A stretch of 63,780 nt of DNA, counting the filler, from an uncultured Methanosarcinales archaeon (lineage in GTDB: Archaea > Nanobdellota > Nanobdellia > Woesearchaeales > CAZKBD01): NCBI GenBank assembly GCA_964550945.1. It is 3 parts of 3 records of this genome, joined end to end, with 100 filler letters (N's around TTAATTAATTAA, not from the genome) between each part and the next. Parts side by side here need not be neighbours in the genome. Positions count along the whole stretch, not along the records: positions 1 to 28,967 come from CAZKBD010000011.1; 2 more parts are not named here. One strand, written 5' to 3'. The notes under the pieces were generated by a model. The model did no database searches and was not told the origin of the DNA. It saw only the letters and a list, made by a program, of their open reading frames with translations. The translations under genes and the position numbers were made by a program. Of this stretch, positions 1 through 63,780 are shown one piece after another. Numbering within the stretch: the first letter of the stretch is position 1; each line of letters starts with the position of its first letter.

Positions 1-88
1 TATACTGCAGAAGTGTCAACTAATTACCGAATTATTCATTTTCTCAGGCAAACACCCTAGTGGTCATAAAAATCGGAGAAACAATCAC

Positions 89-2002
89 TTATAGCTCAAT
101 TGTCTGCTTTTTCTCTTCAATGTTCTTCAATACATTTCTTATTAAATCATCTGTCTTGTATCCCATATGCACTTTATTGTCAAGAGTCCTTATTGCCAAG
201 CTCTTATCTTTGCTTTCCTTTTCACCAATGGTTATTATTAACGGAATCTTCTGCATTTGCGCATCTCTTACTTTATAGCTGACTGATTCAGCCCTTGAAT
301 CAAACTCTATCCTTAAACCATTTTTCTCAAGCTCCTCTTTTACTTCTTTGGCATAATCATCAAATCTGTCAGCAACAGTTAAAATCCTTGCTTGCACAGG
401 AGCTAGCCATAATGGAAACCTTCCTTTGTAATGCTCTATCAAAATTCCAAAAAATCTCTCAATGCTTCCATATATTGCTCTGTGAAGCATAACTGGCCTG
501 TGCTGTTTTCCATCCTTTCCTTCATAAGTCAGCTCAAACTTCTCAGGCATTGAAAAATCAACCTGTATTGTGCCGCACTGCCATGTTCTTCCTATGGCAT
601 CTTTCAGATGGTAATCTATCTTAGGGCCGTAAAAAGCGCCTTCTCCTGGATTGAGCTTGTATTTCATTCCTTTTTTATCTAAAGTGTTCTTCAGCGCATT
701 TTCAGCTTTATTCCAAATTTCTTTGCTTCCCATCGCCTTCTCAGGCATTGTAGACAGCTCAACACTATACTCAAAACCAAAGGTTTTGTAGATAAAATCA
801 ATGAATTCAATCAAGTTCATTATCTCCTCTTCAAGCTGTTCCTCTGTGCAGAAAACATGAGCATCATCTTGGGTAAAACACCTAACCCGGAATAACCCGC
901 TTAATACACCGCTTAATTCATGCCTGTGCACTAACCCAAATTCACCTGCCCTTATCGGCAATTCTCTGTAAGAATGCACCTTGGATTTGTACACTAACAA
1001 ATTTCCAGGGCAGTTCATTGGCTTTACTGCAAACTCTCTTTCATCTATCTTTGTAAAATACATGTTCTCTTTATAATGATCCCAATGTCCGCTTTGCAGC
1101 CACAAGCTTTTGTTTAATATCAATGGAGTCCTATTTTCTTGATAGCCTCTTTTTAACATCTCTTGCCTCATGAATTCAACTAATTTGTTATAAACAAAAG
1201 TTCCCTTGGGATGAAAGAAAGGAAATCCAGGGCCCTCTTCATGGAAGCTGAATAAATCCATCTCTTTTCCTATTTTTCTATGGTCCCTTTTCTCTGCTTC
1301 TTCTATAAGAGTTAAGTAACCATCCAGTTCTTTTTTGTCTGGAAATGAGATGCCATATACCCTTTGCAGCTGCTTGTTTTTTGCATCCCCTCTCCAATAA
1401 GCTCCTGCTATCTTTGTCAGCTTAATAGCTCCGATCTTGCCTGTTGAAGAAAGATGAGGCCCTCTGCACAAATCAACAAATTTTCCTTGCTTGTATGCTG
1501 ATAGGTTATCCCCAAACTCATCAATCAGCTCTAATTTATATTTATTTTTCTTAAACATCTCTTTTGCTTGTTTCTTTGTTAACTCTATCCTCTCAAAAGC
1601 AAGATCCTGCTTGGCTATTGCATGCATCTTCTCCTCTATCTTTGCTAAATCTTCTGGCTTGAATGGCTCTTCTTTATCAAAATCATAATAAAATCCCTCT
1701 TCAACAACTGGCCCTATTGTTGGCAGAGCATCTGGAAATATGTCAACTACAGCATTTGCCAGGATATGCGCTGTAGAATGCCTGAAAACATCAACACCTT
1801 CTTTGTCTTTGAAAGTTATTATCTTTAATTTAGCATCTCCTTCAATCTTTTTGCTTAGATCAACTAGCTCATCATCTAGTTTTGCAGCAATTGCATCTCT
1901 CGCTAACCTTTCACCGATAGATTTAGCAATCTCTAATCCGGTTATCCCTTTCTGGTATTTCTTCTTGCTATTGTCTGGAAATGTTATAGTTATTTCTGGC
2001 AT
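89..2002 (-). CDS. thrS: Threonyl-tRNA synthetase, bacterial type (TGS + editing + class II catalytic + anticodon-binding domains)
   Basis: RHSTAH and DLCRGPH editing motifs, RDHRKIG, KPMNCP, FTQDDAH, GAFYGPKID, WQCGTIQVDF; ATG at 2002 preferred over TTG at 2008. Confidence 0.97.
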   Translation of the reverse strand: MPEITITFPDNSKKKYQKGITGLEIAKSIGERLARDAIAAKLDDELVDLSKKIEGDAKLKIITFKDKEGVDVFRHSTAHILANAVVDIFPDALPTIGPVVEEGFYYDFDKEEPFKPEDLAKIEEKMHAIAKQDLAFERIELTKKQAKEMFKKNKYKLELIDEFGDNLSAYKQGKFVDLCRGPHLSSTGKIGAIKLTKIAGAYWRGDAKNKQLQRVYGISFPDKKELDGYLTLIEEAEKRDHRKIGKEMDLFSFHEEGPGFPFFHPKGTFVYNKLVEFMRQEMLKRGYQENRTPLILNKSLWLQSGHWDHYKENMYFTKIDEREFAVKPMNCPGNLLVYKSKVHSYRELPIRAGEFGLVHRHELSGVLSGLFRVRCFTQDDAHVFCTEEQLEEEIMNLIEFIDFIYKTFGFEYSVELSTMPEKAMGSKEIWNKAENALKNTLDKKGMKYKLNPGEGAFYGPKIDYHLKDAIGRTWQCGTIQVDFSMPEKFELTYEGKDGKQHRPVMLHRAIYGSIERFFGILIEHYKGRFPLWLAPVQARILTVADRFDDYAKEVKEELEKNGLRIEFDSRAESVSYKVRDAQMQKIPLIITIGEKESKDKSLAIRTLDNKVHMGYKTDDLIRNVLKNIEEKKQTIEL

Positions 2003-2052
2003 TATCAATAAAGATTTGAACAGAAGTTTAAAAAGGTTTTGATGGTGTGAGT

Positions 2053-2895
2053 TTAAGGGCCGATTTGAGTAATAATATATTTTGCAATCTTGTCATCAGA
2101 ATTCACACAAGTTTCTTTACCAATACTTCCCCACAATCCAGCATCACTACACTTTGAAACAGGTATTTCTATATATGAATTCTGAAAAGTTATCTGGCCA
2201 GTATAATCACTTCCATCAATGTTCAAGGTCTTAACCTCAATGTTATCAGTCAGAATACCTTCTCCAGCAGACTGTTTTACTCTCAATTCAACTTTTGTAT
2301 CACTAACTTCAGGATTTTGTTCTAAATGCAATATCAATCCAGTTATTTCTTCAACAGTTATGTCAGCTATCCCATTAACAAACTCAGCAGTCCTTACAAA
2401 ATCCCCTCCAACCTGAGCTTCATTCCCTTTGCCTTCTAGCTTTACATTAAATTTGCCATTTTCATTCTTGTAAGCAATCCAGCCAGGCCCTGCTATTGTA
2501 AGCCTACCAATATCCATCGACTTAAGGAAATTACCCTTATCATCAAATAGGTATACATCATCCCCAATACCATCATTTATCTTATCAGCTATCATTGGGT
2601 AATTTGAACTCAGCCAGGCAGAAACGCTATCTTTCGGGTTTGCAGAAAGATCCACAAACACAACCTCTCCAATATTTGGAGGAAAACTATAATCCTTAAA
2701 ATTAACATCTCCATAATTAGAAGCAATGCTTTCTAAATCGCTTCTAATGCTGCTTTCAAATGTTACCAGCTCTGCTTCATTCCCAGCTTTATGCAATGTT
2801 TTGAATAATAGCAAACCAAAGAGAATTACACAGCCAATAACAATTATGGTGGCTACATAAGAAAAAGATATGCTAATCTGGCCCCTTTTTTTCAT
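2053..2895 (-). CDS. Class III signal peptide (archaeal pilin-like) secreted protein
   Basis: N-terminus MKKRG|QISISF followed by a hydrophobic helix, matching the archaeal prepilin peptidase motif. Confidence 0.75.
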   Translation of the reverse strand: MKKRGQISISFSYVATIIVIGCVILFGLLLFKTLHKAGNEAELVTFESSIRSDLESIASNYGDVNFKDYSFPPNIGEVVFVDLSANPKDSVSAWLSSNYPMIADKINDGIGDDVYLFDDKGNFLKSMDIGRLTIAGPGWIAYKNENGKFNVKLEGKGNEAQVGGDFVRTAEFVNGIADITVEEITGLILHLEQNPEVSDTKVELRVKQSAGEGILTDNIEVKTLNIDGSDYTGQITFQNSYIEIPVSKCSDAGLWGSIGKETCVNSDDKIAKYIITQIGP

Positions 2896-3006
2896 AATTC
2901 TAGTTCCAAACTCTTTTTGTTTATTAACTTTTTGCTAAAAAATAAAAACATTTATATATATCTACGCTTATTAATCAGAATATCCAATAAATAGCAATAT
3001 CAAAAA

Positions 3007-3054
3007 TACTAAACTACTAAAATACTAAAATACTAAACTACTAAAATACTAAAA
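3007..3054 (+). repeat. Six tandem 8-bp units TACTAAA(C/A), arranged as 2 x (TACTAAAC TACTAAAA TACTAAAA)
   Basis: Read directly; followed by TTCAGAAAA TCAGAAAA and the ATG at 3071. Confidence 0.9.
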
Positions 3055-3070
3055 TTCAGAAAATCAGAAA

Positions 3071-3232
3071 ATGAAGATAGTCCAAAGCGACATTAGGGGC
3101 CAGATAGTAATACCCAAAAAAATCAGGAAACAGCTGGATATAGGAGAGGAAGCTGCGTTCTGGGTATATGTCGATAATAACAATATAGTTCTGAAGAAAA
3201 TAGAAAAACCTAAGCTGAAAAATGAAAAATAA
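3071..3232 (+). CDS. AbrB/MazE/SpoVT-family DNA-binding protein, 53 aa (not in ORF track)
   Basis: Manual translation MKIVQSDIRGQIVIPKKIRKQLDIGEEAAFWVYVDNNNIVLKKIEKPKLKNEK; GQIVIPKxIR signature; overlaps the start of the giant gene at 3222. Confidence 0.88.
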   Translation: MKIVQSDIRGQIVIPKKIRKQLDIGEEAAFWVYVDNNNIVLKKIEKPKLKNEK

Positions 3233-6200
3233 ATTGTTTTTAGGAAAAAGGAGAGAACACATCAATAGATGGTTACTCTTATTCATAAACTTTAACCTAT
3301 TGATAGGCCTTTCAATCCCTCCCATCTTTGCAGCTGATGATTATACAATCACGCAAGAAGTAACGCAAAATACCCACATTTACGGACAATTCTCTAAAAT
3401 AGAGAAGATTGAAATTCTAGCTAAACCCGACAAGATAGCATCATATGCAGTAATTGGCGGGCCTGTCGAGAGTGCAGAAGAATGCATTACCTCAGATGAA
3501 ATATGTGATGGCAAAGATAATAATTGCAATGGCTTAGTTGATGAGAATTGCCCATGCATTGCTGATGGCAGTTGCCCAACCGGTAATATCTGCCAGAATG
3601 GCGCTTGTTGCGCTAAAAATTACGGATTAACAACAATAAATAATGTGTATGGAAATACTCTCGAATACAGCCCTGGTTTATGGGGAATAAGGCCTCAGAA
3701 CTCTTATGTTGCGGCTTATGCAACCCGAACAATCTATCTTATTCCTTACTCTATCAGCTCAACAACCTCTGTTGATTTATATAATGCCAATCAGACAACA
3801 GGAGAAAGCCTGGGCCAGCCAGGATTATCCGGGCTTAACCACCTAGATAACACAGCAGTAATATTCTTTGATGATTTTGAATCTGCCAAAGCCTACATCA
3901 ATAATGGAGTGTTATGCATTGGATCATACAAAGGAGAACCCCCCATTATTAACAGGCCTAAAATCAAGCCAAATGAAATTATTGTAAAATTCAAAACAGA
4001 TGTTGGAGTCCGAAAAAATGGTTTCTTCAATACAGTCTTTTTGGGGCAGCCTCGAATTGCAACAAATGCTCAATCATTGAATAATTTGAATAAGATGTTC
4101 AACGTAAGAGAGCAAAAACAATTATTCAGCCAAGTAAAGAAACGAACTAGAAATGTTGAGAACAATTATATCTTGGAACTAGAGACCGATGAAAACATAA
4201 GCAATGTTTTAGAAAATTATAAGTCAGATCCAAATGTGGAGTATGCCAGCCTAAATCATTTCTACTCAACATCAACTATCCCCGATGATCCATATTACAG
4301 CACTCAGTGGGCTCACCAAAACATTAATTCAGAGCCAGCGTGGGACATTGAAAAGGGAGATGGAACAGTAATATCAGTAATTGACACTGGCGTTGAATAC
4401 TCCAATCAGGATTTAGCTGGAAACATGCTGGCAGACTGTAATGGTGGATGCCCTCAAGGCACTGGATATAACTTTGTAAATGTAAATATGAGTATTTTTG
4501 ATGATCCATCTCTAGATCCGCTGCCAGGTGAAAATTACTATCCAAGCAACAATCCTTTAGATGTCCACGGCCATGGAACCCATGTTTCTGGGATAATAGC
4601 AGCTGTTTCAAATAATTCTATGGGTGTTGCAGGAACCTGCTGGAACTGCAAAATTATGCCATTGAAGGCTTTGTTTGGCTATATGTCAAATGAGACTGGA
4701 ACATGGCAGGCCTATGCAGGAGGCTATACAAGCGATATAGCAGAGGCAGTATACTATGCAATAGACAATAATGTTTCTGTCATAAGCATGAGTTTTGGAA
4801 GCTATGTTAATGAAACAGAAGATCCTACTCTTTACAACGCAACATTAGCTGCTGCAAATTCTGGCATAATATTAGTGGCTGCAGCTGGAAATGATAATAC
4901 AAGCCAAAAATTATATCCAGCAGCATGGCCTCACGTAATTGCGGTTGCAGCAACTACAAGTTCAGATAATAAGGCAAGCTTCTCAAATTACGGCAGCTGG
5001 GTTGATGTCAGCGCTCCAGGTTACAACATCTCAAGCACCTATATAGGAGACTCATATGCATATATGAGCGGAACATCAATGGCAGCTCCATTTGTTTCTG
5101 GATTAGCTGGATTGATATTGTCAAGGAATCCAAGCTTGGCAAAAGCAGAAGTTGACAGCCTGATAATTGATAATGCAAGGAATATTGACGCAAATAACCC
5201 TAGTTATGTAGGTATGCTTGGATCAGGATTGATAAACCTTTTCCAATCAGTTGAACTTACTCCTGATACTGATTGGCCTATGTTCAAGCAAAATCCAACA
5301 CATTCAGGATATATTTCATCTGCTGCTCCAGATACAAATAATCTATTATGGAAGACATTCATCAACACAACAAAAGTTTCAAATGCAGCAGCATCAAGCC
5401 CTACTCTAGCTGACGGTATAATTTATGCAGGACGTGCATTAACAGATAATGCTACAGTCGGCTTAGTTGCTGTAAATGCAACTACAGGGCAAGTTATCTG
5501 GAACTACAACATTACCGGTATTGGGGCTTCTGTAGTGTCTACTCCTGCAGTTGGCTATGGAAGAGTTTTCTTTGGCTCAGGAAACTTCAATGTCTACGCA
5601 TTGAACAAAACAAATGGAAATCTCTTATGGAGATATAACACTACGGGATTAGTTTTAGGATCACCTACGGTTTTTGACCAAAAAGTGTATATTGCTTCAT
5701 TTACTGGAAATCTCTATGCACTAAATGCAACAACCTCTAATCCAAATGGTGAGTTGATTTGGAGTACTAATGTAGGAAATGTGCCTCATTCAACTCCCGC
5801 CATAAATGAAGGAGTAGTATGTATTGGAAGCGGAAGCGCAGGAGCAGTTCCTGCAAACATCTCTTGCCTCAATGCATTTACAGGAAGTATTCTATGGAAG
5901 TATGGGGCTGGTGGCGGCATATATTCCTCTCCTGCAATAAAGAATGGGATAGTCTATTTTAATTCAGATGATAAACAAGTATATGCATTGAATTTCACAA
6001 ATGGCCAGCGTATTTGGAATTATACTATTGGGCCAAATGGCGCAAGCCCTTCTGTTGCTTTTGGAAGAGCATTCACAATGAATGATATGTCCATATCAGG
6101 AAACAATTTTGGAGATAGGTTCTTATACAGTTTTAATTCAACTACAGGAAATCTATTGTGGAAGTATAATATCACTAGAATCTCTCCAATTGATGGGCAG

Positions 6201-9200
6201 TCAAATGCTCCAAAATCCTCTCCTTCTGTATCATCAGATGGAAAAGTATGTTTTGGGATCGATGGAAAAGGTCCCTTCTGGCCAGCAGGCGCATACAAAA
6301 ACGGATCAGTCGCATGCTTAAACGCTTTAACTAATAATCCAAACGGAGAATTAATCTGGGAATATCAATTTGGAGAGGGTGTCACTGTTGACTCATCCCC
6401 TGCAATAGCCAATAATAAATTGTACATGGTAGCTAGTGATGGTTATTTGTATGCTTTTGGCGATAGTGTTGCTTCAGACACAACACCTCCTTCTTCAGTC
6501 ACTAATCTGCAAAGTAGTGCAATAACAAATTCATCAATTATTTGGTCTTGGATTAATCCTTCGGATGCAGATTTTGACAAGACAATTCTTTATTTGAATA
6601 GTGTTAATGTCGTGAACTTGTCAAAACCAATTGCAAGTTATACTGCAAATGGCTTATTGAACAACACATTGTACAATTTGACTATACATACTGCAGATAA
6701 TTCGGGAAATGTTAACGCAACAAACATACAAAATCTCACTTGGACTTTGCAGAATTCTAACCCTACCCCGCCTGCAGCAATAACTAATTTCACAGTTGAT
6801 GTCACAAATGCCACTTCAAGCACAATCAGCTTAAGCTGGAATCCAGTAAGTGGCGCTGCAAGTTATAATGTTTACATTACTCCAGAGCCAGAAACACTTG
6901 GAAATTATAGCATGATGAAACTGATGGGGAATAATTCTGGAAATACAAACACCACATTTGTAATAAACAATGTTGCAGCAGCAGTTGACACATTCATAAG
7001 AGTTGAAGCAATAAATGATTCTGGGGTTTTTGCTGCAGGAGATGCGCACGCAAAGACAGTTGGTGGGCAAGCAGTAACCCTTGACAATGAATTAAGGGAA
7101 GTGCATATGGTTGCTCCAAACATCATGGAGCTTGTGCTTGAGAACAAAGGCATTAGATTTTATTATGACCCTGCTGCAGGATTTACCACAGGCAGCGTTT
7201 ATTTTGACAATGGGCCTATATGGCAAAATGGGAACTGGCAGATAAGAAAGAAAGACGGCTCGATAATTTCAGTCAATAATATTTATAGGAATTCTTATGC
7301 TGTAAACATGCCTTATTATTTCTTGAACGGGCAGTCAGAAGATAATTTCTTTTATGATATTGACCATAGGGTATTTCTTGTTTTAGACAATAATCTCAGC
7401 CAAAAAGAGATTCTATCTATTGAAGGGCCTTTTAACTTAAATTTCACGCTTTTGTTTAGCGATAATTATCTTGAGACTGATGTGATCCAGGTCAATCAAG
7501 TTGGCTATCATCCAGATGCCACAAAAAGATTTGCTTATGTTTCAATGTGGATGGGTGATGGGCGGGGAATGGACTTTACAGATTATCCATCATACGCTGA
7601 AGTGTTGAAAGAGCCTAATCAAACATTAACCTCAAGAAGCATTGTGCTTTCAAACATAACTCTTGAAAAAAGATATGTTGCAGACTCATGCAATGCATCT
7701 GGAATATTTAATGGCACATGCTACACAGGATGGTATGACAACCAAAATGGCTCAGGAAGCATTTATTATAATTGTACAACTATTGCTAAGTCAAATACAG
7801 TTCCACTGCTTGATTATGATTGTGATACTGATGCAAAAGTAAGGGACATAAACCTTTCAGCGCTTCAACCAAATGATAACTCTTTTAGATATCGTGTCAA
7901 AATTCCAGGAGTTGGAGTCAGTTATCCAACAATGGTAAGCAAAGAGGCTTTCTTTAAAGCTTACTACACTATCGCAAGGGGGATTTATTACAACAGATGG
8001 TGCGGAAATTATTCAACTGAATTCACTGAATGGAGCAGGCCTCCTGACCATTGCTTTGCATATGTAAGCGATGTTCCTGTAAGATGGGCTGCTCAATTCC
8101 CATCAACTACGCCAATATTTGAAACAATGCCTGTAGTTGGAGGCCATAGGGATGCAGGAGATTATGACTTAAGGCCGCATCATACAGGAATCCCTCAAAT
8201 GATAATGAAAGGGTATGAAACTAATAAAAACTCATTAATCAATACTGATAACCAGCTTAACATTCCTGAATCTGGAAATGGGATTCCAGACATACTTGAT
8301 GAAGCATTATGGAATTTAAAGTCATGGGAAGCATTCCAGATGGGAACTGATGGCTTAGGCGATGCTTGTGACTTATGCCCTGATGACACTGAAAATGATG
8401 CTGACGGCGACAAAGTGTGCGCAGGCACAAGATTTAATTCATCAATGATAGCAGGAGGGGACAACTGCCCAAGAAAATATAACCCTCTTCAAGAAGATTT
8501 AGATGGTGATACAATCGGCGATGCATGTGATTCAAGCACAATCATTGACAGGGACTCTGATGGGATAACTGACAATGCAGATAATTGCATTGGAAGCTCA
8601 TTGAAAACAGATACAGACAGCGATTGGGTTGGCGATGCTTGTGATTCTTGCCCAAATGACCCTGAAAATGACATTGATGGTGATTTAATATGTTATGGTT
8701 CTGNNNNNNNNNNNNNNNNNNNNNNNNNNNNNNNNNNNNNNNNNNNNNNNNNNNNNNNNNNNNNNNNNNNNNNNNNNNNNNNNNNNNNNNNNNNNNNNNN
8801 NNNGATGATCCTCTTCCATATTTCACTTATTCTAGAGATCCTAGTGTTACTGCAAGAGTATCTGCTATATTTGCGCAAGCCTCAAGATTATTGAAAGATT
8901 TTGACCAAACACCAATTTGCGGAAACCCAAGATGCAAATCTGATGAGCTTTATAATAGGTCATTAAGGGCTTATAACTATGCATTATACACTCATGCAAG
9001 AGAAGACTTTATGGTTTATGCTGCAAGTGAGCTTTATCTTCTTACTAATGATTCAATCTACAAAACATATCTTGAAAGCAGAAACATTAATGCAGGGAAC
9101 TTTATAGGAAGAAGTGTCGGTTCTACGGAATATGAAGGAGCGCCAGGTACGAGCCCATATTATGCAATTGATTACTTTTCAGGATACCTGCAAAGCAATA

Positions 9201-12200
9201 CCACATTACAAAGCAATCCACCAAGCGCACTGCAATTATTGATCTTAAGCCAAGAAGTAATGCAAACGAATGACGACCTTATCAACACTGAGCTCTTGAA
9301 TGCACACCGAAGCCCAATAACAAGCTCAGGCTGGGGCACTAGTACAACACCTACACTTGCAATACCTGCTTCATTTAATTATTATTTTACTGGAAACTTG
9401 ACTAATGGCTCAAAACAGCAAATATTTGACATGTGGAGTGAGAGCGCTGATTTCATGCTTGGAGCAAATCCTTTTGGCGTTTCTTGGGTTGTTGGGCTTG
9501 GAACAAAATATCCACAAGATGCGCTGCATGTTGACTCACTAGTATTTAAGAAAATGGATATTGGAAAGCAAATGCCAGGAACTGTTGTTTATGGCCCCGG
9601 AAAAAGCCCTTTCTCAGGATTAGATTATTATCGCGCCGTAAAAAAATCAATGTATCCTAATCCAGATAATTATCCTGACAAGCTAAAATATGCTGATGCG
9701 CATACTCAAGTAACAATGGCTGAGTTTGCTGTGCTTGAGACAGATGCTCCTGCACTTGAATTATTTGCTGCGCTAATTAATGCTGGGATGATGCCCCCTG
9801 CTAATTGGGATCCTTATCAGCCAGACCATAAGAATACGCTGCCTGATTTCCCAGTAAAAAACCCTGAAACATTGATAGATACCAGAAACAATGACCTGAA
9901 CTCAATACTTTCATACACCGATGATCTGCCTTTATCCCTTGACCAAAACACAATAGCATTGTATGATCTTGACACCAATTATGAGGATTCTTCATCAAAC
10001 AACCTTGATTTAACTGCTTATGGAAATGCAAGTATCGTAAATATCCCTTCATGGTCTGGAGTCTCAAAAAGCTTTGTCAAGTTTAATGGCAAAGATGATT
10101 ATCTTAAAGTAAGCATCCCTGACAGCATTATACTGCCAACTTCAGGGTTTAATATTACTATTGAAGGAAAATTCTATCCAAAATTCTTCGCTGCTGGGGT
10201 AGGTGTTGAGCAGAACACCTTTATTGGGCTTAACCAGCCTTCCGGATCCAATTTTAAGCTATTAATCCCTCAATGGGAGTACAGATCTCCTTTATTATAT
10301 CTGGATAACAATAAAATAGGGCATGCTAAAGAATGGACAACTAAAGTGGATACATCCAGGTGGCATAATTTTAAGATGATTGCAAAGGGAAATGAATCAT
10401 ACCTTTTTATTGACAATCAACTGATTTTTGCTAACGCCATTAGCCTGTCTTCAGAATGGCAGGATACAGCATCATGGAATCTTGAGCTTGGCCATTTTGA
10501 CGGATATATTGATGAAGTAAAAATAAGCAAAGGCAGCGAGTTTATAGACAATTATCCTCCTGTCTTTGTTGAGCTTTTAGGAACCCAGATCAGGCCTGAT
10601 GAAAGCCTTAACACTAACATTTCTGTCTTTGATGCAACTGGAATCAGCAGTTTATGGATCAATGATACTAACAATTTCCAGATTTCAAGACAAGAGACCG
10701 ATGGAAGAAAAGAAAGATGGCTTCTCAGCAATAAGGTCGCTCTGCAAAATGAAACCTACTATCCAATAAACGTAAGCGTAAATGACACTAGCGGGAATAT
10801 TAATTCTGAGATGATAGTTATATACTCAACATTGCCTTTAGTAGATGCCTCTCCACCTTATTTTGTAAGCGCGCCTAATGCATTAATAAGCTATTTAAGT
10901 CCACTTCATCATCAGATAAGCGCAACTGATGATAGGGGAATTGCAAGATTTGAAGTTAATAACACTCAATTTAAGATTGATAGCTCTGGGCTTTTAGAGT
11001 ATAATGGGATATTCCCTCAGAAAGGAAATTATACTCTAAGGATAACTGTTTATGACACTTCAGAAAAATCTGCAAGCACAGAACTAACTGTGTCAATTGT
11101 GGAAGACCTCATTGCTCCGGTCTTTACCAATATCATAAACCAGTACATTAGGCCATCTATCCCTTTAAGCTATGATATAAACGCAACTGATGACGTTGCA
11201 ATTGGAAGTTTTTCGATAAATGACACCATCAATTTCAAAATCAATGCGAGTTCAGGACTCTTAGAGAATAATACTATCTTATCCTTAGGACAATACTGGT
11301 TAAATGTTTCTGTAAACGATACTTCTGGAAATAGGGCATCTTCAATTTTATTAATTGAGGTTACTTCATCAACTATGTTATTTAGCTGTTTTAATATAAA
11401 TCAGTCTGGAAACTATTTATTAATGAATTCGCTTGTTAATGTTCTGACTTGTATGAACATTACTGCAAGCAATGTCACACTTGACTGCCAAGGCTATACC
11501 CTAGATGGAGATCTAACCGGTGCATCAGGAGATCGCGCAATTTATGCAATAGGCAACAGCACAAATTACTTGAAGAATATAACTGTAAAAAACTGTAATG
11601 TTAAAGAGCTGCAATTTGGCGTTCAATTCAGTTATGTTAATGATTCGGTTATATCAAACACTAATGCTTATTCAGTGTGGTCTAATTCTGGATCAGGAGG
11701 ATTTGACTTTGCCAACACAAATAACCTAATACTCCAAAATATCAGTTCTTACAATCAGGGTTTAGGGTATGGCATATCACTCCCATCTACCTCCAAATAT
11801 AATAATATCACTAATTCAATTATTTATAACACTGCCATAGGAATTAAAATAGGAAGTACTGTCAGCAATATCATTAAGAATTCATATATCTATAATAATT
11901 CTCTTGGAGTTAACAACACCTATGCCTCATCTAGCAATAACCTCTTTTACAATAACCTAATTAATAATACCAATAATCTTAACTTTAATCCAGGAGCAAG
12001 TGCATTATTCAACTCAACACAAACTTCTGGCACAAACATCATTGGCGGAAATTTAATCGGCGGCAATTTCTGGGCAAATCCTTCTGGCAACGGATACTCA
12101 GAGACATGCGCTGATGCTAACAACACAGGCATTTGTGATGTTCCTTTGAATGTAACCTCAAGCACTGCTTGCCCTGGCTGCTCTGGCTATAACATCGATA

Positions 12201-12808
12201 TGCTGCCTTTGGCTGTTGTTGCTCCATCATGCACTGATTCTGATGGAGACGGCTTCAATATAACTGCTGGATGCGGCCTAATAGATTGCAACGACACAAA
12301 TCCATTAGTCAATCCTAGTGCTGTTGAGGTTTGTTGGAACGGAATTGATGACAACTGCAATAATCAAACTGACGAAGGCTGCCAGGCTTTGCCAATTTAT
12401 TCTAAATTTGATGGCTCTACCACTAATTTTACAGCTGAATTAGATATCACATCTGTTGAGAATTCTGTTCTAGAGAACACAACCTATGGTAAGATTGAGT
12501 TTGGCCCAGAGAGTGTTGACTTCTCAGGTATGAATTTAGATTCTTATGTTTTCATAGAAAACAATCTGGTTGGCATTGATAATGCTTATCTTCCAAATCT
12601 GGCTGCTCATAATGCTACTATAACATTATATGGCATAAGCTTTAATAATCCATTAATCTTGGAGAATGGCATTCAATGCTCTCATTGCGTAAGGAATAGT
12701 TATGATGGCAGTACTCTTGTGTTCACTGTTGGCCATTTCAGCAATTTCACTGCTGCTGAAAGTGCTCAATGCATGTTGACTGATGCTTATTGGGAGATAC
12801 CTACATAA
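3222..12808 (+). CDS. Giant secreted multi-domain protein 1: S8 subtilase, PQQ-like beta-propeller, FN3-like, GH9 with TSP3 insert, LamG-like, Ig-like repeats, right-handed beta-helix, Cys-rich metal-binding motif, terminal HFS domain; spans the N gap at 8704-8803
   Basis: S8 triad DTG (4383), HGTH (4572), GTSMAAP (Ser 5076); WKY/SSPA propeller repeats ~5265-6465; GH9 motifs QVNQVGY, DAGD (8151), IPESGNGIPDILDE, DFMLGANPFGVSWVVGLG; ORFs 3222-8703 and 8804-12808 carry the two halves of one GH9 domain. Confidence 0.8.
8704..8803. other. Assembly gap (100 N, true length unknown)
   Basis: N run inside the TSP3 repeat tract. Confidence 0.99.
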
Positions 12809-12812
12809 AAAA

Positions 12813-15800
12813 ATGGCGATTCAATACAAAAAGTTGATGAAGATGAAATTGATTGACGTTTCCAAATTATTGGTGTTTGCTTGGTTGATCCTTAGCCTAT
12901 TTTTAGCTCCTGTTGCTGTTGCTGGCCAGTATAACAATCTTGAGTTCATAAAGACTGAGAATGTTGCTTATGATGTTGTTTTGCCTGGTAATTTTGCAAA
13001 GCTGGAGCCTATAACTCATTCTGATGGTTTTACAAAGAATTCGAGGATTTCTTTATATGCCGGCCCTGGATTAGCTTTTCCAGTCGATGTCATTAATATC
13101 TCTTCAAGCACAATTAGCTTAAGCTGGAATCCTGTCAGTGGCGCAGCAAGCTATAATATTTACATCACACCAGAGCCAGAAACACTTGGAAATTACACTT
13201 GGATGAAGTTGATGGGAAACAATTCAGGAAATACCAACACAACATTCATAATAAAAGATGTTGCAGCAGCAGTTGACACATTCATAAGAGTAGAGGCAAT
13301 AAATGCTTCTGGAGTATTCGCAGCAGGAGATGCGTATGCAAGGACAATTGGCGGGCAACTTGCCCAGATAGAGTTTGAATATGGAAATAGAAATAAATTA
13401 GATACTCCTTTAAAAGAAATTCATCTTGCTTCTCCAAACATAATACATTTAATATTATTTAATCCAGAAGTGCATTCATATTCTGGGATAAATAATTGGA
13501 TAGATGATGGTGTTAATGAAGTTATTAATTATACTGGATGGGACTGGCATGCTGGAAATTGGAGTGTCACAAGAAAAAATGGAGACCATATAAATGTGAC
13601 TAAGGTTTTCCGGCGTTCTGTTCCTGCTGGCCAATTTGATCCTGATTATGCAAGTTATCTTGAGTTTGACCATCATATATATCTTGTTTTGGATGAACAA
13701 GTAGGAAATAGTGAGATTCTTCAAATATCCCATAGTGGGGGCGCTAATAATCCTGATAGTTTTGAATTAGATCATCCATGTATGAGTAATACAAAAACAT
13801 TATTTGGTAAAAATGAGGTAAGTACTGACTTAAACTTAACTTTATTGTTTAGCGATAAATATCTTGTTTCATCATCAATTCAGGTAAATCAGTTAGGATA
13901 CAACCCAATCACAACAAAAAGATATGCATATGTTTCTGACTGGATGGGGCTTGATCTTAATGGAAATGCAAGTGGAGTGCCTCTTGATAATTATCCTGCC
14001 TTTGCTTTTGTCTTTAATAGCTCATCTTCAATCTTGTCAACAAAGCAGCCAATGATTAATAATATTCCTCTAAAAATAAGGTACCAGTGGGATCTTGGAA
14101 ATAAGAGTGGAATATGGAATGGCAGCTGTTTTATTGGAAATTTCACTGGACCAGTATGGAATGGTTCAGAATTGGTCAATGAGACTGTAGAAAAATATTA
14201 TAACTGTACTGTTAACAGTTATTCTCCATGGGTCATGCCTGCTGTTGATTATGATGTTGATGTTGGAGGACAGGTAAGGGAAATAAATCTCTCTGGCCTT
14301 CCAGAAAGTGATACTGATACTTATCAGGTTTATGTTCCAGGAGTTGGCGTTAGTTATCCAACTAGGGTAAGTGAGCTTGGAATCCAAAAAGCGTGGTATG
14401 TTTTTGAGAGGGGGATGTATCAAAATAGGTGGGGACGTGATTTACAGCCTCAATGGACTGATTGGACTAGGGCAGGAACAGATCATCCTTATGTTTATAC
14501 ATCTGAGAGGAGGGATGCAGGTTATGTTGGAAGGGTCTATTTTCCTAGCTATACTCCTCAGGTAGGCAAAAGGGAACTGCAAGGGGGACATCATGATGCA
14601 GGAGATCTTGACTTGCAGGTAGGCCACTATGCTAATGGTCTTAGATTACTTACAGCATATGAACTAAATCCTGATGCTTATCGTGATGGCCAATTGACAA
14701 TTCCAGAATCTGGAAATGGAATACCTGATCTGCTTGATGAGGGATTATACAGCATTCACCTATGGGAGCAACTTCAAGAAAATAATGATAATGTTGGAAA
14801 TGCATGCGATGTTTGTCCTGATGATCCTGAAAATGATGTTGATGGAGATGGGATTTGTAAATTAGGAAGTTTTAGCAGTCCAATGATTGGGACAAATGAC
14901 AATTGCCCATGGCATTATAATCCTTCTCAAACTGACACTAATGGTGATGGAATTGGAGATGCTTGTGACACTAAGAATATATTTGATTCTGATAATGACA
15001 GCATATTAGACAATGTTGATAAGTGTATTACAATCTCAAATGCTAACCAGTCTGATTCTGATAAAGATGGCATAGGTGATGCTTGCGATTTGTGTCCAGA
15101 TGATGCTGAAAATGATGTTGATGGAGATGGTTTTTGTAAAGGCAGTAGGTTTATTGCTCCCATGATTGGTAAAAATGACACTTGTTCAAATAAATATAAC
15201 CCTTACCAATCTGATTGTGATAATGATACTATTGGCGATGCGTGTGATGATAATAATAACTTGGCTATTTGTACTCGCGCAATAAATGTGGATAATAAAG
15301 GCTATTTAGATACGGACAGTGATACTATCTATGACCATTTGGACAATTGTATTATTGTTTCTAATCCTTCTCAGTTGGATAGTGATAATGATACTATTGG
15401 CGATGCTTGTGACTTACCAAACATTCCTCCTACTCTAAACTCAGACAGTGATTTTATATTAAATGATGGGGATAACAGTGGCAATACTACAGATAATCGG
15501 TGCACTGGCGGAAACAAGATTAATTGTGATGATAATTGTCCAACAAAATATAATCCTGATCAGGCAGACATTGATCATGACAGAATAGGTGATGCATGCG
15601 ATAATTATAATGCATTTGATTATGATGGGGATGATGCAACCTACTATTATTATTCTTATGCGCACTATTTTGATAACTGCATTGAGATGCCTAATCAAGG
15701 CCAAGAGGATTATGACTCTGATGAGGTAGGAGACGCATGTGACCCTTGCTTTTCTGACCCTTCAAATGATGTTGATGGTGACAGAGTATGTGTTGGAGAT

Positions 15801-18800
15801 GGATTTAAGTCTCCAATGATTAGGGACTTTGATAATTGTCCGATGATTTATAATCTAGACCAAAATGATTGTGATAATGATTTTGTAGGTGATGCTTGTG
15901 ATCAAGATAGTTATTGCGCTCAAAAGAATGATACGGATAATGATGGAATTTCGGATTATGCTGATAATTGCGTTGATGTATATAATCCCATTCAAGAAGA
16001 TTACTCTCCTTATGAATCTTTTGGAGTAAGGCAAGGTGTTCAAACATCTGGGCATCTTATGAGTCTTGATGCAAGATATTCAGATGAGGATACCACTCCT
16101 TATTGGACATATTCTAGAAATCCAGCGCATACTGCAAGAGTAGCAGGGTTATTTGCAAAAGCATCTTATTTACTTAAAAATATTGATCAAACTGCATTGT
16201 GTGGAACTCCAACCTGTAAATCAGACGAATTAAAAGAGCGAGCAATTAATGCATTCAACTATTCTTATTCTAATGGAGTTGTAGGAACTTATAATGGCGA
16301 AGTAGAAGACGGTGATAGCTTGTATTTCTTTGCTGCAGGAGAATTATACAGGCTTACAAACGATTCTTACTATCGTAATATCTTTGAGGCGCATTGGAAT
16401 ACAAGTGAAAGTTATAATCAAGGCCCAACTTTCGATCCTTACTTTACTTTTGCATATGCATTGGCTTCTGATAATCAGACAATACTTAACCAGATATTTA
16501 ATAGGTATGACACTTTGGATAATAGTGTATTTGGAGCTGCAAACAAGAAGTATACTGATGGGCAAGTTATTAGAATGGAACTTAATCATGCGCATAGAAA
16601 TCCTAGAGGTGCTGGCCAAAGAGGTGGATGGGGTGCAGAATCAATTGTTGGGCAATACCTTGACAAATCTTATATTAGGCTATATCTTGATTCAATAAGG
16701 CCTTTAACTGCTGCTAAAAAGCAGCAGATAATTGACACTATAAGCATGACTGCGGATTATGTTCTTGGAGGAAACCCTTCAAATTTTGTTTATACTACAG
16801 GACTTGGACAAAATTATCCGCAAGATGCTCTTTGGTGGGACTCTGAATCATTTTATGAAGATGGTTATGGGAATATTCCAGGATATGCTGTATTTGGAAA
16901 TGCAGGTGTTCCATGTTGGGACGGCGGCTATGATATAGTTAATCAGATAACTTTTCCTTATCAATCTAGGATGCCTAACCAGAATAGGTATTTTGATGCA
17001 GGATCAGTTGTCACAAATAATGAAGGCGCTCCTGGGTTAAATTCAGAGTTTCTTCTTGACATAAGCCAATTAATGCCTGCTAACTTTTATACGCCCACTT
17101 CCTGGCTTCCAGGGCAAGAGGATAATAAGAAATCATTAGTAACACTTACTGATATTGATACAACCCCTCCAAGTGCTCCAACAGGATTTTCTGCTGTTAA
17201 GACTGAATCAAAAGTTTCACTTTCATGGAATCCTTCAACTGATGCAGAATCAGAATTATTATGGTATCAGGTTTATAGGGGTGGAAAGCTCATTGGGCAT
17301 ACTAATGCATATAGCGGAGATACTTCTTATGTTGATGAAGGATTAAAATCTAACACTACTTATGAATATAAAGTTGTTTCAGCAAACATAGGGTTTTTGT
17401 TAAGTGACCCAGCTTCTATGTCTGTAACAACAGATATTGATCAGACTGGTCCTGTGATTACTGAATTAGTTTCAAGTATAAATCCTAACATAATAAAGAT
17501 TATCTTTAATGAGCCACTTGATAATATTAGTGCAGAAAACATTAATAGTTATTCAGTCAATAATGGTCTGATAATTTCAGGAGCATATCTTCTTGATGAT
17601 AATATTACGGTTATATTAACAACAAGTGAACAAAAGCCTGATGTTTTGTATAATCTAAACACAACAGGAGTATTAGATAAATCAGGAAATCCTTCACTAG
17701 ATATAATTAGTTATGAATTCTTATGGGATCCTAACTATAATTTAAAAAGAAGAATTTGGAATGGAGAAGGAGTAAACGAAGATCATGTTTCAGTTGGCTA
17801 TGGCAGCATTATTAATGTTTCTGCTATGCCTAATGATGTGTTTCAGGGAAATTATTCATTTAAAGGAACTCCAACTAATTATTATGATCCTTTAATTAAT
17901 TTTTTTACAATTGAAAGAATTAGGACTGAGATATATAGAAAAGATATTACTGATTATGACACATTAATTTTCTGGGCAAAATCAGATCAGTCAGGAAGAT
18001 CATTCACTCTAAGATTGGGAAGTTATGATTCTGCAACAAATAATATTGATATACTTCCGTTTATAGAGGGAGGCACACTTGATGCAGCTTATAGAAAAGT
18101 GGTTATTCCTTTTATTAATTTGACTAATGATAATCATATCTTTAAATCAGGGTTAGAAACATTTTATCTTGGGAAATTAGGTAATCCTGATTACTCAATA
18201 TTTATCGATGATATTTGGGTTGTGGATCAAAATTTAGTTGATACTGTAAACCCTTCTTTTAAGTCTATCTGGAATATTACTGTAGCTTACATTTATAATA
18301 TCAGTGAGGATTATGAGGCTGTTGATTTAAGCGGAATTGACACTTACTGGGTTAATGACAGCAGGTTTAATATTAGCAATACTGGCTTGTTTAAGTTTAG
18401 TGTAGGTAATCCTGGTGTGGGTGTGTATTTTGTTAATGTTAGTGCTAATGACACTGTAGGTTATTCTGTTTCTGAAGCGGTTATAGTTAATATAACTGAT
18501 GATGTTATTCCACCTCAGTTTACTAATATTTATAATTTTAGCGTGCCTGATAATGAGACTTTTTATCATGACTTTGATGCAACTGACAATATTAATTCAG
18601 AATGCAATGGCTTGACTTATACTGTCAGTGATTCTAATTTTGCCATAAACTGTTCTGGGGTTATAAGGAGGGGTACTAATCCTTTATCTGTTCGTGATTA
18701 TATTCTTAATGTGACTGTTACTGATGTTTCAAGAAACTTTGTTTATCAAACAATTAATGTTAGTGTGCTTAATAGTACTGGCCCTGATGTTACTGCGCCT

Positions 18801-21800
18801 GTTTTTACTAATTTAAATGATTTGACAATTAGTTATGGCAATATCCTAGGATACAATATTGATTCTTTTGATGATCGAGGCACTGAGTGCAATGGAATTA
18901 GTTATTCTATTAATGACTCTAGGTTCTTTATTAACTGCACTGGCTTGTTGATGTTTGACTGGAATGCCCTTGTTAAAGGGGCTTATTCTGTTAATATTGC
19001 TGCTTTTGATTCTGCAAATAACTCTGTTTCAAAGATTATTGCAGTAAACATTGTTCAGGATAATATTCCGCCGTCTTTTATTGGCTTAAGGAATAGGGCT
19101 ATTAATTATGGCGCAAACTTGTATTATGAGTTTGATACGCAGGATGATGTTGGAGTAGATAATGCATGGATTAATGATACTGTAAGGTTTAAGTTGAGTA
19201 GAACTAATGGAAGCAAGTTTCTGCTTGAGAACAACACTGTTCTTAATTTGGGTTATTATTGGTTGAATGTTAGTGTTAATGATACTAGCGGCAACCAGTT
19301 TAGTAGTCAGATTGAGGTTTGGGTTACTGAGAATATTGTCATTACTGGATGCACATCCATCGATTCTTCAGGGGATTATGTTTTGATCAATGATATCACT
19401 AATTATCATGGCAGTTGTATTAAGATTAATGCAAGCAATGTAACATTTAATTGCGGGGGTTATGCTATTGATGGTGATGATAGCTCAAATAGTGTTGGCC
19501 TGCTTATTGAAGGGATTAATAGCTCAAGCAAATTGAAGAATGTTTATGTTTCTAATTGTTTTATTTCTGATTTTGATAAGGGATTAAAGATGAATAATGT
19601 TGACAATTCTAGTGTAACTGATATCGAGGTTAATTCCAATATTGATGGGTTTGTTCTTTATACTGCAAAATATAACTTGTTTAATAATGTCAACTCTATA
19701 AATAATACTGATGATGGATTTGAGATGAGTGCTTGGAGTGCTAATGCGGAGTATAATAATTTTACAAAAGGAGTTATTAAGGATAATAAGGATTGTGGTA
19801 TTAATGTCAATCAGGATGGGTATTATAATCGGTTTTCTAATTTTAGCATTATAGGTAANNNNNNNNNNNNNNNNNNNNNNNNNNNNNNNNNNNNNNNNNN
19901 NNNNNNNNNNNNNNNNNNNNNNNNNNNNNNNNNNNNNNNNNNNNNNNNNNNNNNNNNNATTGAGAAAAATATAAGTTTAGACTGTCTTGGAAATACGATT
20001 GATGGAACTGATGTTTATACTGATTATGGAATTAGGATCATTAGTGGCTTGGTGAATGTTTCTGTTAGTAATTGTATTGTTAATGATTTTGGCAAGGGAG
20101 GCATTTATTCTGAGGCCTCTAATTCCTCTTTTTCCAATGTTTTTATTAGTTCTGGCAGCTATGCTGGAGGCAATACAGGCAATGCGTTTACTGTTACTGG
20201 ATCATATAATGTTTTGAGTGGGATTAATGTTTCTGAGACTGTGGGCCATGGTATTGTGATTGGAGGGGATTTTAATAATCTAAGTGGAGGCTTTGTTGCA
20301 GGTTCATATAATGGTTCGTATAGTGGAATTTATATCAATGCTAATGCTAACAATAATACTATTACTGGCTTTAAGGTTTATAATAATTCAAACAGCGGGG
20401 TTTATTTTGATTCTGTCAATTCCAATAATAACTTTTTTTATAATAACTTTTTTAATAATTCGCTTAATGTTAATAATTCAGTTAATGCTAACAATTATTT
20501 CAGCACAACAAACCAATCTGGCACAAACATTATTGGCGGAAACTTGATTGGAGGCAACTTCTGGGCAAATCCTTCTGGTACTGGATACTCACAGACTTGT
20601 GCTGATGTAAACAGCACTGGATTCTGTGATGCTCCTCTAAATGTTTCTTCAAGCCTTGCTTGCCCTGGCTGCTCTGGCTATAACATCGATATGCTGCCTT
20701 TGACTTTGGGTGTTGTTGCTGACACAACCCCTCCAGCTTCAGTCACTAATCTGCAAAGTAGTGCAATAACAAATTCATCAATCAACTGGACTTGGACAAA
20801 TCCTTTAGATGCTGACTTTAACAAGACAATCCTTTATCTGAATTCAATTAACATTGTGAACTTGTCAACACCAATTGTGAGTTATACTGCAACAAGCCTT
20901 ACAAATAACACTTTATACAACCTAACTATCCATACTGCAGATAATTCTGGAAACATAAACACAACAAACATACAAAACCTATCTTGGACTTTGCAGAATG
21001 GTGTAGTTTGCGTTGATAATGATGCTGATGGCTATAACATAACAGGCGGCTCTTGTGGTTTAGTTGACTGCAACGATACTAATTCCAATATCAATCCCGG
21101 CGCTGTTGAGGTTTGCGATGATAACCAGGACAATAATTGCAATAGCCAGGCTGATTGCAATGACACTGCTTGCACAGGACAGCCTTCCTGTTTTGCTTTC
21201 CCTGTTTACCCAAATGTAACAGCAGGCACTGAAATAAATATTACTATTGAAGGAGATAATTGTACTGGCAGGGAAGTAAATCTAAACTATCTTGAGATTG
21301 ATTTCTTTACCAATAATGATTCAATCAGCGGTTATGGATTGCCAGCAACAGCAACATTTACTCTAAACAAAACAAAAACCCCATGGGTTGCTCAGTGGTT
21401 TAATGATACTGATGGGGAGAATAACATTAATCCAGAGCTCCAATTCATTGCTGACTGTAATGGAAGCCAAATTTCTTCAAACATTATCGAGATAACTCCT
21501 TCAGAAGTAGCTTGTATAGATTCTGATAGTGACGGCTATAATGTCACAAGCCCAGTTTGCCAAACTGGCGATGATTGCGATGATTCTGATCCTATTGAGC
21601 ATCCAGGCCAAGTTTGGTATAGGGATGCAGATAGCGATTTATACAGCAATGGCTCAACCTTAACGCAATGCCTAAGGCCAGCTTTATACAACATTTCAAC
21701 AGAGCTAACAGCAACCTCTGGAGATTGCGATGACACTAATGCCAACGTAAACCCAATTAGAACTGAAATCTGCAACAATATTGATGACAACTGTGCTGGA

Positions 21801-24800
21801 GGAATAGATGAGGGAGTCTTATCAACATTCTATAGAGACTTTGATTCAGATACTTTCGGCAACTTAACAAACACGATCCAGAACTGTACAGCCCCAGCAG
21901 GATATGTAGCAAACAACACAGATTGCAATGATTATATAACTACTATCTACCCAGAAGCGCCAGAATTATGCAATGGCATCAGTGATGACTGCGATGCTGC
22001 TGTTGACGAAATATTCACAAACGAAAGCTGCTCATTTGTTTGTATTGCATCAAGCTTCAACTGGTCTAATAATGGGGGTAATCTAAACTGCTGCGGCAAC
22101 AACCCAGGAGAAGATAATCCCTATCAAACAACTGAAATAATATGCAGTGATACAAGAGACAATGATTGCAATGGCTTAACAGATTTAAATGATCCTTCCT
22201 GCATAAGCTGTGTTGATGATGACAATGATGGATATAATGCCACAAGCCCAGTCTGCCCAAGCGGCAATGATTGTAATGACAACAACAACTTAACTTATCC
22301 AGGAGCAATTGAAATATGCGATAATGATGACAACAATTGCGATGGCACTATAGATAATATTACCCAATCTTGCGGCTCAGGCGCTTGTGCTGGCAATCAA
22401 CTATGCACTTTAGGAGCTTGGAGCAATTGCTCAACTTACGGCCTTGATACAGGAATATGTGCTGTTTGTAATGCTAATGGAAGTGAAATTTACGATTCAA
22501 GCCAAAACACAGATTGCATAGCAACAGCCTGCCCTTCAGATGGCTGCGGCTTAGGCAGCTGCAATGCAAACATATTTGCTGACTACCCAATAAGCGTGCC
22601 AAACCAATGCTCTGCAATCTACACTTGCACTTCAAATATATGCGCAGCAGCCTGTGAACCAGATAATGATTATGATAATTATTCTCCAAGCTGCGGTGAC
22701 TGCAATGACAATACTAACATCACTTACCCAGGAGCCCTGGAAATCTGCGATACTTTAGACAATGACTGCAATTCTGGAACAGCTGATGGCAGCAGTGAAC
22801 TATGGCTGGGCCAAAGCTGTGATGGCCCTGATTCAGACCTTTGCAATGAAGGGACTTTCATCTGCAATACTGGCTCGCAATCTTGCTCAGACTCAACCTC
22901 AAACAACATTGAACTGTGCAACAGCATTGATGATGACTGCAATCCTCTAACAACAGATGGCATTAATGAGCCATGGTACAGCCAGCCAACAAGCTGTGGA
23001 GTTGGAGCTTGCCAGGGAGCTGTAGGGCAACTAACCTGCACAGCTGGATCACAATACAACACCTGCAACCCATACTTGAATGCAACCAATGAAAGTTGTG
23101 GTGATAATAGCGGTTATGACGGAATAGACAACAATTGTGATGGTACAATAGACCTAAACTGTGAATCCTATTGCGACCAGGATAATGATACTTACTCACC
23201 GCATATGATCTGCGCTCTTGCAGGTTATGGCATTAATGATTGTTATGACAATGACGCAAACATCAATCCTGGAATGCCTGATTTATGCAATAGCATAAAT
23301 GATGATTGTGATTCAAGCCCTGACGGCATAGATGAGCCTTGGTACAATAACCCAACAACATGCGGCGTAGGTGTTTGCGCAAATACCGGTAACTGGCTTT
23401 GCATTGCAGGAAATGCAGCTGACACATGCGCAGCAGGAACTCCAACAGGCAATGATGATAATTGTAATGGCCTGGATGAGAACTGCAATAGCATAGCTGA
23501 TGAAAACTACATTCCAACTCAAACAACTTGCGGGATTGGTGAATGCATAAGAACCGGGCAGCTAGTCTGCATTAGCAGTGATGAAATTAACAATTGCGTT
23601 CCTGGAGCACCTCAACCAGAAATTTGCGATGAGTTAGACAACAATTGCAATAGCCAGGCAGATGAAGGAGTTACAACAACTTATTACCAGGATATTGATA
23701 ATGATGCTTATGGAAATTCAACTGTTACAATTGAAGCATGCTCGCTGCCATTCGGATATGCAGGGCAAAATAGTGACTGCAATGACCTTAACAGCTATAT
23801 CAATCCAGCTGCTGCTGAATTATGCAATGGGATTGATGACAACTGCAACATAACTGTTGATGAAGGCTTCACAAACGAAGCATGCAGCTATGTTTGCGAA
23901 TCAAATGCATTTATCTGGACAAATAACAATGGCAGCTTAAGCTGCTGCGGAGATAATATCTTAGAGGATTCTCCATATCAACTAACAGAAACTAACTGCA
24001 CTGATGGGAATGACAACGATTGCAATGGCTTGGCTGATTATAATGATCCTGTCTGTTATGAATGCGTTGATGCAGATACTGACACATTCTTTGCAATATC
24101 CCCTATTGCATGCCCAACAGGAAATGACTGCAATGATAATAACGCAACCATAAACCCAAATGCAGCTGAAATCTGTGATGGCCTTGATAATAACTGCAAT
24201 GCTCAAACAGACGAAACATTCGCTAATACTGATGGAGACGAATTAGCCGATTGTGTTGATCCAGATGATGATAATGACAGCGTAAATGACGCAACTGACA
24301 ATTGCCTATTAGTTCCAAATGCAAATCAAACAGATTCTGACGATGATAATCTAGGAGATGCCTGTGATATATATCCATTTGACCATGATAACGACGGATT
24401 TAATATAACAATAGACTGCGATGATTATGATATATCAATAAACACCACTTATTCCAGAGCTTGCGGCCAGAATATCGGAACTTGCACAGTTGGCAATCAA
24501 TCCTGCGCTGATGGTGTTTGGGCAGAATGCACAGGAAGATCTCCTGAAAATGAGACATGCAACAGCCTTGATGACAATTGCGATGGAAGAATAGATTGTA
24601 TAGAAAACTGCACATCTCCTATTAATCTGATGACACAAAGATACATCAACTTTAATTATACCAATCCATTTATGTTATACATCCCAGATTACGGAAAAAT
24701 TACCTTCACTGAAAATATCACCTTTGCTTGCGGAGCTGATATAGACTATCTGACAAACATTAACAAAGCTAAGATATCCATAGACTCAGGGGTTATCCCA

Positions 24801-25763
24801 GAATTAAACAAATCAGCGCGCATAGAATTGTATAACATTTCATTTAGTCACCCTCAAATATTAAGAGATAGCGCCATCTGCCCACCCTCAATTTGCACAA
24901 TCATAAACTACACTAATGGCACTTTAATCTTTGATGTGGCTCATTTCACAACCTATGAGGTTAGTGAGTCAGCCTATTGCGGAGATGGCATTTGCAATGG
25001 AGATGAGGCAAATGCAGATTGTCCGGCTGATTGCCCATCTTCAGGCAGCCCAGGTGGCAGTGGAGGTGGCGGAGGAGGCATCTCAGGAGGAGATGTCATT
25101 GGCGAGCAAAGATGCACTGAAAACTGGGACTGCTCAAGCTGGTCAGAATGCACGCCTCAGCAGCTGAGCTACAGGGTATGCACTGATTTAAATGATTGCG
25201 GCACAACTTTGTTCAAGCCATTCGAATCCAAATGGTGCTATTTCCCTGCTGCAGAAAATGTTACTGTACAAGAAAACATCACTGAAGAACAGCCATTATT
25301 AAGCCCAGAGCCAGAGCCTTTGTTGAGCATAAGCGCCAGAAAGATATCAGATGACTACATGCTTGTTTCTTTTGACATAACAAACCTAGACCCAACTATC
25401 GACCTCAACACAGCAGCGATAGAACTCAATATAAACAAAGGCAGAAGGACTTATTATGTTGACTATTTAGATAAGCTTAAGATAAGGGCAGGCGCCAATT
25501 TAGTGATTGAAAAAGAATATCCTACAAGATACTTAAGCAATGATATTTACGAAATTAAAGCAACATTATTCGGCAAGGGCTTTAAGAAAGCAGTTACAAC
25601 AACAAATATAGATTTGAATAAAGATGAACCCGGTAATAGGATTACCGGAGATGTTGTTGGAGACACTAACCCGCAACCAAGCCCTTTCAAATTCATCAAT
25701 CTAGCCCTGATAATTTTAATATTAATTGTAGCTTTTAAACTAAGGAGTATAAAAAAGAGGTGA
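12813..25763 (+). CDS. Giant membrane-anchored multi-domain protein 2: FN3-like, GH9 with ~410-aa TSP3 insert, FN3, Ig-like, CBM-like, beta-helices, many Cys-rich metal-binding repeats, TSP3, HFT domain, Gly linker, C-terminal TM; spans the N gap at 19859-19958
   Basis: Signal peptide ending PVAVA; QVNQLGY, DAGD (14595), IPESGNGIPDLLDE, DYVLGGNP, TNNE; repeated GDACD and DCND...ELCNGIDDNC motifs; C-terminal INLALIILILIVAFKLRSIKKR. Confidence 0.85.
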   Translation: MAIQYKKLMKMKLIDVSKLLVFAWLILSLFLAPVAVAGQYNNLEFIKTENVAYDVVLPGNFAKLEPITHSDGFTKNSRISLYAGPGLAFPVDVINISSSTISLSWNPVSGAASYNIYITPEPETLGNYTWMKLMGNNSGNTNTTFIIKDVAAAVDTFIRVEAINASGVFAAGDAYARTIGGQLAQIEFEYGNRNKLDTPLKEIHLASPNIIHLILFNPEVHSYSGINNWIDDGVNEVINYTGWDWHAGNWSVTRKNGDHINVTKVFRRSVPAGQFDPDYASYLEFDHHIYLVLDEQVGNSEILQISHSGGANNPDSFELDHPCMSNTKTLFGKNEVSTDLNLTLLFSDKYLVSSSIQVNQLGYNPITTKRYAYVSDWMGLDLNGNASGVPLDNYPAFAFVFNSSSSILSTKQPMINNIPLKIRYQWDLGNKSGIWNGSCFIGNFTGPVWNGSELVNETVEKYYNCTVNSYSPWVMPAVDYDVDVGGQVREINLSGLPESDTDTYQVYVPGVGVSYPTRVSELGIQKAWYVFERGMYQNRWGRDLQPQWTDWTRAGTDHPYVYTSERRDAGYVGRVYFPSYTPQVGKRELQGGHHDAGDLDLQVGHYANGLRLLTAYELNPDAYRDGQLTIPESGNGIPDLLDEGLYSIHLWEQLQENNDNVGNACDVCPDDPENDVDGDGICKLGSFSSPMIGTNDNCPWHYNPSQTDTNGDGIGDACDTKNIFDSDNDSILDNVDKCITISNANQSDSDKDGIGDACDLCPDDAENDVDGDGFCKGSRFIAPMIGKNDTCSNKYNPYQSDCDNDTIGDACDDNNNLAICTRAINVDNKGYLDTDSDTIYDHLDNCIIVSNPSQLDSDNDTIGDACDLPNIPPTLNSDSDFILNDGDNSGNTTDNRCTGGNKINCDDNCPTKYNPDQADIDHDRIGDACDNYNAFDYDGDDATYYYYSYAHYFDNCIEMPNQGQEDYDSDEVGDACDPCFSDPSNDVDGDRVCVGDGFKSPMIRDFDNCPMIYNLDQNDCDNDFVGDACDQDSYCAQKNDTDNDGISDYADNCVDVYNPIQEDYSPYESFGVRQGVQTSGHLMSLDARYSDEDTTPYWTYSRNPAHTARVAGLFAKASYLLKNIDQTALCGTPTCKSDELKERAINAFNYSYSNGVVGTYNGEVEDGDSLYFFAAGELYRLTNDSYYRNIFEAHWNTSESYNQGPTFDPYFTFAYALASDNQTILNQIFNRYDTLDNSVFGAANKKYTDGQVIRMELNHAHRNPRGAGQRGGWGAESIVGQYLDKSYIRLYLDSIRPLTAAKKQQIIDTISMTADYVLGGNPSNFVYTTGLGQNYPQDALWWDSESFYEDGYGNIPGYAVFGNAGVPCWDGGYDIVNQITFPYQSRMPNQNRYFDAGSVVTNNEGAPGLNSEFLLDISQLMPANFYTPTSWLPGQEDNKKSLVTLTDIDTTPPSAPTGFSAVKTESKVSLSWNPSTDAESELLWYQVYRGGKLIGHTNAYSGDTSYVDEGLKSNTTYEYKVVSANIGFLLSDPASMSVTTDIDQTGPVITELVSSINPNIIKIIFNEPLDNISAENINSYSVNNGLIISGAYLLDDNITVILTTSEQKPDVLYNLNTTGVLDKSGNPSLDIISYEFLWDPNYNLKRRIWNGEGVNEDHVSVGYGSIINVSAMPNDVFQGNYSFKGTPTNYYDPLINFFTIERIRTEIYRKDITDYDTLIFWAKSDQSGRSFTLRLGSYDSATNNIDILPFIEGGTLDAAYRKVVIPFINLTNDNHIFKSGLETFYLGKLGNPDYSIFIDDIWVVDQNLVDTVNPSFKSIWNITVAYIYNISEDYEAVDLSGIDTYWVNDSRFNISNTGLFKFSVGNPGVGVYFVNVSANDTVGYSVSEAVIVNITDDVIPPQFTNIYNFSVPDNETFYHDFDATDNINSECNGLTYTVSDSNFAINCSGVIRRGTNPLSVRDYILNVTVTDVSRNFVYQTINVSVLNSTGPDVTAPVFTNLNDLTISYGNILGYNIDSFDDRGTECNGISYSINDSRFFINCTGLLMFDWNALVKGAYSVNIAAFDSANNSVSKIIAVNIVQDNIPPSFIGLRNRAINYGANLYYEFDTQDDVGVDNAWINDTVRFKLSRTNGSKFLLENNTVLNLGYYWLNVSVNDTSGNQFSSQIEVWVTENIVITGCTSIDSSGDYVLINDITNYHGSCIKINASNVTFNCGGYAIDGDDSSNSVGLLIEGINSSSKLKNVYVSNCFISDFDKGLKMNNVDNSSVTDIEVNSNIDGFVLYTAKYNLFNNVNSINNTDDGFEMSAWSANAEYNNFTKGVIKDNKDCGINVNQDGYYNRFSNFSIIGXXXXXXXXXXXXXXXXXXXXXXXXXXXXXXXXXXIEKNISLDCLGNTIDGTDVYTDYGIRIISGLVNVSVSNCIVNDFGKGGIYSEASNSSFSNVFISSGSYAGGNTGNAFTVTGSYNVLSGINVSETVGHGIVIGGDFNNLSGGFVAGSYNGSYSGIYINANANNNTITGFKVYNNSNSGVYFDSVNSNNNFFYNNFFNNSLNVNNSVNANNYFSTTNQSGTNIIGGNLIGGNFWANPSGTGYSQTCADVNSTGFCDAPLNVSSSLACPGCSGYNIDMLPLTLGVVADTTPPASVTNLQSSAITNSSINWTWTNPLDADFNKTILYLNSINIVNLSTPIVSYTATSLTNNTLYNLTIHTADNSGNINTTNIQNLSWTLQNGVVCVDNDADGYNITGGSCGLVDCNDTNSNINPGAVEVCDDNQDNNCNSQADCNDTACTGQPSCFAFPVYPNVTAGTEINITIEGDNCTGREVNLNYLEIDFFTNNDSISGYGLPATATFTLNKTKTPWVAQWFNDTDGENNINPELQFIADCNGSQISSNIIEITPSEVACIDSDSDGYNVTSPVCQTGDDCDDSDPIEHPGQVWYRDADSDLYSNGSTLTQCLRPALYNISTELTATSGDCDDTNANVNPIRTEICNNIDDNCAGGIDEGVLSTFYRDFDSDTFGNLTNTIQNCTAPAGYVANNTDCNDYITTIYPEAPELCNGISDDCDAAVDEIFTNESCSFVCIASSFNWSNNGGNLNCCGNNPGEDNPYQTTEIICSDTRDNDCNGLTDLNDPSCISCVDDDNDGYNATSPVCPSGNDCNDNNNLTYPGAIEICDNDDNNCDGTIDNITQSCGSGACAGNQLCTLGAWSNCSTYGLDTGICAVCNANGSEIYDSSQNTDCIATACPSDGCGLGSCNANIFADYPISVPNQCSAIYTCTSNICAAACEPDNDYDNYSPSCGDCNDNTNITYPGALEICDTLDNDCNSGTADGSSELWLGQSCDGPDSDLCNEGTFICNTGSQSCSDSTSNNIELCNSIDDDCNPLTTDGINEPWYSQPTSCGVGACQGAVGQLTCTAGSQYNTCNPYLNATNESCGDNSGYDGIDNNCDGTIDLNCESYCDQDNDTYSPHMICALAGYGINDCYDNDANINPGMPDLCNSINDDCDSSPDGIDEPWYNNPTTCGVGVCANTGNWLCIAGNAADTCAAGTPTGNDDNCNGLDENCNSIADENYIPTQTTCGIGECIRTGQLVCISSDEINNCVPGAPQPEICDELDNNCNSQADEGVTTTYYQDIDNDAYGNSTVTIEACSLPFGYAGQNSDCNDLNSYINPAAAELCNGIDDNCNITVDEGFTNEACSYVCESNAFIWTNNNGSLSCCGDNILEDSPYQLTETNCTDGNDNDCNGLADYNDPVCYECVDADTDTFFAISPIACPTGNDCNDNNATINPNAAEICDGLDNNCNAQTDETFANTDGDELADCVDPDDDNDSVNDATDNCLLVPNANQTDSDDDNLGDACDIYPFDHDNDGFNITIDCDDYDISINTTYSRACGQNIGTCTVGNQSCADGVWAECTGRSPENETCNSLDDNCDGRIDCIENCTSPINLMTQRYINFNYTNPFMLYIPDYGKITFTENITFACGADIDYLTNINKAKISIDSGVIPELNKSARIELYNISFSHPQILRDSAICPPSICTIINYTNGTLIFDVAHFTTYEVSESAYCGDGICNGDEANADCPADCPSSGSPGGSGGGGGGISGGDVIGEQRCTENWDCSSWSECTPQQLSYRVCTDLNDCGTTLFKPFESKWCYFPAAENVTVQENITEEQPLLSPEPEPLLSISARKISDDYMLVSFDITNLDPTIDLNTAAIELNINKGRRTYYVDYLDKLKIRAGANLVIEKEYPTRYLSNDIYEIKATLFGKGFKKAVTTTNIDLNKDEPGNRITGDVVGDTNPQPSPFKFINLALIILILIVAFKLRSIKKR
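19859..19958. other. Assembly gap (100 N, true length unknown)
   Basis: N run; the flanks belong to two different beta-helix domains, so the real gap is probably longer than 100 bp. Confidence 0.99.
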
Positions 25764-25767
25764 AAAG

Positions 25768-26058
25768 ATGGTATATATTTTTGGTATAGACATCCCCCTG
25801 ATGGAACTTTTGTTGGTGTATTCGTTTTTGGCTTCGTATTTCCTCATCTTAGTGTTCCTCCAGATGAGAAAACTCTCTAGGCTGATGAAACTAGAGAAAG
25901 GGGATATAGAGCTGATGGAAAAGCAAAGCAGCGATCCTGTTGACAAGTTTATCAATGAAGCAAGAAAAAGAGGATATTCAAAAAAAGAAGTTAAGAAATT
26001 GCTCATTGATAATGGATGGGAGAAGGAAGAGGCTGATAGGGTGCTGGTTAGATACTAA
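25768..26058 (+). CDS. Small membrane protein, last gene of the giant-protein operon
   Basis: GAGGTGA SD, starts 4 nt after the upstream stop, N-terminal TM, C-terminal RGYSKKEVKKLLIDNGW helical motif. Confidence 0.75.
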   Translation: MVYIFGIDIPLMELLLVYSFLASYFLILVFLQMRKLSRLMKLEKGDIELMEKQSSDPVDKFINEARKRGYSKKEVKKLLIDNGWEKEEADRVLVRY

Positions 26059-26110
26059 TCTTGAATTTCAACCCCTAGTAAATGATGTTAATTTTTGTAT
26101 AAATCTTTAT

Positions 26111-26224
26111 TATAGCAAATCACTTTAATAATCGTAACTAAGTTACCTTGTAAAAGTGATTTGCTTATTAGGAAATAACCTTACAATAATTCAAAATATA
26201 CGAAAATTAAGGTTATTTCCTATA
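26111..26224. repeat. Twin inverted-repeat (double hairpin) element
   Basis: 13-bp IR AGCAAATCACTTT 26114-26126/26153-26165 and 15-bp IR TAGGAAATAACCTTA 26169-26183/26208-26222. Confidence 0.85.
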
Positions 26225-26483
26225 AATTCATTTGTTATGCATAAATAAGATGGCCAAAAAATGATCTTAAGAATGTAGTTACTAGTGAAAAGATAACCTC
26301 AGCCGCAAAAATACTTGGTGTTGAGAGAAGAATTATTGAGCAAGTAATTGACTTAATAATATCATGATATCACTCAAAGAGTTAGTAATCCAGAAAGAGG
26401 TTGATAAGGCGTTTAGTAAAAAACCTAAATATACGAAATAAGATACGTAAAATTTATAAATAATACGAAATATACAACTTAAA

Positions 26484-27791
26484 ATGAAGGCAGAATCAAT
26501 AATCAAGGCGTTAATCGCTTGGAATTTCTGGGAAAAAAAGCCAGATATAGGGATTAATAGGGAGAATTATCTAGGCGAAGCTCTAAAATATTTAAGAATG
26601 AATAAAATTGTTACTATAACTGGCATTAGAAGAGCAGGGAAAAGTTTTATTGCCAAGCAAATAGTTGATAATTTTGTTAAAGAAAAAAAGAACTCATTAA
26701 TTGTCAATTTTGAGGAAGCTAGGTTTGATGAGCAATTAAACAAAGATTTTCTGATAAAAATATATGATGCTTACCTCTCAATGCTAAAGCCAGATAAAAA
26801 ACCATTGATCATCCTTGATGAAATCCAGGAAGTAACGGATTGGGAGAAGTTTGTTAGGAGCGTGAACGAAAAAGGCGAGGCATACTTAGTGGTAACCGGC
26901 TCCAGCGCAAAAATAATGAGTGAAGAGCTGGCTACTTTGCTTACTGGCAGAACATTAACCTTAGAAGTTTTTCCTTTAAGCTTTAAAGAATTTCTGCAGT
27001 TCAATGGATTAATCTTCAAGAGCAAATTTGAAGAGATCAAGAAAGAAGCAGAGATAAAAGGCTTGTTAAAGGCATACGCCTCTTTCGGGGGCTTTCCCGA
27101 AGTTGCCTTAGAAAAAGAGGCAGAATTAAAAATCAAGGTGCTGAGGAGCTATCATAGCGATATTCTAAACAAGGACATAATAAAAAGATTCAAGGTCAGA
27201 AGAATTGACAAATTAGAAAGAATAGCTTTTTATTACACAACAAATTTTTCCTCACTGATAACCTTTAACAGGCTTGGGAAATTTCTTAAGTTAGAAGAAA
27301 AGACTGTTGAGATATATTCCAAATATATAGAAAGCAGCAAATTAATACACTTTTTGTACAGGTTTAGCTCTTCTGTAAAAGAGCAGGAAAACAGCCCGCG
27401 AAAGGTTTATTTGTCCGATATAGGGTTTTCTCATTTAAGCAATATCCTGCTTTCAGACAAAATTTCCAAGATTTACGAGAATATTGTGGCAATCCAGCTT
27501 AGAAGGTTATCCGAAAGCATCTTTTATTGGAAAGACTTAAATGGCAAGGAAGTTGACTTTGTAATCAAAGATGGTCCAAAGATTAAGCAATTAATCCAGG
27601 TTTGTTATGATGCTGCTGCCGATGACACAAAAAAGAGAGAGATAAGCGCCCTATTAAAATGCAGCAAGGAGCTTAAGTGTAATGATCTGTTGATCATAAC
27701 TGATGATTACGAATCAGAAGAAACCCTGGAATGGGCAGGTATAAAGAGGAAAGTTAATTTCATTCCGCTATGGAAATGGCTGTTGGTATAG
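26484..27791 (+). CDS. AAA+ ATP-binding protein (AAA_14 + DUF4143-like C-terminal domain)
   Basis: Walker A GIRRAGKS, Walker B ILDEIQ, VTGSS, GGFPE, KVYLSDIG, KEVDFV. Confidence 0.92.
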   Translation: MKAESIIKALIAWNFWEKKPDIGINRENYLGEALKYLRMNKIVTITGIRRAGKSFIAKQIVDNFVKEKKNSLIVNFEEARFDEQLNKDFLIKIYDAYLSMLKPDKKPLIILDEIQEVTDWEKFVRSVNEKGEAYLVVTGSSAKIMSEELATLLTGRTLTLEVFPLSFKEFLQFNGLIFKSKFEEIKKEAEIKGLLKAYASFGGFPEVALEKEAELKIKVLRSYHSDILNKDIIKRFKVRRIDKLERIAFYYTTNFSSLITFNRLGKFLKLEEKTVEIYSKYIESSKLIHFLYRFSSSVKEQENSPRKVYLSDIGFSHLSNILLSDKISKIYENIVAIQLRRLSESIFYWKDLNGKEVDFVIKDGPKIKQLIQVCYDAAADDTKKREISALLKCSKELKCNDLLIITDDYESEETLEWAGIKRKVNFIPLWKWLLV

Positions 27792-27929
27792 GCATCGAAC
27801 AAAAGAGAACTTACAAAGTATGTGTAAAGGCGATTTTCAGTTAGTAATTAAACAAAATAATATTATCATCAATAAAAAAACAAATAGCAACTTTAAAATA
27901 ATAATGACAAAAGATTATTAAAGCTAAAA

Positions 27930-28967
27930 ATGCCATTCACAAGCACAACAGGATTATTTGCACTCTTGGCATTAGTCCCATTTATCATCCTTTATCTGAT
28001 CAGGCCAAAAACCATTGAAAAAGTGATCCCCTCATTGATGTTCTTGATGAGAGAAAAGAAAGAGGCAAAGCAGCTGGCTTTTTTAAAAAAGCTATTGCAG
28101 AACCTTTTATTCATTATCCAGATCATTGCTTTGATTGCATTGGCATTATCAGTTTCAGCCCCTTATTTCGATTTGTCTTATAATGTTGCTTCGTCAAATA
28201 CAGTTATAATATTAGATGCAAGCGCTTCAATGCAGGCAAAATATGAAAGCACAACAAGATTTGGCAAAGCCATCGAAATAGCCAAAAATAATTTAGATGG
28301 AAAGATCAGCATAGTCCTGGCAGAGAATTCCCCTATAGTTATCTTAAAGCAGGGCAGCAGGCAGGAAGCCTCCACAATATTATCCAATCTAAACCCCAAA
28401 GCAACCAGAACAAATATTGGAGATGCTATAATGGTCGCTTCTGATCTATTGGAAGGCAGGAAAGGCCGCATTGTTGTTATTAGCGATTTTATCCAGACAG
28501 AAGGCCAGGACATTCTTGTAGCAAAACGAACATTGGTCTCAAAAAGCAATATTGTTGACTTTGTTGATGTTGCAAGCCAAGGAAAAAATGTAGGCATAGT
28601 GGATTTAATGATAGAGAAGTACCAAACAAAGGTCTATATAAAAAATTACAATGATGATGAAGTAAATGTTAAAGTGAAGCTAAAGAAGGAAGAGATATTA
28701 GATGAAAAAACAATTAAAATACTTCCTAATTCTATTGAGAGCCTTGTTTTTGAAACTCCTCTTGGCATAAGCACAATAGAGCTTGATGTTAATGATGATT
28801 TTGAGCTGGATAATAAGGCTTTTATCAGCTCCCCTCTGAAGAAAAAAATTACTGCCTTGTTGATAACCAATGACAAAGAAAGCAATTTTATAAAATCAGC
28901 GCTTGACGCTTCTAAGGAAATTGACGTAGAGATTGCAGAGCCTCCTGTTGTTCCAAGATTAGCCCAA
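27930..28967 (+). CDS. BatA N-terminal + von Willebrand factor A domain protein, truncated by contig end
   Basis: PFIILYLIRP..IPSLMFL BatA motif; MIDAS DASASM, T, VISD. Confidence 0.85.
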
Positions 28968-29067
28968 NNNNNNNNNNNNNNNNNNNNNNNNNNNNNNNNN
29001 NNNNNNNNNNNTTAATTAATTAANNNNNNNNNNNNNNNNNNNNNNNNNNNNNNNNNNNNNNNNNNNN
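28968..29067. other. Artificial contig linker (N44-TTAATTAATTAA-N44)
   Basis: Six-frame stop spacer; adjacency across it is not biological evidence. Confidence 0.97.
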
Positions 29068-29161
29068 AACAACAACTGCTTAAACGCAGTAGTTTCTTTC
29101 TTTTTTTTATTTTATTTTTCAATAACATTTTTATACTAGTTATGATTCTATCGTTTATACA

Positions 29162-29761
29162 ATGAAATACGCTATTGCAATAATCTTGATTTTTATGTTA
29201 ATTGGTTGCGCTCAAAAAGAAAGTGAAAAACCAACCATTCAAGATACAACTGATACAATAACTGCTCCTAAACAGCCTGATTCTACAGAAACAGTTGAAA
29301 CTCAACCACCGCTGCAGCTGCCGCCGGAAAAATGTGACTCAACAATAAGCCAGGATGATATAACTCATATTGATTTAAGCGCATTCAAAGAAGGATTAAA
29401 TATTACAAAAGAGGGTTTTAGCTTTAGGATTATACTCTTGGATATGGATAATAATACAGTTCCTGCAAATGGAAATATCGGCTTAACAATATTCTCAACA
29501 AAATGGTGGAATGATGAACTAGTGAATGATTTAGAGATATACCAAAAGAGCATACTCTTAAAAAAAGAAGAAGTAAACTCTGATTGCTCTTCAAAAGAGA
29601 TTTTTGTCAAATTTGATGATATTAAAAAACAACCAAACTACAGGTATGTTAAAGAGGAAGATCCGGGCGTATTAAGGATAGAATTCAAAAGGTCCTACAG
29701 CAACGATTTGTATGAAATAGAATATACTCCTTACGAGTTTGGTGAAGATATCCTTCCTTAA
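29162..29761 (+). CDS. Putative lipoprotein
   Basis: Lipobox LIG|C after hydrophobic stretch; Thr/Pro-rich linker. Confidence 0.7.
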   Translation: MKYAIAIILIFMLIGCAQKESEKPTIQDTTDTITAPKQPDSTETVETQPPLQLPPEKCDSTISQDDITHIDLSAFKEGLNITKEGFSFRIILLDMDNNTVPANGNIGLTIFSTKWWNDELVNDLEIYQKSILLKKEEVNSDCSSKEIFVKFDDIKKQPNYRYVKEEDPGVLRIEFKRSYSNDLYEIEYTPYEFGEDILP

Positions 29762-30972
29762 ATCAACTTACCAATAAATATATTATGCTTTGTTCTTGTT
29801 ATTTTGACCTTAATATCCCCTTCTTTGTAGCAATTTGGGACTGCAATTACCCTTTCTTTGGCAACAGCCAGATTCTCACCTTTTAAGCGGCCTTGGCATA
29901 CAACCATGGCTTTAACAATCTCACCTTTTTGAAAGGGTTTTGGCAGCTGTTTTGTCTTGATTATGTTATATTTTGAGCAGTCTACTACAAGCTGAATTTT
30001 ATATTTATTCTCCAACCCTCTTAATTTTTCGTAAAATCTTTCAAAAGGCATCTCTTTAGAAGGATTCCTGCCAAACCTATAATTTAGAAAGTTTTGGATA
30101 CCTAATGATACCTCATGTTTATTATTTTGCAAAGATTTTGCAAATTCAACCAGCTTGGGTATCTCATCATCATTCAAACCAGGAACCCAAACAGGCGTTA
30201 TAATAAGATCAGCCTTTTTTGAGATGTATCCTGCAATCTCAACAATCCTCTTTGCATTATACTTGCAATTAGCAATCTTCTGTGCTAATTCTAAATCAAG
30301 GGCGTTTATAGACAGATTAAACCTTGTTAAGCCTGCTTCTATTAGCTCATCAACCAGCTTTTCTGTCAAAAGCAGCCCATTTGTATCGATAGATACTGTT
30401 TTGATGTGCTTTATAGCTGTTACATCCTTAACAAGCTCTACAATATCAGCATACAACAATGGCTCTCCTTGAGCATTTATATGGGCTTCAATATCATTAA
30501 TTGCCTTAAATTCGACCAGTTTTTTAAGCTCTTTAACCAAATAGCCTTCTTCAACAACAAAATCAACCTCTCTTCTGGATGATTTGCCTTCATCAACAGA
30601 GCAGTAAATACAATCCGAATTGCAGCCAGTTGTTGGCTTTATCTCAATTATGTTTGTGCCCCTATCAACCAATCCAAAATAATTGCTTCCAATCAAAGGA
30701 ATGCCAGAATTTTGATGGACATAAACCGCTTTTTTATTATTAAGGCAGCTTTTTAGCCCCTTAAACCCCTCTTCCAATATAATATTGAACTTATTTCTGG
30801 CTTTTTTCTCGGGTATATCTTCAAATGTTATTGAATTCTTATTAATTTTAAAGCTAGAGATCTCCCCTAAAACCTGCTTTTTTACCTCAAAATAAAAAAT
30901 CCTTAAAAAGATGAATCTGATGTTATCTCCTTTTTCCTGAAACTGAAAATCCTTGAAATCAAGCGTCACCAT
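29758..30972 (-). CDS. Radical SAM protein with C-terminal TRAM-like domain
   Basis: CNSDCIYC cluster motif, QGEPLLY, DTNG, terminal ITRTKHNIFIG. Confidence 0.9.
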   Translation of the reverse strand: MVTLDFKDFQFQEKGDNIRFIFLRIFYFEVKKQVLGEISSFKINKNSITFEDIPEKKARNKFNIILEEGFKGLKSCLNNKKAVYVHQNSGIPLIGSNYFGLVDRGTNIIEIKPTTGCNSDCIYCSVDEGKSSRREVDFVVEEGYLVKELKKLVEFKAINDIEAHINAQGEPLLYADIVELVKDVTAIKHIKTVSIDTNGLLLTEKLVDELIEAGLTRFNLSINALDLELAQKIANCKYNAKRIVEIAGYISKKADLIITPVWVPGLNDDEIPKLVEFAKSLQNNKHEVSLGIQNFLNYRFGRNPSKEMPFERFYEKLRGLENKYKIQLVVDCSKYNIIKTKQLPKPFQKGEIVKAMVVCQGRLKGENLAVAKERVIAVPNCYKEGDIKVKITRTKHNIFIGKLI

Positions 30973-31076
30973 ACTATCCTGCTATTAGGGTGTCTAATAT
31001 AAATATTGCCATTATTTTAAGGGATTACATAAAAGTTTAAATAGGAATGCGCTATATTTTCATTTGGGGAGGTTTA

Positions 31077-31727
31077 ATGGCAGAAAATAAAGAGATTGTT
31101 ATCTCTTACGCAACTTTATTTGAGTTATTGAGGAGAGAAAAAGACAGGGAAGAGCTTCAGAAATTACATGAAACATTCTTTGATGACGTACGGGAATACA
31201 TACATGAAAAGCAAAGGGTTATCAGCGGGGCTACGCTGACTGATTTTGACGAAAAGAATCGAGTTGAGAAAGAGATATACAACGTAAGGAAAATATTGAA
31301 AGAATTATATGAAAAAAGAGAAAAAAAAATAGTAAATATGGCTTTGGATAAAAGCAAAATTAAAACAAATATTATTGATAGCTCTTCAATGCTGAAAGAA
31401 GAGAAAGAGCTTTTTGATTCTTTGGTTACTGTGCTTGACGAAAATCGGCAATATGTTGCATTGAGATTGTTCAGCTCATCAGCAACAACTACAGAGCCAA
31501 AACCAGCAATTCCTCCAGTTCAAGCTCATCAAAAAGAGGCAGCTATTGACAAAAAGATTGACAAAAATGAAACAAAATTAGTGCGATTTTTACATGCCGT
31601 TCCAAAATTTGTTGGCACAGAGCTTGAAGAATATGGTCCTTTTGAAGAAGAGGATGTTGCTAACCTGCCAGAAGAGATTGCCCAGCTTCTGATTGACAAA
31701 GCAAGGGCAGAAGAGATCAACCAATAG
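31077..31727 (+). CDS. DNA replication complex GINS subunit (Gins15/Gins51 type)
   Basis: LRREK..LQKL, REKKI A domain; VPKFVG..YGPF..DVANLP B domain; GGAGG SD before ATG 31077. Confidence 0.88.
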   Translation: MAENKEIVISYATLFELLRREKDREELQKLHETFFDDVREYIHEKQRVISGATLTDFDEKNRVEKEIYNVRKILKELYEKREKKIVNMALDKSKIKTNIIDSSSMLKEEKELFDSLVTVLDENRQYVALRLFSSSATTTEPKPAIPPVQAHQKEAAIDKKIDKNETKLVRFLHAVPKFVGTELEEYGPFEEEDVANLPEEIAQLLIDKARAEEINQ

Positions 31728-32841
31728 AAGCAGAATAACTATAGCCTAATTTTCTCTCAATATCTTTTAATAATTCCTGCATCTGTTTTTTCTTTGGATG
31801 GTTAATCTTTATAGCTTTCAATAAAATATTGTGGGCTTTTTCATATTCTTTCTTTTTAATGTACAATATTGCTAGATTGTTATAAGCGTTTTCAGATTTT
31901 GGATTTGTTATAACTGCCTTCTCATAACTATACGCTGCCTTGTCCAGATCATTTTTCTCGTCGTAAATAAGGCCAAGATAAAAATGAGCTAGCTTGTGCT
32001 TTGGATTTATTTTTATCGCTTCTTCAATAAATGGCTTAGCCTTTTCAAACTCCTTTAGATTAATATAAGCCTCTCCCAGATCAAAATAAACAAGCTCATG
32101 GATAGCAAGATTCTCAAACCCCCTAAGAAGCTCAAGTGATTTCTCAAAATAACCAACTGCCTTTTCAAATTCCTTTTTTTGGAGATGGATCTTACCGATC
32201 TCATAATAGGGCTTTGGATTATTTGGCGTTAATTCTATCTGCTTTTTCTCCATCTTGTAATACATCTGATCCTTATATTCCTTGGATTTGTTGCCTTTCA
32301 ATTCAGCAAAATGGTGGATGGGGATATTAGTAATCACAATTTTCCCATTTTTCTCTCTGATAGAATCCTCAACAACCTCATGGATCACATTGTTGAAATA
32401 AAAACCCTTATGGTTCTGAAACAATCTGACTAACGGAGATGGCATAAAACCAGAAAATCCTTTGCTTTCTTCATAACTATCAGCAAATTCCCCGTTTCCT
32501 GAATAATTTCGCTGGATTAACTTATACCCATCAACATCTTTATTTTCAGTTAATCTTTTTATTTTTTCCAAATCATTGCCAGAGACCACTTCATCAGCAT
32601 CTAAAACAATTATCCAGTCTTTTGTAGCATATTTTAATGACTCATTTCTTGCAGCAGAAAAATCATTATCCCATTTGAAATCAATAATCTTGGCATTAAA
32701 ATTTGCTGCAATCTCTTTTGTTTTGTCAATTGAACCACTATCCACAATTATTATCTCATCAACTATACTTTTAACTGAACTTAAACAGCTCTCTAAGAAT
32801 TTTTCTTCATTTTTAGTTATCATGCAAAGAGTTAATGACAT
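31717..32841 (-). CDS. Glycosyltransferase family 2 with TPR repeats
   Basis: LCMITKNEE, DSGSID, DFSAARN, LDADE, IHE; TPR helices in the C-terminal half. Confidence 0.92.
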   Translation of the reverse strand: MSLTLCMITKNEEKFLESCLSSVKSIVDEIIIVDSGSIDKTKEIAANFNAKIIDFKWDNDFSAARNESLKYATKDWIIVLDADEVVSGNDLEKIKRLTENKDVDGYKLIQRNYSGNGEFADSYEESKGFSGFMPSPLVRLFQNHKGFYFNNVIHEVVEDSIREKNGKIVITNIPIHHFAELKGNKSKEYKDQMYYKMEKKQIELTPNNPKPYYEIGKIHLQKKEFEKAVGYFEKSLELLRGFENLAIHELVYFDLGEAYINLKEFEKAKPFIEEAIKINPKHKLAHFYLGLIYDEKNDLDKAAYSYEKAVITNPKSENAYNNLAILYIKKKEYEKAHNILLKAIKINHPKKKQMQELLKDIERKLGYSYSASIG

Positions 32842-32941
32842 AATAATAAATAATCATCAAATTTATTTAAAGTTTGTCATTAAAATGACCCTTATCAAAA
32901 CCTTTATAAACACTGAACAAACAACATCTTATGGTGGTTTA

Positions 32942-33550
32942 ATGTTGAATATAGCGGTTTTAGGCTCTACTAAAGGCACTGATTTACAAGCTGTGATAGA
33001 TGCCATAGAATCCAAAAAGCTAGCTGTCAATATTTCTTTTGTTCTAAGCAATAAAAAAGATGCTTATATCCTTGAAAGGGCTAAAAAACATAAAATCAAG
33101 GCAATTTTCCTAGACCCCCAAGATAAAAGCAGAGAAGATTACGATAAAGAAGTTGATAAGCTATTACAGAAGAACAAAGTTGGATTAGTCCTGTTGATAG
33201 GCTACATGAAACTAATGTCTTCTTGGTTTGTCCAAAAATGGCTAAACAAAGTCATGAACATACATCCTTCTTTATTGCCAGCATTTGCAGGCGGCATGGA
33301 CAAGAGCGTTCATGAAGCAGTCTTGGAGAGAGGATGCAAAGTCACTGGCGCTAGCCTGATTTTTATCGACGATGGAGCTGATACAGGCCCCATAATTTTG
33401 CAAAAGGTTGTTGAGGTCAAGTATAATGATGATGCAGACACATTAAAGGAAAAGGTGCAAAAAGCTGAGCAAGAAATTCTTTTAGAAGGAATAAACTTAT
33501 TTGCAAAAGGAAAAATAAATGTAGAGGGTAAAAAAGTAATAATAAAATGA
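32942..33550 (+). CDS. purN: Phosphoribosylglycinamide formyltransferase
   Basis: MNIHPSLLPAF, DTGPIILQ; real start ATG 32942 (the ORF-track extension overlaps the GT2 gene). Confidence 0.93.
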   Translation: MLNIAVLGSTKGTDLQAVIDAIESKKLAVNISFVLSNKKDAYILERAKKHKIKAIFLDPQDKSREDYDKEVDKLLQKNKVGLVLLIGYMKLMSSWFVQKWLNKVMNIHPSLLPAFAGGMDKSVHEAVLERGCKVTGASLIFIDDGADTGPIILQKVVEVKYNDDADTLKEKVQKAEQEILLEGINLFAKGKINVEGKKVIIK

Positions 33551-33894
33551 ATGAACAAACCGAAAAAATAATCTGGTGGAAAGGCAAGAAGCTTTTGGCT
33601 GGAGTTATACTGGTTTTTTTAAGCGTTATTCTTGGGTTTTATGGAAAATTTGTTTTCATTGCAAGATTTTACGAGCCTATTGGGCTAATAACGGGATTGT
33701 CCATATGGGTCTTCAGCTGGTTTTTATTGTTTATGGGAGCATTTCTGGTGGGATGGGAAACAGTTAAAATGATTCAGCAAAGAATAAATCACCAGGTAAA
33801 GAAGACTGTTAAGGATACTTATGACTACACCAAGGGATTGCCAAAAAAGAGTTACAACTACACGAAAAACTTGCATAAAAAACTAACAAAATGA
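33547..33894 (+). CDS. Hypothetical 2-TM membrane protein
   Basis: ATGA overlaps with both purN and purH; two hydrophobic helices. Confidence 0.75.
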   Translation: MNEQTEKIIWWKGKKLLAGVILVFLSVILGFYGKFVFIARFYEPIGLITGLSIWVFSWFLLFMGAFLVGWETVKMIQQRINHQVKKTVKDTYDYTKGLPKKSYNYTKNLHKKLTK

Positions 33895-35429
33895 CAAAGA
33901 TAGCACTAATATCAGTTTCAAACAAGGAAGGCATAGTTGAGTTTGCAAAAGAGCTAGGCAAATTAGGTATTGAAATATTATCCACAGGCGGAACTGCAAA
34001 ACTATTAAGGGCCAATAAGATAAAAGTCACAGATGTTTCTGATTATACTGGCTTTCCTGAGATGATGGATGGCAGAGTAAAAACCTTGCATCCCAAAATA
34101 CATGGAGCTATCCTTGCTTTAAGGTCAAAAAAAGAGCATTTAGAGCAGGCAAAAAAACATGGCATAGGGTTAATCGATATAGTTGTTGTTAATCTATATC
34201 CATTTGAGGATACTGTCAAGAAAAATGCCTCATTTGAAGAGATAATTGAGAATATAGACATCGGCGGCCCTTCAATGGTGAGAAGCGCAGCAAAGAATTT
34301 CGAATCTGTAGCAATTATAGTCGATCCAAATGATTATCCTTCGGTCATTAAGGAATTAAAGGAAAACAAAAAAATCACCAAAAAAACAAAAGAGCAATTA
34401 GCATTAAAAGCATTCCAGCATACTTCTCGCTATGATTCTGCAATATCAAACTATCTATACGAAAAGCTAGGAGCAGGATTTCCTGAGTCAATCTCCTTTG
34501 CATTTGATAAAATTCGTGATTTAAGATATGGCGAAAATCCTCATCAAAAAGCAGCATTCTATAAAGAGCTATTCCAGAAAGAAACTTCAATTGTTACTGC
34601 AAAAACCATAATGGAAGGCAAGGAATTGTCATTCAATAATATCCTTGACGGAGATGCTGCATTTGAATTGATAAAGGAATTCAAAGAGCCAACAGTTGCT
34701 GTGATAAAGCATTGCAATCCTTGCGGTGTTGCTTCCAGAGCAACAATAGAAGAGGCATTTAAAGCCGCTTATGATGTCGATCCAATGTCAGCTTTTGGCT
34801 GCGTAATTGCTATCAATGGGCCTTGTTCTTTAAAAGTTGCTGAGATGACTAAAGGAAAGTACATCGAATTGTTAATAGCTCCAAAATTCGAGCCAAAAGC
34901 TTTGGAATTCATCAAAGAAAACAAAAAAAATATTAGATTATTAGAAACAGGACCAGTTGAGAAATCAGATGAAGGGTTTACCTTTAAGAAAGTCACTGGT
35001 GGCCTTTTGGTTCAAACAAGAGAATGGCCTGATATCGAGAAAATTAATCTTAAAGTTGTTACAAAAAGAAAGCCAACAAAAGAAGAGCTAATAGATTTAA
35101 AATTTGCATGGAAAGTTAACAAGCACACAAAGTCAAATTCAGTTGTTTTCTGCAAGAATAAAACAGCTTATGGTTTAGGTGTTGGCCAGATGTCAAGAGT
35201 GGATGCTTCAATAATAGCAAAAATGAAATCTGCAGGAAGGGCTGATAATGGAGTAATGTCTTCAGACGCTTTCTTCCCATTCAGGGATGCTGTAGATGAA
35301 GCTGCAAAAGCAGGCATCAAGGCAATAATCCATCCAGGCGGATCAGTTAATGACAAAGATATCATTGATGCAGCCAATGAGCATGGGATGGCGATGGTGT
35401 TCTCAGGTGTAAGGTTGTTTAGGCATTAA
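33891..35429 (+). CDS. purH: Bifunctional AICAR transformylase / IMP cyclohydrolase
   Basis: STGGTA, GRVKTLHP, IDIGGPSM, LRYGENPHQ, KHCNPCG, SDAFFPF. Confidence 0.97.
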   Translation: MTKIALISVSNKEGIVEFAKELGKLGIEILSTGGTAKLLRANKIKVTDVSDYTGFPEMMDGRVKTLHPKIHGAILALRSKKEHLEQAKKHGIGLIDIVVVNLYPFEDTVKKNASFEEIIENIDIGGPSMVRSAAKNFESVAIIVDPNDYPSVIKELKENKKITKKTKEQLALKAFQHTSRYDSAISNYLYEKLGAGFPESISFAFDKIRDLRYGENPHQKAAFYKELFQKETSIVTAKTIMEGKELSFNNILDGDAAFELIKEFKEPTVAVIKHCNPCGVASRATIEEAFKAAYDVDPMSAFGCVIAINGPCSLKVAEMTKGKYIELLIAPKFEPKALEFIKENKKNIRLLETGPVEKSDEGFTFKKVTGGLLVQTREWPDIEKINLKVVTKRKPTKEELIDLKFAWKVNKHTKSNSVVFCKNKTAYGLGVGQMSRVDASIIAKMKSAGRADNGVMSSDAFFPFRDAVDEAAKAGIKAIIHPGGSVNDKDIIDAANEHGMAMVFSGVRLFRH

Positions 35430-35483
35430 AATAGTATTCTAAATTAGATAAATTTATATACTTTTGTATAATTCTATATACTA

Positions 35484-35744
35484 ATGGAGATAACGATTAA
35501 TTTTGGGTTTAGAAACCTAAACCAATGGAGAGATTCCCCAAAAAGAGCAGAGCATGTTGTTGACAGGATGATTTTAAGAGGGATTGGCAAATCCCAAATA
35601 TTGGAAGCCATCAAAAGAGGCGCAAAAAGAATAAGAGAAGACGGATCATTGATAGTGGAGTATAAGTGGTTCAAGCTTGTTTACAGGGAATTTAGAACTA
35701 ATGAGTTTACAAAAATATATCCTATCACTGTTTACGAAATATAG
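35484..35744 (+). CDS. Putative toxin (DUF4258/BrnT-RelE-like)
   Basis: EHVVDRMILRGI and terminal ITVY; directly upstream of an antitoxin-like gene. Confidence 0.65.
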   Translation: MEITINFGFRNLNQWRDSPKRAEHVVDRMILRGIGKSQILEAIKRGAKRIREDGSLIVEYKWFKLVYREFRTNEFTKIYPITVYEI

Positions 35745-35753
35745 GTGAGGCAT

Positions 35754-36092
35754 ATGAAAAAAATAAATTATCCATGTCCATGCGGCGGAAAAATAAAATG
35801 GAAAAAAGACAGAGTAGTAATGGAAGGAATAGATTGCGGAATATTAGATGTTGAATATTGCGAAAACTGCGGAGAGGAATATTTGTCAGAAGACAGCATG
35901 GACATAGTAGAAGACAAGCTGAAAAAAGCTGGTTTGTGGGGTATTAAAAGGAAAGAAGTCAAGTTCTGGAAGTCAGGAAGCTCTGTTACAATAAGATTAC
36001 CTACGGAGTTTAGCAGAGAACTAGGATTAGACAAAATCAAGAAAGGGCATGTATATCAGGATGGAGAGCATAAGCTCGCAATCGAATACTGA
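35754..36092 (+). CDS. Putative antitoxin: MqsA/YgiT-like zinc finger + AbrB-like C-terminal domain
   Basis: CPCGG...CENCGEEY; KSGSSVTIRLP. Confidence 0.72.
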   Translation: MKKINYPCPCGGKIKWKKDRVVMEGIDCGILDVEYCENCGEEYLSEDSMDIVEDKLKKAGLWGIKRKEVKFWKSGSSVTIRLPTEFSRELGLDKIKKGHVYQDGEHKLAIEY

Positions 36093-36122
36093 TCAATCTT
36101 TAGGCATGAGGTTATTTAGGCA

Positions 36123-36537
36123 TTAGGCAACTTGGGTGTAATCTATCATTATTTGACCATTCTCAGTGTGCAATTTCAACTGTACGATTTTATCGTACGC
36201 TTCAAACCCTTCTTCTTTAAGTTTAATCTTTAAATCTGACCAATACCTTTTAGGAATAGATCTATCAGTTAAAACTGCAACTATATCAATAATCGAGAAA
36301 TACCAGTGGTTGTCATGCCATAATCTCCTAACTTGTTTCCCTTGAAATACGACTAATGCCTTATTTGAATCAATTTTGTCAAAAACCACTCATCAAAGAG
36401 AGGTGGCATGTTTGAAGCCACCCTGATTTTATAGTGGTTTTTGAGCATGCTCAGAAACTTACCATACTACGAAAATTGAAAACAAGCAAAGCTTGCCACT
36501 AGTCATAGATTAGGTGGTAAGTTTCTGACATATCCAT
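36123..36537 (-). pseudogene. Bro-N / phage antirepressor-like gene, interrupted near its 5' end and truncated at the 3' end
   Basis: KALVVFQGKQVRRLWH..WYFSIIDIVAVLTD..RYWSDLK; TATA box 36561-36568 lies ~24 nt from ATG 36537, and the hairpin element separates that ATG from the rest of the frame. Confidence 0.75.
36377..36533. mobile_element. Twin-hairpin palindromic element, copy 1 (centre TGAGCATGCTCA 36442-36453)
   Basis: TCAAAAACCACT/AGTGGTTTTTGA and TCAGAAACTTACCA/TGGTAAGTTTCTGA stems; TGTCA...TGACA ends; mobility is inferred. Confidence 0.7.
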
Positions 36538-36571
36538 AACAAGCTAGGAAGAAAAGGGTGTTTATATAGCT

Positions 36572-36596
36572 TACGCGTCAATGTCCAGTGCTAATG
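36572..36596 (-). promoter_or_regulatory. Conserved 25-bp motif CATTAGCACTGGACATTGACGCGTA upstream of a TATA box
   Basis: 24/25 identical to 58225-58249 with the same spacing to the TATA box. Confidence 0.65.
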
Positions 36597-36891
36597 TGAA
36601 GGTTTCAGATGAATTGGGTACTAACATTCATAGATGGAACAAAACTTTAAACTAAACTCTCAAACCCGTTTCAATAAATCTCATTTTCCTATCCTCAACA
36701 GAGAACTTACTATAAACATGAGAATAAGTCCGAAAGGAGGGTGGCAATTTGCCCCCACCCCTCAGCAAATCCTTACCCAGCTTATTTCTCCAACCAATGA
36801 TTGGAGTTTTTGGTTAGAGATAACTTCATTCTAACCTTTTCTCTTCAAAAAACAACAATCAATATAAACAAGTTCTTTTACTAATAAAACC

Positions 36892-37272
36892 ATGCAACTA
36901 ACTTACCCATGCACAGATAAAGGCCCTCATTGCATCAATTGCCATGACCATTTTATGGAATTAAGGCCTTTGGTTAAAGAAGTCATTATCTCACATCATT
37001 TTAAGAAAGACCTAAAAGATGAAAAAGTAATAAGCCAAATTGTGCAAACTATTCTGGATTGCAATCATATAGCATTTCACGAGCTCCATAAGTTCGAGGA
37101 AGATATAGGGGGAAATTTCATCTTCAGGGCAAAAAAAGACAAATTACATTATGTTTACTGCATTGACAAAACCAAAAGGATCATCTTTTTAAGGAGTTTT
37201 AAAAATTTTAATGAATACAAAAAGTTTTTAGAGGATAAAAAAGGAATAAAGAGAGTAATCTCTGAGAATTAG
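36892..37272 (+). CDS. RelE/YafQ-like toxin-fold protein with N-terminal Cys/His cluster
   Basis: IISHHFKKDLK, FRAK..HYVY..IIFLRSF..Y pattern; C-x6-CxxCxxH. Confidence 0.6.
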   Translation: MQLTYPCTDKGPHCINCHDHFMELRPLVKEVIISHHFKKDLKDEKVISQIVQTILDCNHIAFHELHKFEEDIGGNFIFRAKKDKLHYVYCIDKTKRIIFLRSFKNFNEYKKFLEDKKGIKRVISEN

Positions 37273-37328
37273 ACATTAGTTACTATTAGAACGATAGATT
37301 TTTAAATAGATTATTTCAACCATTTTGT

Positions 37329-38960
37329 ATGGGAAAGTCAGATATAGAAATAGCACAATCAATTGAACTAGAGCCTATTAAGAATATTGCTGAAAAGATA
37401 GGCATACATAACCATATAATCCTATATGGGGATAATATTGCTAAGGTTCCTCATTCTTTATTAAAAAAATTACCGGAAAGGGACTCTAAACTGGTTTTGG
37501 TCACAGCCGTCACACCAACAAAATTCGGAGAAGGAAAATCAACAACAACAATTGGACTAGGCCAGGCATTAAACCAATTAGGAAAAAAAGCAATCGTTTG
37601 TATGAGGGAGCCAAGTTTAGGTCCTGTCTTTGGAGTTAAGGGCGGCGCTTGTGGAGGAGGCTATAGCCAAGTGCTGCCGATGGAGGATATCAATCTGCAT
37701 TTTACAGGAGACATCCATGCAGTAACCACAGCAAACAATCTACTCTCTGCCCTTATTGATAACCATATGTACCAAGGCAATAAGCTTAGGATAGATGAAA
37801 AAAGAGTTACTTGGAAGCGAGTTTTGGATATCAATGACCGGGCTTTAAGAAAAGTTATGGTGGGCCTTTCCAGCAAAAAAGAAGTAAAAAGAGAGGATGG
37901 TTTTAAAATAACAGTGGCATCCGAATTAATGGCTGTGATTTGTTTAACTACAGACATTATCGATCTTAAAAAAAGAATCGCTGATATTATTGTTGCCTAC
38001 AATCGTGATGGGGATCCTGTAAAGGTCAAAGACCTTAGATTTGAAGGGGCAATCGCCTCATTATTAAAAAATGCCATTGACCCTAATCTTGTCCAAACAA
38101 TCGAGCATACTCCTGCATTTATCCATGGAGGCCCATTTGCAAATATCGCTCATGGGTGTAACAGCATAATCGCCACAAAGCTTGCGTTAAAATTAGGCGA
38201 CATTGTTGTAACAGAAGCTGGTTTTGGCGCTGATCTGGGGGCTGAAAAATTTTTTGACATCAAATGCAGAACCGGAAACCTAAAGCCTAATGCAGCTGTC
38301 TTAGTGGTTACAATAAGGGCTTTGAAATTGCATGGTGAAGGGAACTTAGAACAAGCGTTGCCTAACCTGGAAAAGCATATAGAAAATATTCAAAAATTTG
38401 GAGTGCCTCTTGTTGTTGCCATTAATAAATTCACAAATGACCGCACTGAAGAAATAAATAAGATTATCGATTTCTGTAAGAAAAAGGGCGTAAAATTTTC
38501 ATTGTCAGAAGCGCATGCAAAAGGGGGCAAAGGAGCATTGGACTTAGCAAATAAAATTTTACAATTGATAGAGAATGACGGATCCAAATTCCAATTCCTA
38601 TACCCCTTAAATATCCCTGTTAAATCCAAAATTGAAATGATAGCAAAAGAGCTATACGGAGCAGACGGGGTCAATTATGATGATGAGGCTGAAGAAAATA
38701 TTGCCTTGATAAAAAAATTAAAATTAGAGCATCTGCCTGTGTGCATGGCAAAAACACAGATGAGCCTAAGCGATAACCCTTCATTATTAGGCAGGCCAAT
38801 CGGCTTTAAAATAAATGTAAAAAGGTTATCTCCTTGTACTGGAGCAGGATTTATTGTGGCCTATTGCGGAGACATAATGGTCATGCCAGGCATGCCAGAG
38901 CATCCAGCTGCTGAGCTGATTGATATAGATAAAGATGGAAAGATATCCGGATTATTTTGA
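37329..38960 (+). CDS. fhs: Formate--tetrahydrofolate ligase
   Basis: [48 protein letters not shown]. Confidence 0.97.
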
Positions 38961-39710
38961 TTATCTTATTTTAGGAATTGATTCAATCAACAAGCTTGTG
39001 ACCTTCTCAACATTCTCGCCAAAAACTTTTAGGATCTCTTCCCAAGTTACCGGAGGTATATCATCAAAAAGGCAGTCATAATCAGTTGACATTGCAATTG
39101 CCGCATAAGGGATTCCAGCTTCATTTGCCAATATTGCTTCTGGCGCAACACTCATGTTGATCACATCAGCGCCCCATTGCCTGAACATCCTTGATTCAGC
39201 TCTGGTCGAGAATCTTGGGCCTTCTATTGTAACAACAGTCCCTTTTTCATGATGCTTAATATTCAGCTCTTGTGCGGTATTTATCAGGATTTTTCTTAGC
39301 TCCTTATTAAATGGGTCGGGCATTGCCACGTGTGTTGGCTTGTGAGGCTCAAATTTGTCATAAAATGTTATTTTCCTATGCCTTGTAAAATCTATAAACT
39401 GGTCCAGTATAACTAAATCCCCTCGTTCGATATCCCTTCTGAGGCTGCCGCAGGCAGTTGTTGCTAGAATATGTGTAACTCCTTGCTTTTTTAGTGCATC
39501 TATATTAGCCCGAAAATTGACTTCAGTAGGAGGGCATGTATGCTCTCTGCCATGCCTTGCGATCAAAACACAATCAACACCCTTAATCCTGCCAATTTTC
39601 AATTTACAAGTGGGCTTTCCATAAGGAGTATCAACGTCAATATCCTTTTCATCTTTCAAAATTTTTGGATTATCTAATCCAGACCCGCCAATTATCCCTA
39701 TTTTAACCAT
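38961..39710 (-). CDS. mtnP: S-methyl-5'-thioadenosine phosphorylase
   Basis: IGIIGGSG, RHG..H..PP, EGPRFSTRAES, INMS, STDYD. Confidence 0.93.
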   Translation of the reverse strand: MVKIGIIGGSGLDNPKILKDEKDIDVDTPYGKPTCKLKIGRIKGVDCVLIARHGREHTCPPTEVNFRANIDALKKQGVTHILATTACGSLRRDIERGDLVILDQFIDFTRHRKITFYDKFEPHKPTHVAMPDPFNKELRKILINTAQELNIKHHEKGTVVTIEGPRFSTRAESRMFRQWGADVINMSVAPEAILANEAGIPYAAIAMSTDYDCLFDDIPPVTWEEILKVFGENVEKVTSLLIESIPKIR

Positions 39711-39721
39711 AAAACCACCAC

Positions 39722-39928
39722 CTATAACAATCTATGATACCCTGCCCTAATAAAAAATAAAATAAATGCCAATATAGCGATTAAAAACACTACAGCAGTG
39801 CTTATTATGACAATGCCCCACATCTTTAGCTTTGGATGATATCTTGAAAATATTAAGACTATTATTCCGAATACCAGCAAAAAAATAAAGCTTGCGGTTA
39901 TTTCAACTACTCCTATCCCATAAGGAAT
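39722..39928 (-). CDS. Small 2-TM membrane protein (68 aa) with probable ATT start (not in ORF track)
   Basis: GAGGT SD 7 nt before ATT CCT TAT; the open frame fills the ZPR1-mtnP gap; two hydrophobic helices. Confidence 0.55.
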   Translation of the reverse strand: MPYGIGVVEITASFIFLLVFGIIVLIFSRYHPKLKMWGIVIISTAVVFLIAILAFILFFIRAGYHRLL

Positions 39929-39956
39929 TTTAACTACCTCTTTTTTAGGTTATTAT

Positions 39957-40469
39957 TTACAATCTAGTCTTAATAGCCCTATCGCTGATTATAGCAGAGT
40001 TGCCGCTAGGATCTTCTATGATGATCTTCTGCTTTTCCTGTCCCCACCTAATCCTTGTTAACTTCTTTAGCAAATTTTTCGCTTTTTTCTTAACTTCTTC
40101 ATCTTCTTCGTCATTCTTTGCTATCTCAATGCTGTGCTTAACCCTGTTTAATACGCCTTCAATATTGGTTATGTAACCATTTGAGGCAGCGCCTGGCTCT
40201 ATTGTTGTTATATGCGGAATTTTAACAGTAGCTTCGCTTGATTTTACTACTCTAACTTTCATATCGTCTTCTTTTTCTATCTCAAATGTGAATTTGCAAG
40301 GCTCTTTTTTTTCTAAAGATTCAATATCAGCTTTATGGTATTTGCAGTTAGAGCAAGTCATTGAGAATAAGGCCATCTTCCCAAAATAAGGCACTTCCAT
40401 CTCATCCTCTGTGAGCACTAAGGTCTTCTGCCTGCACATCGGGCAAATCTCATGTTCAATTTTTTCCAT
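39957..40469 (-). CDS. ZPR1 zinc finger protein
   Basis: CPMC...PYFG..CSNCKY, TNIEG, IEDPSGNS. Confidence 0.95.
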   Translation of the reverse strand: MEKIEHEICPMCRQKTLVLTEDEMEVPYFGKMALFSMTCSNCKYHKADIESLEKKEPCKFTFEIEKEDDMKVRVVKSSEATVKIPHITTIEPGAASNGYITNIEGVLNRVKHSIEIAKNDEEDEEVKKKAKNLLKKLTRIRWGQEKQKIIIEDPSGNSAIISDRAIKTRL

Positions 40470-40509
40470 AAGATTGAAGTAGAATAATCCTATTTATATC
40501 TTTCGTTTT

Positions 40510-41757
40510 CTAGTTGTTAGTAAAAGGCACAATGGTTATTACCTTTCTCGCGATTTCAGGGTGTTTATACACAAATAACAGCTCCTCTTCTGTTAATGGC
40601 TTTTGCGTATGTACATTAGCAAATCTTACCAGCTCTAATACCTTCTTAGCTTCGTTTTCATCTTTAAAAGTTACATTCATCTCCCCGTACACATGTTTGA
40701 ATCCCTTTATTCCCCCATATTCCCCTGTTGTTATCTTCCTTCCAGTTTCAACTTGAACTATTTCTCCTCTTCCAAGCTCTTCAAAATCATAAAGCTCATA
40801 ATTTCTCCTGTCCTTTAGCGCGCCATCCGCATGAATTCCAGACTCGTGGGCAAACGCATTATCACCAACACCTACTTGGTTTATGGGTATTGGAATTTTA
40901 AATGCATAAGAAGCATACTTTGCCAGATTATAAGATTGTTTTAGGTCGATGCCTTTTAAAGCTTTGGAGTATCTATCATTATAACCAGCCGCTTTTTTAA
41001 TTGCCAGGATAACAGATAACATGTCAGCATTTCCAGCCCTTTCTCCAATGCCATTTATAGTTGTATTTATATAAGCGTCTTGCCCGCCATCCAAACATCC
41101 TTTAGCTCCAGCAACAGAATTTGCAACAGCTAATCCCAAATCATTGTGGCCGTGCAATTCAATTGGCAGTTCGACTTTTTCAGCTAATAATTTAATCCTG
41201 TTATAAATGGTAAATGGATCATCAAAGCCAAGCGTATCACAATACCTTATCCTGTCTGCCCCATTATCCTTTGCAGCCAATGCAAATTTATGCAAAAAAG
41301 CATCATCAGTCCTTGAAGCATCTTCAGCATTCACACCAACTGTTTCTATGCCCAACTCTTTTGCTGTTTTTAACGCTTCAACCATAGCATTTAATATATC
41401 CTCCCTTGTTTTCCCGCCAAGAAATTTCCCCATAGTCATTTGTTCTGACGTAGAAATAGACATGTTGATATGCTTTAAATTGGGCACAAGTTTTAGAGAA
41501 GTTTCAACATCTTCTTTAACAGCCCTTATCCATCCGCCTAAACGCATCTTATCAATAACCTTATTTTCAACAAGCTCTAGATTGGCATTAAGGTAGTTGG
41601 TTTCATGATTCGTTGTAGGAAACCCAAACTCTGACTGAAAAACACCCATCCTATTTAATTTTAGATTGAGTATAGTCTTCTCTAGCTTAGCTAATCCTAA
41701 CCTTGCAGTTTGGACTCCGTCCCTGTTTGTTACATCAATTAAATAGATATTGTTCAT
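40510..41757 (-). CDS. Homocitrate-synthase family (DRE-TIM) enzyme, probably Re-citrate synthase
   Basis: DVTNRDGVQ, HGHNDLG, GIGERAGN, AFAHESGIH; operon context with aconitase and IDH. Confidence 0.82.
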   Translation of the reverse strand: MNNIYLIDVTNRDGVQTARLGLAKLEKTILNLKLNRMGVFQSEFGFPTTNHETNYLNANLELVENKVIDKMRLGGWIRAVKEDVETSLKLVPNLKHINMSISTSEQMTMGKFLGGKTREDILNAMVEALKTAKELGIETVGVNAEDASRTDDAFLHKFALAAKDNGADRIRYCDTLGFDDPFTIYNRIKLLAEKVELPIELHGHNDLGLAVANSVAGAKGCLDGGQDAYINTTINGIGERAGNADMLSVILAIKKAAGYNDRYSKALKGIDLKQSYNLAKYASYAFKIPIPINQVGVGDNAFAHESGIHADGALKDRRNYELYDFEELGRGEIVQVETGRKITTGEYGGIKGFKHVYGEMNVTFKDENEAKKVLELVRFANVHTQKPLTEEELLFVYKHPEIARKVITIVPFTNN

Positions 41758-41816
41758 TTAACCCCCTATTGACAACCCAGAAAATACCTCAGATATTTAT
41801 ACCTTTTGATATCATA

Positions 41817-42905
41817 CTAACATTTAATCTCCCTGATTATTGCATCAGCCATCTCCTTAGTGCCTACTGCTTTAGGATCATCCCTTGTTGGCTTTAGGTC
41901 ATATGTGACATATTTTCCCTCACGAATAACCTTTGCAACAGATTTTTCTAATCTTTCAGCAGCTTCTTCCTCGTTGATATACCTTAGCATCATCACTGCA
42001 CTCAATATCAAAGCAGTAGGATTTACCTTATTCAGGCCTTTGTATTTTGGCGCAGAGCCATGTGTTGCCTCAAACACAGCATATTTTTCCCCTATATTCG
42101 CTCCTGGAGCAACACCCAATCCTCCAACCAAGCCTGCGCATAAATCAGAGATTATATCTCCATAAAGGTTTGGCAAAACTAAGATATCATAAAGCTCTGG
42201 TTTCTGGACCAGCTGCATGCACATATTATCAACCAAGACATGCTCAAATGCGATATTAGGATAGTTTTTTGCTGTACTCTCTGCAACATGCTGGAATAAT
42301 CCATCTGAAAATTTCATGATGTTTGATTTGGTAATTGCTGTAACCTTTTTTCTTTTATTTTTTACAGCATAATCAAATGCGAATTCTACTATTCTAGCTG
42401 TTCCGAACCTTGATATTGGCTTTATTGATAGTCCTGAATCAGGCCTTATATTCTTTTTAGTCAATGCTTTAATGCTGTCAATTAAATTCTTTGTCTCTTG
42501 CTTTCCCTCTTCAAATTCGATGCCTGCATAAAGGTCTTCTGTATTCTCTCTAACAATGACAATATCCACATTTTCTGGATTTTTTAACAGCGATTTGGCG
42601 CCAGCATAATACCTGCAAGGCCGGACACAGGCGAAAAGGCCTAGCTCCTGCCGCAGCGCAACATTAACACTCCTAAATCCAGAGCCTATTGGAGTAGTTA
42701 GCGGAGCCTTGATAGCCACTTTATTTTTTTTAATGGATTCAATCACCTGCTCAGGCAATGGAGTGCCATATTTGTCCATGACATCAGCTCCTGCTTCCTG
42801 GACATCCCACTCGATATTAACTCCAGTCGCTTCAACGCATCTTTTCATAGCTTCTGCTATCTCTGGTCCAGTGCCATCTCCTTTGATTAATGTTATTTTA
42901 TGCAT
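41817..42905 (-). CDS. icd: Isocitrate dehydrogenase (isocitrate/isopropylmalate DH family)
   Basis: [51 protein letters not shown]. Confidence 0.88.
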
Positions 42906-44773
42906 GTTTTAATATGGTTTAATGTTCCTCCTGAGATTATGATAGCTATGTCTCTTGGGCTTAGATCATATCTTAGCTCAATACCTTGGTTAGTAACCAA
43001 ATTTTTTTTATTTTTTAATGATTCTATTATTCTACTGATCTCTATTTTATCATCTTGATTAATCTTATTATAATCCTTTTTATTAACAAATTCTAATGGC
43101 AAAATCCCGAAGTTTATTAAATTTGCCTTATGTATCCTTGCGAATGATTTTGCAATAACTGCCTTGATTCCTAAATACATTGGAGCTAATGCTGCATGTT
43201 CTCTTGAGCTTCCCTGGCCATAATTCTCTCCTCCAACAATAAATCCAGGCTTGTTTTCTCTCGCTCTTTTTGAAAAATTAGCGTCAATATTGCTGAATAC
43301 ATACTCGCTAATCCTAGGAATATGCGATCTTAACGGCAATATCTTTGATCCAGCAGGCATAATATCATCAGTAGTTACATTATCCCCTGTTTTTATAAGA
43401 ACAGTTCCTTTTAAATCATCTTTTAATGGATTATTTAATGGTAATTGAGCTATTAGCTCTCCTCTTTGAATCTTAGAGCTGCCCTTTGGATTTATAATCC
43501 CTTTATCATCTATCACAAATCTAACTGGCATCTTGATTTTAGGGTATTTTCCTAGTTTTCTCGGATCTGTAATCTTTCCATTAATGGCAGCAGCAACAGC
43601 AACCTCTGGGGAGCAAAGGTAGTTTAGGTCATCTTTAGTTCCTGACCTTCCTTTAAAGTTTCTATTGAATGTCCTCAAGGTAGCTGTATCTGGTAAAGGG
43701 CTTTGCCCCATCCCTATGCACCCTAGGCAAGCTGGCTCACAGACCTTTGCTTTTCTTAAATATCCAATCAAGCCTTCTTTTTCTAAACTGTCTATAACTT
43801 GTTTAGAGCCAGGGTTGATATTGAAATCAACATCTTCGCTGATATCATACTCTTTCAAGACATTAGCAACCATTGCTAAATCCTTATAGCTTGAATTAGT
43901 GCAAGAGCCAATAATAACCTGTTTTACATCAATGCCCTCAACTTCACTAACCTTCTTTACATTATCAGGTGAAGAAGGCAATGCTATCAAAGGCTCTATC
44001 TTGCTTAGATCAATCTCAATTATTTCATCAAACTCCTCTTCATTCATTTTTGCTTCTTTCCAATCAATCTCTCTGTTTTGCGCAATTAAAAATTCTTTAG
44101 TAACGCTGTCAGACGGGAATACCGAGCTTGTAAGCCCTAGTTCAGCACCCATATTTGTGATTGTTGCTCTTTCTGGAACAGTTAATGTTTTAACTCCTTC
44201 TCCAAAATATTCAAATATTTTGCCAACCCCCCCTTTAACTGTTAATTTTTTTAGGATATGCAGGATTATATCTTTTGCAGAAACCCAGTCATTCAATCTT
44301 CCCTTAAGTTTTATCCCTACTATTTTTGGCATCTTTAGGTAAAAAGGATATCCAGCCATGGCAGCAGCAATATCTAAACCACCTGCTCCAATTGCTATGC
44401 TTCCAATGCCTCCTGCAGTAGGCGTATGGGAATCAGAGCCCACTAATGTTAGGCCAGGCTTGGCAAACCTTTCTAAATGGACCTGATGGCAAATGCCATT
44501 GCCAGGCTCTGAGAACACTATTCCATATCTATCTGCAAATGTCCTAAGAAACTCAATATTTTGCCTGCCTGTTTCAGATATATTATGGTCAACATAGCTT
44601 ACAGATAATTTTGTCTTAACTTTTGGAATGCCTAATGCCTCGAACTGCAGATAAGCCATTGTCCCGGTTGCATCCTGTGTTAAGGTCTGGTCTATTCTTA
44701 TCCCAATTTCATGGCCTTCCTCTAACTTGCCCTCAACTAAATGGACTTTTAATATATCTTTTGTTACTGACAT
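42893..44773 (-). CDS. acn: Aconitate hydratase
   Basis: QDATG, GICHQ, DSHT, GSCTN, CLGCIG, FNRNF, TTDDI, GSSREHA. Confidence 0.93.
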
Positions 44774-44796
44774 GCTTAAGAAAAATAGGTGATATT

Positions 44797-45297
44797 TTAT
44801 AAACTTTTCCTAGCATTAATGAAGAACTCCTTTTGAGCCAGATAATCAGGAAATGTATGCCTGAAAGAGATCACATCATTTTTCTTGAACATAAAAATCA
44901 TATGCCCAAAGATGCCATTTCCTAAACAAATCTTGTACGGCTGTTCTTTTAGTGAAGCCATGATTAGATTGTCTTTTGTCATATATCCTGGGTCAATATT
45001 TACGATTCTTTTGTTTCTTTTCTTTAATTTATCCTCTAAATCTTGCGTATAAATCCTTATCTTCACCAATTCCTCTCTGTTTATCGTTTTTTTAAAAATA
45101 ATGAACCTTTTTTTTAATGATTTCCCAAACTCGGCCTCATAATAATCAGTGAAATTAAAGTCAAACTCCTCACTCTCAAATTCAATCCCACCGAATTTTT
45201 TGATTAATATCTCTCTAACTTTCCTTAAATCATCCTCGCTGGAATACATCAGGGCCATTACTAAGCGAGCTTTTGAAATCTCTTTAAATTCTGCCAT
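44797..45297 (-). CDS. DUF4416-family protein
   Basis: FTDYYEAEFG, RIVNIDPGY, TFPDY. Confidence 0.8.
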   Translation of the reverse strand: MAEFKEISKARLVMALMYSSEDDLRKVREILIKKFGGIEFESEEFDFNFTDYYEAEFGKSLKKRFIIFKKTINREELVKIRIYTQDLEDKLKKRNKRIVNIDPGYMTKDNLIMASLKEQPYKICLGNGIFGHMIFMFKKNDVISFRHTFPDYLAQKEFFINARKSL

Positions 45298-45468
45298 AAC
45301 CACTAGTATTGTCTACTAATATAAAAGAATAACTGTTGCAACATTATAGAAGAATTTATCCTGGCATAATCAATCAACCAACTCTGTCAAACGTATCCAG
45401 GTTTTCATCAATACGCCTTCTTAAGAATCTGCTGCTTTCATGCCAGATCCTATTAGCATACCTGTTTT

Positions 45469-45596
45469 GATATGTCAGAAATATACTGGCCGTCTAATTG
45501 ACTGATGGACAAAGTCCAATACATTTGGTGATTATAGTATATTTATGAGCATGCTCAAGAACACGCCCCCTACTTTAGTGGGGCGGTTCTTGACAT
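45469..45596. mobile_element. Twin-hairpin palindromic element, copy 2 (centre TGAGCATGCTCA 45546-45557)
   Basis: TCAGAAATATACT/AGTATATTTATGA and TCAAGAAC-A-CGCCCC/GGGGCG-GTTCTTGA stems; same GATATGTCAGAAA end as copy 1. Confidence 0.7.
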
Positions 45597-45734
45597 TGGT
45601 AAGCTAATGGCTTGTTAATAACAGGAGAATATGTTAAGTTGGAGATATAGCATATTTAGCTAAGGCTGTTCTGCATTACGACTCAAATGTGGTAGAAAGG
45701 TTTATTAACTATACGGGATTCCTACATAAACTGA

Positions 45735-47003
45735 ATGGAAACTGCTACTGAAATATCCTCAGAAGAACTTACGGAAAGAGTTCTAGATTGGGAAATAGGC
45801 AAAGAATTTCTCACACCGAGGGATGGAGTTATTCTTAGAGTTGAAGGTTATGATTTTCGGCATGAAATTACTCATTGCACTAACCATAGTATAGATCAGG
45901 CAATTTTAGCTTTATCAGCTGCTGCATTAGGTCATGATGATGTAGCAAAAAAAGCATTAGGTGTAGTAATGAATAGAAAATCAACGTTATACAATGATGA
46001 TGCTGGGAATCCAAAAACACTTATGAGAAAAGAAGATGGTTTAGTATTAGACCATCTATCCTATTCAGATTGTATTGCCAATCTTCCTGTCCAGTTCTTC
46101 TGGGCATTAGCTTTAAATAGGGCAGGAAACGCTTCGCAAGTAAGCTTAGCTAGAAGAATTTTGGATAAGGTAGAAAAAGAACATCTTTTCCCGAAAGATG
46201 GATTGATTGATAAACCAGATTTTTTTGATGTAACTGGGAAAAGAATTTTTGGAGAGGGAACTCATCAATATACTGCAGAAGTAAATACTGCTTATGCTCT
46301 TGCTGTAACTGCAATAAGGGGTAGCAGACAAGGGCAAAGAGTTATTGATAATATCAGAAGCTCGCCTTTGTATGATACGGGCACAGGCTTATTGGTTTCT
46401 GATTTTGCGGAAAAATCAGCACCTTATAGTGTATTAGTTGACGGGATTCTTTCTTATTTGGTTCGTAACCATGCGGAAAAACCAGAATTTCATAATGTAG
46501 CTGATAGGATTTATCCTTTTGAAAATGTTTGGTATGCATTTACATTAGGCGCACAAGGATCAGTTAAAGAAGGCAGGGAAGTATTTGAAAGAATGGAACA
46601 AGCAGGATGTTATCTTGATTCAGGATTATATGCTTCATTTGTGAGTATTAAAAGTGACAAACCTGAGACATATAGCGGATTTTGCAAAGAAGCGTTGAAT
46701 GCTTGTGTAATTGGAGTAATTGCAATGAAACTCTTAGGGTTGAATGAAGAAGCAGAAAGGATGTCTGAAGCCTTGAGAGGTATGCCTGATAATCTGCCTT
46801 GGAGGTCATCATGTATCGATCCTGCTTATGATCCTTCAACTGGATTATTATATAATGGGACCACCAACTTTGGTAACCTAGTAGGTGAATTTTCACCAGT
46901 TGGCGGCGTAGTAGGCGAATTTTCACATAATCCCTCTCTAAATTGCCTTTGGGCAGTTAGTCAGCATGAAAGAGCTCCTCAATCATTCATTGTCAGGAGA
47001 TAA
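45735..47003 (+). CDS. Hypothetical protein, possible alpha/alpha-toroid (six-hairpin glycosidase-like) fold
   Basis: Repeated (D/E/N)xxxxxAL helices followed by YDxxTGLL turns. Confidence 0.6.
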   Translation: METATEISSEELTERVLDWEIGKEFLTPRDGVILRVEGYDFRHEITHCTNHSIDQAILALSAAALGHDDVAKKALGVVMNRKSTLYNDDAGNPKTLMRKEDGLVLDHLSYSDCIANLPVQFFWALALNRAGNASQVSLARRILDKVEKEHLFPKDGLIDKPDFFDVTGKRIFGEGTHQYTAEVNTAYALAVTAIRGSRQGQRVIDNIRSSPLYDTGTGLLVSDFAEKSAPYSVLVDGILSYLVRNHAEKPEFHNVADRIYPFENVWYAFTLGAQGSVKEGREVFERMEQAGCYLDSGLYASFVSIKSDKPETYSGFCKEALNACVIGVIAMKLLGLNEEAERMSEALRGMPDNLPWRSSCIDPAYDPSTGLLYNGTTNFGNLVGEFSPVGGVVGEFSHNPSLNCLWAVSQHERAPQSFIVRR

Positions 47004-47179
47004 TAATTATTCTTATCACACTCAAAAATTTTAAATTTGCGATGAATCAATTTAGTGAAGTTAGCTATGCTTTAAGAGGTTTTAACATTCTTAAGATCAG
47101 TGCCTTGCCGCATTGAGATTCAAAATTCTTAGTTAGATTATCAACCTTTTTAAATAGAGCCGTATTTTATGGATATGCT

Positions 47180-48718
47180 ATGATAGGCTTTCAGAATGCT
47201 AATTTTACGCTTCCAGAAGAAACTAAAGATAGCTTAAACTCTATAAAACTTAAATTAAAAACTTTGCTAATCAATTCAATAAAAACCTCTGCTCCGAAAG
47301 ATAGATTTGGAATATTGTTTTCTGGCGGAATTGATTCAGTATTCATCGCCTATGTTTGCAAGCAGCTGAACTTAGATTTTGTTTGCTACACATCTGCAGT
47401 TTCTGATAAAAGGATAACAGAAGCCCAAGACCTAATCTGGGCAAAAAAAGCAGCAGAAGAATTAAATCTAAAACTAAAGATTAGAAAAATTAATCTAAAG
47501 CAAACTGAAAAATATATACAAAAAATAATCAAAACAATTAATGATTCAAATGTTGTTAAAGTTGGGGTTGCCTTGCCTTTATTCCTTGCGATGGAACACT
47601 CAAAAAAGGACAAGATTAAAGTTATGTTCTCAGGCCTTGGTTCAGAAGAGATATTTGCAGGCTATGAACGGCATGTTAAATCAGAAGACATAAACAATGA
47701 ATGTGTTAATGGCCTAAACAATATCTACAATAGGGATCTAACCAGAGATTTAGCAATCTCAAAATCAAATAATATTGAGCTAAGATTACCATTTTTAGAA
47801 AAAGATTTGATAGACTATTCCCTTAAAATACCTTCAAAATACAAAATAGAAGGCAACATAAAAAAATATATCTTAAGATTAGTTGCACAAGACATCGGAA
47901 TCCCCTCAGAGCTTGCCTTCAGGCCAAAAAAAGCAGCGCAGTATGGCTCAAAATTTGATAAAGCAATAGAAGTTCTTTCAAAAAAGGCTGGCTTTAAGAG
48001 AAAATCTGATTATCTTGATACATTAAATCCCAACCCTCATCTTGCAGCTCTGATAAGTGGAGGTAAAGATAGCTTATACGCTACGTATTTAATGAAAAAT
48101 AAAGGATTTCCGATAAAATGTATTGTAACCTTAAAAAGCAAAAACCCTGATTCTTATATGTTCCATACACCCAATGTTGATTTAGTAAAACTTCAAGCTG
48201 AATCAATGCAGATTCCCTTGATAGAACAAGAGACAGAAGGAGAGAAAGAAAAGGAATTGAAAGATTTAAAAAAAGCAATTGAAAAAGCAAAGAAAGAATA
48301 TAAAATCCGAGGTATCGTTACAGGCGCTCTATTCTCAACATACCAAAAAGAAAGGGTTGAAAAAATCTGCAAACAATTGAAAATAAAATGTTATTCTCCA
48401 TTGTGGCATAAAGGCCAGGAAGAACTGTTGAAGGAATTATTGGTTAATAATTTTGAAGTAATAATCACTTCAATAGCAGCAGAAGGATTAGATGCAGGAT
48501 GGTTAAATAAACAAATCGATAATGGCATAATCAATAAATTGGTTAACATAAACAAAAAAATCGGCATAAACCTAGCTGGCGAAGGCGGCGAATACGAATC
48601 ATTAGTTCTTAACTGCCCATTATTCCATAAAAAACTAAAAATAATTGATTCAGAAATAATTGAAGAGAATAAAAACACAGCAAAATTAAAAATAAAAAAG
48701 GCTGAATTGATTATCTAG
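47180..48718 (+). CDS. Asparagine-synthetase-like domain fused to diphthine--ammonia ligase (Dph6)
   Basis: FSGGIDS, SGLGSEEIFAGY, RPKKAAQYGS; then ISGGKDS, SYMFH, GEGGEYES. Confidence 0.88.
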   Translation: MIGFQNANFTLPEETKDSLNSIKLKLKTLLINSIKTSAPKDRFGILFSGGIDSVFIAYVCKQLNLDFVCYTSAVSDKRITEAQDLIWAKKAAEELNLKLKIRKINLKQTEKYIQKIIKTINDSNVVKVGVALPLFLAMEHSKKDKIKVMFSGLGSEEIFAGYERHVKSEDINNECVNGLNNIYNRDLTRDLAISKSNNIELRLPFLEKDLIDYSLKIPSKYKIEGNIKKYILRLVAQDIGIPSELAFRPKKAAQYGSKFDKAIEVLSKKAGFKRKSDYLDTLNPNPHLAALISGGKDSLYATYLMKNKGFPIKCIVTLKSKNPDSYMFHTPNVDLVKLQAESMQIPLIEQETEGEKEKELKDLKKAIEKAKKEYKIRGIVTGALFSTYQKERVEKICKQLKIKCYSPLWHKGQEELLKELLVNNFEVIITSIAAEGLDAGWLNKQIDNGIINKLVNINKKIGINLAGEGGEYESLVLNCPLFHKKLKIIDSEIIEENKNTAKLKIKKAELII

Positions 48719-49703
48719 CGGCTAAAAGATTGTCAACTTCTCGGTTAATACGCACTGCGTCATTCCCAAATCTTATGTAATCTGCACCTACTGGTTGAGT
48801 CAATCCTGCAGCAACATCTCTCGGATAGGCATGCAATGCACTTATCATTGTCTTTAAAATTGGTGCTTCGCCGCCAAATTTCTTAGCATGTTCCCAAAGG
48901 ACTGGGCTAAATACCTGGTTTATAAGATACTCTTGAATCTTTTCTGCCCTATCATAATCACCTTTTAGGGCTGCATCATAGATTGCTCTTTCTGCTAATG
49001 CAATAGGCAAGAGGTTTGAAGCTCCTGAGATATAGCCAATTAGCAAACCATAAGCTGCAGCTCTCATTTCTTTAAAACATTTAGCTAGATGAGCATCATT
49101 TCCTGGAAAATATTGCACTTTTGGGCTAGACCATCTCCCCTCAGCATAAGCAGAGACTAAATCAGTCAGCAAAACAGGTTGCGCTGCAGAGTCTTTTACA
49201 CCAATAATCTGACCCTTTACCTCTGTATTTATTTGATCTATCAGTGCGGCATCAAAAGCAAAACCACCGACCATCCTTCCCGGGAAATTATATACTATTA
49301 ATGGTTTATCGGTAGTTCCAGCTATGTCCATGAACATCTTACTAATCATACTTGCATCAACATCCTCTTGCATTGGTGGCGCCACTAAAAAAGCATCAAC
49401 AGGCAGATCTTTGGCTGCATCAATCTGCTCAAATATGTCATTCGTTGTTCTCCTCATTACACCGCAAATAACTTCTAGACCTCTAAGCTCCTTTTTACAA
49501 TCCAAAGCAACTTCTAACATATCCTCTCTTTGCTGTGGAGTTAAAGCAAATCCAGAACCAGTAGTTCCAATAGGAACGATAACTCTAAAACCATCGTCAT
49601 AAAGCTGTTGAATATGCCCATCAGCATCTTCCTTATCAACTGCCCCATCACGCAAAGGCGTAACCAGTGCAATCATTGGTCCTTCAAATGTTTTTTGTGC
49701 CAT
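48711..49703 (-). CDS. DapA/N-acetylneuraminate lyase family class I aldolase
   Basis: ALVTP, GTTG, IVYNFP, Schiff-base GVKDS. Confidence 0.85.
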   Translation of the reverse strand: MAQKTFEGPMIALVTPLRDGAVDKEDADGHIQQLYDDGFRVIVPIGTTGSGFALTPQQREDMLEVALDCKKELRGLEVICGVMRRTTNDIFEQIDAAKDLPVDAFLVAPPMQEDVDASMISKMFMDIAGTTDKPLIVYNFPGRMVGGFAFDAALIDQINTEVKGQIIGVKDSAAQPVLLTDLVSAYAEGRWSSPKVQYFPGNDAHLAKCFKEMRAAAYGLLIGYISGASNLLPIALAERAIYDAALKGDYDRAEKIQEYLINQVFSPVLWEHAKKFGGEAPILKTMISALHAYPRDVAAGLTQPVGADYIRFGNDAVRINREVDNLLAAR

Positions 49704-49868
49704 TATTATCCCTCATATAAACTTTTAATCTACAAATGCTTGTTTATTTAAATAATTTTTGTAAAAATACCATTTTAGAATGGTAATAACTAGAATTAAG
49801 TGCTCTCTAAATGCTCCCTTATATGATATTTCTTTATCTCAAAAACCAAAACATTTATATATAAATAT

Positions 49869-50744
49869 ATGATAACCTATTATCATAAAATGGAAAATTT
49901 AATAACCATTGATGCTGTAAGGAAAAACGAATCTCAGTTAAGGAGAAGGATATTCACTGAACTGCAGCTGACTATCCTAAAAAAGAAACTGCAGAAAAAA
50001 CCTCTCAATATAAACGAAAAAACTTATTATTATAGATACATAAAACCAAAATTAAGGGCTATGATATCCTTCTTTAACATAGATGAGGTCAACATTAAAG
50101 GAAAGGACTGCATGATTGAAAAGCGGATTCCTAAAGCGTTAAAAATACTTAATCAAATAAGGAAAAAGCACAAAAGCAAAAAAATCATAATATCCGGATC
50201 CTTCCTCTTCAACACACATTATAATGATATTGACATTTTTATATTCACAAAATACAATAAAGAGGATTACAAAAAAGGCAAGATTCATGTAAATTTCATT
50301 CCAGAATCTTCCATTAATTCCCTCTTTTTCAGTTCACTTTCACAGATAAGCATCAGCAATTTTGCATATGCGCCTAAAAAAGAGTTTGACATAAACATAG
50401 ATGGCATCTTACACACTTACGAGCTTCTGATTAACCACATCTTAAACAAAGAGGAACATCAAAAAGAATTAAGAGACTTTTTGCTTCAAATAGAATATCT
50501 CTCTAAAAATGTGGTTCTTGATCCAAAGCAGCTTTACAATCTTAAGAAAAAAGCTAGTGATATTAAGCTGATTTCAAACGCCCTCATCAATGCATTAATA
50601 TTCAGTTATGATAAAAAAAATTTAAAAACCCATTTAAACCAATACATTGGAGATTATTATGGGTTATTGCGTAAATACAAACAATCCAAGAACCTGGGTG
50701 TATATATTGACACCTACAAAGAGGCGATAGAACTTGCAGCATGA
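49869..50744 (+). CDS. Nucleotidyltransferase (MNT-like) domain protein
   Basis: SGSFL-x6-DIDIFI; start may be ATG 49890. Confidence 0.7.
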   Translation: MITYYHKMENLITIDAVRKNESQLRRRIFTELQLTILKKKLQKKPLNINEKTYYYRYIKPKLRAMISFFNIDEVNIKGKDCMIEKRIPKALKILNQIRKKHKSKKIIISGSFLFNTHYNDIDIFIFTKYNKEDYKKGKIHVNFIPESSINSLFFSSLSQISISNFAYAPKKEFDINIDGILHTYELLINHILNKEEHQKELRDFLLQIEYLSKNVVLDPKQLYNLKKKASDIKLISNALINALIFSYDKKNLKTHLNQYIGDYYGLLRKYKQSKNLGVYIDTYKEAIELAA

Positions 50745-51051
50745 AGAAGCCAGAAAGATTATCCAAACAATACTTGAAAGCGATGTCAAATTTGAAGGCC
50801 ATTTCAATAAATGCTTTAACAACTTAAAAGAAACGCAGCAGCAGGAGCTTATTGAATGGGTAAAAAATTGCAAAGAATATAAGGCTAACCCAATACAATC
50901 CAAACAAGACCGCGATTTAATTGGTTTTGTTAAGAGATTTGGAAGTAATTTAAGGGCAATCCTAACAAAAGAAAAAGAAGGATATTTTATAGTCTTGTTT
51001 TTAGATAAGCACAAATATTATGAAATCGAGATGCTGAAATTAGGGTTTTAG
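50734..51051 (+). CDS. Small protein, possible RelE/ParE-fold toxin
   Basis: Overlaps the upstream stop; HFNKCFNNL, LRAI, DKHKYYE pattern; TTG start. Confidence 0.55.
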   Translation: MQHEEARKIIQTILESDVKFEGHFNKCFNNLKETQQQELIEWVKNCKEYKANPIQSKQDRDLIGFVKRFGSNLRAILTKEKEGYFIVLFLDKHKYYEIEMLKLGF

Positions 51052-51057
51052 CTAAAA

Positions 51058-52398
51058 TCAAGTCGTCTCAAAATACTTATCCAATTCCCATTTTGTTACC
51101 TGAAGCCTGAATTCATCAAACTCGGCTTTCTTAGCAGCAATGTATATTGGATATGTATGGCTGCCTAATGCCTCCTGGATCATCTTATCTTTCTTCAAAG
51201 CTTCCATTGCTTCTCCTAATGAGCCAGGTAATGTGTCAATATTATGGGTTTTTAAGCTTGCTTCATCAAACTCATAAACATCCTCTTCAACAGGTTTTGG
51301 AGGCTCTAATTTTTGCTTAATGCCATCTAACCCAGCTTTCAGCATTACTGCAAACGCCAAGTATGGATTGCAGCTTGGGTCAGGGCATCTCAATTCTGCC
51401 CTTGTAGCTTGTTCTCTTCCAGGGCTGTATCTTGGTATTCTGATTAAAGCGCTTCTATTAATCTGAGCCCAGCAGATATAAACCGGAGCTTCAAAACCAG
51501 GCACTAATCTCTTGTAAGAATTTACTTTAGGAGCTACAACAGCTGCCATTGCTTTAACATGTTTCAGTTGTCCAGCAATGAAACTCTTTGCTATCTTGCT
51601 TAGTTTATAGCTGTCATTTGCATCAAAAAATGCGTTCTTTCCTGTTTTGATGTCAAACAAGCTTTGGTGTACATGCATTCCTGATCCATTAATGCCAAAT
51701 ATAGGCTTGGGCATAAATGTCGCATAAATCCCATGTTTATTTGCAATTGACTTAACAACATGCTTGAATGTTATTGCGCGGTCTGCCTGTTTTAGAGCAT
51801 AACCATATTTGAAATCTATCTCATGCTGGCCTGGAGCAACTTCATGATGTGACATCTCTACTTCCATTCCCATTGATTCTAACACCAGTACAACATCTCT
51901 TCTCACATCGCCAGCCAAATCTCTAGGTGAAAAATCAAAATAACCAGCTGCATCATGCGGCACAGGAATAACCTCTCCAGCTTCCCTTGGTTTAAATAAG
52001 AAAAATTCAAGCTCAGGCCCAACCATATATTCAAAACCCAATTCTTCTGCTTCTTTCAGAGCTTTCCTTAGTATGTATCTTGGATCGCCCTCAAATGGCT
52101 TTCCATCAGGAGTGTACACATCACAGATGAATCTTGCTGTTTTAGGCTCTTCCCAAGGCAATACAGCATAAGTTTCTGGATCTGGCTTCAAGTACATATC
52201 AGATTCAGCTATCCTTGTAAATCCTTCTATGGAGCTTCCATCAAACCATGTTCCTTTTTCCAATGATTCTGCGAGCTTATGCATAGGTATTGTGACAGCT
52301 TTTATGCTTCCATGCAGATCCGTAAACTGAAGCTGCACAAATTTTACACCATCTTCTTCTGCTTTATCCAATGCTTTTTTATTAAGGTCTTCTTTCAT
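51058..52398 (-). CDS. glnA: Glutamine synthetase type I
   Basis: FDGSSIEG, GPELEFF, HHEVAPGQHE, NGSGMHVHQS, NRSALIRIP, ELRCPD. Confidence 0.97.
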   Translation of the reverse strand: MKEDLNKKALDKAEEDGVKFVQLQFTDLHGSIKAVTIPMHKLAESLEKGTWFDGSSIEGFTRIAESDMYLKPDPETYAVLPWEEPKTARFICDVYTPDGKPFEGDPRYILRKALKEAEELGFEYMVGPELEFFLFKPREAGEVIPVPHDAAGYFDFSPRDLAGDVRRDVVLVLESMGMEVEMSHHEVAPGQHEIDFKYGYALKQADRAITFKHVVKSIANKHGIYATFMPKPIFGINGSGMHVHQSLFDIKTGKNAFFDANDSYKLSKIAKSFIAGQLKHVKAMAAVVAPKVNSYKRLVPGFEAPVYICWAQINRSALIRIPRYSPGREQATRAELRCPDPSCNPYLAFAVMLKAGLDGIKQKLEPPKPVEEDVYEFDEASLKTHNIDTLPGSLGEAMEALKKDKMIQEALGSHTYPIYIAAKKAEFDEFRLQVTKWELDKYFETT

Positions 52399-52424
52399 TT
52401 TATTTCACCTGTTTTGTTTTTTAT

Positions 52425-53729
52425 TTAATTATAAGCCTCTTCTCCATGCTGGCTTTTATCCAATCCTGTTTCCTCTTCCTCAGGGCTAACTCTTATGTTA
52501 GTAAACCTGCTCATAACTTTTAATATGACATATGATCCAATAAATGAATAAGCGCCTACAACAATAATCGCTATCAGCTGAACTAAAAGCTGATGCGGAT
52601 TTCCGTATAACGCTCCATTTGCCCCTGAAGCGTTTACTGCGAGATTAGCAAATATTCCGGTTGCTAATGCTCCCCAAATGCCGCTAACACCGTGGCATGC
52701 AAACACATCTAATGAATCATCCAGTTTTGTTCTTGTTGCTCTCCAATTTGCAACTACGTTTGAGATAATCCCTGCAACTAATCCAATTATGATCGATGCA
52801 CCAACTCCAACATAACCAGATGCAGGCGTTATTGCAACTAATCCGCAGACAGCGCCTATTGCTAAGCCAACAGCAGATGGCTTTCCTTTTGTTATCCAAT
52901 CAACAACCATCCAGCTAATTGCAGCTGCTGCTGCAGCCAAATTTGTGACAACAAGAGCTTGTACAGCTATGCCATTTGCAGCTAACGCACTCCCAGCGTT
53001 AAATCCAAACCAACCAAACCAAAGTAATGCAGCTCCTAAAATCACATAGGGGATATTATTTGGCTTGAGTTCAGCGCCATTTCCAGCATCTTTCCTTCTT
53101 CCTATAACTAAGGCTGCAGCTAACGCCGAAAGGCCAGCTGTTATGTGCACAACAGTGCCTCCAGCAAAATCAATTGCTCCTAATGATTTTAGCCACCCAT
53201 TAGAATTCCAAACCCAGTGGGCAACTGGTGCATAAATTAAAGTGATCCATAAAACAATAAATATCAATAAAGATTTAAAATTAATGCGCTCTGCAAAAGC
53301 ACCAATTATCAAAGCAGGTGTTATTGCAGCAAATTTTAATTGGAAAAAAAAGAATAACAACTCAGGTATAGCTGCAGCATATAGATAATTAGGCATAACT
53401 CCTACATTAGCCAACCCTGCTCTTGAAAGGTCTCCGATAAAACCACCGATACTAGGTCCGAATGCTAGGCTATACCCCCATAATGCCCATATCAAGCTTG
53501 CAACTGCGAATATAGCGAGGCATTGAACTAAGGTAGATACTAAATTCTTTCTTCTAACAAGCCCTGCATAAAAGAATCCTAATGCAGGAGTCATCAGCAT
53601 AACTAATGCAGATGCAGCAGAAACCCAAGCAATATCTCCACTATTTAATTCCTGAGCATAAACATTAGTTGCAGATATAACCATAATAACTAATATTAGC
53701 AAGGGTTTTAGTGAATTTTTGATTTTCAT
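52425..53729 (-). CDS. amt: Ammonium transporter
   Basis: FAAITPALI, DFAGGTVVH, WFGWFGFNAGS, DDSLDVFACHG. Confidence 0.97.
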   Translation of the reverse strand: MKIKNSLKPLLILVIMVISATNVYAQELNSGDIAWVSAASALVMLMTPALGFFYAGLVRRKNLVSTLVQCLAIFAVASLIWALWGYSLAFGPSIGGFIGDLSRAGLANVGVMPNYLYAAAIPELLFFFFQLKFAAITPALIIGAFAERINFKSLLIFIVLWITLIYAPVAHWVWNSNGWLKSLGAIDFAGGTVVHITAGLSALAAALVIGRRKDAGNGAELKPNNIPYVILGAALLWFGWFGFNAGSALAANGIAVQALVVTNLAAAAAAISWMVVDWITKGKPSAVGLAIGAVCGLVAITPASGYVGVGASIIIGLVAGIISNVVANWRATRTKLDDSLDVFACHGVSGIWGALATGIFANLAVNASGANGALYGNPHQLLVQLIAIIVVGAYSFIGSYVILKVMSRFTNIRVSPEEEETGLDKSQHGEEAYN

Positions 53730-53769
53730 AAGCCTTTCAAAATGTAACTAATTTATATAGTTTTCCTAG

Positions 53770-53890
53770 ATTTTGTTTAGCATATATTCACTTTTTAGTT
53801 AAAATTTTAAACATATGTTTAATTTTAGTAATATAAACATGTAGTATATTTAATATTTGTTTAGTTTGACACTTTCTAAACAAATGTCAA
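53770..53890. promoter_or_regulatory. Divergent amt/lrp promoter with palindromic operator candidates
   Basis: TTAAACATATGTTTAA 53807-53822; ATTTGTTTAG-N11-CTAAACAAAT 53855-53885. Confidence 0.55.
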
Positions 53891-53961
53891 TAAAAAATCA
53901 AAAGATTTAAATATATGTCTATTTATATATCATTCTATTAAACGAAAATAAGGTGGTTTAA

Positions 53962-54405
53962 ATGGAAATTGACGCACTAAACAGGCACATATTAAGCGTG
54001 TTATTAGATGACTCTAGGCTAAGTTACAGGCAGATTGCAAAAAAAGTTGGAGTATCTGCAGCAACTGTTATGAATAGGGTTAAAGAGCTGGAAAAAACAA
54101 TAATAAAAAAATACACCACTATCCTAGATTATGAAAAATTAGGATATGATGTTGAGGTGATAATTGAAATCAGGATCTCAAAAGGAAAACTGATTGAAGT
54201 TGAAAAAGAAATAGCCAATCATCCAAACATATTTGCTGTCTATGATGTGACAGGAGATTTTGATGCTGTTATCCTTGCAAGATTCCCCTCAAGAAGCAAA
54301 ATGGACACATTCATCAAAAAATTGCAGACATATAATTTTGTTGAAAGGACAAATACAAGGATGATATTAAACACAATAAGGGAAAAACAAGTTGGAGTGA
54401 TGTAA
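53962..54405 (+). CDS. Lrp/AsnC-family transcriptional regulator
   Basis: DSRLSYRQIAKKVGVS..TVMNR HTH; YDVTGDFD RAM domain. Confidence 0.95.
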   Translation: MEIDALNRHILSVLLDDSRLSYRQIAKKVGVSAATVMNRVKELEKTIIKKYTTILDYEKLGYDVEVIIEIRISKGKLIEVEKEIANHPNIFAVYDVTGDFDAVILARFPSRSKMDTFIKKLQTYNFVERTNTRMILNTIREKQVGVM

Positions 54406-54522
54406 CAAACAACAGCCGGAAACCAGTGATCCAAACGCCAAACAAAAGATTTATAAACAACAACATTCCCAAAATGTACATCAAAAGGGGTGGAAGGATT
54501 AGAATAAAAAGAGGTCTATGCT

Positions 54523-57500
54523 ATGGTTCCTGATTCTGATATTCTTGAATCTGAAAAAGAGCTGAAAATTGAAGACCTAGAGATATTGCCGCCTCCATCT
54601 CCGGCTATGATAAGGCTTGGAAGAAAAGACAAGAAGAAAGAAGAAAAAAAGCAGGAAGAGCCATATAAAGCAAAATATATTGAAGAGAAAAACAAGCAGG
54701 AAGAAAGCCAAAGAAACTCAGAGGAAAAACTAAAAAAAGAGCGTGAAAAGGAAATCCAAGAGATTAAGCTGATAAAAGAAAAAGAAAGATTGATGATTGA
54801 AAAAGAAAAAGAGCTCGAAAAGCAAGATGAGCTCAAGCAAAAGCTGATTGAAGCTAGGATAAAAAGAAAAGCAGAGGAAAAAAATAAAAAACAGCTTGCA
54901 AAATTATTGAGAAAAAAGGAAAAAGAAAATTTAAAGCAGGAAAAAAATAAGTTAAGGGAAGAAGAGAGAAACAAGAGGGTCCAAGATAGGCAGCGTTCTT
55001 TCAGGATTAGCGATTTGATGTTCAAGATAAGCGACAATATCTGGAAAATCGATAAGCATAAACATCTTCTAGCTCACGATCAAGATAGATTGCTCAAACT
55101 CAAAGAACTTAAGCTCCAAAAAATCGCCAAAGAGCTTGGGACAGAAGAGGGGTACAAAGAGGATATAAAATCAATTGAAAAAGAGATAAAAAATTATCAA
55201 AATCTTGTTAAGGCAGGCCAGACAAATTTAGCTCCTAGGATTGAGAAATTAGATCAGTTGCACAAAAGATACCAAGAAAAAGCAGAAACATTGAGTGTCG
55301 ATATAATAAAAAAGCTGAAACCTGTTATTGAATACAAGAAAAAACAAAAACAAGATGAATTGCAGCGCATAAAATCCGAAGAGAAACATAAGCAGGAAAT
55401 GGAGGAACAAAGATTATTGGCAATACAGGATCAGCAGAAAGAAAATCTTCTAAAACAAAGGCAATTAGAGCTTGAGAACAAAAGAGCAGCAGAACAACAA
55501 GAAAAAGAGCGATCAAAGACCATAAAAGAAAACCAGCGACTTCTAGAGCAAAAGAAGATTCCAAAACTGCAAGAAGAAAAACCTCTTTTCAATCTAGCTC
55601 CTAAATTTCACTTATTCAAAACAAAAGAAGAAAAAGCAAAAATTGCTTTAGAAAAAGCAAAGATACTGGAAGAAAAGCAAAAACAACAAAGATTAGAAGA
55701 GCTAAAAAAGCGCAATGAAGAGCTAAAGCAAAAAAGGCTCAAGGCTTTGGAAAAGGCAAGAGAAGAACTTCAGCGTAATAAAAAAATAGAGAAAAAAGAG
55801 CAAATAACCCAGATAAAGCTGCAGGATAAAGAACGAATCAAAAAGATAAACTGCATTATTTCTACATTAGACAACAACATTAATAATATAGATAAACATG
55901 AAATAATCTTAAAACATAAAGAAGAAAATCTGGCAAAATTGGAGCATGTAGAGCTAGCGAAAATAAGAGAGGAGGTTAAGAGCGAAGCAGCCTACAAAAC
56001 AGAGCTTGCAGAGCTTCAAAAGGAAATAGCTCATTACACCAAACTGGTAGGCTCTGGCCAGACAAATCTTGATTCTAAAATTGCTGAGCTAAAAAGTAAA
56101 TATCACACTTACCTAAACAAAGCAGAAACCATCAGGAGAGATATAATAAAAAAGACAGAATATGCTCAAGAACTCATCAGAAAAGAAAAAGCTGATAGGG
56201 AAAAGCAACTCTTATTAGAAAAACAAAGAAGAGAAGCAGTAATCAGAGAAAAACTTCTAAAAGAAAGAGAGCTCGAGCTTCAAAAACAAAAAGCAGCAGA
56301 GCAACAAGAAAAAGAGAAGTTAAAATCCGCCAAAGAAAAACAGCTTCTATTGGAAAAGCAAGCAAAAGGAACACCTATTTCTGGCACCCTCCCTAAATTT
56401 CACTTATTCAAAACAAAAGAAGAAAGACAAGATATCATTTTAGAAAAACCAGGGCTTTTGGAAGAGCATCAAAGAAACCAAAGATTAGAAGAGCTAAAAA
56501 AGCATAATGAAGAATTAAAGAAAAAAAGGATAGAATCTTTGGAGAGGGCAAGAAAAGAGCTCCAATATAAGCAAAAGATAGAACAAAAAGAACAGAAAAA
56601 ACAGATAAAAATCCAAGACAAAGAAAGAATTAAAAACATTAAGCGGTTGATATCCCGGTTGAAGGGAGATATCAGGGCTATTAACCAGCACGAAGTAATC
56701 CTCAATCATAGAGAATCCCAACTTAAAAGATTAAGCCTTCATAGGCTAACTGAAATTCAAAAGCAAGTCAAACCAGAATCAGTTTATAAAACTGAGTCAG
56801 CAGAGCTGGAAAAAGAGATAGCTCATTATAACAATCTTGTAAAATCCGGCAAAACAAATCTCAGTTCAAAAGTGGTTAAACTATCTAGGATTTATACTAC
56901 ATATAAGGCTAAAGCAGAAACATTAAGGAAAGATATACTCAAAAGAGCAAGATACGCTAAGGAGCTGATCAATAAAGAGAAATCTGAGAAAGAACAAAAG
57001 CAGTTACTGGAGCAGCAAGAACAAGAAACTTCATTCAAAGAAAAACTCTTCAGAGAAAGAGAGCTCGAGCTTCAAAAACTAAAAGAAGCTGAGAACAAAA
57101 AACAAGAGAAGCTTAGATCAATAAAAGAAAAACAAAAGCTAAAGGAGCAAAAAGGAATACTCGCACAAGAGTCAAGAGAAGAGCTTAGGAAACACATTCC
57201 TGGCATCCCTCACAGATTCAGCCTTTTCAAGACAGAAGAAGAAAAAAGTGCTATTGCCTTGGAAAAAGCTAAACTATCGCAGGAGCAACAAAGGCGGCAA
57301 AGATTAGACGACTTAAAAAGGCGTAATGAAGAATTAAGGCAAAGAAGATTGGATTCACTAGAAAAAGCAAGAAGAGAACTCCAACATAAGAAACAAATAG
57401 AGCAAATAGAGCAAAAAAATCAAATAAATATCCATGATAAGGAGCGGGTTAAAAAGATAAATCAGCTCTTGGTAAGATTAAAGAAAAATATCAAGAGCAT

Positions 57501-57814
57501 TGATAAACACGAAAGAGTCTTAACGCACAGCGAATCAAAGCTAAAAGGATTAGGCCATTCTGGAATCGCTAAAATACAAGAAGAAGTTAAAAGCGAATCA
57601 GTATGTAAAAATGAATTATCAGAGCTATCGAAAGAAGTAGGTTATCTTAAGAATTTAGCAAGCTCAGGAAAAACAAATCTCGGTTCTAAAATCGTAAAAT
57701 TAGCAGCTGTTTATTGCACATACCTTAACAAAGCAGAAACATTGAGAAAAGGAATAATTGAACGGACAGAACAAGCTAAGGAGCTGATCAATAAAGAGAA
57801 ATCTGAGAAAGAAC
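54523..57814 (+). CDS. Large Lys/Glu/Gln-rich coiled-coil protein with ~265-273-aa tandem repeats, truncated by contig end
   Basis: Recurring F(H/S)LFKT(K/E)EE, IDKH, G(Q/K)TNL, KAET motifs; GAGGT SD. Confidence 0.8.
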
Positions 57815-57914
57815 NNNNNNNNNNNNNNNNNNNNNNNNNNNNNNNNNNNNNNNNNNNNTTAATTAATTAANNNNNNNNNNNNNNNNNNNNNNNNNNNNNN
57901 NNNNNNNNNNNNNN
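57815..57914. other. Artificial contig linker (N44-TTAATTAATTAA-N44)
   Basis: Six-frame stop spacer. Confidence 0.97.
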
Positions 57915-58165
57915 TATTTACTCCAAAAATAATTCAAAATAGATTCTAAAGAAAGTTTAGGGACAAGCTCTTTTGTCTTTTTGGCGACATTATTTGTACC
58001 TTTTTTACTAGTTAATTCTTTTATAAGAGAATACACATAAGGAGACAAATCTTTTCCAGAAGCCCTAATCCAGCTCCATCTTGGATCGTTATCTTCTTCA
58101 GGAACATGTAATCTAAATAAATCAAACTTTAAATCCTTATTTTGCATTTTTTTATTATTAATCAT
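57915..58165 (-). CDS. Hypothetical protein, N-terminal part only
   Basis: GGTGA SD and TATA box upstream; open frame runs into the linker. Confidence 0.6.
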
Positions 58166-58224
58166 TTTCAATCACCAATTTTTATTATGGTGAAACTATG
58201 TAAATGATTTCTATTTATAAGCGC

Positions 58225-58249
58225 TACGCGTGAATGTCCAGTGCTAATG
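58225..58249 (-). promoter_or_regulatory. Second copy of the 25-bp motif CATTAGCACTGGACATTCACGCGTA
   Basis: 24/25 identical to 36572-36596. Confidence 0.65.
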
Positions 58250-58379
58250 GACAGACCCTAAAAAATCATAGATTTTCGGTCACAAAAAAGTTTAAAGAAT
58301 TTTTTGTGAATCATAATCTGACAGTTGAACCATTTTTAAGGTGATTGGAAATTGTATGAAAAATGCAAATGGATTTTGT

Positions 58380-58481
58380 TCAAGTTTTAGATAAGAGGTT
58401 CTCTTTCTTAACACCAGAACTCATCAACAAAGCCCTGTGCGGCAATGTTTCAATCTTTGTTTTTAATATGTCTGATCTCAT
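58380..58481 (-). pseudogene. ilvD: 5' remnant of dihydroxy-acid dehydratase (not in ORF track)
   Basis: GGTGA SD + MRSDILKTKIETLPHRALLMSSGVKKENL, resembling the IlvD N-terminus MRSD..K.G.E.APHRAL; stops after 33 codons. Confidence 0.65.
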
Positions 58482-58515
58482 GATATCACCTTTAACAGAG
58501 AAAATACCTCTTTAT

Positions 58516-58698
58516 TTAATTATTTTTGCCTTTCATCTTCAAATATTCTTCTTTGCTCATGTTAGCTGATTTAAGAGCAGAGTTTATAATCACATTCTGT
58601 TGCCTTGACCAAACCTTATCATCATGCTCTAAAACATATTTTGACCATAAATCAATAAATTTCAATCTTTCTTTTTGGTTTTCTTCATTGAAAGTCAT
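58516..58698 (-). CDS. Small protein coupled to a nucleotidyltransferase (putative TA partner)
   Basis: 60 aa, start overlaps the end of the upstream gene, GGAG SD. Confidence 0.7.
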   Translation of the reverse strand: MTFNEENQKERLKFIDLWSKYVLEHDDKVWSRQQNVIINSALKSANMSKEEYLKMKGKNN

Positions 58699-59263
58699 CA
58701 AGCATCTCCTCATACTCCATTATTTTGTTCTTGTTTATATGCCCCTCTGCAACATTCCTTATATGCCTTGCATCTTCTATATCTTTTGGAGATTTCAAAA
58801 TCTTTTCCTTAAATGCAATCTGCAATTCCAGACTTGATGTGATAATCTCATCATTGTTTATTTTGACAGTTATTGTCTCACTTAAGGAGATATCGTCAAT
58901 TTTATTCTTTGAAAATTTTAATTCAACATTTGGCACAACTGTGTTTTGCTTAGCAAATCTAACTGCAAGAGAGTCTTTTAAATAACTGTATATCTCTTGT
59001 TCAGCCTCTGCATTTAAGCAGTAAAAATCCGCTTTTAGCAAATCTTTAAGTAATTTTGAAAATTTTGACACTTCCATTTTTGGAATGATTATGTCAATAT
59101 CCTCGCTGACTCTTGCCCTTCCAAGTAAAATAGAAACATAACCACTAATAACCACATACATAGTGTGCTTTCTTAGTATCTTAATAAACTCAAGAGCAAA
59201 CTTATCTAGGCTGGATAATTCCCTGTTCACTTCAATAACTGTTTTAGATACAAATTTAACCAT
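58685..59263 (-). CDS. Nucleotidyltransferase (AbiEii/DUF2204-like)
   Basis: VVISGY..LLGRARVSEDIDI; K....PKDIED. Confidence 0.78.
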   Translation of the reverse strand: MVKFVSKTVIEVNRELSSLDKFALEFIKILRKHTMYVVISGYVSILLGRARVSEDIDIIIPKMEVSKFSKLLKDLLKADFYCLNAEAEQEIYSYLKDSLAVRFAKQNTVVPNVELKFSKNKIDDISLSETITVKINNDEIITSSLELQIAFKEKILKSPKDIEDARHIRNVAEGHINKNKIMEYEEMLDDFQ

Positions 59264-59313
59264 GTTACTTAGCTAATTATACTGGCTTTTTAATGATTTC
59301 TATGATTATTACT

Positions 59314-59706
59314 CTACTTAACCCTCACCAAAATCCCATCACAATCCGCTATTAACTCCCCTTTCTCATTAGTAACCTTGCTTTTCCCAAAAACTTTCCT
59401 GCCTTCTTCCTTAGTTATTTCTCCTTCTAAAAATAATTTCTCACCAACATAAGCTGGCTTCCTGAAATTAACCTCAATCCTTGCTGTAACTGTATTTAAT
59501 CCGAGCTCATAGCCTAATCTTGTAATGGCTTCATCAAGCATAGAAGACAAAATACCTCCATGAACAATATCTTTGTAGCCTTGATGCTCTTTTTTTGGGA
59601 TAAAAACTGCCTTGGTTTTTTTGCCAGAGGTATCAAACTTTAATTTTAAGCCTATGCTATTCTTATCTCCGCAGACAAAGCACATATGATCATTTTCAAG
59701 GTTCAT
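59314..59706 (-). CDS. PaaI-family hotdog thioesterase
   Basis: CFVCG..N..GL, HQGY..IVHGG...MLDE. Confidence 0.93.
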   Translation of the reverse strand: MNLENDHMCFVCGDKNSIGLKLKFDTSGKKTKAVFIPKKEHQGYKDIVHGGILSSMLDEAITRLGYELGLNTVTARIEVNFRKPAYVGEKLFLEGEITKEEGRKVFGKSKVTNEKGELIADCDGILVRVK

Positions 59707-59766
59707 AATATTAAATAATAAATTCCCCTATTTAAAACTAATTAAAAAAAATCCAACCATGGCGCT

Positions 59767-59861
59767 GATGCCAACAACAAAAATGGCTTCGGACGGCTTC
59801 GCCTGCTCGCCACTCCGACGGAGCCAACCCTCGGCTCGCCCTCACCATTGTTATTGGCATC
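59767..59861. other. GC-rich branched hairpin between divergent genes
   Basis: GATGCCAACAACA..ATGG / CCAT.TGTTATTGGCATC closing stem with internal hairpins. Confidence 0.6.
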
Positions 59862-59914
59862 TTAAAATATCCTATAAGGAAACATTTATTAATAACCTGC
59901 AATAAAACAAATCT

Positions 59915-60685
59915 ATGTTTGAGGTGAGTGTTTTAGCATCAGGAAGCTCAGGGAACTGCTTCTATGTAGGCTCTGATAAATCAGATATTCTGATTGATGC
60001 AGGAATAAGCTGCAAGCAGATTGCACAGAGATTAAACAAGATAGGAAAGGACATTAAAAATATACAAGCGGTATTTGTGACTCACGAGCATATAGACCAT
60101 ATTCGAGGACTAAACATCTTGTCTAAGCAATATAACATACCTATCTACATAAATAAAGGAACACTTGACCTATCTTTCATTAATTCTGCTAAAGCGAATA
60201 TAATTGAAACTGATGAGGAATTGGATTTTAATGGCTTGAATATCCTTCCTTTCTCAAAAAGCCACGATGCTTCTGAACCAGTAAGTTATCTGATAAAAAA
60301 CAAAAGCAAGAAGATAAGCGTAATAACTGACATAGGCTACAGCTGCGAAAATGTTATACAAAGCGTTTCAGAGTCCGATCTTTTAATCCTGGAAGCAAAC
60401 CATGATGTAAACATGCTTAAGAACGGGCCTTATCCTGTTTTTCTCAAAAAGCGAATAGCAAGCAAGCTTGGCCATCTTTCTAATTATGATGCTGCTCTGC
60501 TTGTCCTAGAGCATGCAAAAAATAAGCTGCATCATGTTCTACTCTCTCATCTCAGCATTAACAACAACACTCCGGAACTAGCTTTAAACACATTTAGCTC
60601 TATAGTAAAAGAAAGATCAGATCTAAAGAAGTTAAAAACATTATTAAGCTGCAGAGAAAAACCGACTGAATTAATCACTATCTAA
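59915..60685 (+). CDS. Metallo-beta-lactamase-fold hydrolase (YycJ/WalJ-like)
   Basis: LASGSSGN, THEHIDH, SHDA, TDIG, LEANHD, GHLSN, HLS. Confidence 0.93.
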   Translation: MFEVSVLASGSSGNCFYVGSDKSDILIDAGISCKQIAQRLNKIGKDIKNIQAVFVTHEHIDHIRGLNILSKQYNIPIYINKGTLDLSFINSAKANIIETDEELDFNGLNILPFSKSHDASEPVSYLIKNKSKKISVITDIGYSCENVIQSVSESDLLILEANHDVNMLKNGPYPVFLKKRIASKLGHLSNYDAALLVLEHAKNKLHHVLLSHLSINNNTPELALNTFSSIVKERSDLKKLKTLLSCREKPTELITI

Positions 60686-61310
60686 CATAATTTTTTAATA
60701 TGCCGATTCCTTCAATCTTTACCTCTACAACATCGCCTTTTTTCATCGGCCCAATTCCGGGAGGGGTTCCGGTTGTGATAATATCTCCTGGATTCAAGGT
60801 CATAACATGGGAAATAAATGAGATGAGATACTCAACTTTAAAGATAAACTCTTTTGTTGAAGAATCCTGCTTTAGCTCTCCATTAAGATAGAGCTGGATT
60901 CTTGCATTATCTGGATCAATCTTTCCAGGCTTGACCAACCTAGGCCCAACAGGGCAAAAGGTATCAAATGATTTTGCCCTTGTCCATTGTCCGTCTAATT
61001 TCTGCAAATCTCTGGCAGTCACATCATTCAAGCATGTAAACCCTTCAACATATTTCAGAGCATCTTTCTCAGAAACATTTTTAGCTTTTTTCTTAATAAC
61101 CAAGGCAAGCTCAGCCTCATAATCTACTCTTTCAGACATCTTAGGCAAAATAATAGTATCTCCATCACCAATCAATGAAGTTGTCGGCTTAATAAACAAG
61201 ATAGGGTGATGAGGGGTATTCATGCCAAGCTCTTTTGCATGAGAATGATAATTTAAGCCTACTGCAACTATCTTAGTCGGTTTTTTCTTAAGAAACTTTA
61301 AATTTGGCAT
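60678..61310 (-). CDS. Fumarylacetoacetate hydrolase family protein
   Basis: VGLNY, FIKP, DYEAEL, NDVTARDLQ, KSFDTF, TGTP. Confidence 0.95.
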   Translation of the reverse strand: MPNLKFLKKKPTKIVAVGLNYHSHAKELGMNTPHHPILFIKPTTSLIGDGDTIILPKMSERVDYEAELALVIKKKAKNVSEKDALKYVEGFTCLNDVTARDLQKLDGQWTRAKSFDTFCPVGPRLVKPGKIDPDNARIQLYLNGELKQDSSTKEFIFKVEYLISFISHVMTLNPGDIITTGTPPGIGPMKKGDVVEVKIEGIGILKNYVR

Positions 61311-61551
61311 TTTAAATTAATAACTCTAATTGATATTTAATACTTTTTATTTCGATATTTTTATACATGCAAGAGCAGATGGGCAAAGATGTTTTCGAGT
61401 ATGATACTTATGGTTGTCTTACTCACTTGAAAGGACAATTAAAAATAGGTGATTTCACAAATTGAAATCTTAAGAAGGGGACAATTTTTAACGAATAACT
61501 AAACGAACGAGGGGAGTTCCGAACGACGATTACGACTGGGTGCGAGAAAAC

Positions 61552-62952
61552 TTAACCTAAAATTATTTTTTCAACTTCCTTCTTCGCTTTTTCCAGTTCT
61601 TCTTTAGCTTCTTTCTGCAAACTTTCAGCTTTTTGCATTCGTTTTTTTACTTCTTCAGCGATTTTGTTTTGAACAGCAAGAGGAGGCAGAGGGATCTTTA
61701 CATTTCCTAAATCATCAGAATATAAATGAGAGGTTTGTCCTCTTTTTTCTCTATTGACAAACAGATAATACTCATTTAGTTTTAATATAGCTAAAATATA
61801 ATATGGATTAACTTTTTCCGTGTCAGCTCTAATATTTATTAATTCGCCTACAAAATAAATATTTTTCTCTTTAAGATTATTTGGCATCTCAACTATGCAG
61901 GGATTTTTTCCTAAATATTCTCCTTGATGAGCAGAAGATAAGAGCAAAACATCTTTATCCTTTATGGTTTTAACCGCGGGAACACCATCTTTAAAATAAG
62001 AAAGATTATCCCATTTGATTTTATTATGCTTTAAACAGCTTACTTTTAAGATTAAATTGCCTTCCTCTGCGTAATCTTCTTTTGCAGGAGTTTTTCCATT
62101 AAAAATATCTTCTGCAACATCTTTTAATTTAGTTAATGTAATTTTGCTTTTTTGTAAATCTGCAAGAAGTCTTTTAAATTTAGGGTTAAAATAATATGGG
62201 TCATTTCTGCTATTTTCTAATTCCTCTGAATTTATGCAGTATATTTTATCTTCTTTTATTGGTGAGAATTTTATCCCTAATTCATTAAGAACATAATCAT
62301 TTAATGAGTCAAGAAGTTTTAGAGCTTCTGACTCTATTTTCTGTTTTTGTATTATAGCTTTTTCATAAACATCTACTATCTTAGCGTTAAATATGATTGG
62401 AATTGATTTTAAAGCCTCATAATCTAACGCGGGTCGCGTTCCGCCAGTGGCTCGTTTTGTCGCAAGTTTTTCTCCTACATCTGAATTAAGAAATGCAGCT
62501 AATACTTTACTTGTCTCTTCATCTCTAGTTTGAATAACGACTAAATGCTGATTAATATTCCCAACAAAACCTCTAGGTGCAACAGAAGACACCGCCATTC
62601 TACCAACGCCAGTAATTTTAATTAAAAGATTATACTCTTTAACTTGGCTTCTTTTTAACATTCCATCATGGGTTTCTTTATTGATAAATTTGACCTCTTC
62701 AAGATTCAATCCTTCTGGTGTAACGTTCTGTACTCGTAAAAATGTAATACCTTCAGCTTCGTCTGAATAATAGGTCTTAGCTTCTTTTATATCTGGTGTT
62801 GCTCCTCCAGAAATCGAAAGAATATAATCATTAAGTTTCTTCTTTGAGATGCTTTTAATTTTTTTATCTAACTGCGTATATTCTGGTCTGTAAAAATGAC
62901 AGTCAAGTCTTCCCTCAATTTCGTCAGCGAATATAGTAAAACATTCAGGCAT
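61552..62952 (-). CDS. hsdS: Restriction-modification specificity subunit with two TRDs
   Basis: RLDCHFY/RNDPYYF repeats, GATP/GKTP, IPLPPLAVQNKI. Confidence 0.88.
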   Translation of the reverse strand: MPECFTIFADEIEGRLDCHFYRPEYTQLDKKIKSISKKKLNDYILSISGGATPDIKEAKTYYSDEAEGITFLRVQNVTPEGLNLEEVKFINKETHDGMLKRSQVKEYNLLIKITGVGRMAVSSVAPRGFVGNINQHLVVIQTRDEETSKVLAAFLNSDVGEKLATKRATGGTRPALDYEALKSIPIIFNAKIVDVYEKAIIQKQKIESEALKLLDSLNDYVLNELGIKFSPIKEDKIYCINSEELENSRNDPYYFNPKFKRLLADLQKSKITLTKLKDVAEDIFNGKTPAKEDYAEEGNLILKVSCLKHNKIKWDNLSYFKDGVPAVKTIKDKDVLLLSSAHQGEYLGKNPCIVEMPNNLKEKNIYFVGELINIRADTEKVNPYYILAILKLNEYYLFVNREKRGQTSHLYSDDLGNVKIPLPPLAVQNKIAEEVKKRMQKAESLQKEAKEELEKAKKEVEKIILG

Positions 62953-63502
62953 TTTTATCTTCCTCTGTCTTCTTTCTTCTTAATTTTTTCCACAATAATT
63001 TTATTATTACATCAAGCCCGAACATTTTAATAACCATGCCAAACAAAGTCAGGGAAATTAAACTAATAGCTAAATTTATCGTATAAAACTTATTCTCTAT
63101 TCTTTCAACATAGTTTAGAATATTATAATAATTATTGTTTATTGTTGGCAAATATTCTTTTTCTTTATACCCTTCTAATTCTTGAGATAAATCTTGAATT
63201 TCCTTTTCTTTTTCAGTAATTTGTCCTGTTAAATTAGAGATAAGTGTATCTTTTTCTCCAATCGTAGAATTTAGCGACTCTAATAAAGCTCGTAATTGGG
63301 ATATTTCTACATCTTTATTTGCTAATTGTTGTTTAAGTAATGCATTTTCATTGGTTAGTTTGTTAATCTCTGCTTGTTTCTCATCTGATCCTGTAAGAGA
63401 TTGAAATACTGGAATCATTGCTGAGATGAATACTATTAGGAAAAAAATGGCAACAATACCACCAATAATCGCTTGAATCTCAGCTTGACCTTTTTTATTC
63501 AT
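62945..63502 (-). CDS. Class III signal peptide, coiled-coil, C-terminal TM protein inside the RM operon
   Basis: MNKKG|QAEIQAIIGGIVAIFF; heptad region; LAISLISLTLFGMVI; overlaps the hsdS start. Confidence 0.75.
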   Translation of the reverse strand: MNKKGQAEIQAIIGGIVAIFFLIVFISAMIPVFQSLTGSDEKQAEINKLTNENALLKQQLANKDVEISQLRALLESLNSTIGEKDTLISNLTGQITEKEKEIQDLSQELEGYKEKEYLPTINNNYYNILNYVERIENKFYTINLAISLISLTLFGMVIKMFGLDVIIKLLWKKLRRKKTEEDKNA

Positions 63503-63506
63503 TATC

Positions 63507-63780
63507 TTAAACCCCTTTATACCCCTTTGGGCTTTTCTCAAACTTTTTGTATTCTTGCAGGATTGTGTTTAAGTCGTTGACTGGGTCTTTTCTTCCTGTT
63601 GCGTCATAGCCGATATGCTCGGCAATTGACATAAAAATAGGATAATTGCCTGCTCTCTCGTTGTCTTTTTTCTTTCTCACAAATACAAGAGAGGATTTAA
63701 CTCCTGCCCCAAAATGAGTAAATGCGATTTGAGGAAGTGAAACAACTGCTAAAATCTGCGACTTTTCCATTAAAAAATCT
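63507..63780 (-). CDS. C-terminus of an N6-adenine DNA methyltransferase (RM M or R-M subunit), partial
   Basis: AVVSLP..AF...GAGVKSSLVFVRK, IFMSIAEHIGYDATG. Confidence 0.8.
   Translation of the reverse strand, partial: DFLMEKSQILAVVSLPQIAFTHFGAGVKSSLVFVRKKKDNERAGNYPIFMSIAEHIGYDATGRKDPVNDLNTILQEYKKFEKSPKGYKGV

What the first reader, a model, noticed from the sequence alone, without database searches (positions are those of the whole stretch)
3007..26058. 23-kb operon of giant surface proteins combining a protease, GH9 glycosidases and adhesin repeats in a DPANN-type archaeon
Seen: tightly packed regulator, >3100-aa secreted protein (subtilase + propeller + GH9), >4200-aa membrane-anchored protein (GH9 + CBM-like + beta-helices + many Cys-rich repeats) and a small TM protein. 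The S8 D/H/S triad is intact, and both GH9s keep DAGD and a candidate catalytic Glu (9722, 17022). Established: GH9 is chiefly a bacterial/eukaryotic beta-glucanase family, and DPANN archaea are usually host-dependent. Inference: a single-chain surface apparatus for attaching to and degrading a glycan + protein envelope (host wall, S-layer, EPS) or particulate polysaccharide.
Basis: partly seen in the sequence, partly recalled or inferred. Interest (0 to 1): 0.85.

Follow-up and report, generated by a model that had tools for sequence, protein, structure and literature searches.

The report
Split cellulase-family domains on archaeal giants
A tiny groundwater archaeon carries two very large surface proteins, each with a cellulase-family enzyme interrupted by calcium-binding repeats and a probable self-cutting release joint; they most likely grip and digest the sugar and protein coats of neighbouring cells.

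Summary
The locus is real and lies in a Woesearchaeon. It holds an AbrB-type regulator, a secreted protein A/B (thermitase-type S8, propeller, GH9), a membrane-anchored protein C (GH9, CBM-like, beta-helices, MopE repeats) and a small membrane protein. The catalytic residues are present. Both giant lengths are inferred across 100-N scaffold gaps.

(1) Both GH9 barrels are split by thrombospondin type-3 repeats (about 410 aa in C). Two unrelated proteins carry this insert at the same site, 177 of 179 homologues lack it, and the predicted halves re-form a CelD-like fold. (2) Both giants carry a Nup98-type autoproteolytic domain with intact HF|S/T. This scan had noted that domain on other DPANN DNA and marked it as in print. 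(3) Giant size, S8 and this domain are common in the order, whereas GH9 was found in none of 400 other genomes.

No beta-glucosidase, cellobiose phosphorylase or sugar importer was found, but a GH73 wall hydrolase was. Best reading: releasable adhesin-hydrolases that attack neighbouring cells' glycan and protein coats. The substrate is unproven. Verdict: new variant of a known kind.

The parts
3003..3055 (+). Six to seven tandem 8-bp repeats just upstream of the regulator; candidate operator (inferred)
   Evidence: TRF period 8, 6.6 copies, 91%; the only run of this unit in G000
3071..3232 (+). 53-aa AbrB/MazE-type regulator; overlaps the start of A
   Evidence: PF04014 E 8e-7; TIGR01439 over cut-off
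3222..12808 (+). Giant A/B, at least 3161 aa, signal peptide and no membrane anchor; inferred to be one gene across gap 1
   Evidence: profile continuity
4356..5186 (+). Thermitase-type S8 subtilase (D388/H451/N557/S619), preceded by a prodomain
5271..6461 (+). PQQ/BamB-like beta-propeller, followed by fn3 (about 6492-6710)
   Evidence: PF13360 E 6e-37; fn3 E 8e-9
6789..8339 (+). fn3-like and beta-sandwich domains, CelD-like Ig and N-half of GH9-A (DAGD at 8151-8162)
   Evidence: profile A1 positions 46-505
8340..8703 (+). TSP3 repeat insert inside the GH9-A barrel; runs into gap 1
   Evidence: one contig (7498-8638) bridges the GH9/TSP3 junction; P0062 has the same junction
8704..8803 (.). 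Scaffold gap 1 (100 N placeholder; true gap probably at least ~190 bp)
8804..9844 (+). C-half of GH9-A (catalytic Glu codon 9722; keeps His of the HxD motif)
   Evidence: PF00759 E 2e-16; profile 528-866
9926..12376 (+). LamG/ConA-like domain (weak), Ig/cadherin-like repeats, NosD-type beta-helix, one MopE repeat
   Evidence: LamG E 0.008, below cut-off
12386..12781 (+). Nup98-type autoproteolytic domain, HF|S (Ser codon 12740); 22 residues follow the site
12783..25763 (+). Giant C, at least 4292 aa, N-terminal signal and C-terminal TM; inferred to be one gene across gap 2
   Evidence: same domain order in uninterrupted P0054 and P0122
13065..14780 (+). fn3 + second beta-sandwich + CelD-like Ig + N-half of GH9-C (DAGD at 14595-14606)
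   Evidence: AF2 pLDDT 90.6; fn3 Z 12.5
14781..16019 (+). About 410-aa TSP3 insert (22% Asp, 7% Cys) inside the GH9-C barrel, free of N
   Evidence: PF02412 E 2e-20, 6 stretches
16020..17117 (+). C-half of GH9-C (Glu codon 17022; conserved His replaced by Trp1351)
   Evidence: PF00759 E 6e-14
17172..19858 (+). fn3, Ig, CBM30/CBM4_9-like galactose-binding-fold module (17730-18242), Ig repeats, first beta-helix
   Evidence: Atlas features 0.96; no Pfam hit for the CBM-like module
19859..19958 (.). Scaffold gap 2 (100 N placeholder) between two partial beta-helices
19959..24550 (+). Second beta-helix, fn3 and a long Cys/Asp-rich MopE-repeat stalk (11 DC[ND]D-type motifs)
   Evidence: PF05048; PF11617 E 1e-70
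24606..24983 (+). Nup98-type autoproteolytic domain, HF|T (Thr codon 24948); leaves a 271-aa membrane stub
25674..25760 (+). C-terminal transmembrane anchor and basic tail
   Evidence: hydropathy 2.44
25768..26058 (+). 96-aa membrane protein D; native companion of anchored surface proteins in this order
   Evidence: 6 of 101 genomes incl. G000; directly after a large surface-type ORF in 4 of 4 standalone homologue loci, and fused at a large protein's C-terminus in 2

Best explanation
An operon of two Sec-exported, probably N-glycosylated surface giants built on the native Woesearchaeal display chassis (S8, propeller, beta-helix, MopE stalk, Nup98-type autoproteolytic domain, TM anchor, protein D). 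A rare GH9 from a DPANN/CPR-containing clade was added to this chassis. Shown: domain content, catalytic residues, the TSP3 split, the rarity of GH9. Inferred, step 1: each GH9 folds into an active inverting CelD-type beta-glycanase around a Ca2+-binding TSP3 insert that loops out at the variable 'MQ..DG' surface loop. Step 2: C is held on the cell by its TM and cuts itself at HF|T; the ~4000-aa ectodomain stays non-covalently attached until pulled off. Step 3: A/B is secreted without an anchor and adds a broad protease next to a second GH9. Step 4: the pair binds, through CBM-like, LamG, beta-helix, TSP3 and MopE modules, to a neighbouring cell's or aggregate's beta-glucan-type EPS or sheath and cuts it and its proteins. 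This gives access or allows detachment rather than feeding on the sugar. The AbrB gene probably autoregulates through the 8-bp repeats.
For: AF2 model of C residues 345-1445: the halves re-form an Ig + (alpha/alpha)6 fold matching CelD 4CJ0/1CLC, Z 33.9, rmsd 2.6, 504 aligned, model range 13-1090. C keeps 109 of 125 columns conserved in 83 uninterrupted homologues, against 106 for uninterrupted P0054. The same insert, in the same repeat phase, is in P0122 and P0231. The profile of the 130-aa domain hits human Nup98 APD 2Q5X at E 6e-8, through the HF|S motif, and 23 of 30 members hit PF04096. Both window copies keep the His, against 9 of 28 relatives. No GH1, GH3, GH94, SBP_bac_1 or Sugar_tr found. 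A GH73 peptidoglycan hydrolase sits in a 2032-aa ORF of the same genome. The closest GH9 clade (SH-aLRT 95) holds archaeal and Patescibacteria proteins.
Against: No activity, expression or host data. ROK kinase, enolase and GH57 are present, so imported sugar could be used, and an unrecognised transporter is possible. No SLT was found. The wider GH9 subfamily is also in non-parasites such as Hydrogenedentes, Bipolaricaulota and Planctomycetota, and their loci showed no shared neighbourhood on inspection of ORF lists. GH9-C has a conserved His replaced by Trp. The TSP3 insert is unmodelled (pLDDT mostly under 50). P0062 ends 123 aa past gap 1 without the C-half.
Confidence: 0.5

Rival explanations
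1. Tethered foraging enzymes: the cell binds particulate beta-glucan, cellulose or proteinaceous detritus and releases oligosaccharides and peptides for itself or for a partner (cross-feeding). The autoproteolytic joint lets the enzymes stay on the particle.
For: GH + CBM-like + self-cleaving joint + anchor is the arrangement proposed for scavenging MAIN proteins (bioRxiv 10.64898/2026.05.12.724683, passages and section 8). ROK, enolase and GH57 are present. Some Woesearchaeota are proposed fermentative heterotrophs (PMC8421398, passages). The nearest solved relatives are endoglucanases.
Against: No beta-glucosidase, cellobiose phosphorylase or classical sugar importer found; these two are the genome's only GH9 matches.
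Confidence: 0.25
2. Mainly adhesins: the GH9 barrels act as slow or inactive glycan-binding modules, or trim the cell's own attachment matrix for detachment.
For: Large insert in the barrel; His-to-Trp change in C; DAGD changed to DAAD in the other two split proteins; TSP3 repeats best match the cohesion protein MtsC model, below its cut-off.
Against: Both window copies keep both Asp and the Glu; conservation equals that of uninterrupted homologues.
Confidence: 0.15
3. Assembly artefact in the architecture: one or both gaps hide gene boundaries, so that S8 and a whole GH9 are not on one chain, or C is two genes.
For: No listed contig piece bridges either gap. P0062 terminates after gap 1. One contig joins 20656 to 12166 through a 46-bp exact repeat.
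Against: A ends at profile position 505 plus TSP3, and B resumes at 528 without a signal peptide. C, P0122 and P0231 show the split GH9 uninterrupted. P0062's extra tail is not found in G000 beyond its first TSP3 repeat and changes character at a repeat motif, as a chimera would. The longest exact repeat in the locus is 46 bp. The S8-to-GH9 N-half fusion itself is gap-free.
Confidence: 0.1

Closest known systems
CelD/CbhA-type GH9 (Ig + (alpha/alpha)6): C. thermocellum CelD 1CLC/4CJ0, metagenomic endoglucanase 3X17, CbhA 1UT9
   Same: Fold (Z 33.9), DAGD, C-terminal catalytic Glu, PESGN.IPD loop.
   Different: About 21% identity; barrel split by a TSP3 insert of 188-415 aa; two extra N-terminal beta-sandwiches; His-to-Trp in C; substrate unknown.
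Nup98/Nup145 autoproteolytic domain (PF04096, MEROPS S59)
   Same: End-to-end profile match including HF|S (E 6e-8).
   Different: Extracellular, with an invariant Cys pair; individual Pfam scores of the window copies are below cut-off; cleavage untested.
MAIN-domain surface proteins (bioRxiv 10.64898/2026.05.12.724683)
   Same: Order signal - adhesion/enzyme domains - autoproteolytic domain - anchor; often glycoside hydrolase plus lectin; release model.
   Different: MAIN is GAIN-like. The main text has no 'nup98' or 'nucleoporin', and the domain here matches Nup98 by sequence.
Pacearchaeota GH9 surface protein P0054 (MFA5992709.1)
   Same: fn3-like - GH9 - fn3 - Ig - beta-helix - MopE - TM, 38-43% identity in the GH9 N-half.
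   Different: Single gene, 1825 aa, no TSP3 insert, no S8, no Nup98-type domain.
Giant Omnitrophota proteins (bioRxiv 10.1101/2023.11.21.568195) and predatory Woesearchaeota (PMC9723730)
   Same: Large multi-domain surface proteins with TSP3 repeats, hydrolases and peptidases, proposed for attachment and envelope degradation.
   Different: Those are 30,000 aa or more, or rely on GH23/TlyC; 'GH9' does not occur in either main text.

Membership tests
GH9 | PF00759 match over cut-off | tested here: met
   61 and 52.7 bits vs 27.7, C-halves only
GH9 | (alpha/alpha)6 barrel with N-terminal Ig (CelD type) | tested here: met
   Predicted for C: Z 33.9, rmsd 2.6, 504 aligned to 4CJ0; A/B by homology only
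GH9 | Catalytic Asp pair (DAGD) and C-terminal Glu | tested here: met
   the catalytic role of the CbhA Glu is recalled
GH9 | Conserved substrate-binding His near the C-terminus | tested here: inconclusive
   Kept in B (ALHVDS), Trp in C
GH9 endoglucanase (EC 3.2.1.4) | Hydrolysis of beta-1,4-glucan | not testable with these tools
   GH9 structures matched also include xyloglucanase, xanthanase and exo-glucosaminidase
S8A subtilase | D/H/S triad, oxyanion Asn, prodomain | tested here: met
   (prodomain hit weak, E 0.01)
TSP3 repeats (PF02412) | Asp/Cys-rich DxDxDG..DACD units | tested here: met
   E 2e-20, 6 stretches; Ca2+ binding not tested
Nup98 autoproteolytic domain (S59) | Sequence homology over the whole domain | tested here: met
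   Profile vs 2Q5X E 6e-8; 23 of 30 members hit PF04096 at E up to 0.5, best 1e-9
Nup98 autoproteolytic domain (S59) | HF|S/T motif at the domain end | tested here: met
   HFS (12734) and HFT (24942); His in 9 of 28 relatives
Nup98 autoproteolytic domain (S59) | Actual self-cleavage | not testable with these tools
   needs expression
MAIN/GAIN domain | GAIN-like fold | not tested
Carbohydrate-binding module (CBM30/CBM4_9-like) | Family HMM or fold match | tested here: inconclusive
   No Pfam or PDB sequence hit; Atlas features 0.96

The most novel reading that the evidence does not exclude
A two-part, self-releasing attack apparatus of a bacteria-attacking Woesearchaeon. The TSP3 wire inside the barrel makes the GH9 a Ca2+- or force-gated glycanase. 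After both giants cut themselves, the anchorless protease-GH9 chain A/B, having lost its last 22 residues, docks by beta-strand exchange onto the free strand of C's membrane stub. The pair strips bacterial beta-glucan EPS and surface protein ahead of the genome's GH73. Strand docking had only weak modelling support: 0.54 against a best control of 0.03, which may reflect likeness to Nup98 complexes.
Probability: 0.12. Interest if true: 0.85.

Novelty: new variant of a known kind. Interest (0 to 1): 0.58.

Why it matters
What Woesearchaeota live on, and whom they attach to, is an open question. These genes give excisable enzyme domains whose substrate would point to the partner or food. A GH9 barrel that tolerates a 190-415-aa calcium-binding insert, kept across at least three genomes, is an unusual enzyme architecture and a ready test of insert-dependent regulation. 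The split also weakens annotation: the local Pfam copy scored only the C-halves and missed P0122 altogether, although the database's precomputed list has it. The chassis itself (giant size, S8, self-cleaving domain) is common in the order and not new.

Tried and rejected
(1) 'Giant size or S8 is the surprise': rejected. (2) 'TSP3 insert is an assembly artefact': rejected. C's insert has no N, and contigs bridge A's N-terminal junction and C's C-terminal junction. Independent proteins P0122 and P0231 share it. C's N-terminal junction was not covered by a listed piece. (3) 'Contig is mis-binned': rejected (only ThrRS; flank tetranucleotide r 0.98, and the low r of the locus is like other giant genes). 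(4) 'A and C are a recent duplication': not supported. They are 49% identical in the N-half and C groups with P0231 (SH-aLRT 91), though short 82-85% DNA patches suggest recent module exchange. (5) Single origin of the insert: likely from the shared repeat phase, not proven. Support is 80 with one insert-free row inside, FastTree puts P0122 with P0054, and the AU test did not finish. (6) N-terminal accessory domain as a CBM: only fn3/Ig folds were returned; the second sandwich was barely tested. (7) First genome-contig scan found nothing. (8) No RNA holder listed. (9) The PcrB hit looked like a HisA-type barrel on reading its sequence (motif recalled), so no GGGP synthase was identified. (10) Atlas search of the Nup98-type domain was uninformative. 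(11) The sigma-70 promoter scan suits no archaeon and gave nothing. (12) G165's weak PF00759 hit is below cut-off. (13) Literature searches without a relevant paper: Woesearchaeota+GH9 (2 unrelated listings); TSP3+GH9+inserted (0); GH9+archaea+Pacearchaeota (0); ZU5+autoproteoly+archaea+Nup98 (0); nucleoporin+DPANN (4 listings, not read). Supplements were not read; CAZyme tables of PMC8421398, PMC9723730 and PMC8091004 and the MAIN preprint tables may list such proteins.

Full report
Setting. The window joins several contigs; positions 1-28967 are contig C11 of a 1.97-Mb genome, 92% complete and 2% contaminated. C11 carries the genome's only ThrRS. Of the 120 listed ThrRS homologues, 15 carry an organism name: 14 Woesearchaeota and 1 Nanoarchaeota. 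Four runs holding at least half of the sampled words are groundwater metagenomes from two samples of one study, possibly the source itself.

Observation. The four genes are present and tightly packed. A/B and C each contain a 100-N scaffold gap. Pfam gives S8, PQQ propeller, fn3 and TSP3 in A; GH9, NosD beta-helix and MopE in B; GH9, fn3 and TSP3 in the first part of C; and MopE and NosD in the second part. The S8 residues D388/H451/N557/S619 are present and the domain is thermitase-like. A and C have N-terminal hydrophobic segments, C has a C-terminal one, and B has none. Six to seven 8-bp repeats, found nowhere else in the genome, precede the AbrB gene.

The GH9 barrels are split. Among 230 proteins from two searches, 179 had both halves. 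In 177 the linker is 13-43 aa; one value was a two-domain artefact; P0122 has 204 aa; C has 433 aa by the same measure. P0231, fetched later, has the insert too. In A, C, P0122 and P0231 the insert starts right after the WExxQ helix in the same TSP3 phase. It measures 415, 188 and 191 aa in C, P0122 and P0231, against 4 aa in P0054 and P0008. The halves cover profile positions 45-505 and 506-866 without loss. An AlphaFold2 model of C 345-1445 is confident in both halves and unconfident in the insert. It matches CelD across the insert at Z 33.9, rmsd 2.6, 504 residues. The same loop varies in length in CelD and CbhA. DAGD and the Glu are kept. C retains 109 of 125 highly conserved columns, no fewer than uninterrupted P0054 (106), but a conserved His is Trp.

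Distribution. The subfamily profile found no match in 400 other genomes of the order or in 400 of the phylum (the samples overlap). PF00759 passed its cut-off in none of the 400. GH9 is not absent from the phylum: P0054 is a named Pacearchaeota protein, P0008 is named 'archaeon', and loci L089, L090 (P0231) and L093 have archaeal-looking neighbours. P0122 has no context. Named bacterial relatives are Hydrogenedentes, Patescibacteria, Omnitrophota, Myxococcota, Bipolaricaulota and others. In N-half trees the four split proteins lie in a clade with P0054, P0008 and Patescibacteria proteins (FastTree 0.98 on 161 rows; SH-aLRT 95 on a 47-row subset, quick search). Only P0062, a copy of A itself, has an S8 motif among the 230, and it alone lists PF00082 among the 52 long relatives.

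The chassis is native. The S8/propeller query hits 71 of 151 genomes, counting G000 and unpublished G131. G000 has 20 ORFs of at least 1500 aa. Protein D has homologues in 5 of 100 other genomes, directly after large surface-type ORFs in four loci and fused to them in two. A 130-aa domain at the end of B and before C's anchor occurs in 60 of 121 genomes, counting G000 and unpublished G111, often in ORFs of 2000-10000 aa. I aligned the two window copies with 28 of the 29 fetched relatives. Their profile hits human Nup98 autoproteolytic domain best (E 6e-8), through the HF|S site, and 23 of 30 members hit PF04096. Phe and Ser/Thr are kept in 25 and 26 of 28 relatives, His in 9; both window copies have all three. 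None of the GH9 homologues scanned carries this domain. Earlier notes of this scan had found it on other DPANN DNA, one marked 'in print'; I did not locate that paper. The MAIN preprint (passages and section 8) shows cleavage and retention for GAIN-like microbial domains with the same overall layout.

Gaps. For gap 1, A stops inside TSP3 and B resumes 22 profile positions later with no signal peptide. Contigs extend past 8703 with TSP3-like letters. Against this, P0062 (99.7% identical) continues 123 aa and stops. Its tail beyond the first repeat is not in G000 and looks chimeric. For gap 2, both flanks are partial beta-helices, and P0054 has the same order from GH9 to TM in one chain. My estimates are about 85-90% that A/B is one gene and 75-80% that C is. 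One contig joins 20656 to 12166 through a 46-bp exact repeat; this is most simply an assembly-graph crossing.

Function. Enolase, a ROK kinase and GH57 were found. GH1, GH3, GH94, SBP_bac_1, Sugar_tr and SLT were not; this is limited by 92% completeness and six families tested. A GH73 lies in a 2032-aa ORF. Papers read as passages propose both particle-associated heterotrophy (PMC8421398, PMC8091004) and predation (PMC9723730) for these archaea; 'GH9' does not occur in the two where I searched for it. I favour contact-dependent degradation of a neighbour's glycan and protein coat (0.5) over foraging (0.25), mainly adhesive use (0.15) and gap artefact (0.1). Domain content, residues and distribution are shown; activity, cleavage, target and regulation are inferred.

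Docking test. B's domain without its last strand was modelled with C's stub peptide. It scored 0.54 against a best control of 0.03: weak support. The mark was reached by 116 of 157 solved complexes and 2 of 215 mismatches, but at 0.60 or under by only 18 solved complexes and by both mismatches. Runs agreed in at least 91% of contacts and partner pLDDT was at least 53. It may only reflect likeness to Nup98 complexes.

Verdict. Each module belongs to a known family, and anchored, self-cleaving hydrolase-adhesins have precedent. The TSP3-split GH9, its fusion to S8 and its presence in a Woesearchaeon were not found in print. New variant of a known kind; interest 0.58.

Noticed in passing
window 2053-2895 (-): 280-aa protein starting with a KKRGQ class III (pilin-like) signal, divergent from the operon; no Pfam or NCBIfam hit (motif recalled).
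   Followed up: no
window 6466-6755 / 20710-20999, 6788-7070 / 13077-13358, 11936-12223 / 20427-20720: DNA patches 77-85% identical between A/B and C, far above the 49% protein identity of their GH9 N-halves; suggests recent module exchange.
   Followed up: partly
window 12781-12808: B ends just after its HFS site in a short stretch that resembles the start of a further DPANN Ig-like domain, so A/B may be a truncated, formerly anchored gene (inference from sequence).
   Followed up: no
G000:C41 and G000:C62: Two more Nup98-type domains in this genome, both lacking the His (GFT; QFN).
   Followed up: partly
G000:C1:43291-43494 (L100): GH73 glucosaminidase at the end of a 2032-aa ORF.
   Followed up: partly
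P0008, P0001: Archaeal or probably archaeal GH9s with an N-terminal dockerin-like segment (weak Dockerin_1 hit for P0008, E 0.01) instead of TSP3.
   Followed up: no
L011, L021, L030: Record titles (Gammaproteobacteria, Nitrospiraceae) do not fit tree neighbours; L011's GH9 groups with a Patescibacteria protein and shares the smc/rpsP neighbourhood of L094.
   Followed up: no
window 54523-57814: 1115-aa ORF at the end of contig C13 with strong internal DNA repeats (68% over 1.6 kb).
   Followed up: no
window 26484-27791 and 27930-28967: AAA_14/DUF4143 ATPase and a BatA-VWA gene follow the operon; a 32-bp near-duplicate lies at 26426-26485.
   Followed up: no
window 36370-36533, 45448-45596, 58146-58271, 59771-59857: Short intergenic repeats with many copies on other contigs.
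   Followed up: no

Follow-up and report, generated by a model that had tools for sequence, protein, structure and literature searches.

The window analysed here, a 63,780-nt stretch of archaeal DNA, encodes two paralogous proteins (proteins 1 and 2) in which the catalytic domain of a glycoside hydrolase family 9 (GH9) enzyme is interrupted by a thrombospondin type 3 (TSP3) repeat array.

Layout of the two proteins

Protein 2, a giant surface protein of a groundwater archaeon, comprises an N-terminal hydrophobic (signal-like) segment, a beta-sandwich/Ig region, the split GH9 domain and fn3, followed by Ig-like and MopE-type repeats and a C-terminal transmembrane anchor. Protein 1 (3222–12808, + strand), also a giant surface protein, carries different modules around a similarly interrupted GH9 domain.

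12783–25763, + strand: protein 2, 4326 aa
13083–14093, + strand: N-terminal beta-sandwich and CelD_N-like Ig region of the GH9 subfamily, protein 2 (A1 HMM 26–305; weak fn3 and CelD_N matches)
14241–14780, + strand: N-terminal part of the GH9 barrel, protein 2, ending in the helix that precedes Q665-E666
14781–16022, + strand: TSP3 array, protein 2, 414 aa
14796–14810, + strand: opening half-unit GNACD (second half of a TSP3 repeat), protein 2, with leftover Cys675
15963–15998, + strand: closing half-unit DNC...NP.QED (first half of a TSP3 repeat), protein 2, with leftover Cys1063
16023–17138, + strand: C-terminal part of the GH9 barrel, protein 2
19859–19958: 100-N gap within protein 2
3222–8703, + strand: 5′ part of protein 1 (signal-like segment, S8 peptidase at 4356–5186, PQQ-like propeller, fn3, Ig region, N-terminal part of GH9)
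8349–8703, + strand: visible part of the protein 1 TSP3 insert (118 aa), running into a scaffold gap
8704–8803: 100-N scaffold gap in protein 1, hiding the insert end and about 25 GH9 residues
8804–12808, + strand: 3′ part of protein 1 (C-terminal part of GH9, then NosD-like beta-helix and MopE-type repeat)

The initial annotation placed an insert of about 410 aa at the same loop in both paralogs. The protein 2 insert is indeed 414 aa long, lies between WEQLQE (ending at nt 14780, aa 666) and GVRQGV (starting at nt 16023, aa 1081) in a single open frame with no N and eight G[DN]ACD motifs between the flanks, and matches TSP_3 (PF02412; 73.8 bits, E 8.6e-21, cut-off 25) as well as COMP and TSP-2 (E about 3e-22). 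In protein 1 the GH9 sequence is interrupted at the same point (WEAFQMGT, last nt 8348, with three GDACD motifs following), but the far end of its insert is concealed by the scaffold gap, leaving 118 residues visible. The change of frame across this gap is no evidence of a frameshift. An in-frame loose end from public run X4 extends the protein 1 insert past 8703, and no contig bridging the gap was found among the public-run contigs examined.

Assembly support

The insertion in the GH9 domain is real. Both junctions of protein 2 are bridged without differences by public-run contigs, of which X1-8 covers 14094–15910, X3-15 covers 15220–16469 and X5-23, from a second study, covers 15900–16166 (0 differing letters each), although the best-matching run may be the source sample of this assembly; X3-9 bridges the protein 1 junction with 7 differences. 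The possibility that the assembly wrongly fused a GH9 gene with a repeat gene arises from the low depth of this metagenome assembly, its N gaps and the existence of chimera-like database versions (P0264, P0123). It was rejected as very improbable given the bridging contigs and the array itself, whose repeat copies are just 61–76% alike as DNA, with no near-identical repeats; the same junction also recurs in both paralogs and in three other organisms.

Insertion site and repeat structure

The insert occupies the GH9 Q-x-x-D-G turn named in the initial annotation. This turn (Q-E-x-D-G), on the surface at the barrel rim, is three residues long in 211/231 measured homologues, a count that excludes protein 2 and P0231 (forced to a three-residue loop by hmmalign) and ten further proteins in which it was not measurable. 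Along the A1 subfamily HMM, protein 2 aligns as far as position 482 ahead of the insert and resumes at position 480 behind it. The turn is permissive, since natural loops of 18–23 aa occur there in P0050, P0062 and P0077.

The array of protein 2 is rich in Asp (21.5%) and Cys (28 residues). The eight units initially counted from its eight motifs resolve into seven whole DNC...GDACD units and one opened unit, with half at either end. All five inserts (5/5) start with the second half of a repeat (D-x-x-G-x-A/V-C-D) at equal spacing, and the complete ones (3/3) end with a first half-repeat (DNC...N..Q.D), the opening point lying between Q-x-D and D-G-x-G-D-A-C-D. Free TSP3 arrays start with the first half (DNC) in 107 of 117 cases; as DNC is also the last element of 45/117, the 3′ half-unit alone is not distinctive. 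The array is opened within a repeat, a new feature of this insertion. Free TSP3 units in P0272, P0284 and P0301 (three times) are opened at the same place by foreign segments of 115–156 aa. Here the opened repeat does not enclose a whole foreign domain; the foreign domain lies outside, in two halves, and the array therefore works like a TSP3 socket, but inverted.

Cys counts are even in the complete inserts (28, 14 and, in P0231 with one letter read as in contig L007, 12), the Cys pair of CPDD...DG..C is missing jointly in three units of P0231 and P0303, and the first and last Cys are both kept. Because the counts are even and this pair is lost together, only the first and last Cys would be left unpaired, and these two half-repeat Cys likely pair, closing the loop. 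An intra-repeat disulfide from DNC to GDACD fits both the Cys spacing and this bookkeeping, as judged from sequence only. The insert is likely a closed loop on the rim and not, as the initial annotation had it, a stalk between the halves; the expandability claimed for it is seen in the number of whole units, which is 3 or 7.

Barrel fold and catalytic residues

The C-terminal halves of proteins 1 and 2 match PF00759 (51 and 61 bits; cut-off 27.7). The N-terminal half alone does not, but matches the GH9 structure 3x17 (E 3e-14) and the subfamily HMM (5e-76); Pfam detects only the C-terminal half of these domains because of the insertion. Both flanks are predicted to fold as one CelD-type Ig+(alpha/alpha)6 barrel, as had been anticipated. 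The AlphaFold model of protein 2 (pTM 0.69) has flanks mostly over pLDDT 90 and an insert mostly under 50, and aligns to CelD (1clc) with a TM of 0.83 over both flanks (Ig plus barrel), one-flank alignments to other GH9 chains giving about 0.5. The P0006 model (pLDDT 84.5, pTM 0.80; insert mostly 60–85) matches CelD with Z 33.2 and rmsd 2.8 Å over 506 of 534 CelD residues; it has a strand at each junction, and both junctions contain segments under pLDDT 50 (281–284, 458–461). Uninserted homologues dominated the alignments, pushing AlphaFold toward an intact barrel.

The active-site motifs are distributed as follows.

14592–14606: catalytic-base motif HDAGD, protein 2
16992–17027: catalytic-acid motif D...NNE, protein 2
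16821–16841: Trp replacing the family His, protein 2
8148–8162: RDAGD, protein 1
9689–9727: D...MAE, protein 1
9515–9535: LHVD, His kept, protein 1

D-A-[GA]-D is kept in 5/5 insert carriers and D...E in all three that reach that region. The Asp/Asp of DAGD, and the Glu with its upstream Asp, have catalytic roles in CelD, and the His of the P-x-H loop is an active-site residue in GH9. Judging by these motifs, the domain is probably still an active enzyme.

Relatives and origin of the insert

The architecture is rare: a TSP3 motif was found in only 5 of 242 database homologues, two of which are near-copies of the window's genes. The other three share the insert (P0006 and P0231, about 190 aa each; P0303, partial). 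The flanks are much diverged across the four organisms (45–55% identity in the N-terminal half, 29–34% in the C-terminal half). TSP3 was absent from the 12 longer homologues (0/12), and the GH9 subfamily from 400 same-order genomes, 400 same-class genomes (overlapping sets) and the 60 nearest genomes. The clusters returned by an Atlas search were all generic GH9, none above 0.80. In a search with proteins spanning the junction, only P0123, P0264 and P0303 among the 120 matches listed carried GH9-subfamily sequence, TSP3 arrays dominating the list. A DNA pattern for the junction, with fixed spacing that would miss other variants, gave one true match of three in metagenome contigs (L007, from the organism of P0231) and none of two in genome contigs. 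No description of a TSP3 array within a GH9 catalytic domain was found in the open-access literature searched.

The five carriers group with the uninserted Pacearchaeota protein P0020 in the N-half tree (SH-aLRT 91). They are not grouped in a quick C-half tree (34 of 59 rows), where the insert label needs 4 changes and branches reach 1.6–1.75, protein 2 being among the long ones. Grouping of the carriers in the C-half is not rejected (AU p 0.33, 24 rows), and the half-barrel swapping that the quick tree suggests is unsupported by this test. The two paralogs do not represent independent insertion events, and a single shared origin of the insert is favoured.

Proposed explanation and alternatives

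With a probability of roughly 0.55, an opened TSP3 array has replaced the three-residue turn, its ends rejoined by disulfide and calcium, leaving a whole barrel that likely still hydrolyses beta-glycans at the cell surface. The array would have entered in one ancestral event in an archaeal lineage, when the GH9 motif Q-E-x-D-G-G-V recombined with the similar TSP3 motif Q-x-D-x-D-x-D-G-I-G, with repeat gain or loss afterwards. Both recombination into a similar loop and outgrowth from it had been suggested initially; the former is favoured, since what was inserted is an ordinary Cys-rich TSP3 array (40–50% identical to free arrays) opened where free arrays also open. The first and last half-repeats likely rejoin via disulfide and calcium and hold the ends together, allowing the barrel to fold whole, as predicted. 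The array is predicted to hang off the rim and would serve, outside catalysis, as a calcium-binding arm or spacer that is acidic, tolerated and variable in length.

The insert could instead gate the enzyme, the barrel or a substrate loop assembling only once calcium and a disulfide have closed the opened repeat; the enzyme would then stay inactive before export, and its activity could follow calcium. The position of the insert, between the two catalytic motifs and just ahead of the conserved G-V-R-x-G...H-P loop, and its retention in four organisms despite the divergence of the flanks would suit such a role, as would the intra-repeat disulfide on which TSP3 calcium binding is said to depend (Dai et al. 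2017). We nevertheless regard gating as rather unlikely, because both flanks model confidently even with the insert unfolded, the turn tolerates other insertions and most of the subfamily has no insert. A broader idea is similarly speculative: TSP3 arrays would be self-sealing mobile modules that, opened at a fixed socket site, could enter any Q-x-x-D-G-like surface turn and reseal through one disulfide and calcium, the clasp in these archaeal GH9 enzymes making barrel assembly, and with it activity, conditional on export and calcium. Slightly less credible is drift from enzyme to glycan-binding adhesin, the insert being tolerated as selection on catalysis relaxed. The family His is Trp in protein 2 and P0006 has no His there, three relatives have DAAD for DAGD, the C-half branches are long and the hosts are giant anchored surface proteins; however, none of the catalytic residues (Asp, Asp and Glu) is lost, 8 of the top 120 homologues also have DAAD, and the uninserted P0005 likewise has Trp.

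The array might also act as a recombination hinge through which surface-protein genes exchange half-barrels or unrelated heads and tails, which we consider improbable. Three proteins turn into unrelated sequence within the array: P0123 (1822/1827 identical to protein 1), P0264 (604/606 identical to protein 2 from aa 685) and P0303. The N-half and C-half trees differ, and P0020, P0006, P0231 and the window pair show conflicting indel characters. On the other hand, metagenome assemblers yield such switches at repeats, the foreign parts of the switched proteins are absent from G000, a joint with long sides was not seen in the contigs examined, monophyly of the C-half is not rejected by the AU test, and immediately downstream of the insert protein 1 has its best match in protein 2 and vice versa (65%).

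The replacement of the turn by an opened array yields a testable rule, namely that an array opened mid-repeat, whose ends reseal, allows long repeats to fit an enzyme fold without breaking it. It also marks a permissive site on the GH9 rim, where natural inserts add 4 to 411 residues, usable by cellulase engineers for domain insertion or calcium switches. Small-genome groundwater archaea carry these rare GH9 enzymes on giant surface proteins and, if the clasp does make assembly conditional in this way, would have gained through domain insertion a natural switch responding to calcium and redox state.

Comparison with known systems

Among Ig-GH9 enzymes (CelD of C. thermocellum, 1clc and 4cj0; the metagenomic GH9 3x17; CbhA, 1ut9; AaCel9A; BoGH9A, 6dht; xanthanase, 6fhj), the same Ig-like domain, (alpha/alpha)6 barrel and DAGD and D...E motifs are found. 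The subfamily matches 3x17 with a profile E of 3e-58 and the models match CelD with TM 0.80–0.84 and Z 33, but these enzymes have a short turn and no repeat array in the barrel. At about 20% structural identity, substrate is not transferable from them.

The array shares its DNC...NP.Q.D.D.DG.GDACD units, rich in Asp and Cys, with TSP3 repeats (PF02412) of COMP (3fby), TSP-2 (1yo8/2rhp) and TSP-1 (1ux6), and with the repeats reported for bacterial OmpA proteins. Unlike thrombospondin TSP3, it has complementary half-units at its ends and lies within a catalytic domain; as modelled, its overall path cannot be superposed on either TSP-2 or COMP (TM 0.12–0.13). The opened units of P0272, P0284 and P0301 share its opening point, but there the repeat is host and the domain guest, whereas here the array is the guest and a repeat-mimicking enzyme turn the host. 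In RTX adhesins (PMC10865825), split Ig-like domains are likewise interrupted by another domain and re-formed around it; the host there is an Ig fold with a structural role, from which a lectin projects, and the abstract mentions no TSP3 repeats, whereas here the host is a catalytic barrel. In passages on alpha-agarase (PMC11311870) and on Omnitrophota giant proteins (bioRxiv 10.1101/2023.11.21.568195), the TSP3 repeats of these large extracellular proteins appear as separate domains and not within a catalytic fold.

Organisation of the tandem GH9 proteins

Contig C11 of the 1.97-Mb genome (92% complete) forms bases 1-28967 of the window, DNA of which is present in groundwater and soil metagenome runs; in another part of the window lies a Gins51 gene whose nearest clusters are Nanobdellota. 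Together these point to a DPANN archaeon with a small genome as the probable source. Paired 44-N runs at 28968-29067 and 57815-57914 are joins between separate contigs, and genes beyond 28967 are therefore not neighbours of the two giant GH9 paralogs, which are encoded in tandem and both carry a TSP3 (thrombospondin type 3) insert in GH9:

3222-12808 (across a 100-N gap), protein 1: S8 peptidase, propeller, fn3, GH9, beta-helix
12783-25763 (4326 aa), protein 2: GH9, fn3, Ig-like and MopE-type repeats, N-terminal hydrophobic segment, C-terminal membrane anchor

In protein 1 (3222-8703) the subtilase and PQQ-like propeller lie N-terminal to GH9, so that a single exported protein combines a protease with a glycosidase. 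Towards its C-terminus protein 2 has a ninth whole TSP3 unit, isolated within the MopE-type repeats (24354-24368). In the first beta-sandwich (~6790-7080 vs 13080-13370) the paralogs are 78% alike over the first 115 columns, compared with 51% over the N-half, and this far greater likeness suggests recent gene conversion. An orf of 1115 aa (54523-57870) has no Pfam match, lies where AT skew is extreme (0.41-0.43) and runs into an N run.

Anatomy of the TSP3 insert

In protein 2, 414 residues (14781-16022; 21.5% Asp, 28 Cys, eight G[DN]ACD motifs) separate WEQLQE from GVRQGV, and the GH9 subfamily HMM halts ahead of this segment and picks up at the adjoining position after it. In protein 1 the opening lies at the identical point, and a search of the window with a junction pattern of fixed spacing gives two matches (0 in 100 shuffles). 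The initial annotation, in which a TSP3 array was seen to split GH9 at the same Q-x-x-DG-x-V loop in both paralogs, is thus borne out, the subfamily turn reading Q-E-x-D-G-G-V. The protein 1 insert runs into the 100-N gap, and a loose contig end extends it in frame with another repeat unit. By profile, the guest is a TSP3 array.

A whole TSP3 unit comprises DNC...NP.Q, eight residues and GDACD (1399 such units in 117 arrays outside GH9). These free arrays mostly begin with DNC (107/117), and 45/117 also end with DNC. The inserts begin with the second half-unit, six residues past the GH9 Gln (5/5), and finish with the first half-unit (3/3 complete cases), indicating that the array was opened inside a unit. 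As read from the junction sequences, GH9 Q-E substitutes on the left for the Q-x-D of the repeat, while on the right the repeat's own Q-x-D leads into GH9 (D-G)-G-V-R. Insert cysteines can be sorted into three pairs that recur, and three units of the homologues P0231 and P0303 lack both members of one pair; only the first and last Cys, retained in all inserts, are left over. We infer that these two pair and rebuild one unit, in which case the insert ends would be held together.

Distribution and origin

The homologue set of 242 database proteins, all of one Ig-GH9 subfamily, was drawn from N-terminal flank searches (the best 120 of 348 matches and the best 150 of 1561), supplemented with cluster members and with two proteins that a separate search supplied. 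Of the members with a named source, most belong to Hydrogenedentes, Patescibacteria or other bacterial groups and two are archaeal; a search of 400 same-order genomes yielded no member of the subfamily. The Q-E-x-D-G-G-V turn has three residues in 211/231 measured homologues and 18-23 in P0050, P0062 and P0077. A G[DNT][AVT]CD motif was found in five of the 242 homologues, two of them (P0123 and P0264) near-copies of genes in the window, so that the insertion is rare within this set, in keeping with its presentation as an unfamiliar architecture. P0006 (187 residues in the loop), P0231 (~190; also metagenome locus L007) and P0303 (partial) are from other organisms.

A quick tree of the N-half places all five carriers with an uninserted Pacearchaeota protein, P0020 (SH-aLRT 91; four carriers at 95). 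Carriers are scattered in the C-half tree, where their grouping is not rejected (AU p 0.33). The number of whole units per insert differs (three vs seven), and the protein 2 insert contains an internal duplication of 279 nt. Since the inserts resemble one another in sequence at both junctions, the simplest reading for all of them is a single origin, with repeat number changing afterwards.

Proteins 1 and 2, P0006 and P0020 (uninserted) have in common a ~50-aa Cys-containing Ig insert (~14094-14240 and ~7690-7810) that P0231 and P0303 lack, and a C-half CG...CKS loop occurs in proteins 1 and 2 and P0006 only. Neither distribution agrees with that of the TSP3 insert, which hints at mosaicism or at precise loss. 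A contig of public run X3 (depth 5.5) carries short pieces resembling, in order, the N-part, pre-insert motif, TSP3 unit and C-part (window 7500-17500), which suggests another insert-bearing homologue in that sample.

Predicted structure and role

An AlphaFold model of protein 2 (aa 351-1450, alignment of 72 sequences; pTM 0.69) has flanks mostly of pLDDT >90 and an insert mostly <50. A second model, of P0006, was built from an alignment that also included TSP3 arrays and reached pLDDT 84.5 and pTM 0.80; its insert is partly ordered, and a strand lies at each junction. Compared with CelD, the Ig-GH9 enzyme of C. thermocellum (1clc), the former superposes across both flanks (TM 0.83), in agreement with the single barrel initially expected, and the latter gives Z 33.2 and rmsd 2.8 Å over 506 residues, although the alignments behind both models bias toward an intact barrel. 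Catalytic motifs are retained in both paralogs, with Trp in protein 2 where a conserved His stands. Profile match, predicted fold and catalytic residues all assign the host to GH9. From helix order and GH9 topology, we place the insert-bearing turn after an outer helix, at the catalytic-face rim.

We favour, with a probability of roughly 0.55, a predicted exported, surface-displayed GH9 hydrolase, putatively of beta-glycan, whose rim would bear a self-closed, acidic, variable-length and putatively calcium-binding loop. It is rather unlikely that the insert is instead a calcium/redox gate, and use of the GH9 domain as a non-catalytic adhesin is also unlikely. A role for the array as a recombination hinge appears improbable: P0123, P0264 and P0303 do change to unrelated sequence within the array, as a hinge would have it, but the foreign parts of two of them were looked for in the window's genome and were absent, and all three are more likely assembly chimeras than natural recombinants. 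An artefactual insert is highly improbable, as contigs of public runs bridge both protein 2 junctions with 0 differing letters (left, X1, 14094-15910; right, X3, 15220-16469, and X5 of a second study, 15900-16166) and repeat copies are 61-76% alike as DNA.

Comparison with known insertions

Domain insertion itself is a known kind of event; no description of GH9 combined with a TSP3 array was found in the full-text literature searched, including the portions consulted of PMC11311870, bioRxiv 10.1101/2023.11.21.568195 and PMC10865825. In P0201 a LamG/ConA-like domain of ~230 aa (residues ~469-698) lies inside the same GH9 subfamily domain, directly before GGHHDAGD. This is a second, unrelated insertion site in the Ig-GH9 subfamily. 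In our own protein set, 13 gaps in nine proteins passed the filter for opened TSP3 units. Five of these (115-156 residues; P0272, P0284 and three in P0301) clearly open at the same spot as the GH9 inserts, the others being short or resembling variant repeats. In P0272, P0284 and P0301 a foreign segment thus sits inside an opened TSP3 unit, and the GH9 case is the same arrangement inside out.

What the first reader, a model, noticed from the sequence alone, without database searches (positions are those of the whole stretch)
36377..45596. Family of structure-conserved twin-hairpin elements centred on TGAGCATGCTCA with a conserved bulged base
Seen: two copies (36377-36533 and 45469-45596, opposite orientation) share the layout GATATGTCAGAAA-stem1...stem1'-TGAGCATGCTCA-stem2...stem2'-TGACA. 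The four hairpins differ in internal sequence yet each pairs. Every one closes as TG-C-TCA/TGA-CA with a single extrahelical base, and stem 1 is capped by a C-AAA-G/C-TTT-G mini-hairpin in both copies. Established: conserved ends, extrahelical bases and variable interiors are how ssDNA hairpins are read by integron integrases (attC) and HUH/Y1 transposases (IS200/IS605 ends, REP/REPIN). Inference: a non-autonomous mobile or recombination element acted on in trans; no cognate enzyme is in this window.
Basis: partly seen in the sequence, partly recalled or inferred. Interest (0 to 1): 0.8.

Follow-up and report, generated by a model that had tools for sequence, protein, structure and literature searches.

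The report
Self-masking IS200-type mini-transposons in DPANN archaea
The twin hairpins are copies of a gene-less mini-transposon common in tiny groundwater archaea: it picks its landing sites by DNA-guide pairing as IS200/IS605 transposons do, shares its end hairpins with one group of IS200-like transposases, and, unusually, folds back to hide both of its own ends.

Summary
It is not attC and not a DDE MITE. Seven empty sites in a congener pair show precise insertion with no target duplication. Read on one strand, the long form is a left end and a right end of IS200/IS605 type: each has a subterminal hairpin and a 4-nt DNA guide. The flanking target changes with the guide as the IS608 pairing rule predicts. 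A covariance model of the element hairpins hits 15 of 20 loci of one divergent Y1 TnpA clade and 0 of 48 other tnpA loci. This genome holds three left and three right ends of that IS type at contig breaks. No earlier description was found for two features: internal complementary copies that fold over both ends with one bulged base, and 52-56 nt guide-less forms that also seem to move. The scan noted this or similar repeats before on other DNA, enzyme unknown. Enzyme action is inferred, not shown. Verdict: new variant of a known kind.

The parts
36377..36531 (-). Copy A, whole element (transposing strand is minus; limits 36378-36531 or 36377-36530, one base of ambiguity)
   Evidence: register from empty sites
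36532..36535 (-). Copy A target tetranucleotide GGAT in the flank (guide CTTA predicts AGnT; first position is a G.T wobble)
36518..36521 (-). Copy A left guide CTTA
36496..36517 (-). Copy A left subterminal hairpin (IPL-like)
   Evidence: model R1 hit 36494-36521, E 0.034
36483..36495 (-). Copy A C-TTT-G side mini-hairpin
36448..36464 (-). Copy A internal complement of the left end (anti-LE), with the bulged base
36434..36447 (-). Copy A internal complement of the right end (anti-RE), with the bulged base; anti-LE and anti-RE abut to make the central palindrome 36442-36453
36407..36410 (-). Copy A right guide CATG
36386..36406 (-). Copy A right subterminal hairpin (IPR-like)
   Evidence: model R1 hit 36384-36410, E 0.033
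36378..36381 (-). Copy A right cleavage tetranucleotide TGAC (as guide CATG predicts)
45472..45595 (+). Copy B, whole element (transposing strand is plus; 45472-45594 or 45473-45595)
45468..45471 (+). Copy B target tetranucleotide TGAT in the flank (guide TATA predicts TAnT; second position is a G.T wobble)
45482..45485 (+). Copy B left guide TATA
45486..45508 (+). Copy B left subterminal hairpin, decayed (not hit by R1)
45507..45517 (+). Copy B C-AAA-G side mini-hairpin
45537..45562 (+). Copy B anti-LE and anti-RE around the central palindrome 45546-45557
45562..45565 (+). Copy B right guide CACG
45566..45586 (+). Copy B right subterminal hairpin, second type (TTTA loop); close to right ends next to tnpA in L282, L289, L293
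45591..45594 (+). Copy B right cleavage tetranucleotide TGAC (as guide CACG predicts)

Best explanation
A non-autonomous IS200/IS605-type element, moved as single-stranded DNA by a Y1 HUH transposase supplied in trans. Most likely that enzyme belongs to the divergent TnpA clade of L298/L410, whose multi-copy IS has collapsed out of this assembly. Shown: no gene, polarity, precise insertion without duplication, subterminal hairpins with guides, targets that switch with the guide, and end hairpins shared with that clade. Inferred by analogy with IS608/ISDra2: TnpA binds the two inner hairpins on ssDNA, cuts next to the guide-paired tetranucleotides, makes a circle and inserts 3' of a new guide-matched target. 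Also inferred: the internal complements fold over each end in the resting single strand, hiding guide and cleavage site, so only a transient alternative fold can be cut. The 52-56 nt forms arise by loss of the arm interiors; how they move is unexplained.
For: Empty sites: of 41 elements tested between congeners G164 and G076, 7 show removal of exactly the element with no duplication. No 2-9 nt duplication in 109 complete copies. A conserved flank at one end only. Proximal-guide left ends: 136 of 177 rule matches in 59 copies, permutation mean 89.9, z 7.5. A second subfamily with the guide before a different hairpin: fourth base matches in 16 of 19, permutation mean 7.7, 1 of 20000. Right ends: CATG goes with TGAC in 55 of 58 and CACG in 7 of 7 regex hits. 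Model R1, built from 52 element hairpins of other genomes, hits 15 of 20 loci of the L298 clade and 0 of 48 other tnpA loci at E <= 0.05. In that clade's ends and in sister elements of this genome the rule holds for 17 of 18 left and 22 of 22 right ends; 0 of 10000 permutations reach either. This genome has three such left ends and three right ends at contig breaks; the right ends are preceded by codons for F-C-D-stop, the same C-terminus as the TnpA of L410. The clade has HUH and Y---Q motifs and matches PF01797 above cut-off. Pairing rule: passages of PMC3201880 and PMC5934647.
Against: No intact tnpA of that clade was found in this genome, nor in high-copy carriers G009 and G164; only 4 of its 18 host genomes carry the exact central pattern. 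No tnpA was seen flanked by the TGTCA-type termini themselves. PF01797 co-occurs only weakly with the element: 24 of 49 carriers against 112 of 352 others, p 0.024, kin not independent. The rule is loose at target positions 1-2 (guide TTTT: A at position 1 in 9 of 29; guide TATA: A at position 2 in 9 of 22). A simple antiparallel pairing scores nearly as well on the proximal set (z 6.9). Right guide CATT goes with TGAC in 20 of 22 cases, a mismatch at position 4. The most stable fold hides guides and cleavage sites. The minimal forms have no guide or inner hairpin. Type-2 right hairpins such as copy B's resemble ends of a different tnpA group. The cut position is uncertain by one base. 31 of 41 elements had no orthologous flank in the DNA fetched.
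Confidence: 0.75

Rival explanations
1. The family descends from IS200-type ends, but it now spreads by another route: an unknown hairpin-reading nuclease or recombinase recognises the bulged outer stems, and the guide-target match is inherited or produced by flank-to-stem pairing. This is most plausible for the 52-56 nt forms.
For: The minimal forms lack guides yet keep the A-W-A flank (17 of 20 at each A). One shows an empty allele, with diverged flanks (L392). Several sit in the loops of inner hairpins. The bulge is nearly invariant. The antiparallel model reaches z 6.9. Three nested minimal copies fit the other cut register (read by eye).
Against: The target bases are present in the empty alleles, so they are not inherited with the element. 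Rare guides and the distal-guide subfamily follow the crossed IS608 order, not antiparallel pairing. No GIY-YIG or TnpB match in this genome and no recurrent neighbour gene.
Confidence: 0.13
2. An archaeal REP/REPIN system moved by a domesticated RAYT (class 2 TnpA-REP) enzyme; the reading of earlier scan notes.
For: Dispersed, intergenic, paired hairpins with TGTC ends, like the TGTC variant of CGTC REPs (PMC3733652, section 6). A source labels a few clade members RayT.
Against: The element has distinct left and right ends with tetranucleotide targets. The L298 and L302 proteins match the IS200 model (52 and 35 bits, below the cut-off of 55) and not the RAYT model, and their genes lie in IS-like units, not between REP copies. 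PMC6006769/10.1101/279083 says subclass 1.1 (IS200) is the only one seen in Archaea (passage). The CGTC stem, loop and tail layout is not met.
Confidence: 0.06
3. attC-like recombination sites read by a tyrosine recombinase.
For: Folded single-strand hairpins with an extrahelical base and variable interiors. All 5 high-copy carriers tested have a tyrosine recombinase.
Against: So do all 14 control genomes. No cassette arrays or shared orientation; copies are inserted whole at new sites. No integron integrase in this genome. The guide rule has no explanation under this model.
Confidence: 0.02
4. A DDE-transposase MITE with TG...CA terminal inverted repeats.
For: 9-10 nt inverted termini that begin TG and end CA.
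Against: No target duplication in 109 copies or in 7 empty sites; a one-sided target motif.
Confidence: 0.02
5. A conserved regulatory RNA or terminator.
For: Intergenic (22 of 23 complete copies lie outside long ORFs), with covarying stems.
Against: Present or absent between congeners; no fixed gene context; no excess between convergent genes (3 of 20 polar copies); no Rfam match worth the name.
Confidence: 0.02

Closest known systems
PATEs (palindrome-associated transposable elements) of Haloquadratum, PMC3119063; PATE-like ISGst derivatives, PMC10055086
   Same: No gene, near-terminal palindromes related to IS200/IS605 ends, no target duplication, short terminal-only versions near 52 bp that may move (passages).
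   Different: PATEs are defined as lacking terminal inverted repeats; these copies have them, plus internal complements that fold over both ends with a bulge. Here the guide-target pairs vary widely within one family.
IS608 and ISDra2 (IS200/IS605 family, Y1 TnpA)
   Same: Left/right polarity, guide 5' of the hairpin foot, crossed pairing with a tetranucleotide, target kept in the left flank, no duplication (against 67, 70, 77, 115).
   Different: No tnpA or tnpB inside; ends masked by complements; cut register uncertain by one base; position-4 mismatch tolerated at many right ends.
SMR-A small mobile repeats of Haloquadratum (PMC3119063)
   Same: About 110 bp, terminal inverted repeats, no duplication, insert into the palindromes of PATEs and IS605; mechanism called enigmatic (passages). 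The nested minimal copies here behave alike.
   Different: Sequences could not be compared (supplements unreadable). Loop targeting is not general here (1 of 20 minimal copies, 0.9 expected).
CGTC/TGTC-tagged REPs and REPIN/BIME doublets (PMC3733652)
   Same: Dispersed intergenic paired palindromes, mostly heterodimers, TGTC tag.
   Different: There, 8-9 bp stems, 4-5 nt loops, CCA tails and no known transposase; here, true IS ends with guides and a candidate IS200-type TnpA clade.
Integron attC sites (recalled)
   Same: ssDNA hairpin with extrahelical base and variable interior.
   Different: No cassettes, no IntI, whole-element insertion, guide-directed target.

Membership tests
IS200/IS605-type non-autonomous element | Subterminal hairpin at each end | tested here: met
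   Long form: (57 two-sided changes against 16.7 shuffled). Minimal forms lack them.
IS200/IS605-type non-autonomous element | 4-nt guide 5' of the left hairpin pairs with a target tetranucleotide kept in the flank | tested here: met
   target present in empty alleles. Loose at positions 1-2.
IS200/IS605-type non-autonomous element | Right guide pairs with the terminal tetranucleotide | tested here: met
   CATG and CACG go with TGAC, AATC with TTAG; CATT mismatches at position 4 in 20 of 22.
IS200/IS605-type non-autonomous element | No target-site duplication, precise insertion | tested here: met
   (7 exact empty sites; one base of register ambiguity).
IS200/IS605-type non-autonomous element | Cognate Y1 TnpA with matching ends in the host | tested here: inconclusive
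   Matching ends flank one clade; ends and a matching C-terminal stub at contig breaks of this genome; no whole gene found.
IS200/IS605-type non-autonomous element | ssDNA circle and donor joint formed by TnpA | not testable with these tools
   Needs biochemistry or junction reads.
PATE in the sense of PMC3119063 | No terminal inverted repeats | tested here: not met
   9-10 nt inverted termini in all complete copies; so PATE-like, not filed as PATE.
PATE in the sense of PMC3119063 | Too short to code; palindromes near both termini; no duplication | tested here: met
   52-255 nt.
SMR-A | Inverted termini, no duplication, strong preference for palindromes of PATE/IS605 | tested here: inconclusive
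   First two met. Nested cases seen by eye, but no general excess of flanking hairpins. Sequences not comparable.
REP/REPIN with RAYT | Class 2 RAYT gene flanked by the repeats | tested here: not met
   No tnpA flanked by the element; candidate clade does not match the RAYT model.
CGTC-tagged REP | Unpaired tag, 8-9 bp stem, 4-5 nt loop, CCA tail | tested here: not met
   The TGTC end is paired and arm interiors run from 0 to over 150 nt.
Integron attC | Sites bounding gene cassettes in arrays, integron integrase in the genome | tested here: not met
DDE MITE | Target-site duplication | tested here: not met

The most novel reading that the evidence does not exclude
The folded-back ends are a built-in DNA switch and a second recognition mode. 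The long element rests in a masked fold and is cut only in a transient open fold, while the bulged outer hairpins alone let 52-56 nt guide-less copies use the same TnpA to jump, including into the end hairpins of other IS200 elements. That would be a new guide-independent mode of Y1 transposition, would supply the missing mechanism for SMR-A-like repeats, and might explain the many double-hairpin repeats of DPANN archaea.
Probability: 0.3. Interest if true: 0.82.

Novelty: new variant of a known kind. Interest (0 to 1): 0.6.

Why it matters
It ties an abundant, so far orphan repeat family of DPANN archaea to a specific IS200-like transposase clade and gives testable cut sites. It is also a natural library of DNA-guided retargeting: at least eight left-end guide/target pairs on one hairpin scaffold (element guides TATA, TTTT, CTTT, CTTA, CAAT, CACA, CACG; related IS ends AATT, TATT), where the IS608 retargeting in the papers read was by engineering. 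The masked ends and the guide-less minimal forms make an old open question, how SMR-A-type repeats move, directly testable in vitro.

Tried and rejected
Rfam on window 29068-57800: one chance hit (E 0.41). Viral contigs: 0 hits for the pattern and no relative of the candidate TnpA. The tnpA type present in this genome (L001, L002) was the first candidate and was rejected: in the part of the 80 metagenome loci that I saw it has other ends, and R1 hit none of the loci of this type searched (L012, L278, L281, L296); it is in 25 of 401 genomes at E <= 1e-25. GIY-YIG and TnpB zinc-ribbon searches in this genome: none. Neighbour-gene clustering of 805 ORFs: no enzyme recurs. First empty-site search around G009 among 30 relatives: none close enough. 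Sequence-only nhmmer profiles of the short hairpins were too weak (1 of 18 hits) and were replaced by a descriptor (17 of 35 clade flanks against 21 of 253 others) and the covariance model. The blind fold-based guide caller is noisy: 208 of 354 matches, z 8.6, many miscalled feet. The regex table of right ends holds many chance hairpins among its 197 rows. Two false positives were kept in the 19 rows, and that regex was designed after seeing some flanks. L279 was left out because it carries an element copy about 2 kb from its tnpA; L298, L300, L302-L304 were left out (four duplicate clade loci, one fragment). Four bacterial hits of the collection scan (L042, L069, L099, L110) lack the hairpins and were taken as chance; L065 has the element on a 1.7-kb contig and may be misbinned. 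Sequencing runs: 7 DNA holders, no RNA holder listed; no read-level evidence of excision was obtained. Paper searches found no description of this family or of masked IS200 ends, and search 113 none on DGR with transposase in Woesearchaeota; subscription journals and ISfinder were not searched. The supplements of PMC3119063 (PATE and SMR sequences) could not be read and may bear on novelty.
Full report
Observation. The window is three contigs joined by N spacers; the finding lies in contig C13. Both copies are as described. Three arms fold at z -4.4 to -6.5; one arm of copy B is weak. The genome (1.97 Mb, 177 contigs) has 28 exact central palindromes and 112 hairpin units against 1 in each control; 102 have exactly one bulged base. 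Variable stem positions pair in 90-99% of 218 arms against 29-50% expected (selection favours pairing). 22 of 23 complete copies lie outside long ORFs (crude ORF calls).

Distribution. An 18-nt pattern occurs in 49 of 401 genomes of the order, control 0 (three carriers, G128, G195 and G319, are unpublished). None was found in viral contigs. No neighbouring gene family recurs.

Anatomy. 109 complete copies measure 52-255 nt; 85 are heterodimers of a G-type and an A-type arm. Only the G-type end has a conserved flank, so the element is polar. Read from that end, the long form runs: target, TGTCAGAAA, 4-nt guide, 9-bp hairpin, side hairpin, complement of the left end, complement of the right end, spacer, guide CAnG, 9-bp hairpin, 4 nt, TGAC. 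The inner hairpins covary (57 two-sided changes against 16.7 shuffled). The central palindrome is simply the two complements abutting. 33 of 141 complete copies in a later set have both arms reduced to short stems, mostly with triloops.

Insertion. There is no duplication of 2-9 nt at any offset. Congeners G164 and G076 gave direct proof of mobility. Of 41 elements tested, 31 had no orthologous flank in the DNA fetched (most of G164, part of G076), 9 were empty and 1 was unclear; 7 of the 9 lack exactly the element. One A is shared by both ends, so the limits are uncertain by one base. Right-end variants followed by varied bases favour the IS608 register; three nested minimal copies and compensatory changes of the last two bases favour the other.

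Guide rule. In IS608, guide base 1 pairs with cleavage base 2 and guide base 2 with base 1, and base 3 is unpaired (passages of PMC3201880 and PMC5934647). The 4:4 pair is recalled and fits the guide and cleavage sequences printed there. In 59 left ends the rule gives 136 of 177 matches against 89.9 by permutation (z 7.5); a simple antiparallel model gives z 6.9. Rare guides separate the two: CTTA, TTTA and TATG follow the crossed rule (read by eye). A second subfamily, with its guide before another hairpin, matches at position 4 in 16 of 19 (1 of 20000 permutations; two false hits kept; regex made after seeing some data). A blind fold-based caller agrees but is noisy. The target bases are in the empty alleles, so this is target choice, not inheritance. 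Against the rule: positions 1-2 are loose, and right guide CATT goes with TGAC in 20 of 22 cases. PMC10055086 used the same covariation argument for ISGst ends (passage).

Enzyme. Y1 TnpA in general co-occurs only weakly with the element (24 of 49 against 112 of 352, p 0.024). The tnpA type assembled in this genome has other ends. A divergent clade (L298; PF01797 above cut-off, just under the NCBIfam IS200 cut-off, no RAYT match, nearest solved structures named transposase) has end hairpins like the element's. Model R1, built without sequences of this genome or of the clade, hits 15 of 20 clade loci and 0 of 48 other tnpA loci at E <= 0.05 (L413 comes from the unpublished G293). The rule holds for 17 of 18 left and 22 of 22 right ends of that clade and of sister elements (spacer length was allowed to vary; L413 is among the right ends). 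No whole gene of the clade is in this assembly, and only 4 of its 18 host genomes carry the exact pattern. But three left ends and three right ends sit at contig breaks with different flanks, and the right ends follow codons for F-C-D-stop as in L410. 101 of 116 listed homologues with a contig length lie on contigs under 2.5 kb (my count), as expected for collapsed IS copies. Many right ends in the clade are wrapped by an outer stem that contains TGAGC/GCTCA; this may be the source of the central palindrome (inference).

Mechanism. Most likely ssDNA peel-and-paste transposition by this TnpA in trans (0.75). The enzymatic steps are inferred. The most stable fold hides both guides and the right cleavage site, so the complements either damp transposition or give a second recognition surface. 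A sister family in this genome has a left-end complement too (C148 type), so the design recurs. The minimal forms keep the A-W-A flank, include one with an empty allele, and sit in hairpin loops in several nested cases, but show no general loop preference.

Comparison and novelty. It works like IS608/ISDra2 derivatives and PATEs, but fails the PATE definition because it has inverted termini, and in the minimal form it resembles SMR-A (PMC3119063, passages; supplements unreadable). It is not attC, a DDE MITE, a CGTC REP (PMC3733652: abstract, passages, sections 6 and 14) or a REPtron (10.1101/279083, passages). Searches found no paper on this family. Earlier scan notes report this family on another piece of this genome and similar double-hairpin repeats in other genomes, enzyme unknown; they are unchecked and are not support. 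Verdict: new variant of a known kind, interest 0.6.

Noticed in passing
L001 (G000:C153) and L002 (G000:C146): Both assembled tnpA genes of this genome lie directly upstream of apparent diversity-generating retroelement cassettes: a target ORF with a variable repeat, a template repeat, then the start of a likely RT. Mismatches fall on template adenines in 11 of 13 and 12 of 13 cases; the RT stubs are too short for a Pfam hit.
   Followed up: partly
L012, L178-L257, L278: That tnpA clade has one conserved end upstream of the gene on the opposite strand (guide GAAA, cleavage TCAT, fitting the rule by eye) and no hairpin after the stop. The sequence turns variable at the stop codon and often runs straight into another ORF, several methylase-like by eye.
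   Followed up: partly
window 61361-61462 (+): C-terminal fragment of that tnpA type, beside an hsdS-like restriction-modification gene at 61552-62952 (the hsdS label is by eye).
   Followed up: no
G000 C31, C46, C144 (contig ends) and C1, C15, C115 (contig starts): Left and right ends of a multi-copy IS200-like element whose body is missing from the assembly.
   Followed up: yes
G000 C148:700-850, C4:53040-53190, C58, C96, C3:24734; C36, C5:2709, C161: Sister non-autonomous families with the same hairpins but other termini; some also carry a left-end complement or a wrapped right end.
   Followed up: partly
L041, L054, L066, L080, L093, L116, L120, L147, L150: A minimal copy sits in the middle of another multi-copy element with two IS200-type hairpins and has spread with it.
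   Followed up: partly
L258:16739-16892 (G164:C7): An unrelated 150-nt palindromic insertion, absent from G076, with an apparent 12-13 nt target duplication.
   Followed up: no
L034:1585-1695 (G027:C43): An IS200 end hairpin interrupted by a decayed insertion that resembles the minimal element.
   Followed up: no
window 36123-36389 (-) and 35484-36092 (+): An 88-aa ORF whose predicted start overlaps the right end of copy A; a longer homologue (288 aa) lies next to another copy at C40. Beside it is a small DUF4258 plus YgiT-finger gene pair that looks like a toxin-antitoxin module (weak hits).
   Followed up: no
whole window: The window joins contigs C11, C13 and C99 with N spacers, so gene order across 28968-29067 and 57815-57914 is artificial.
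   Followed up: yes
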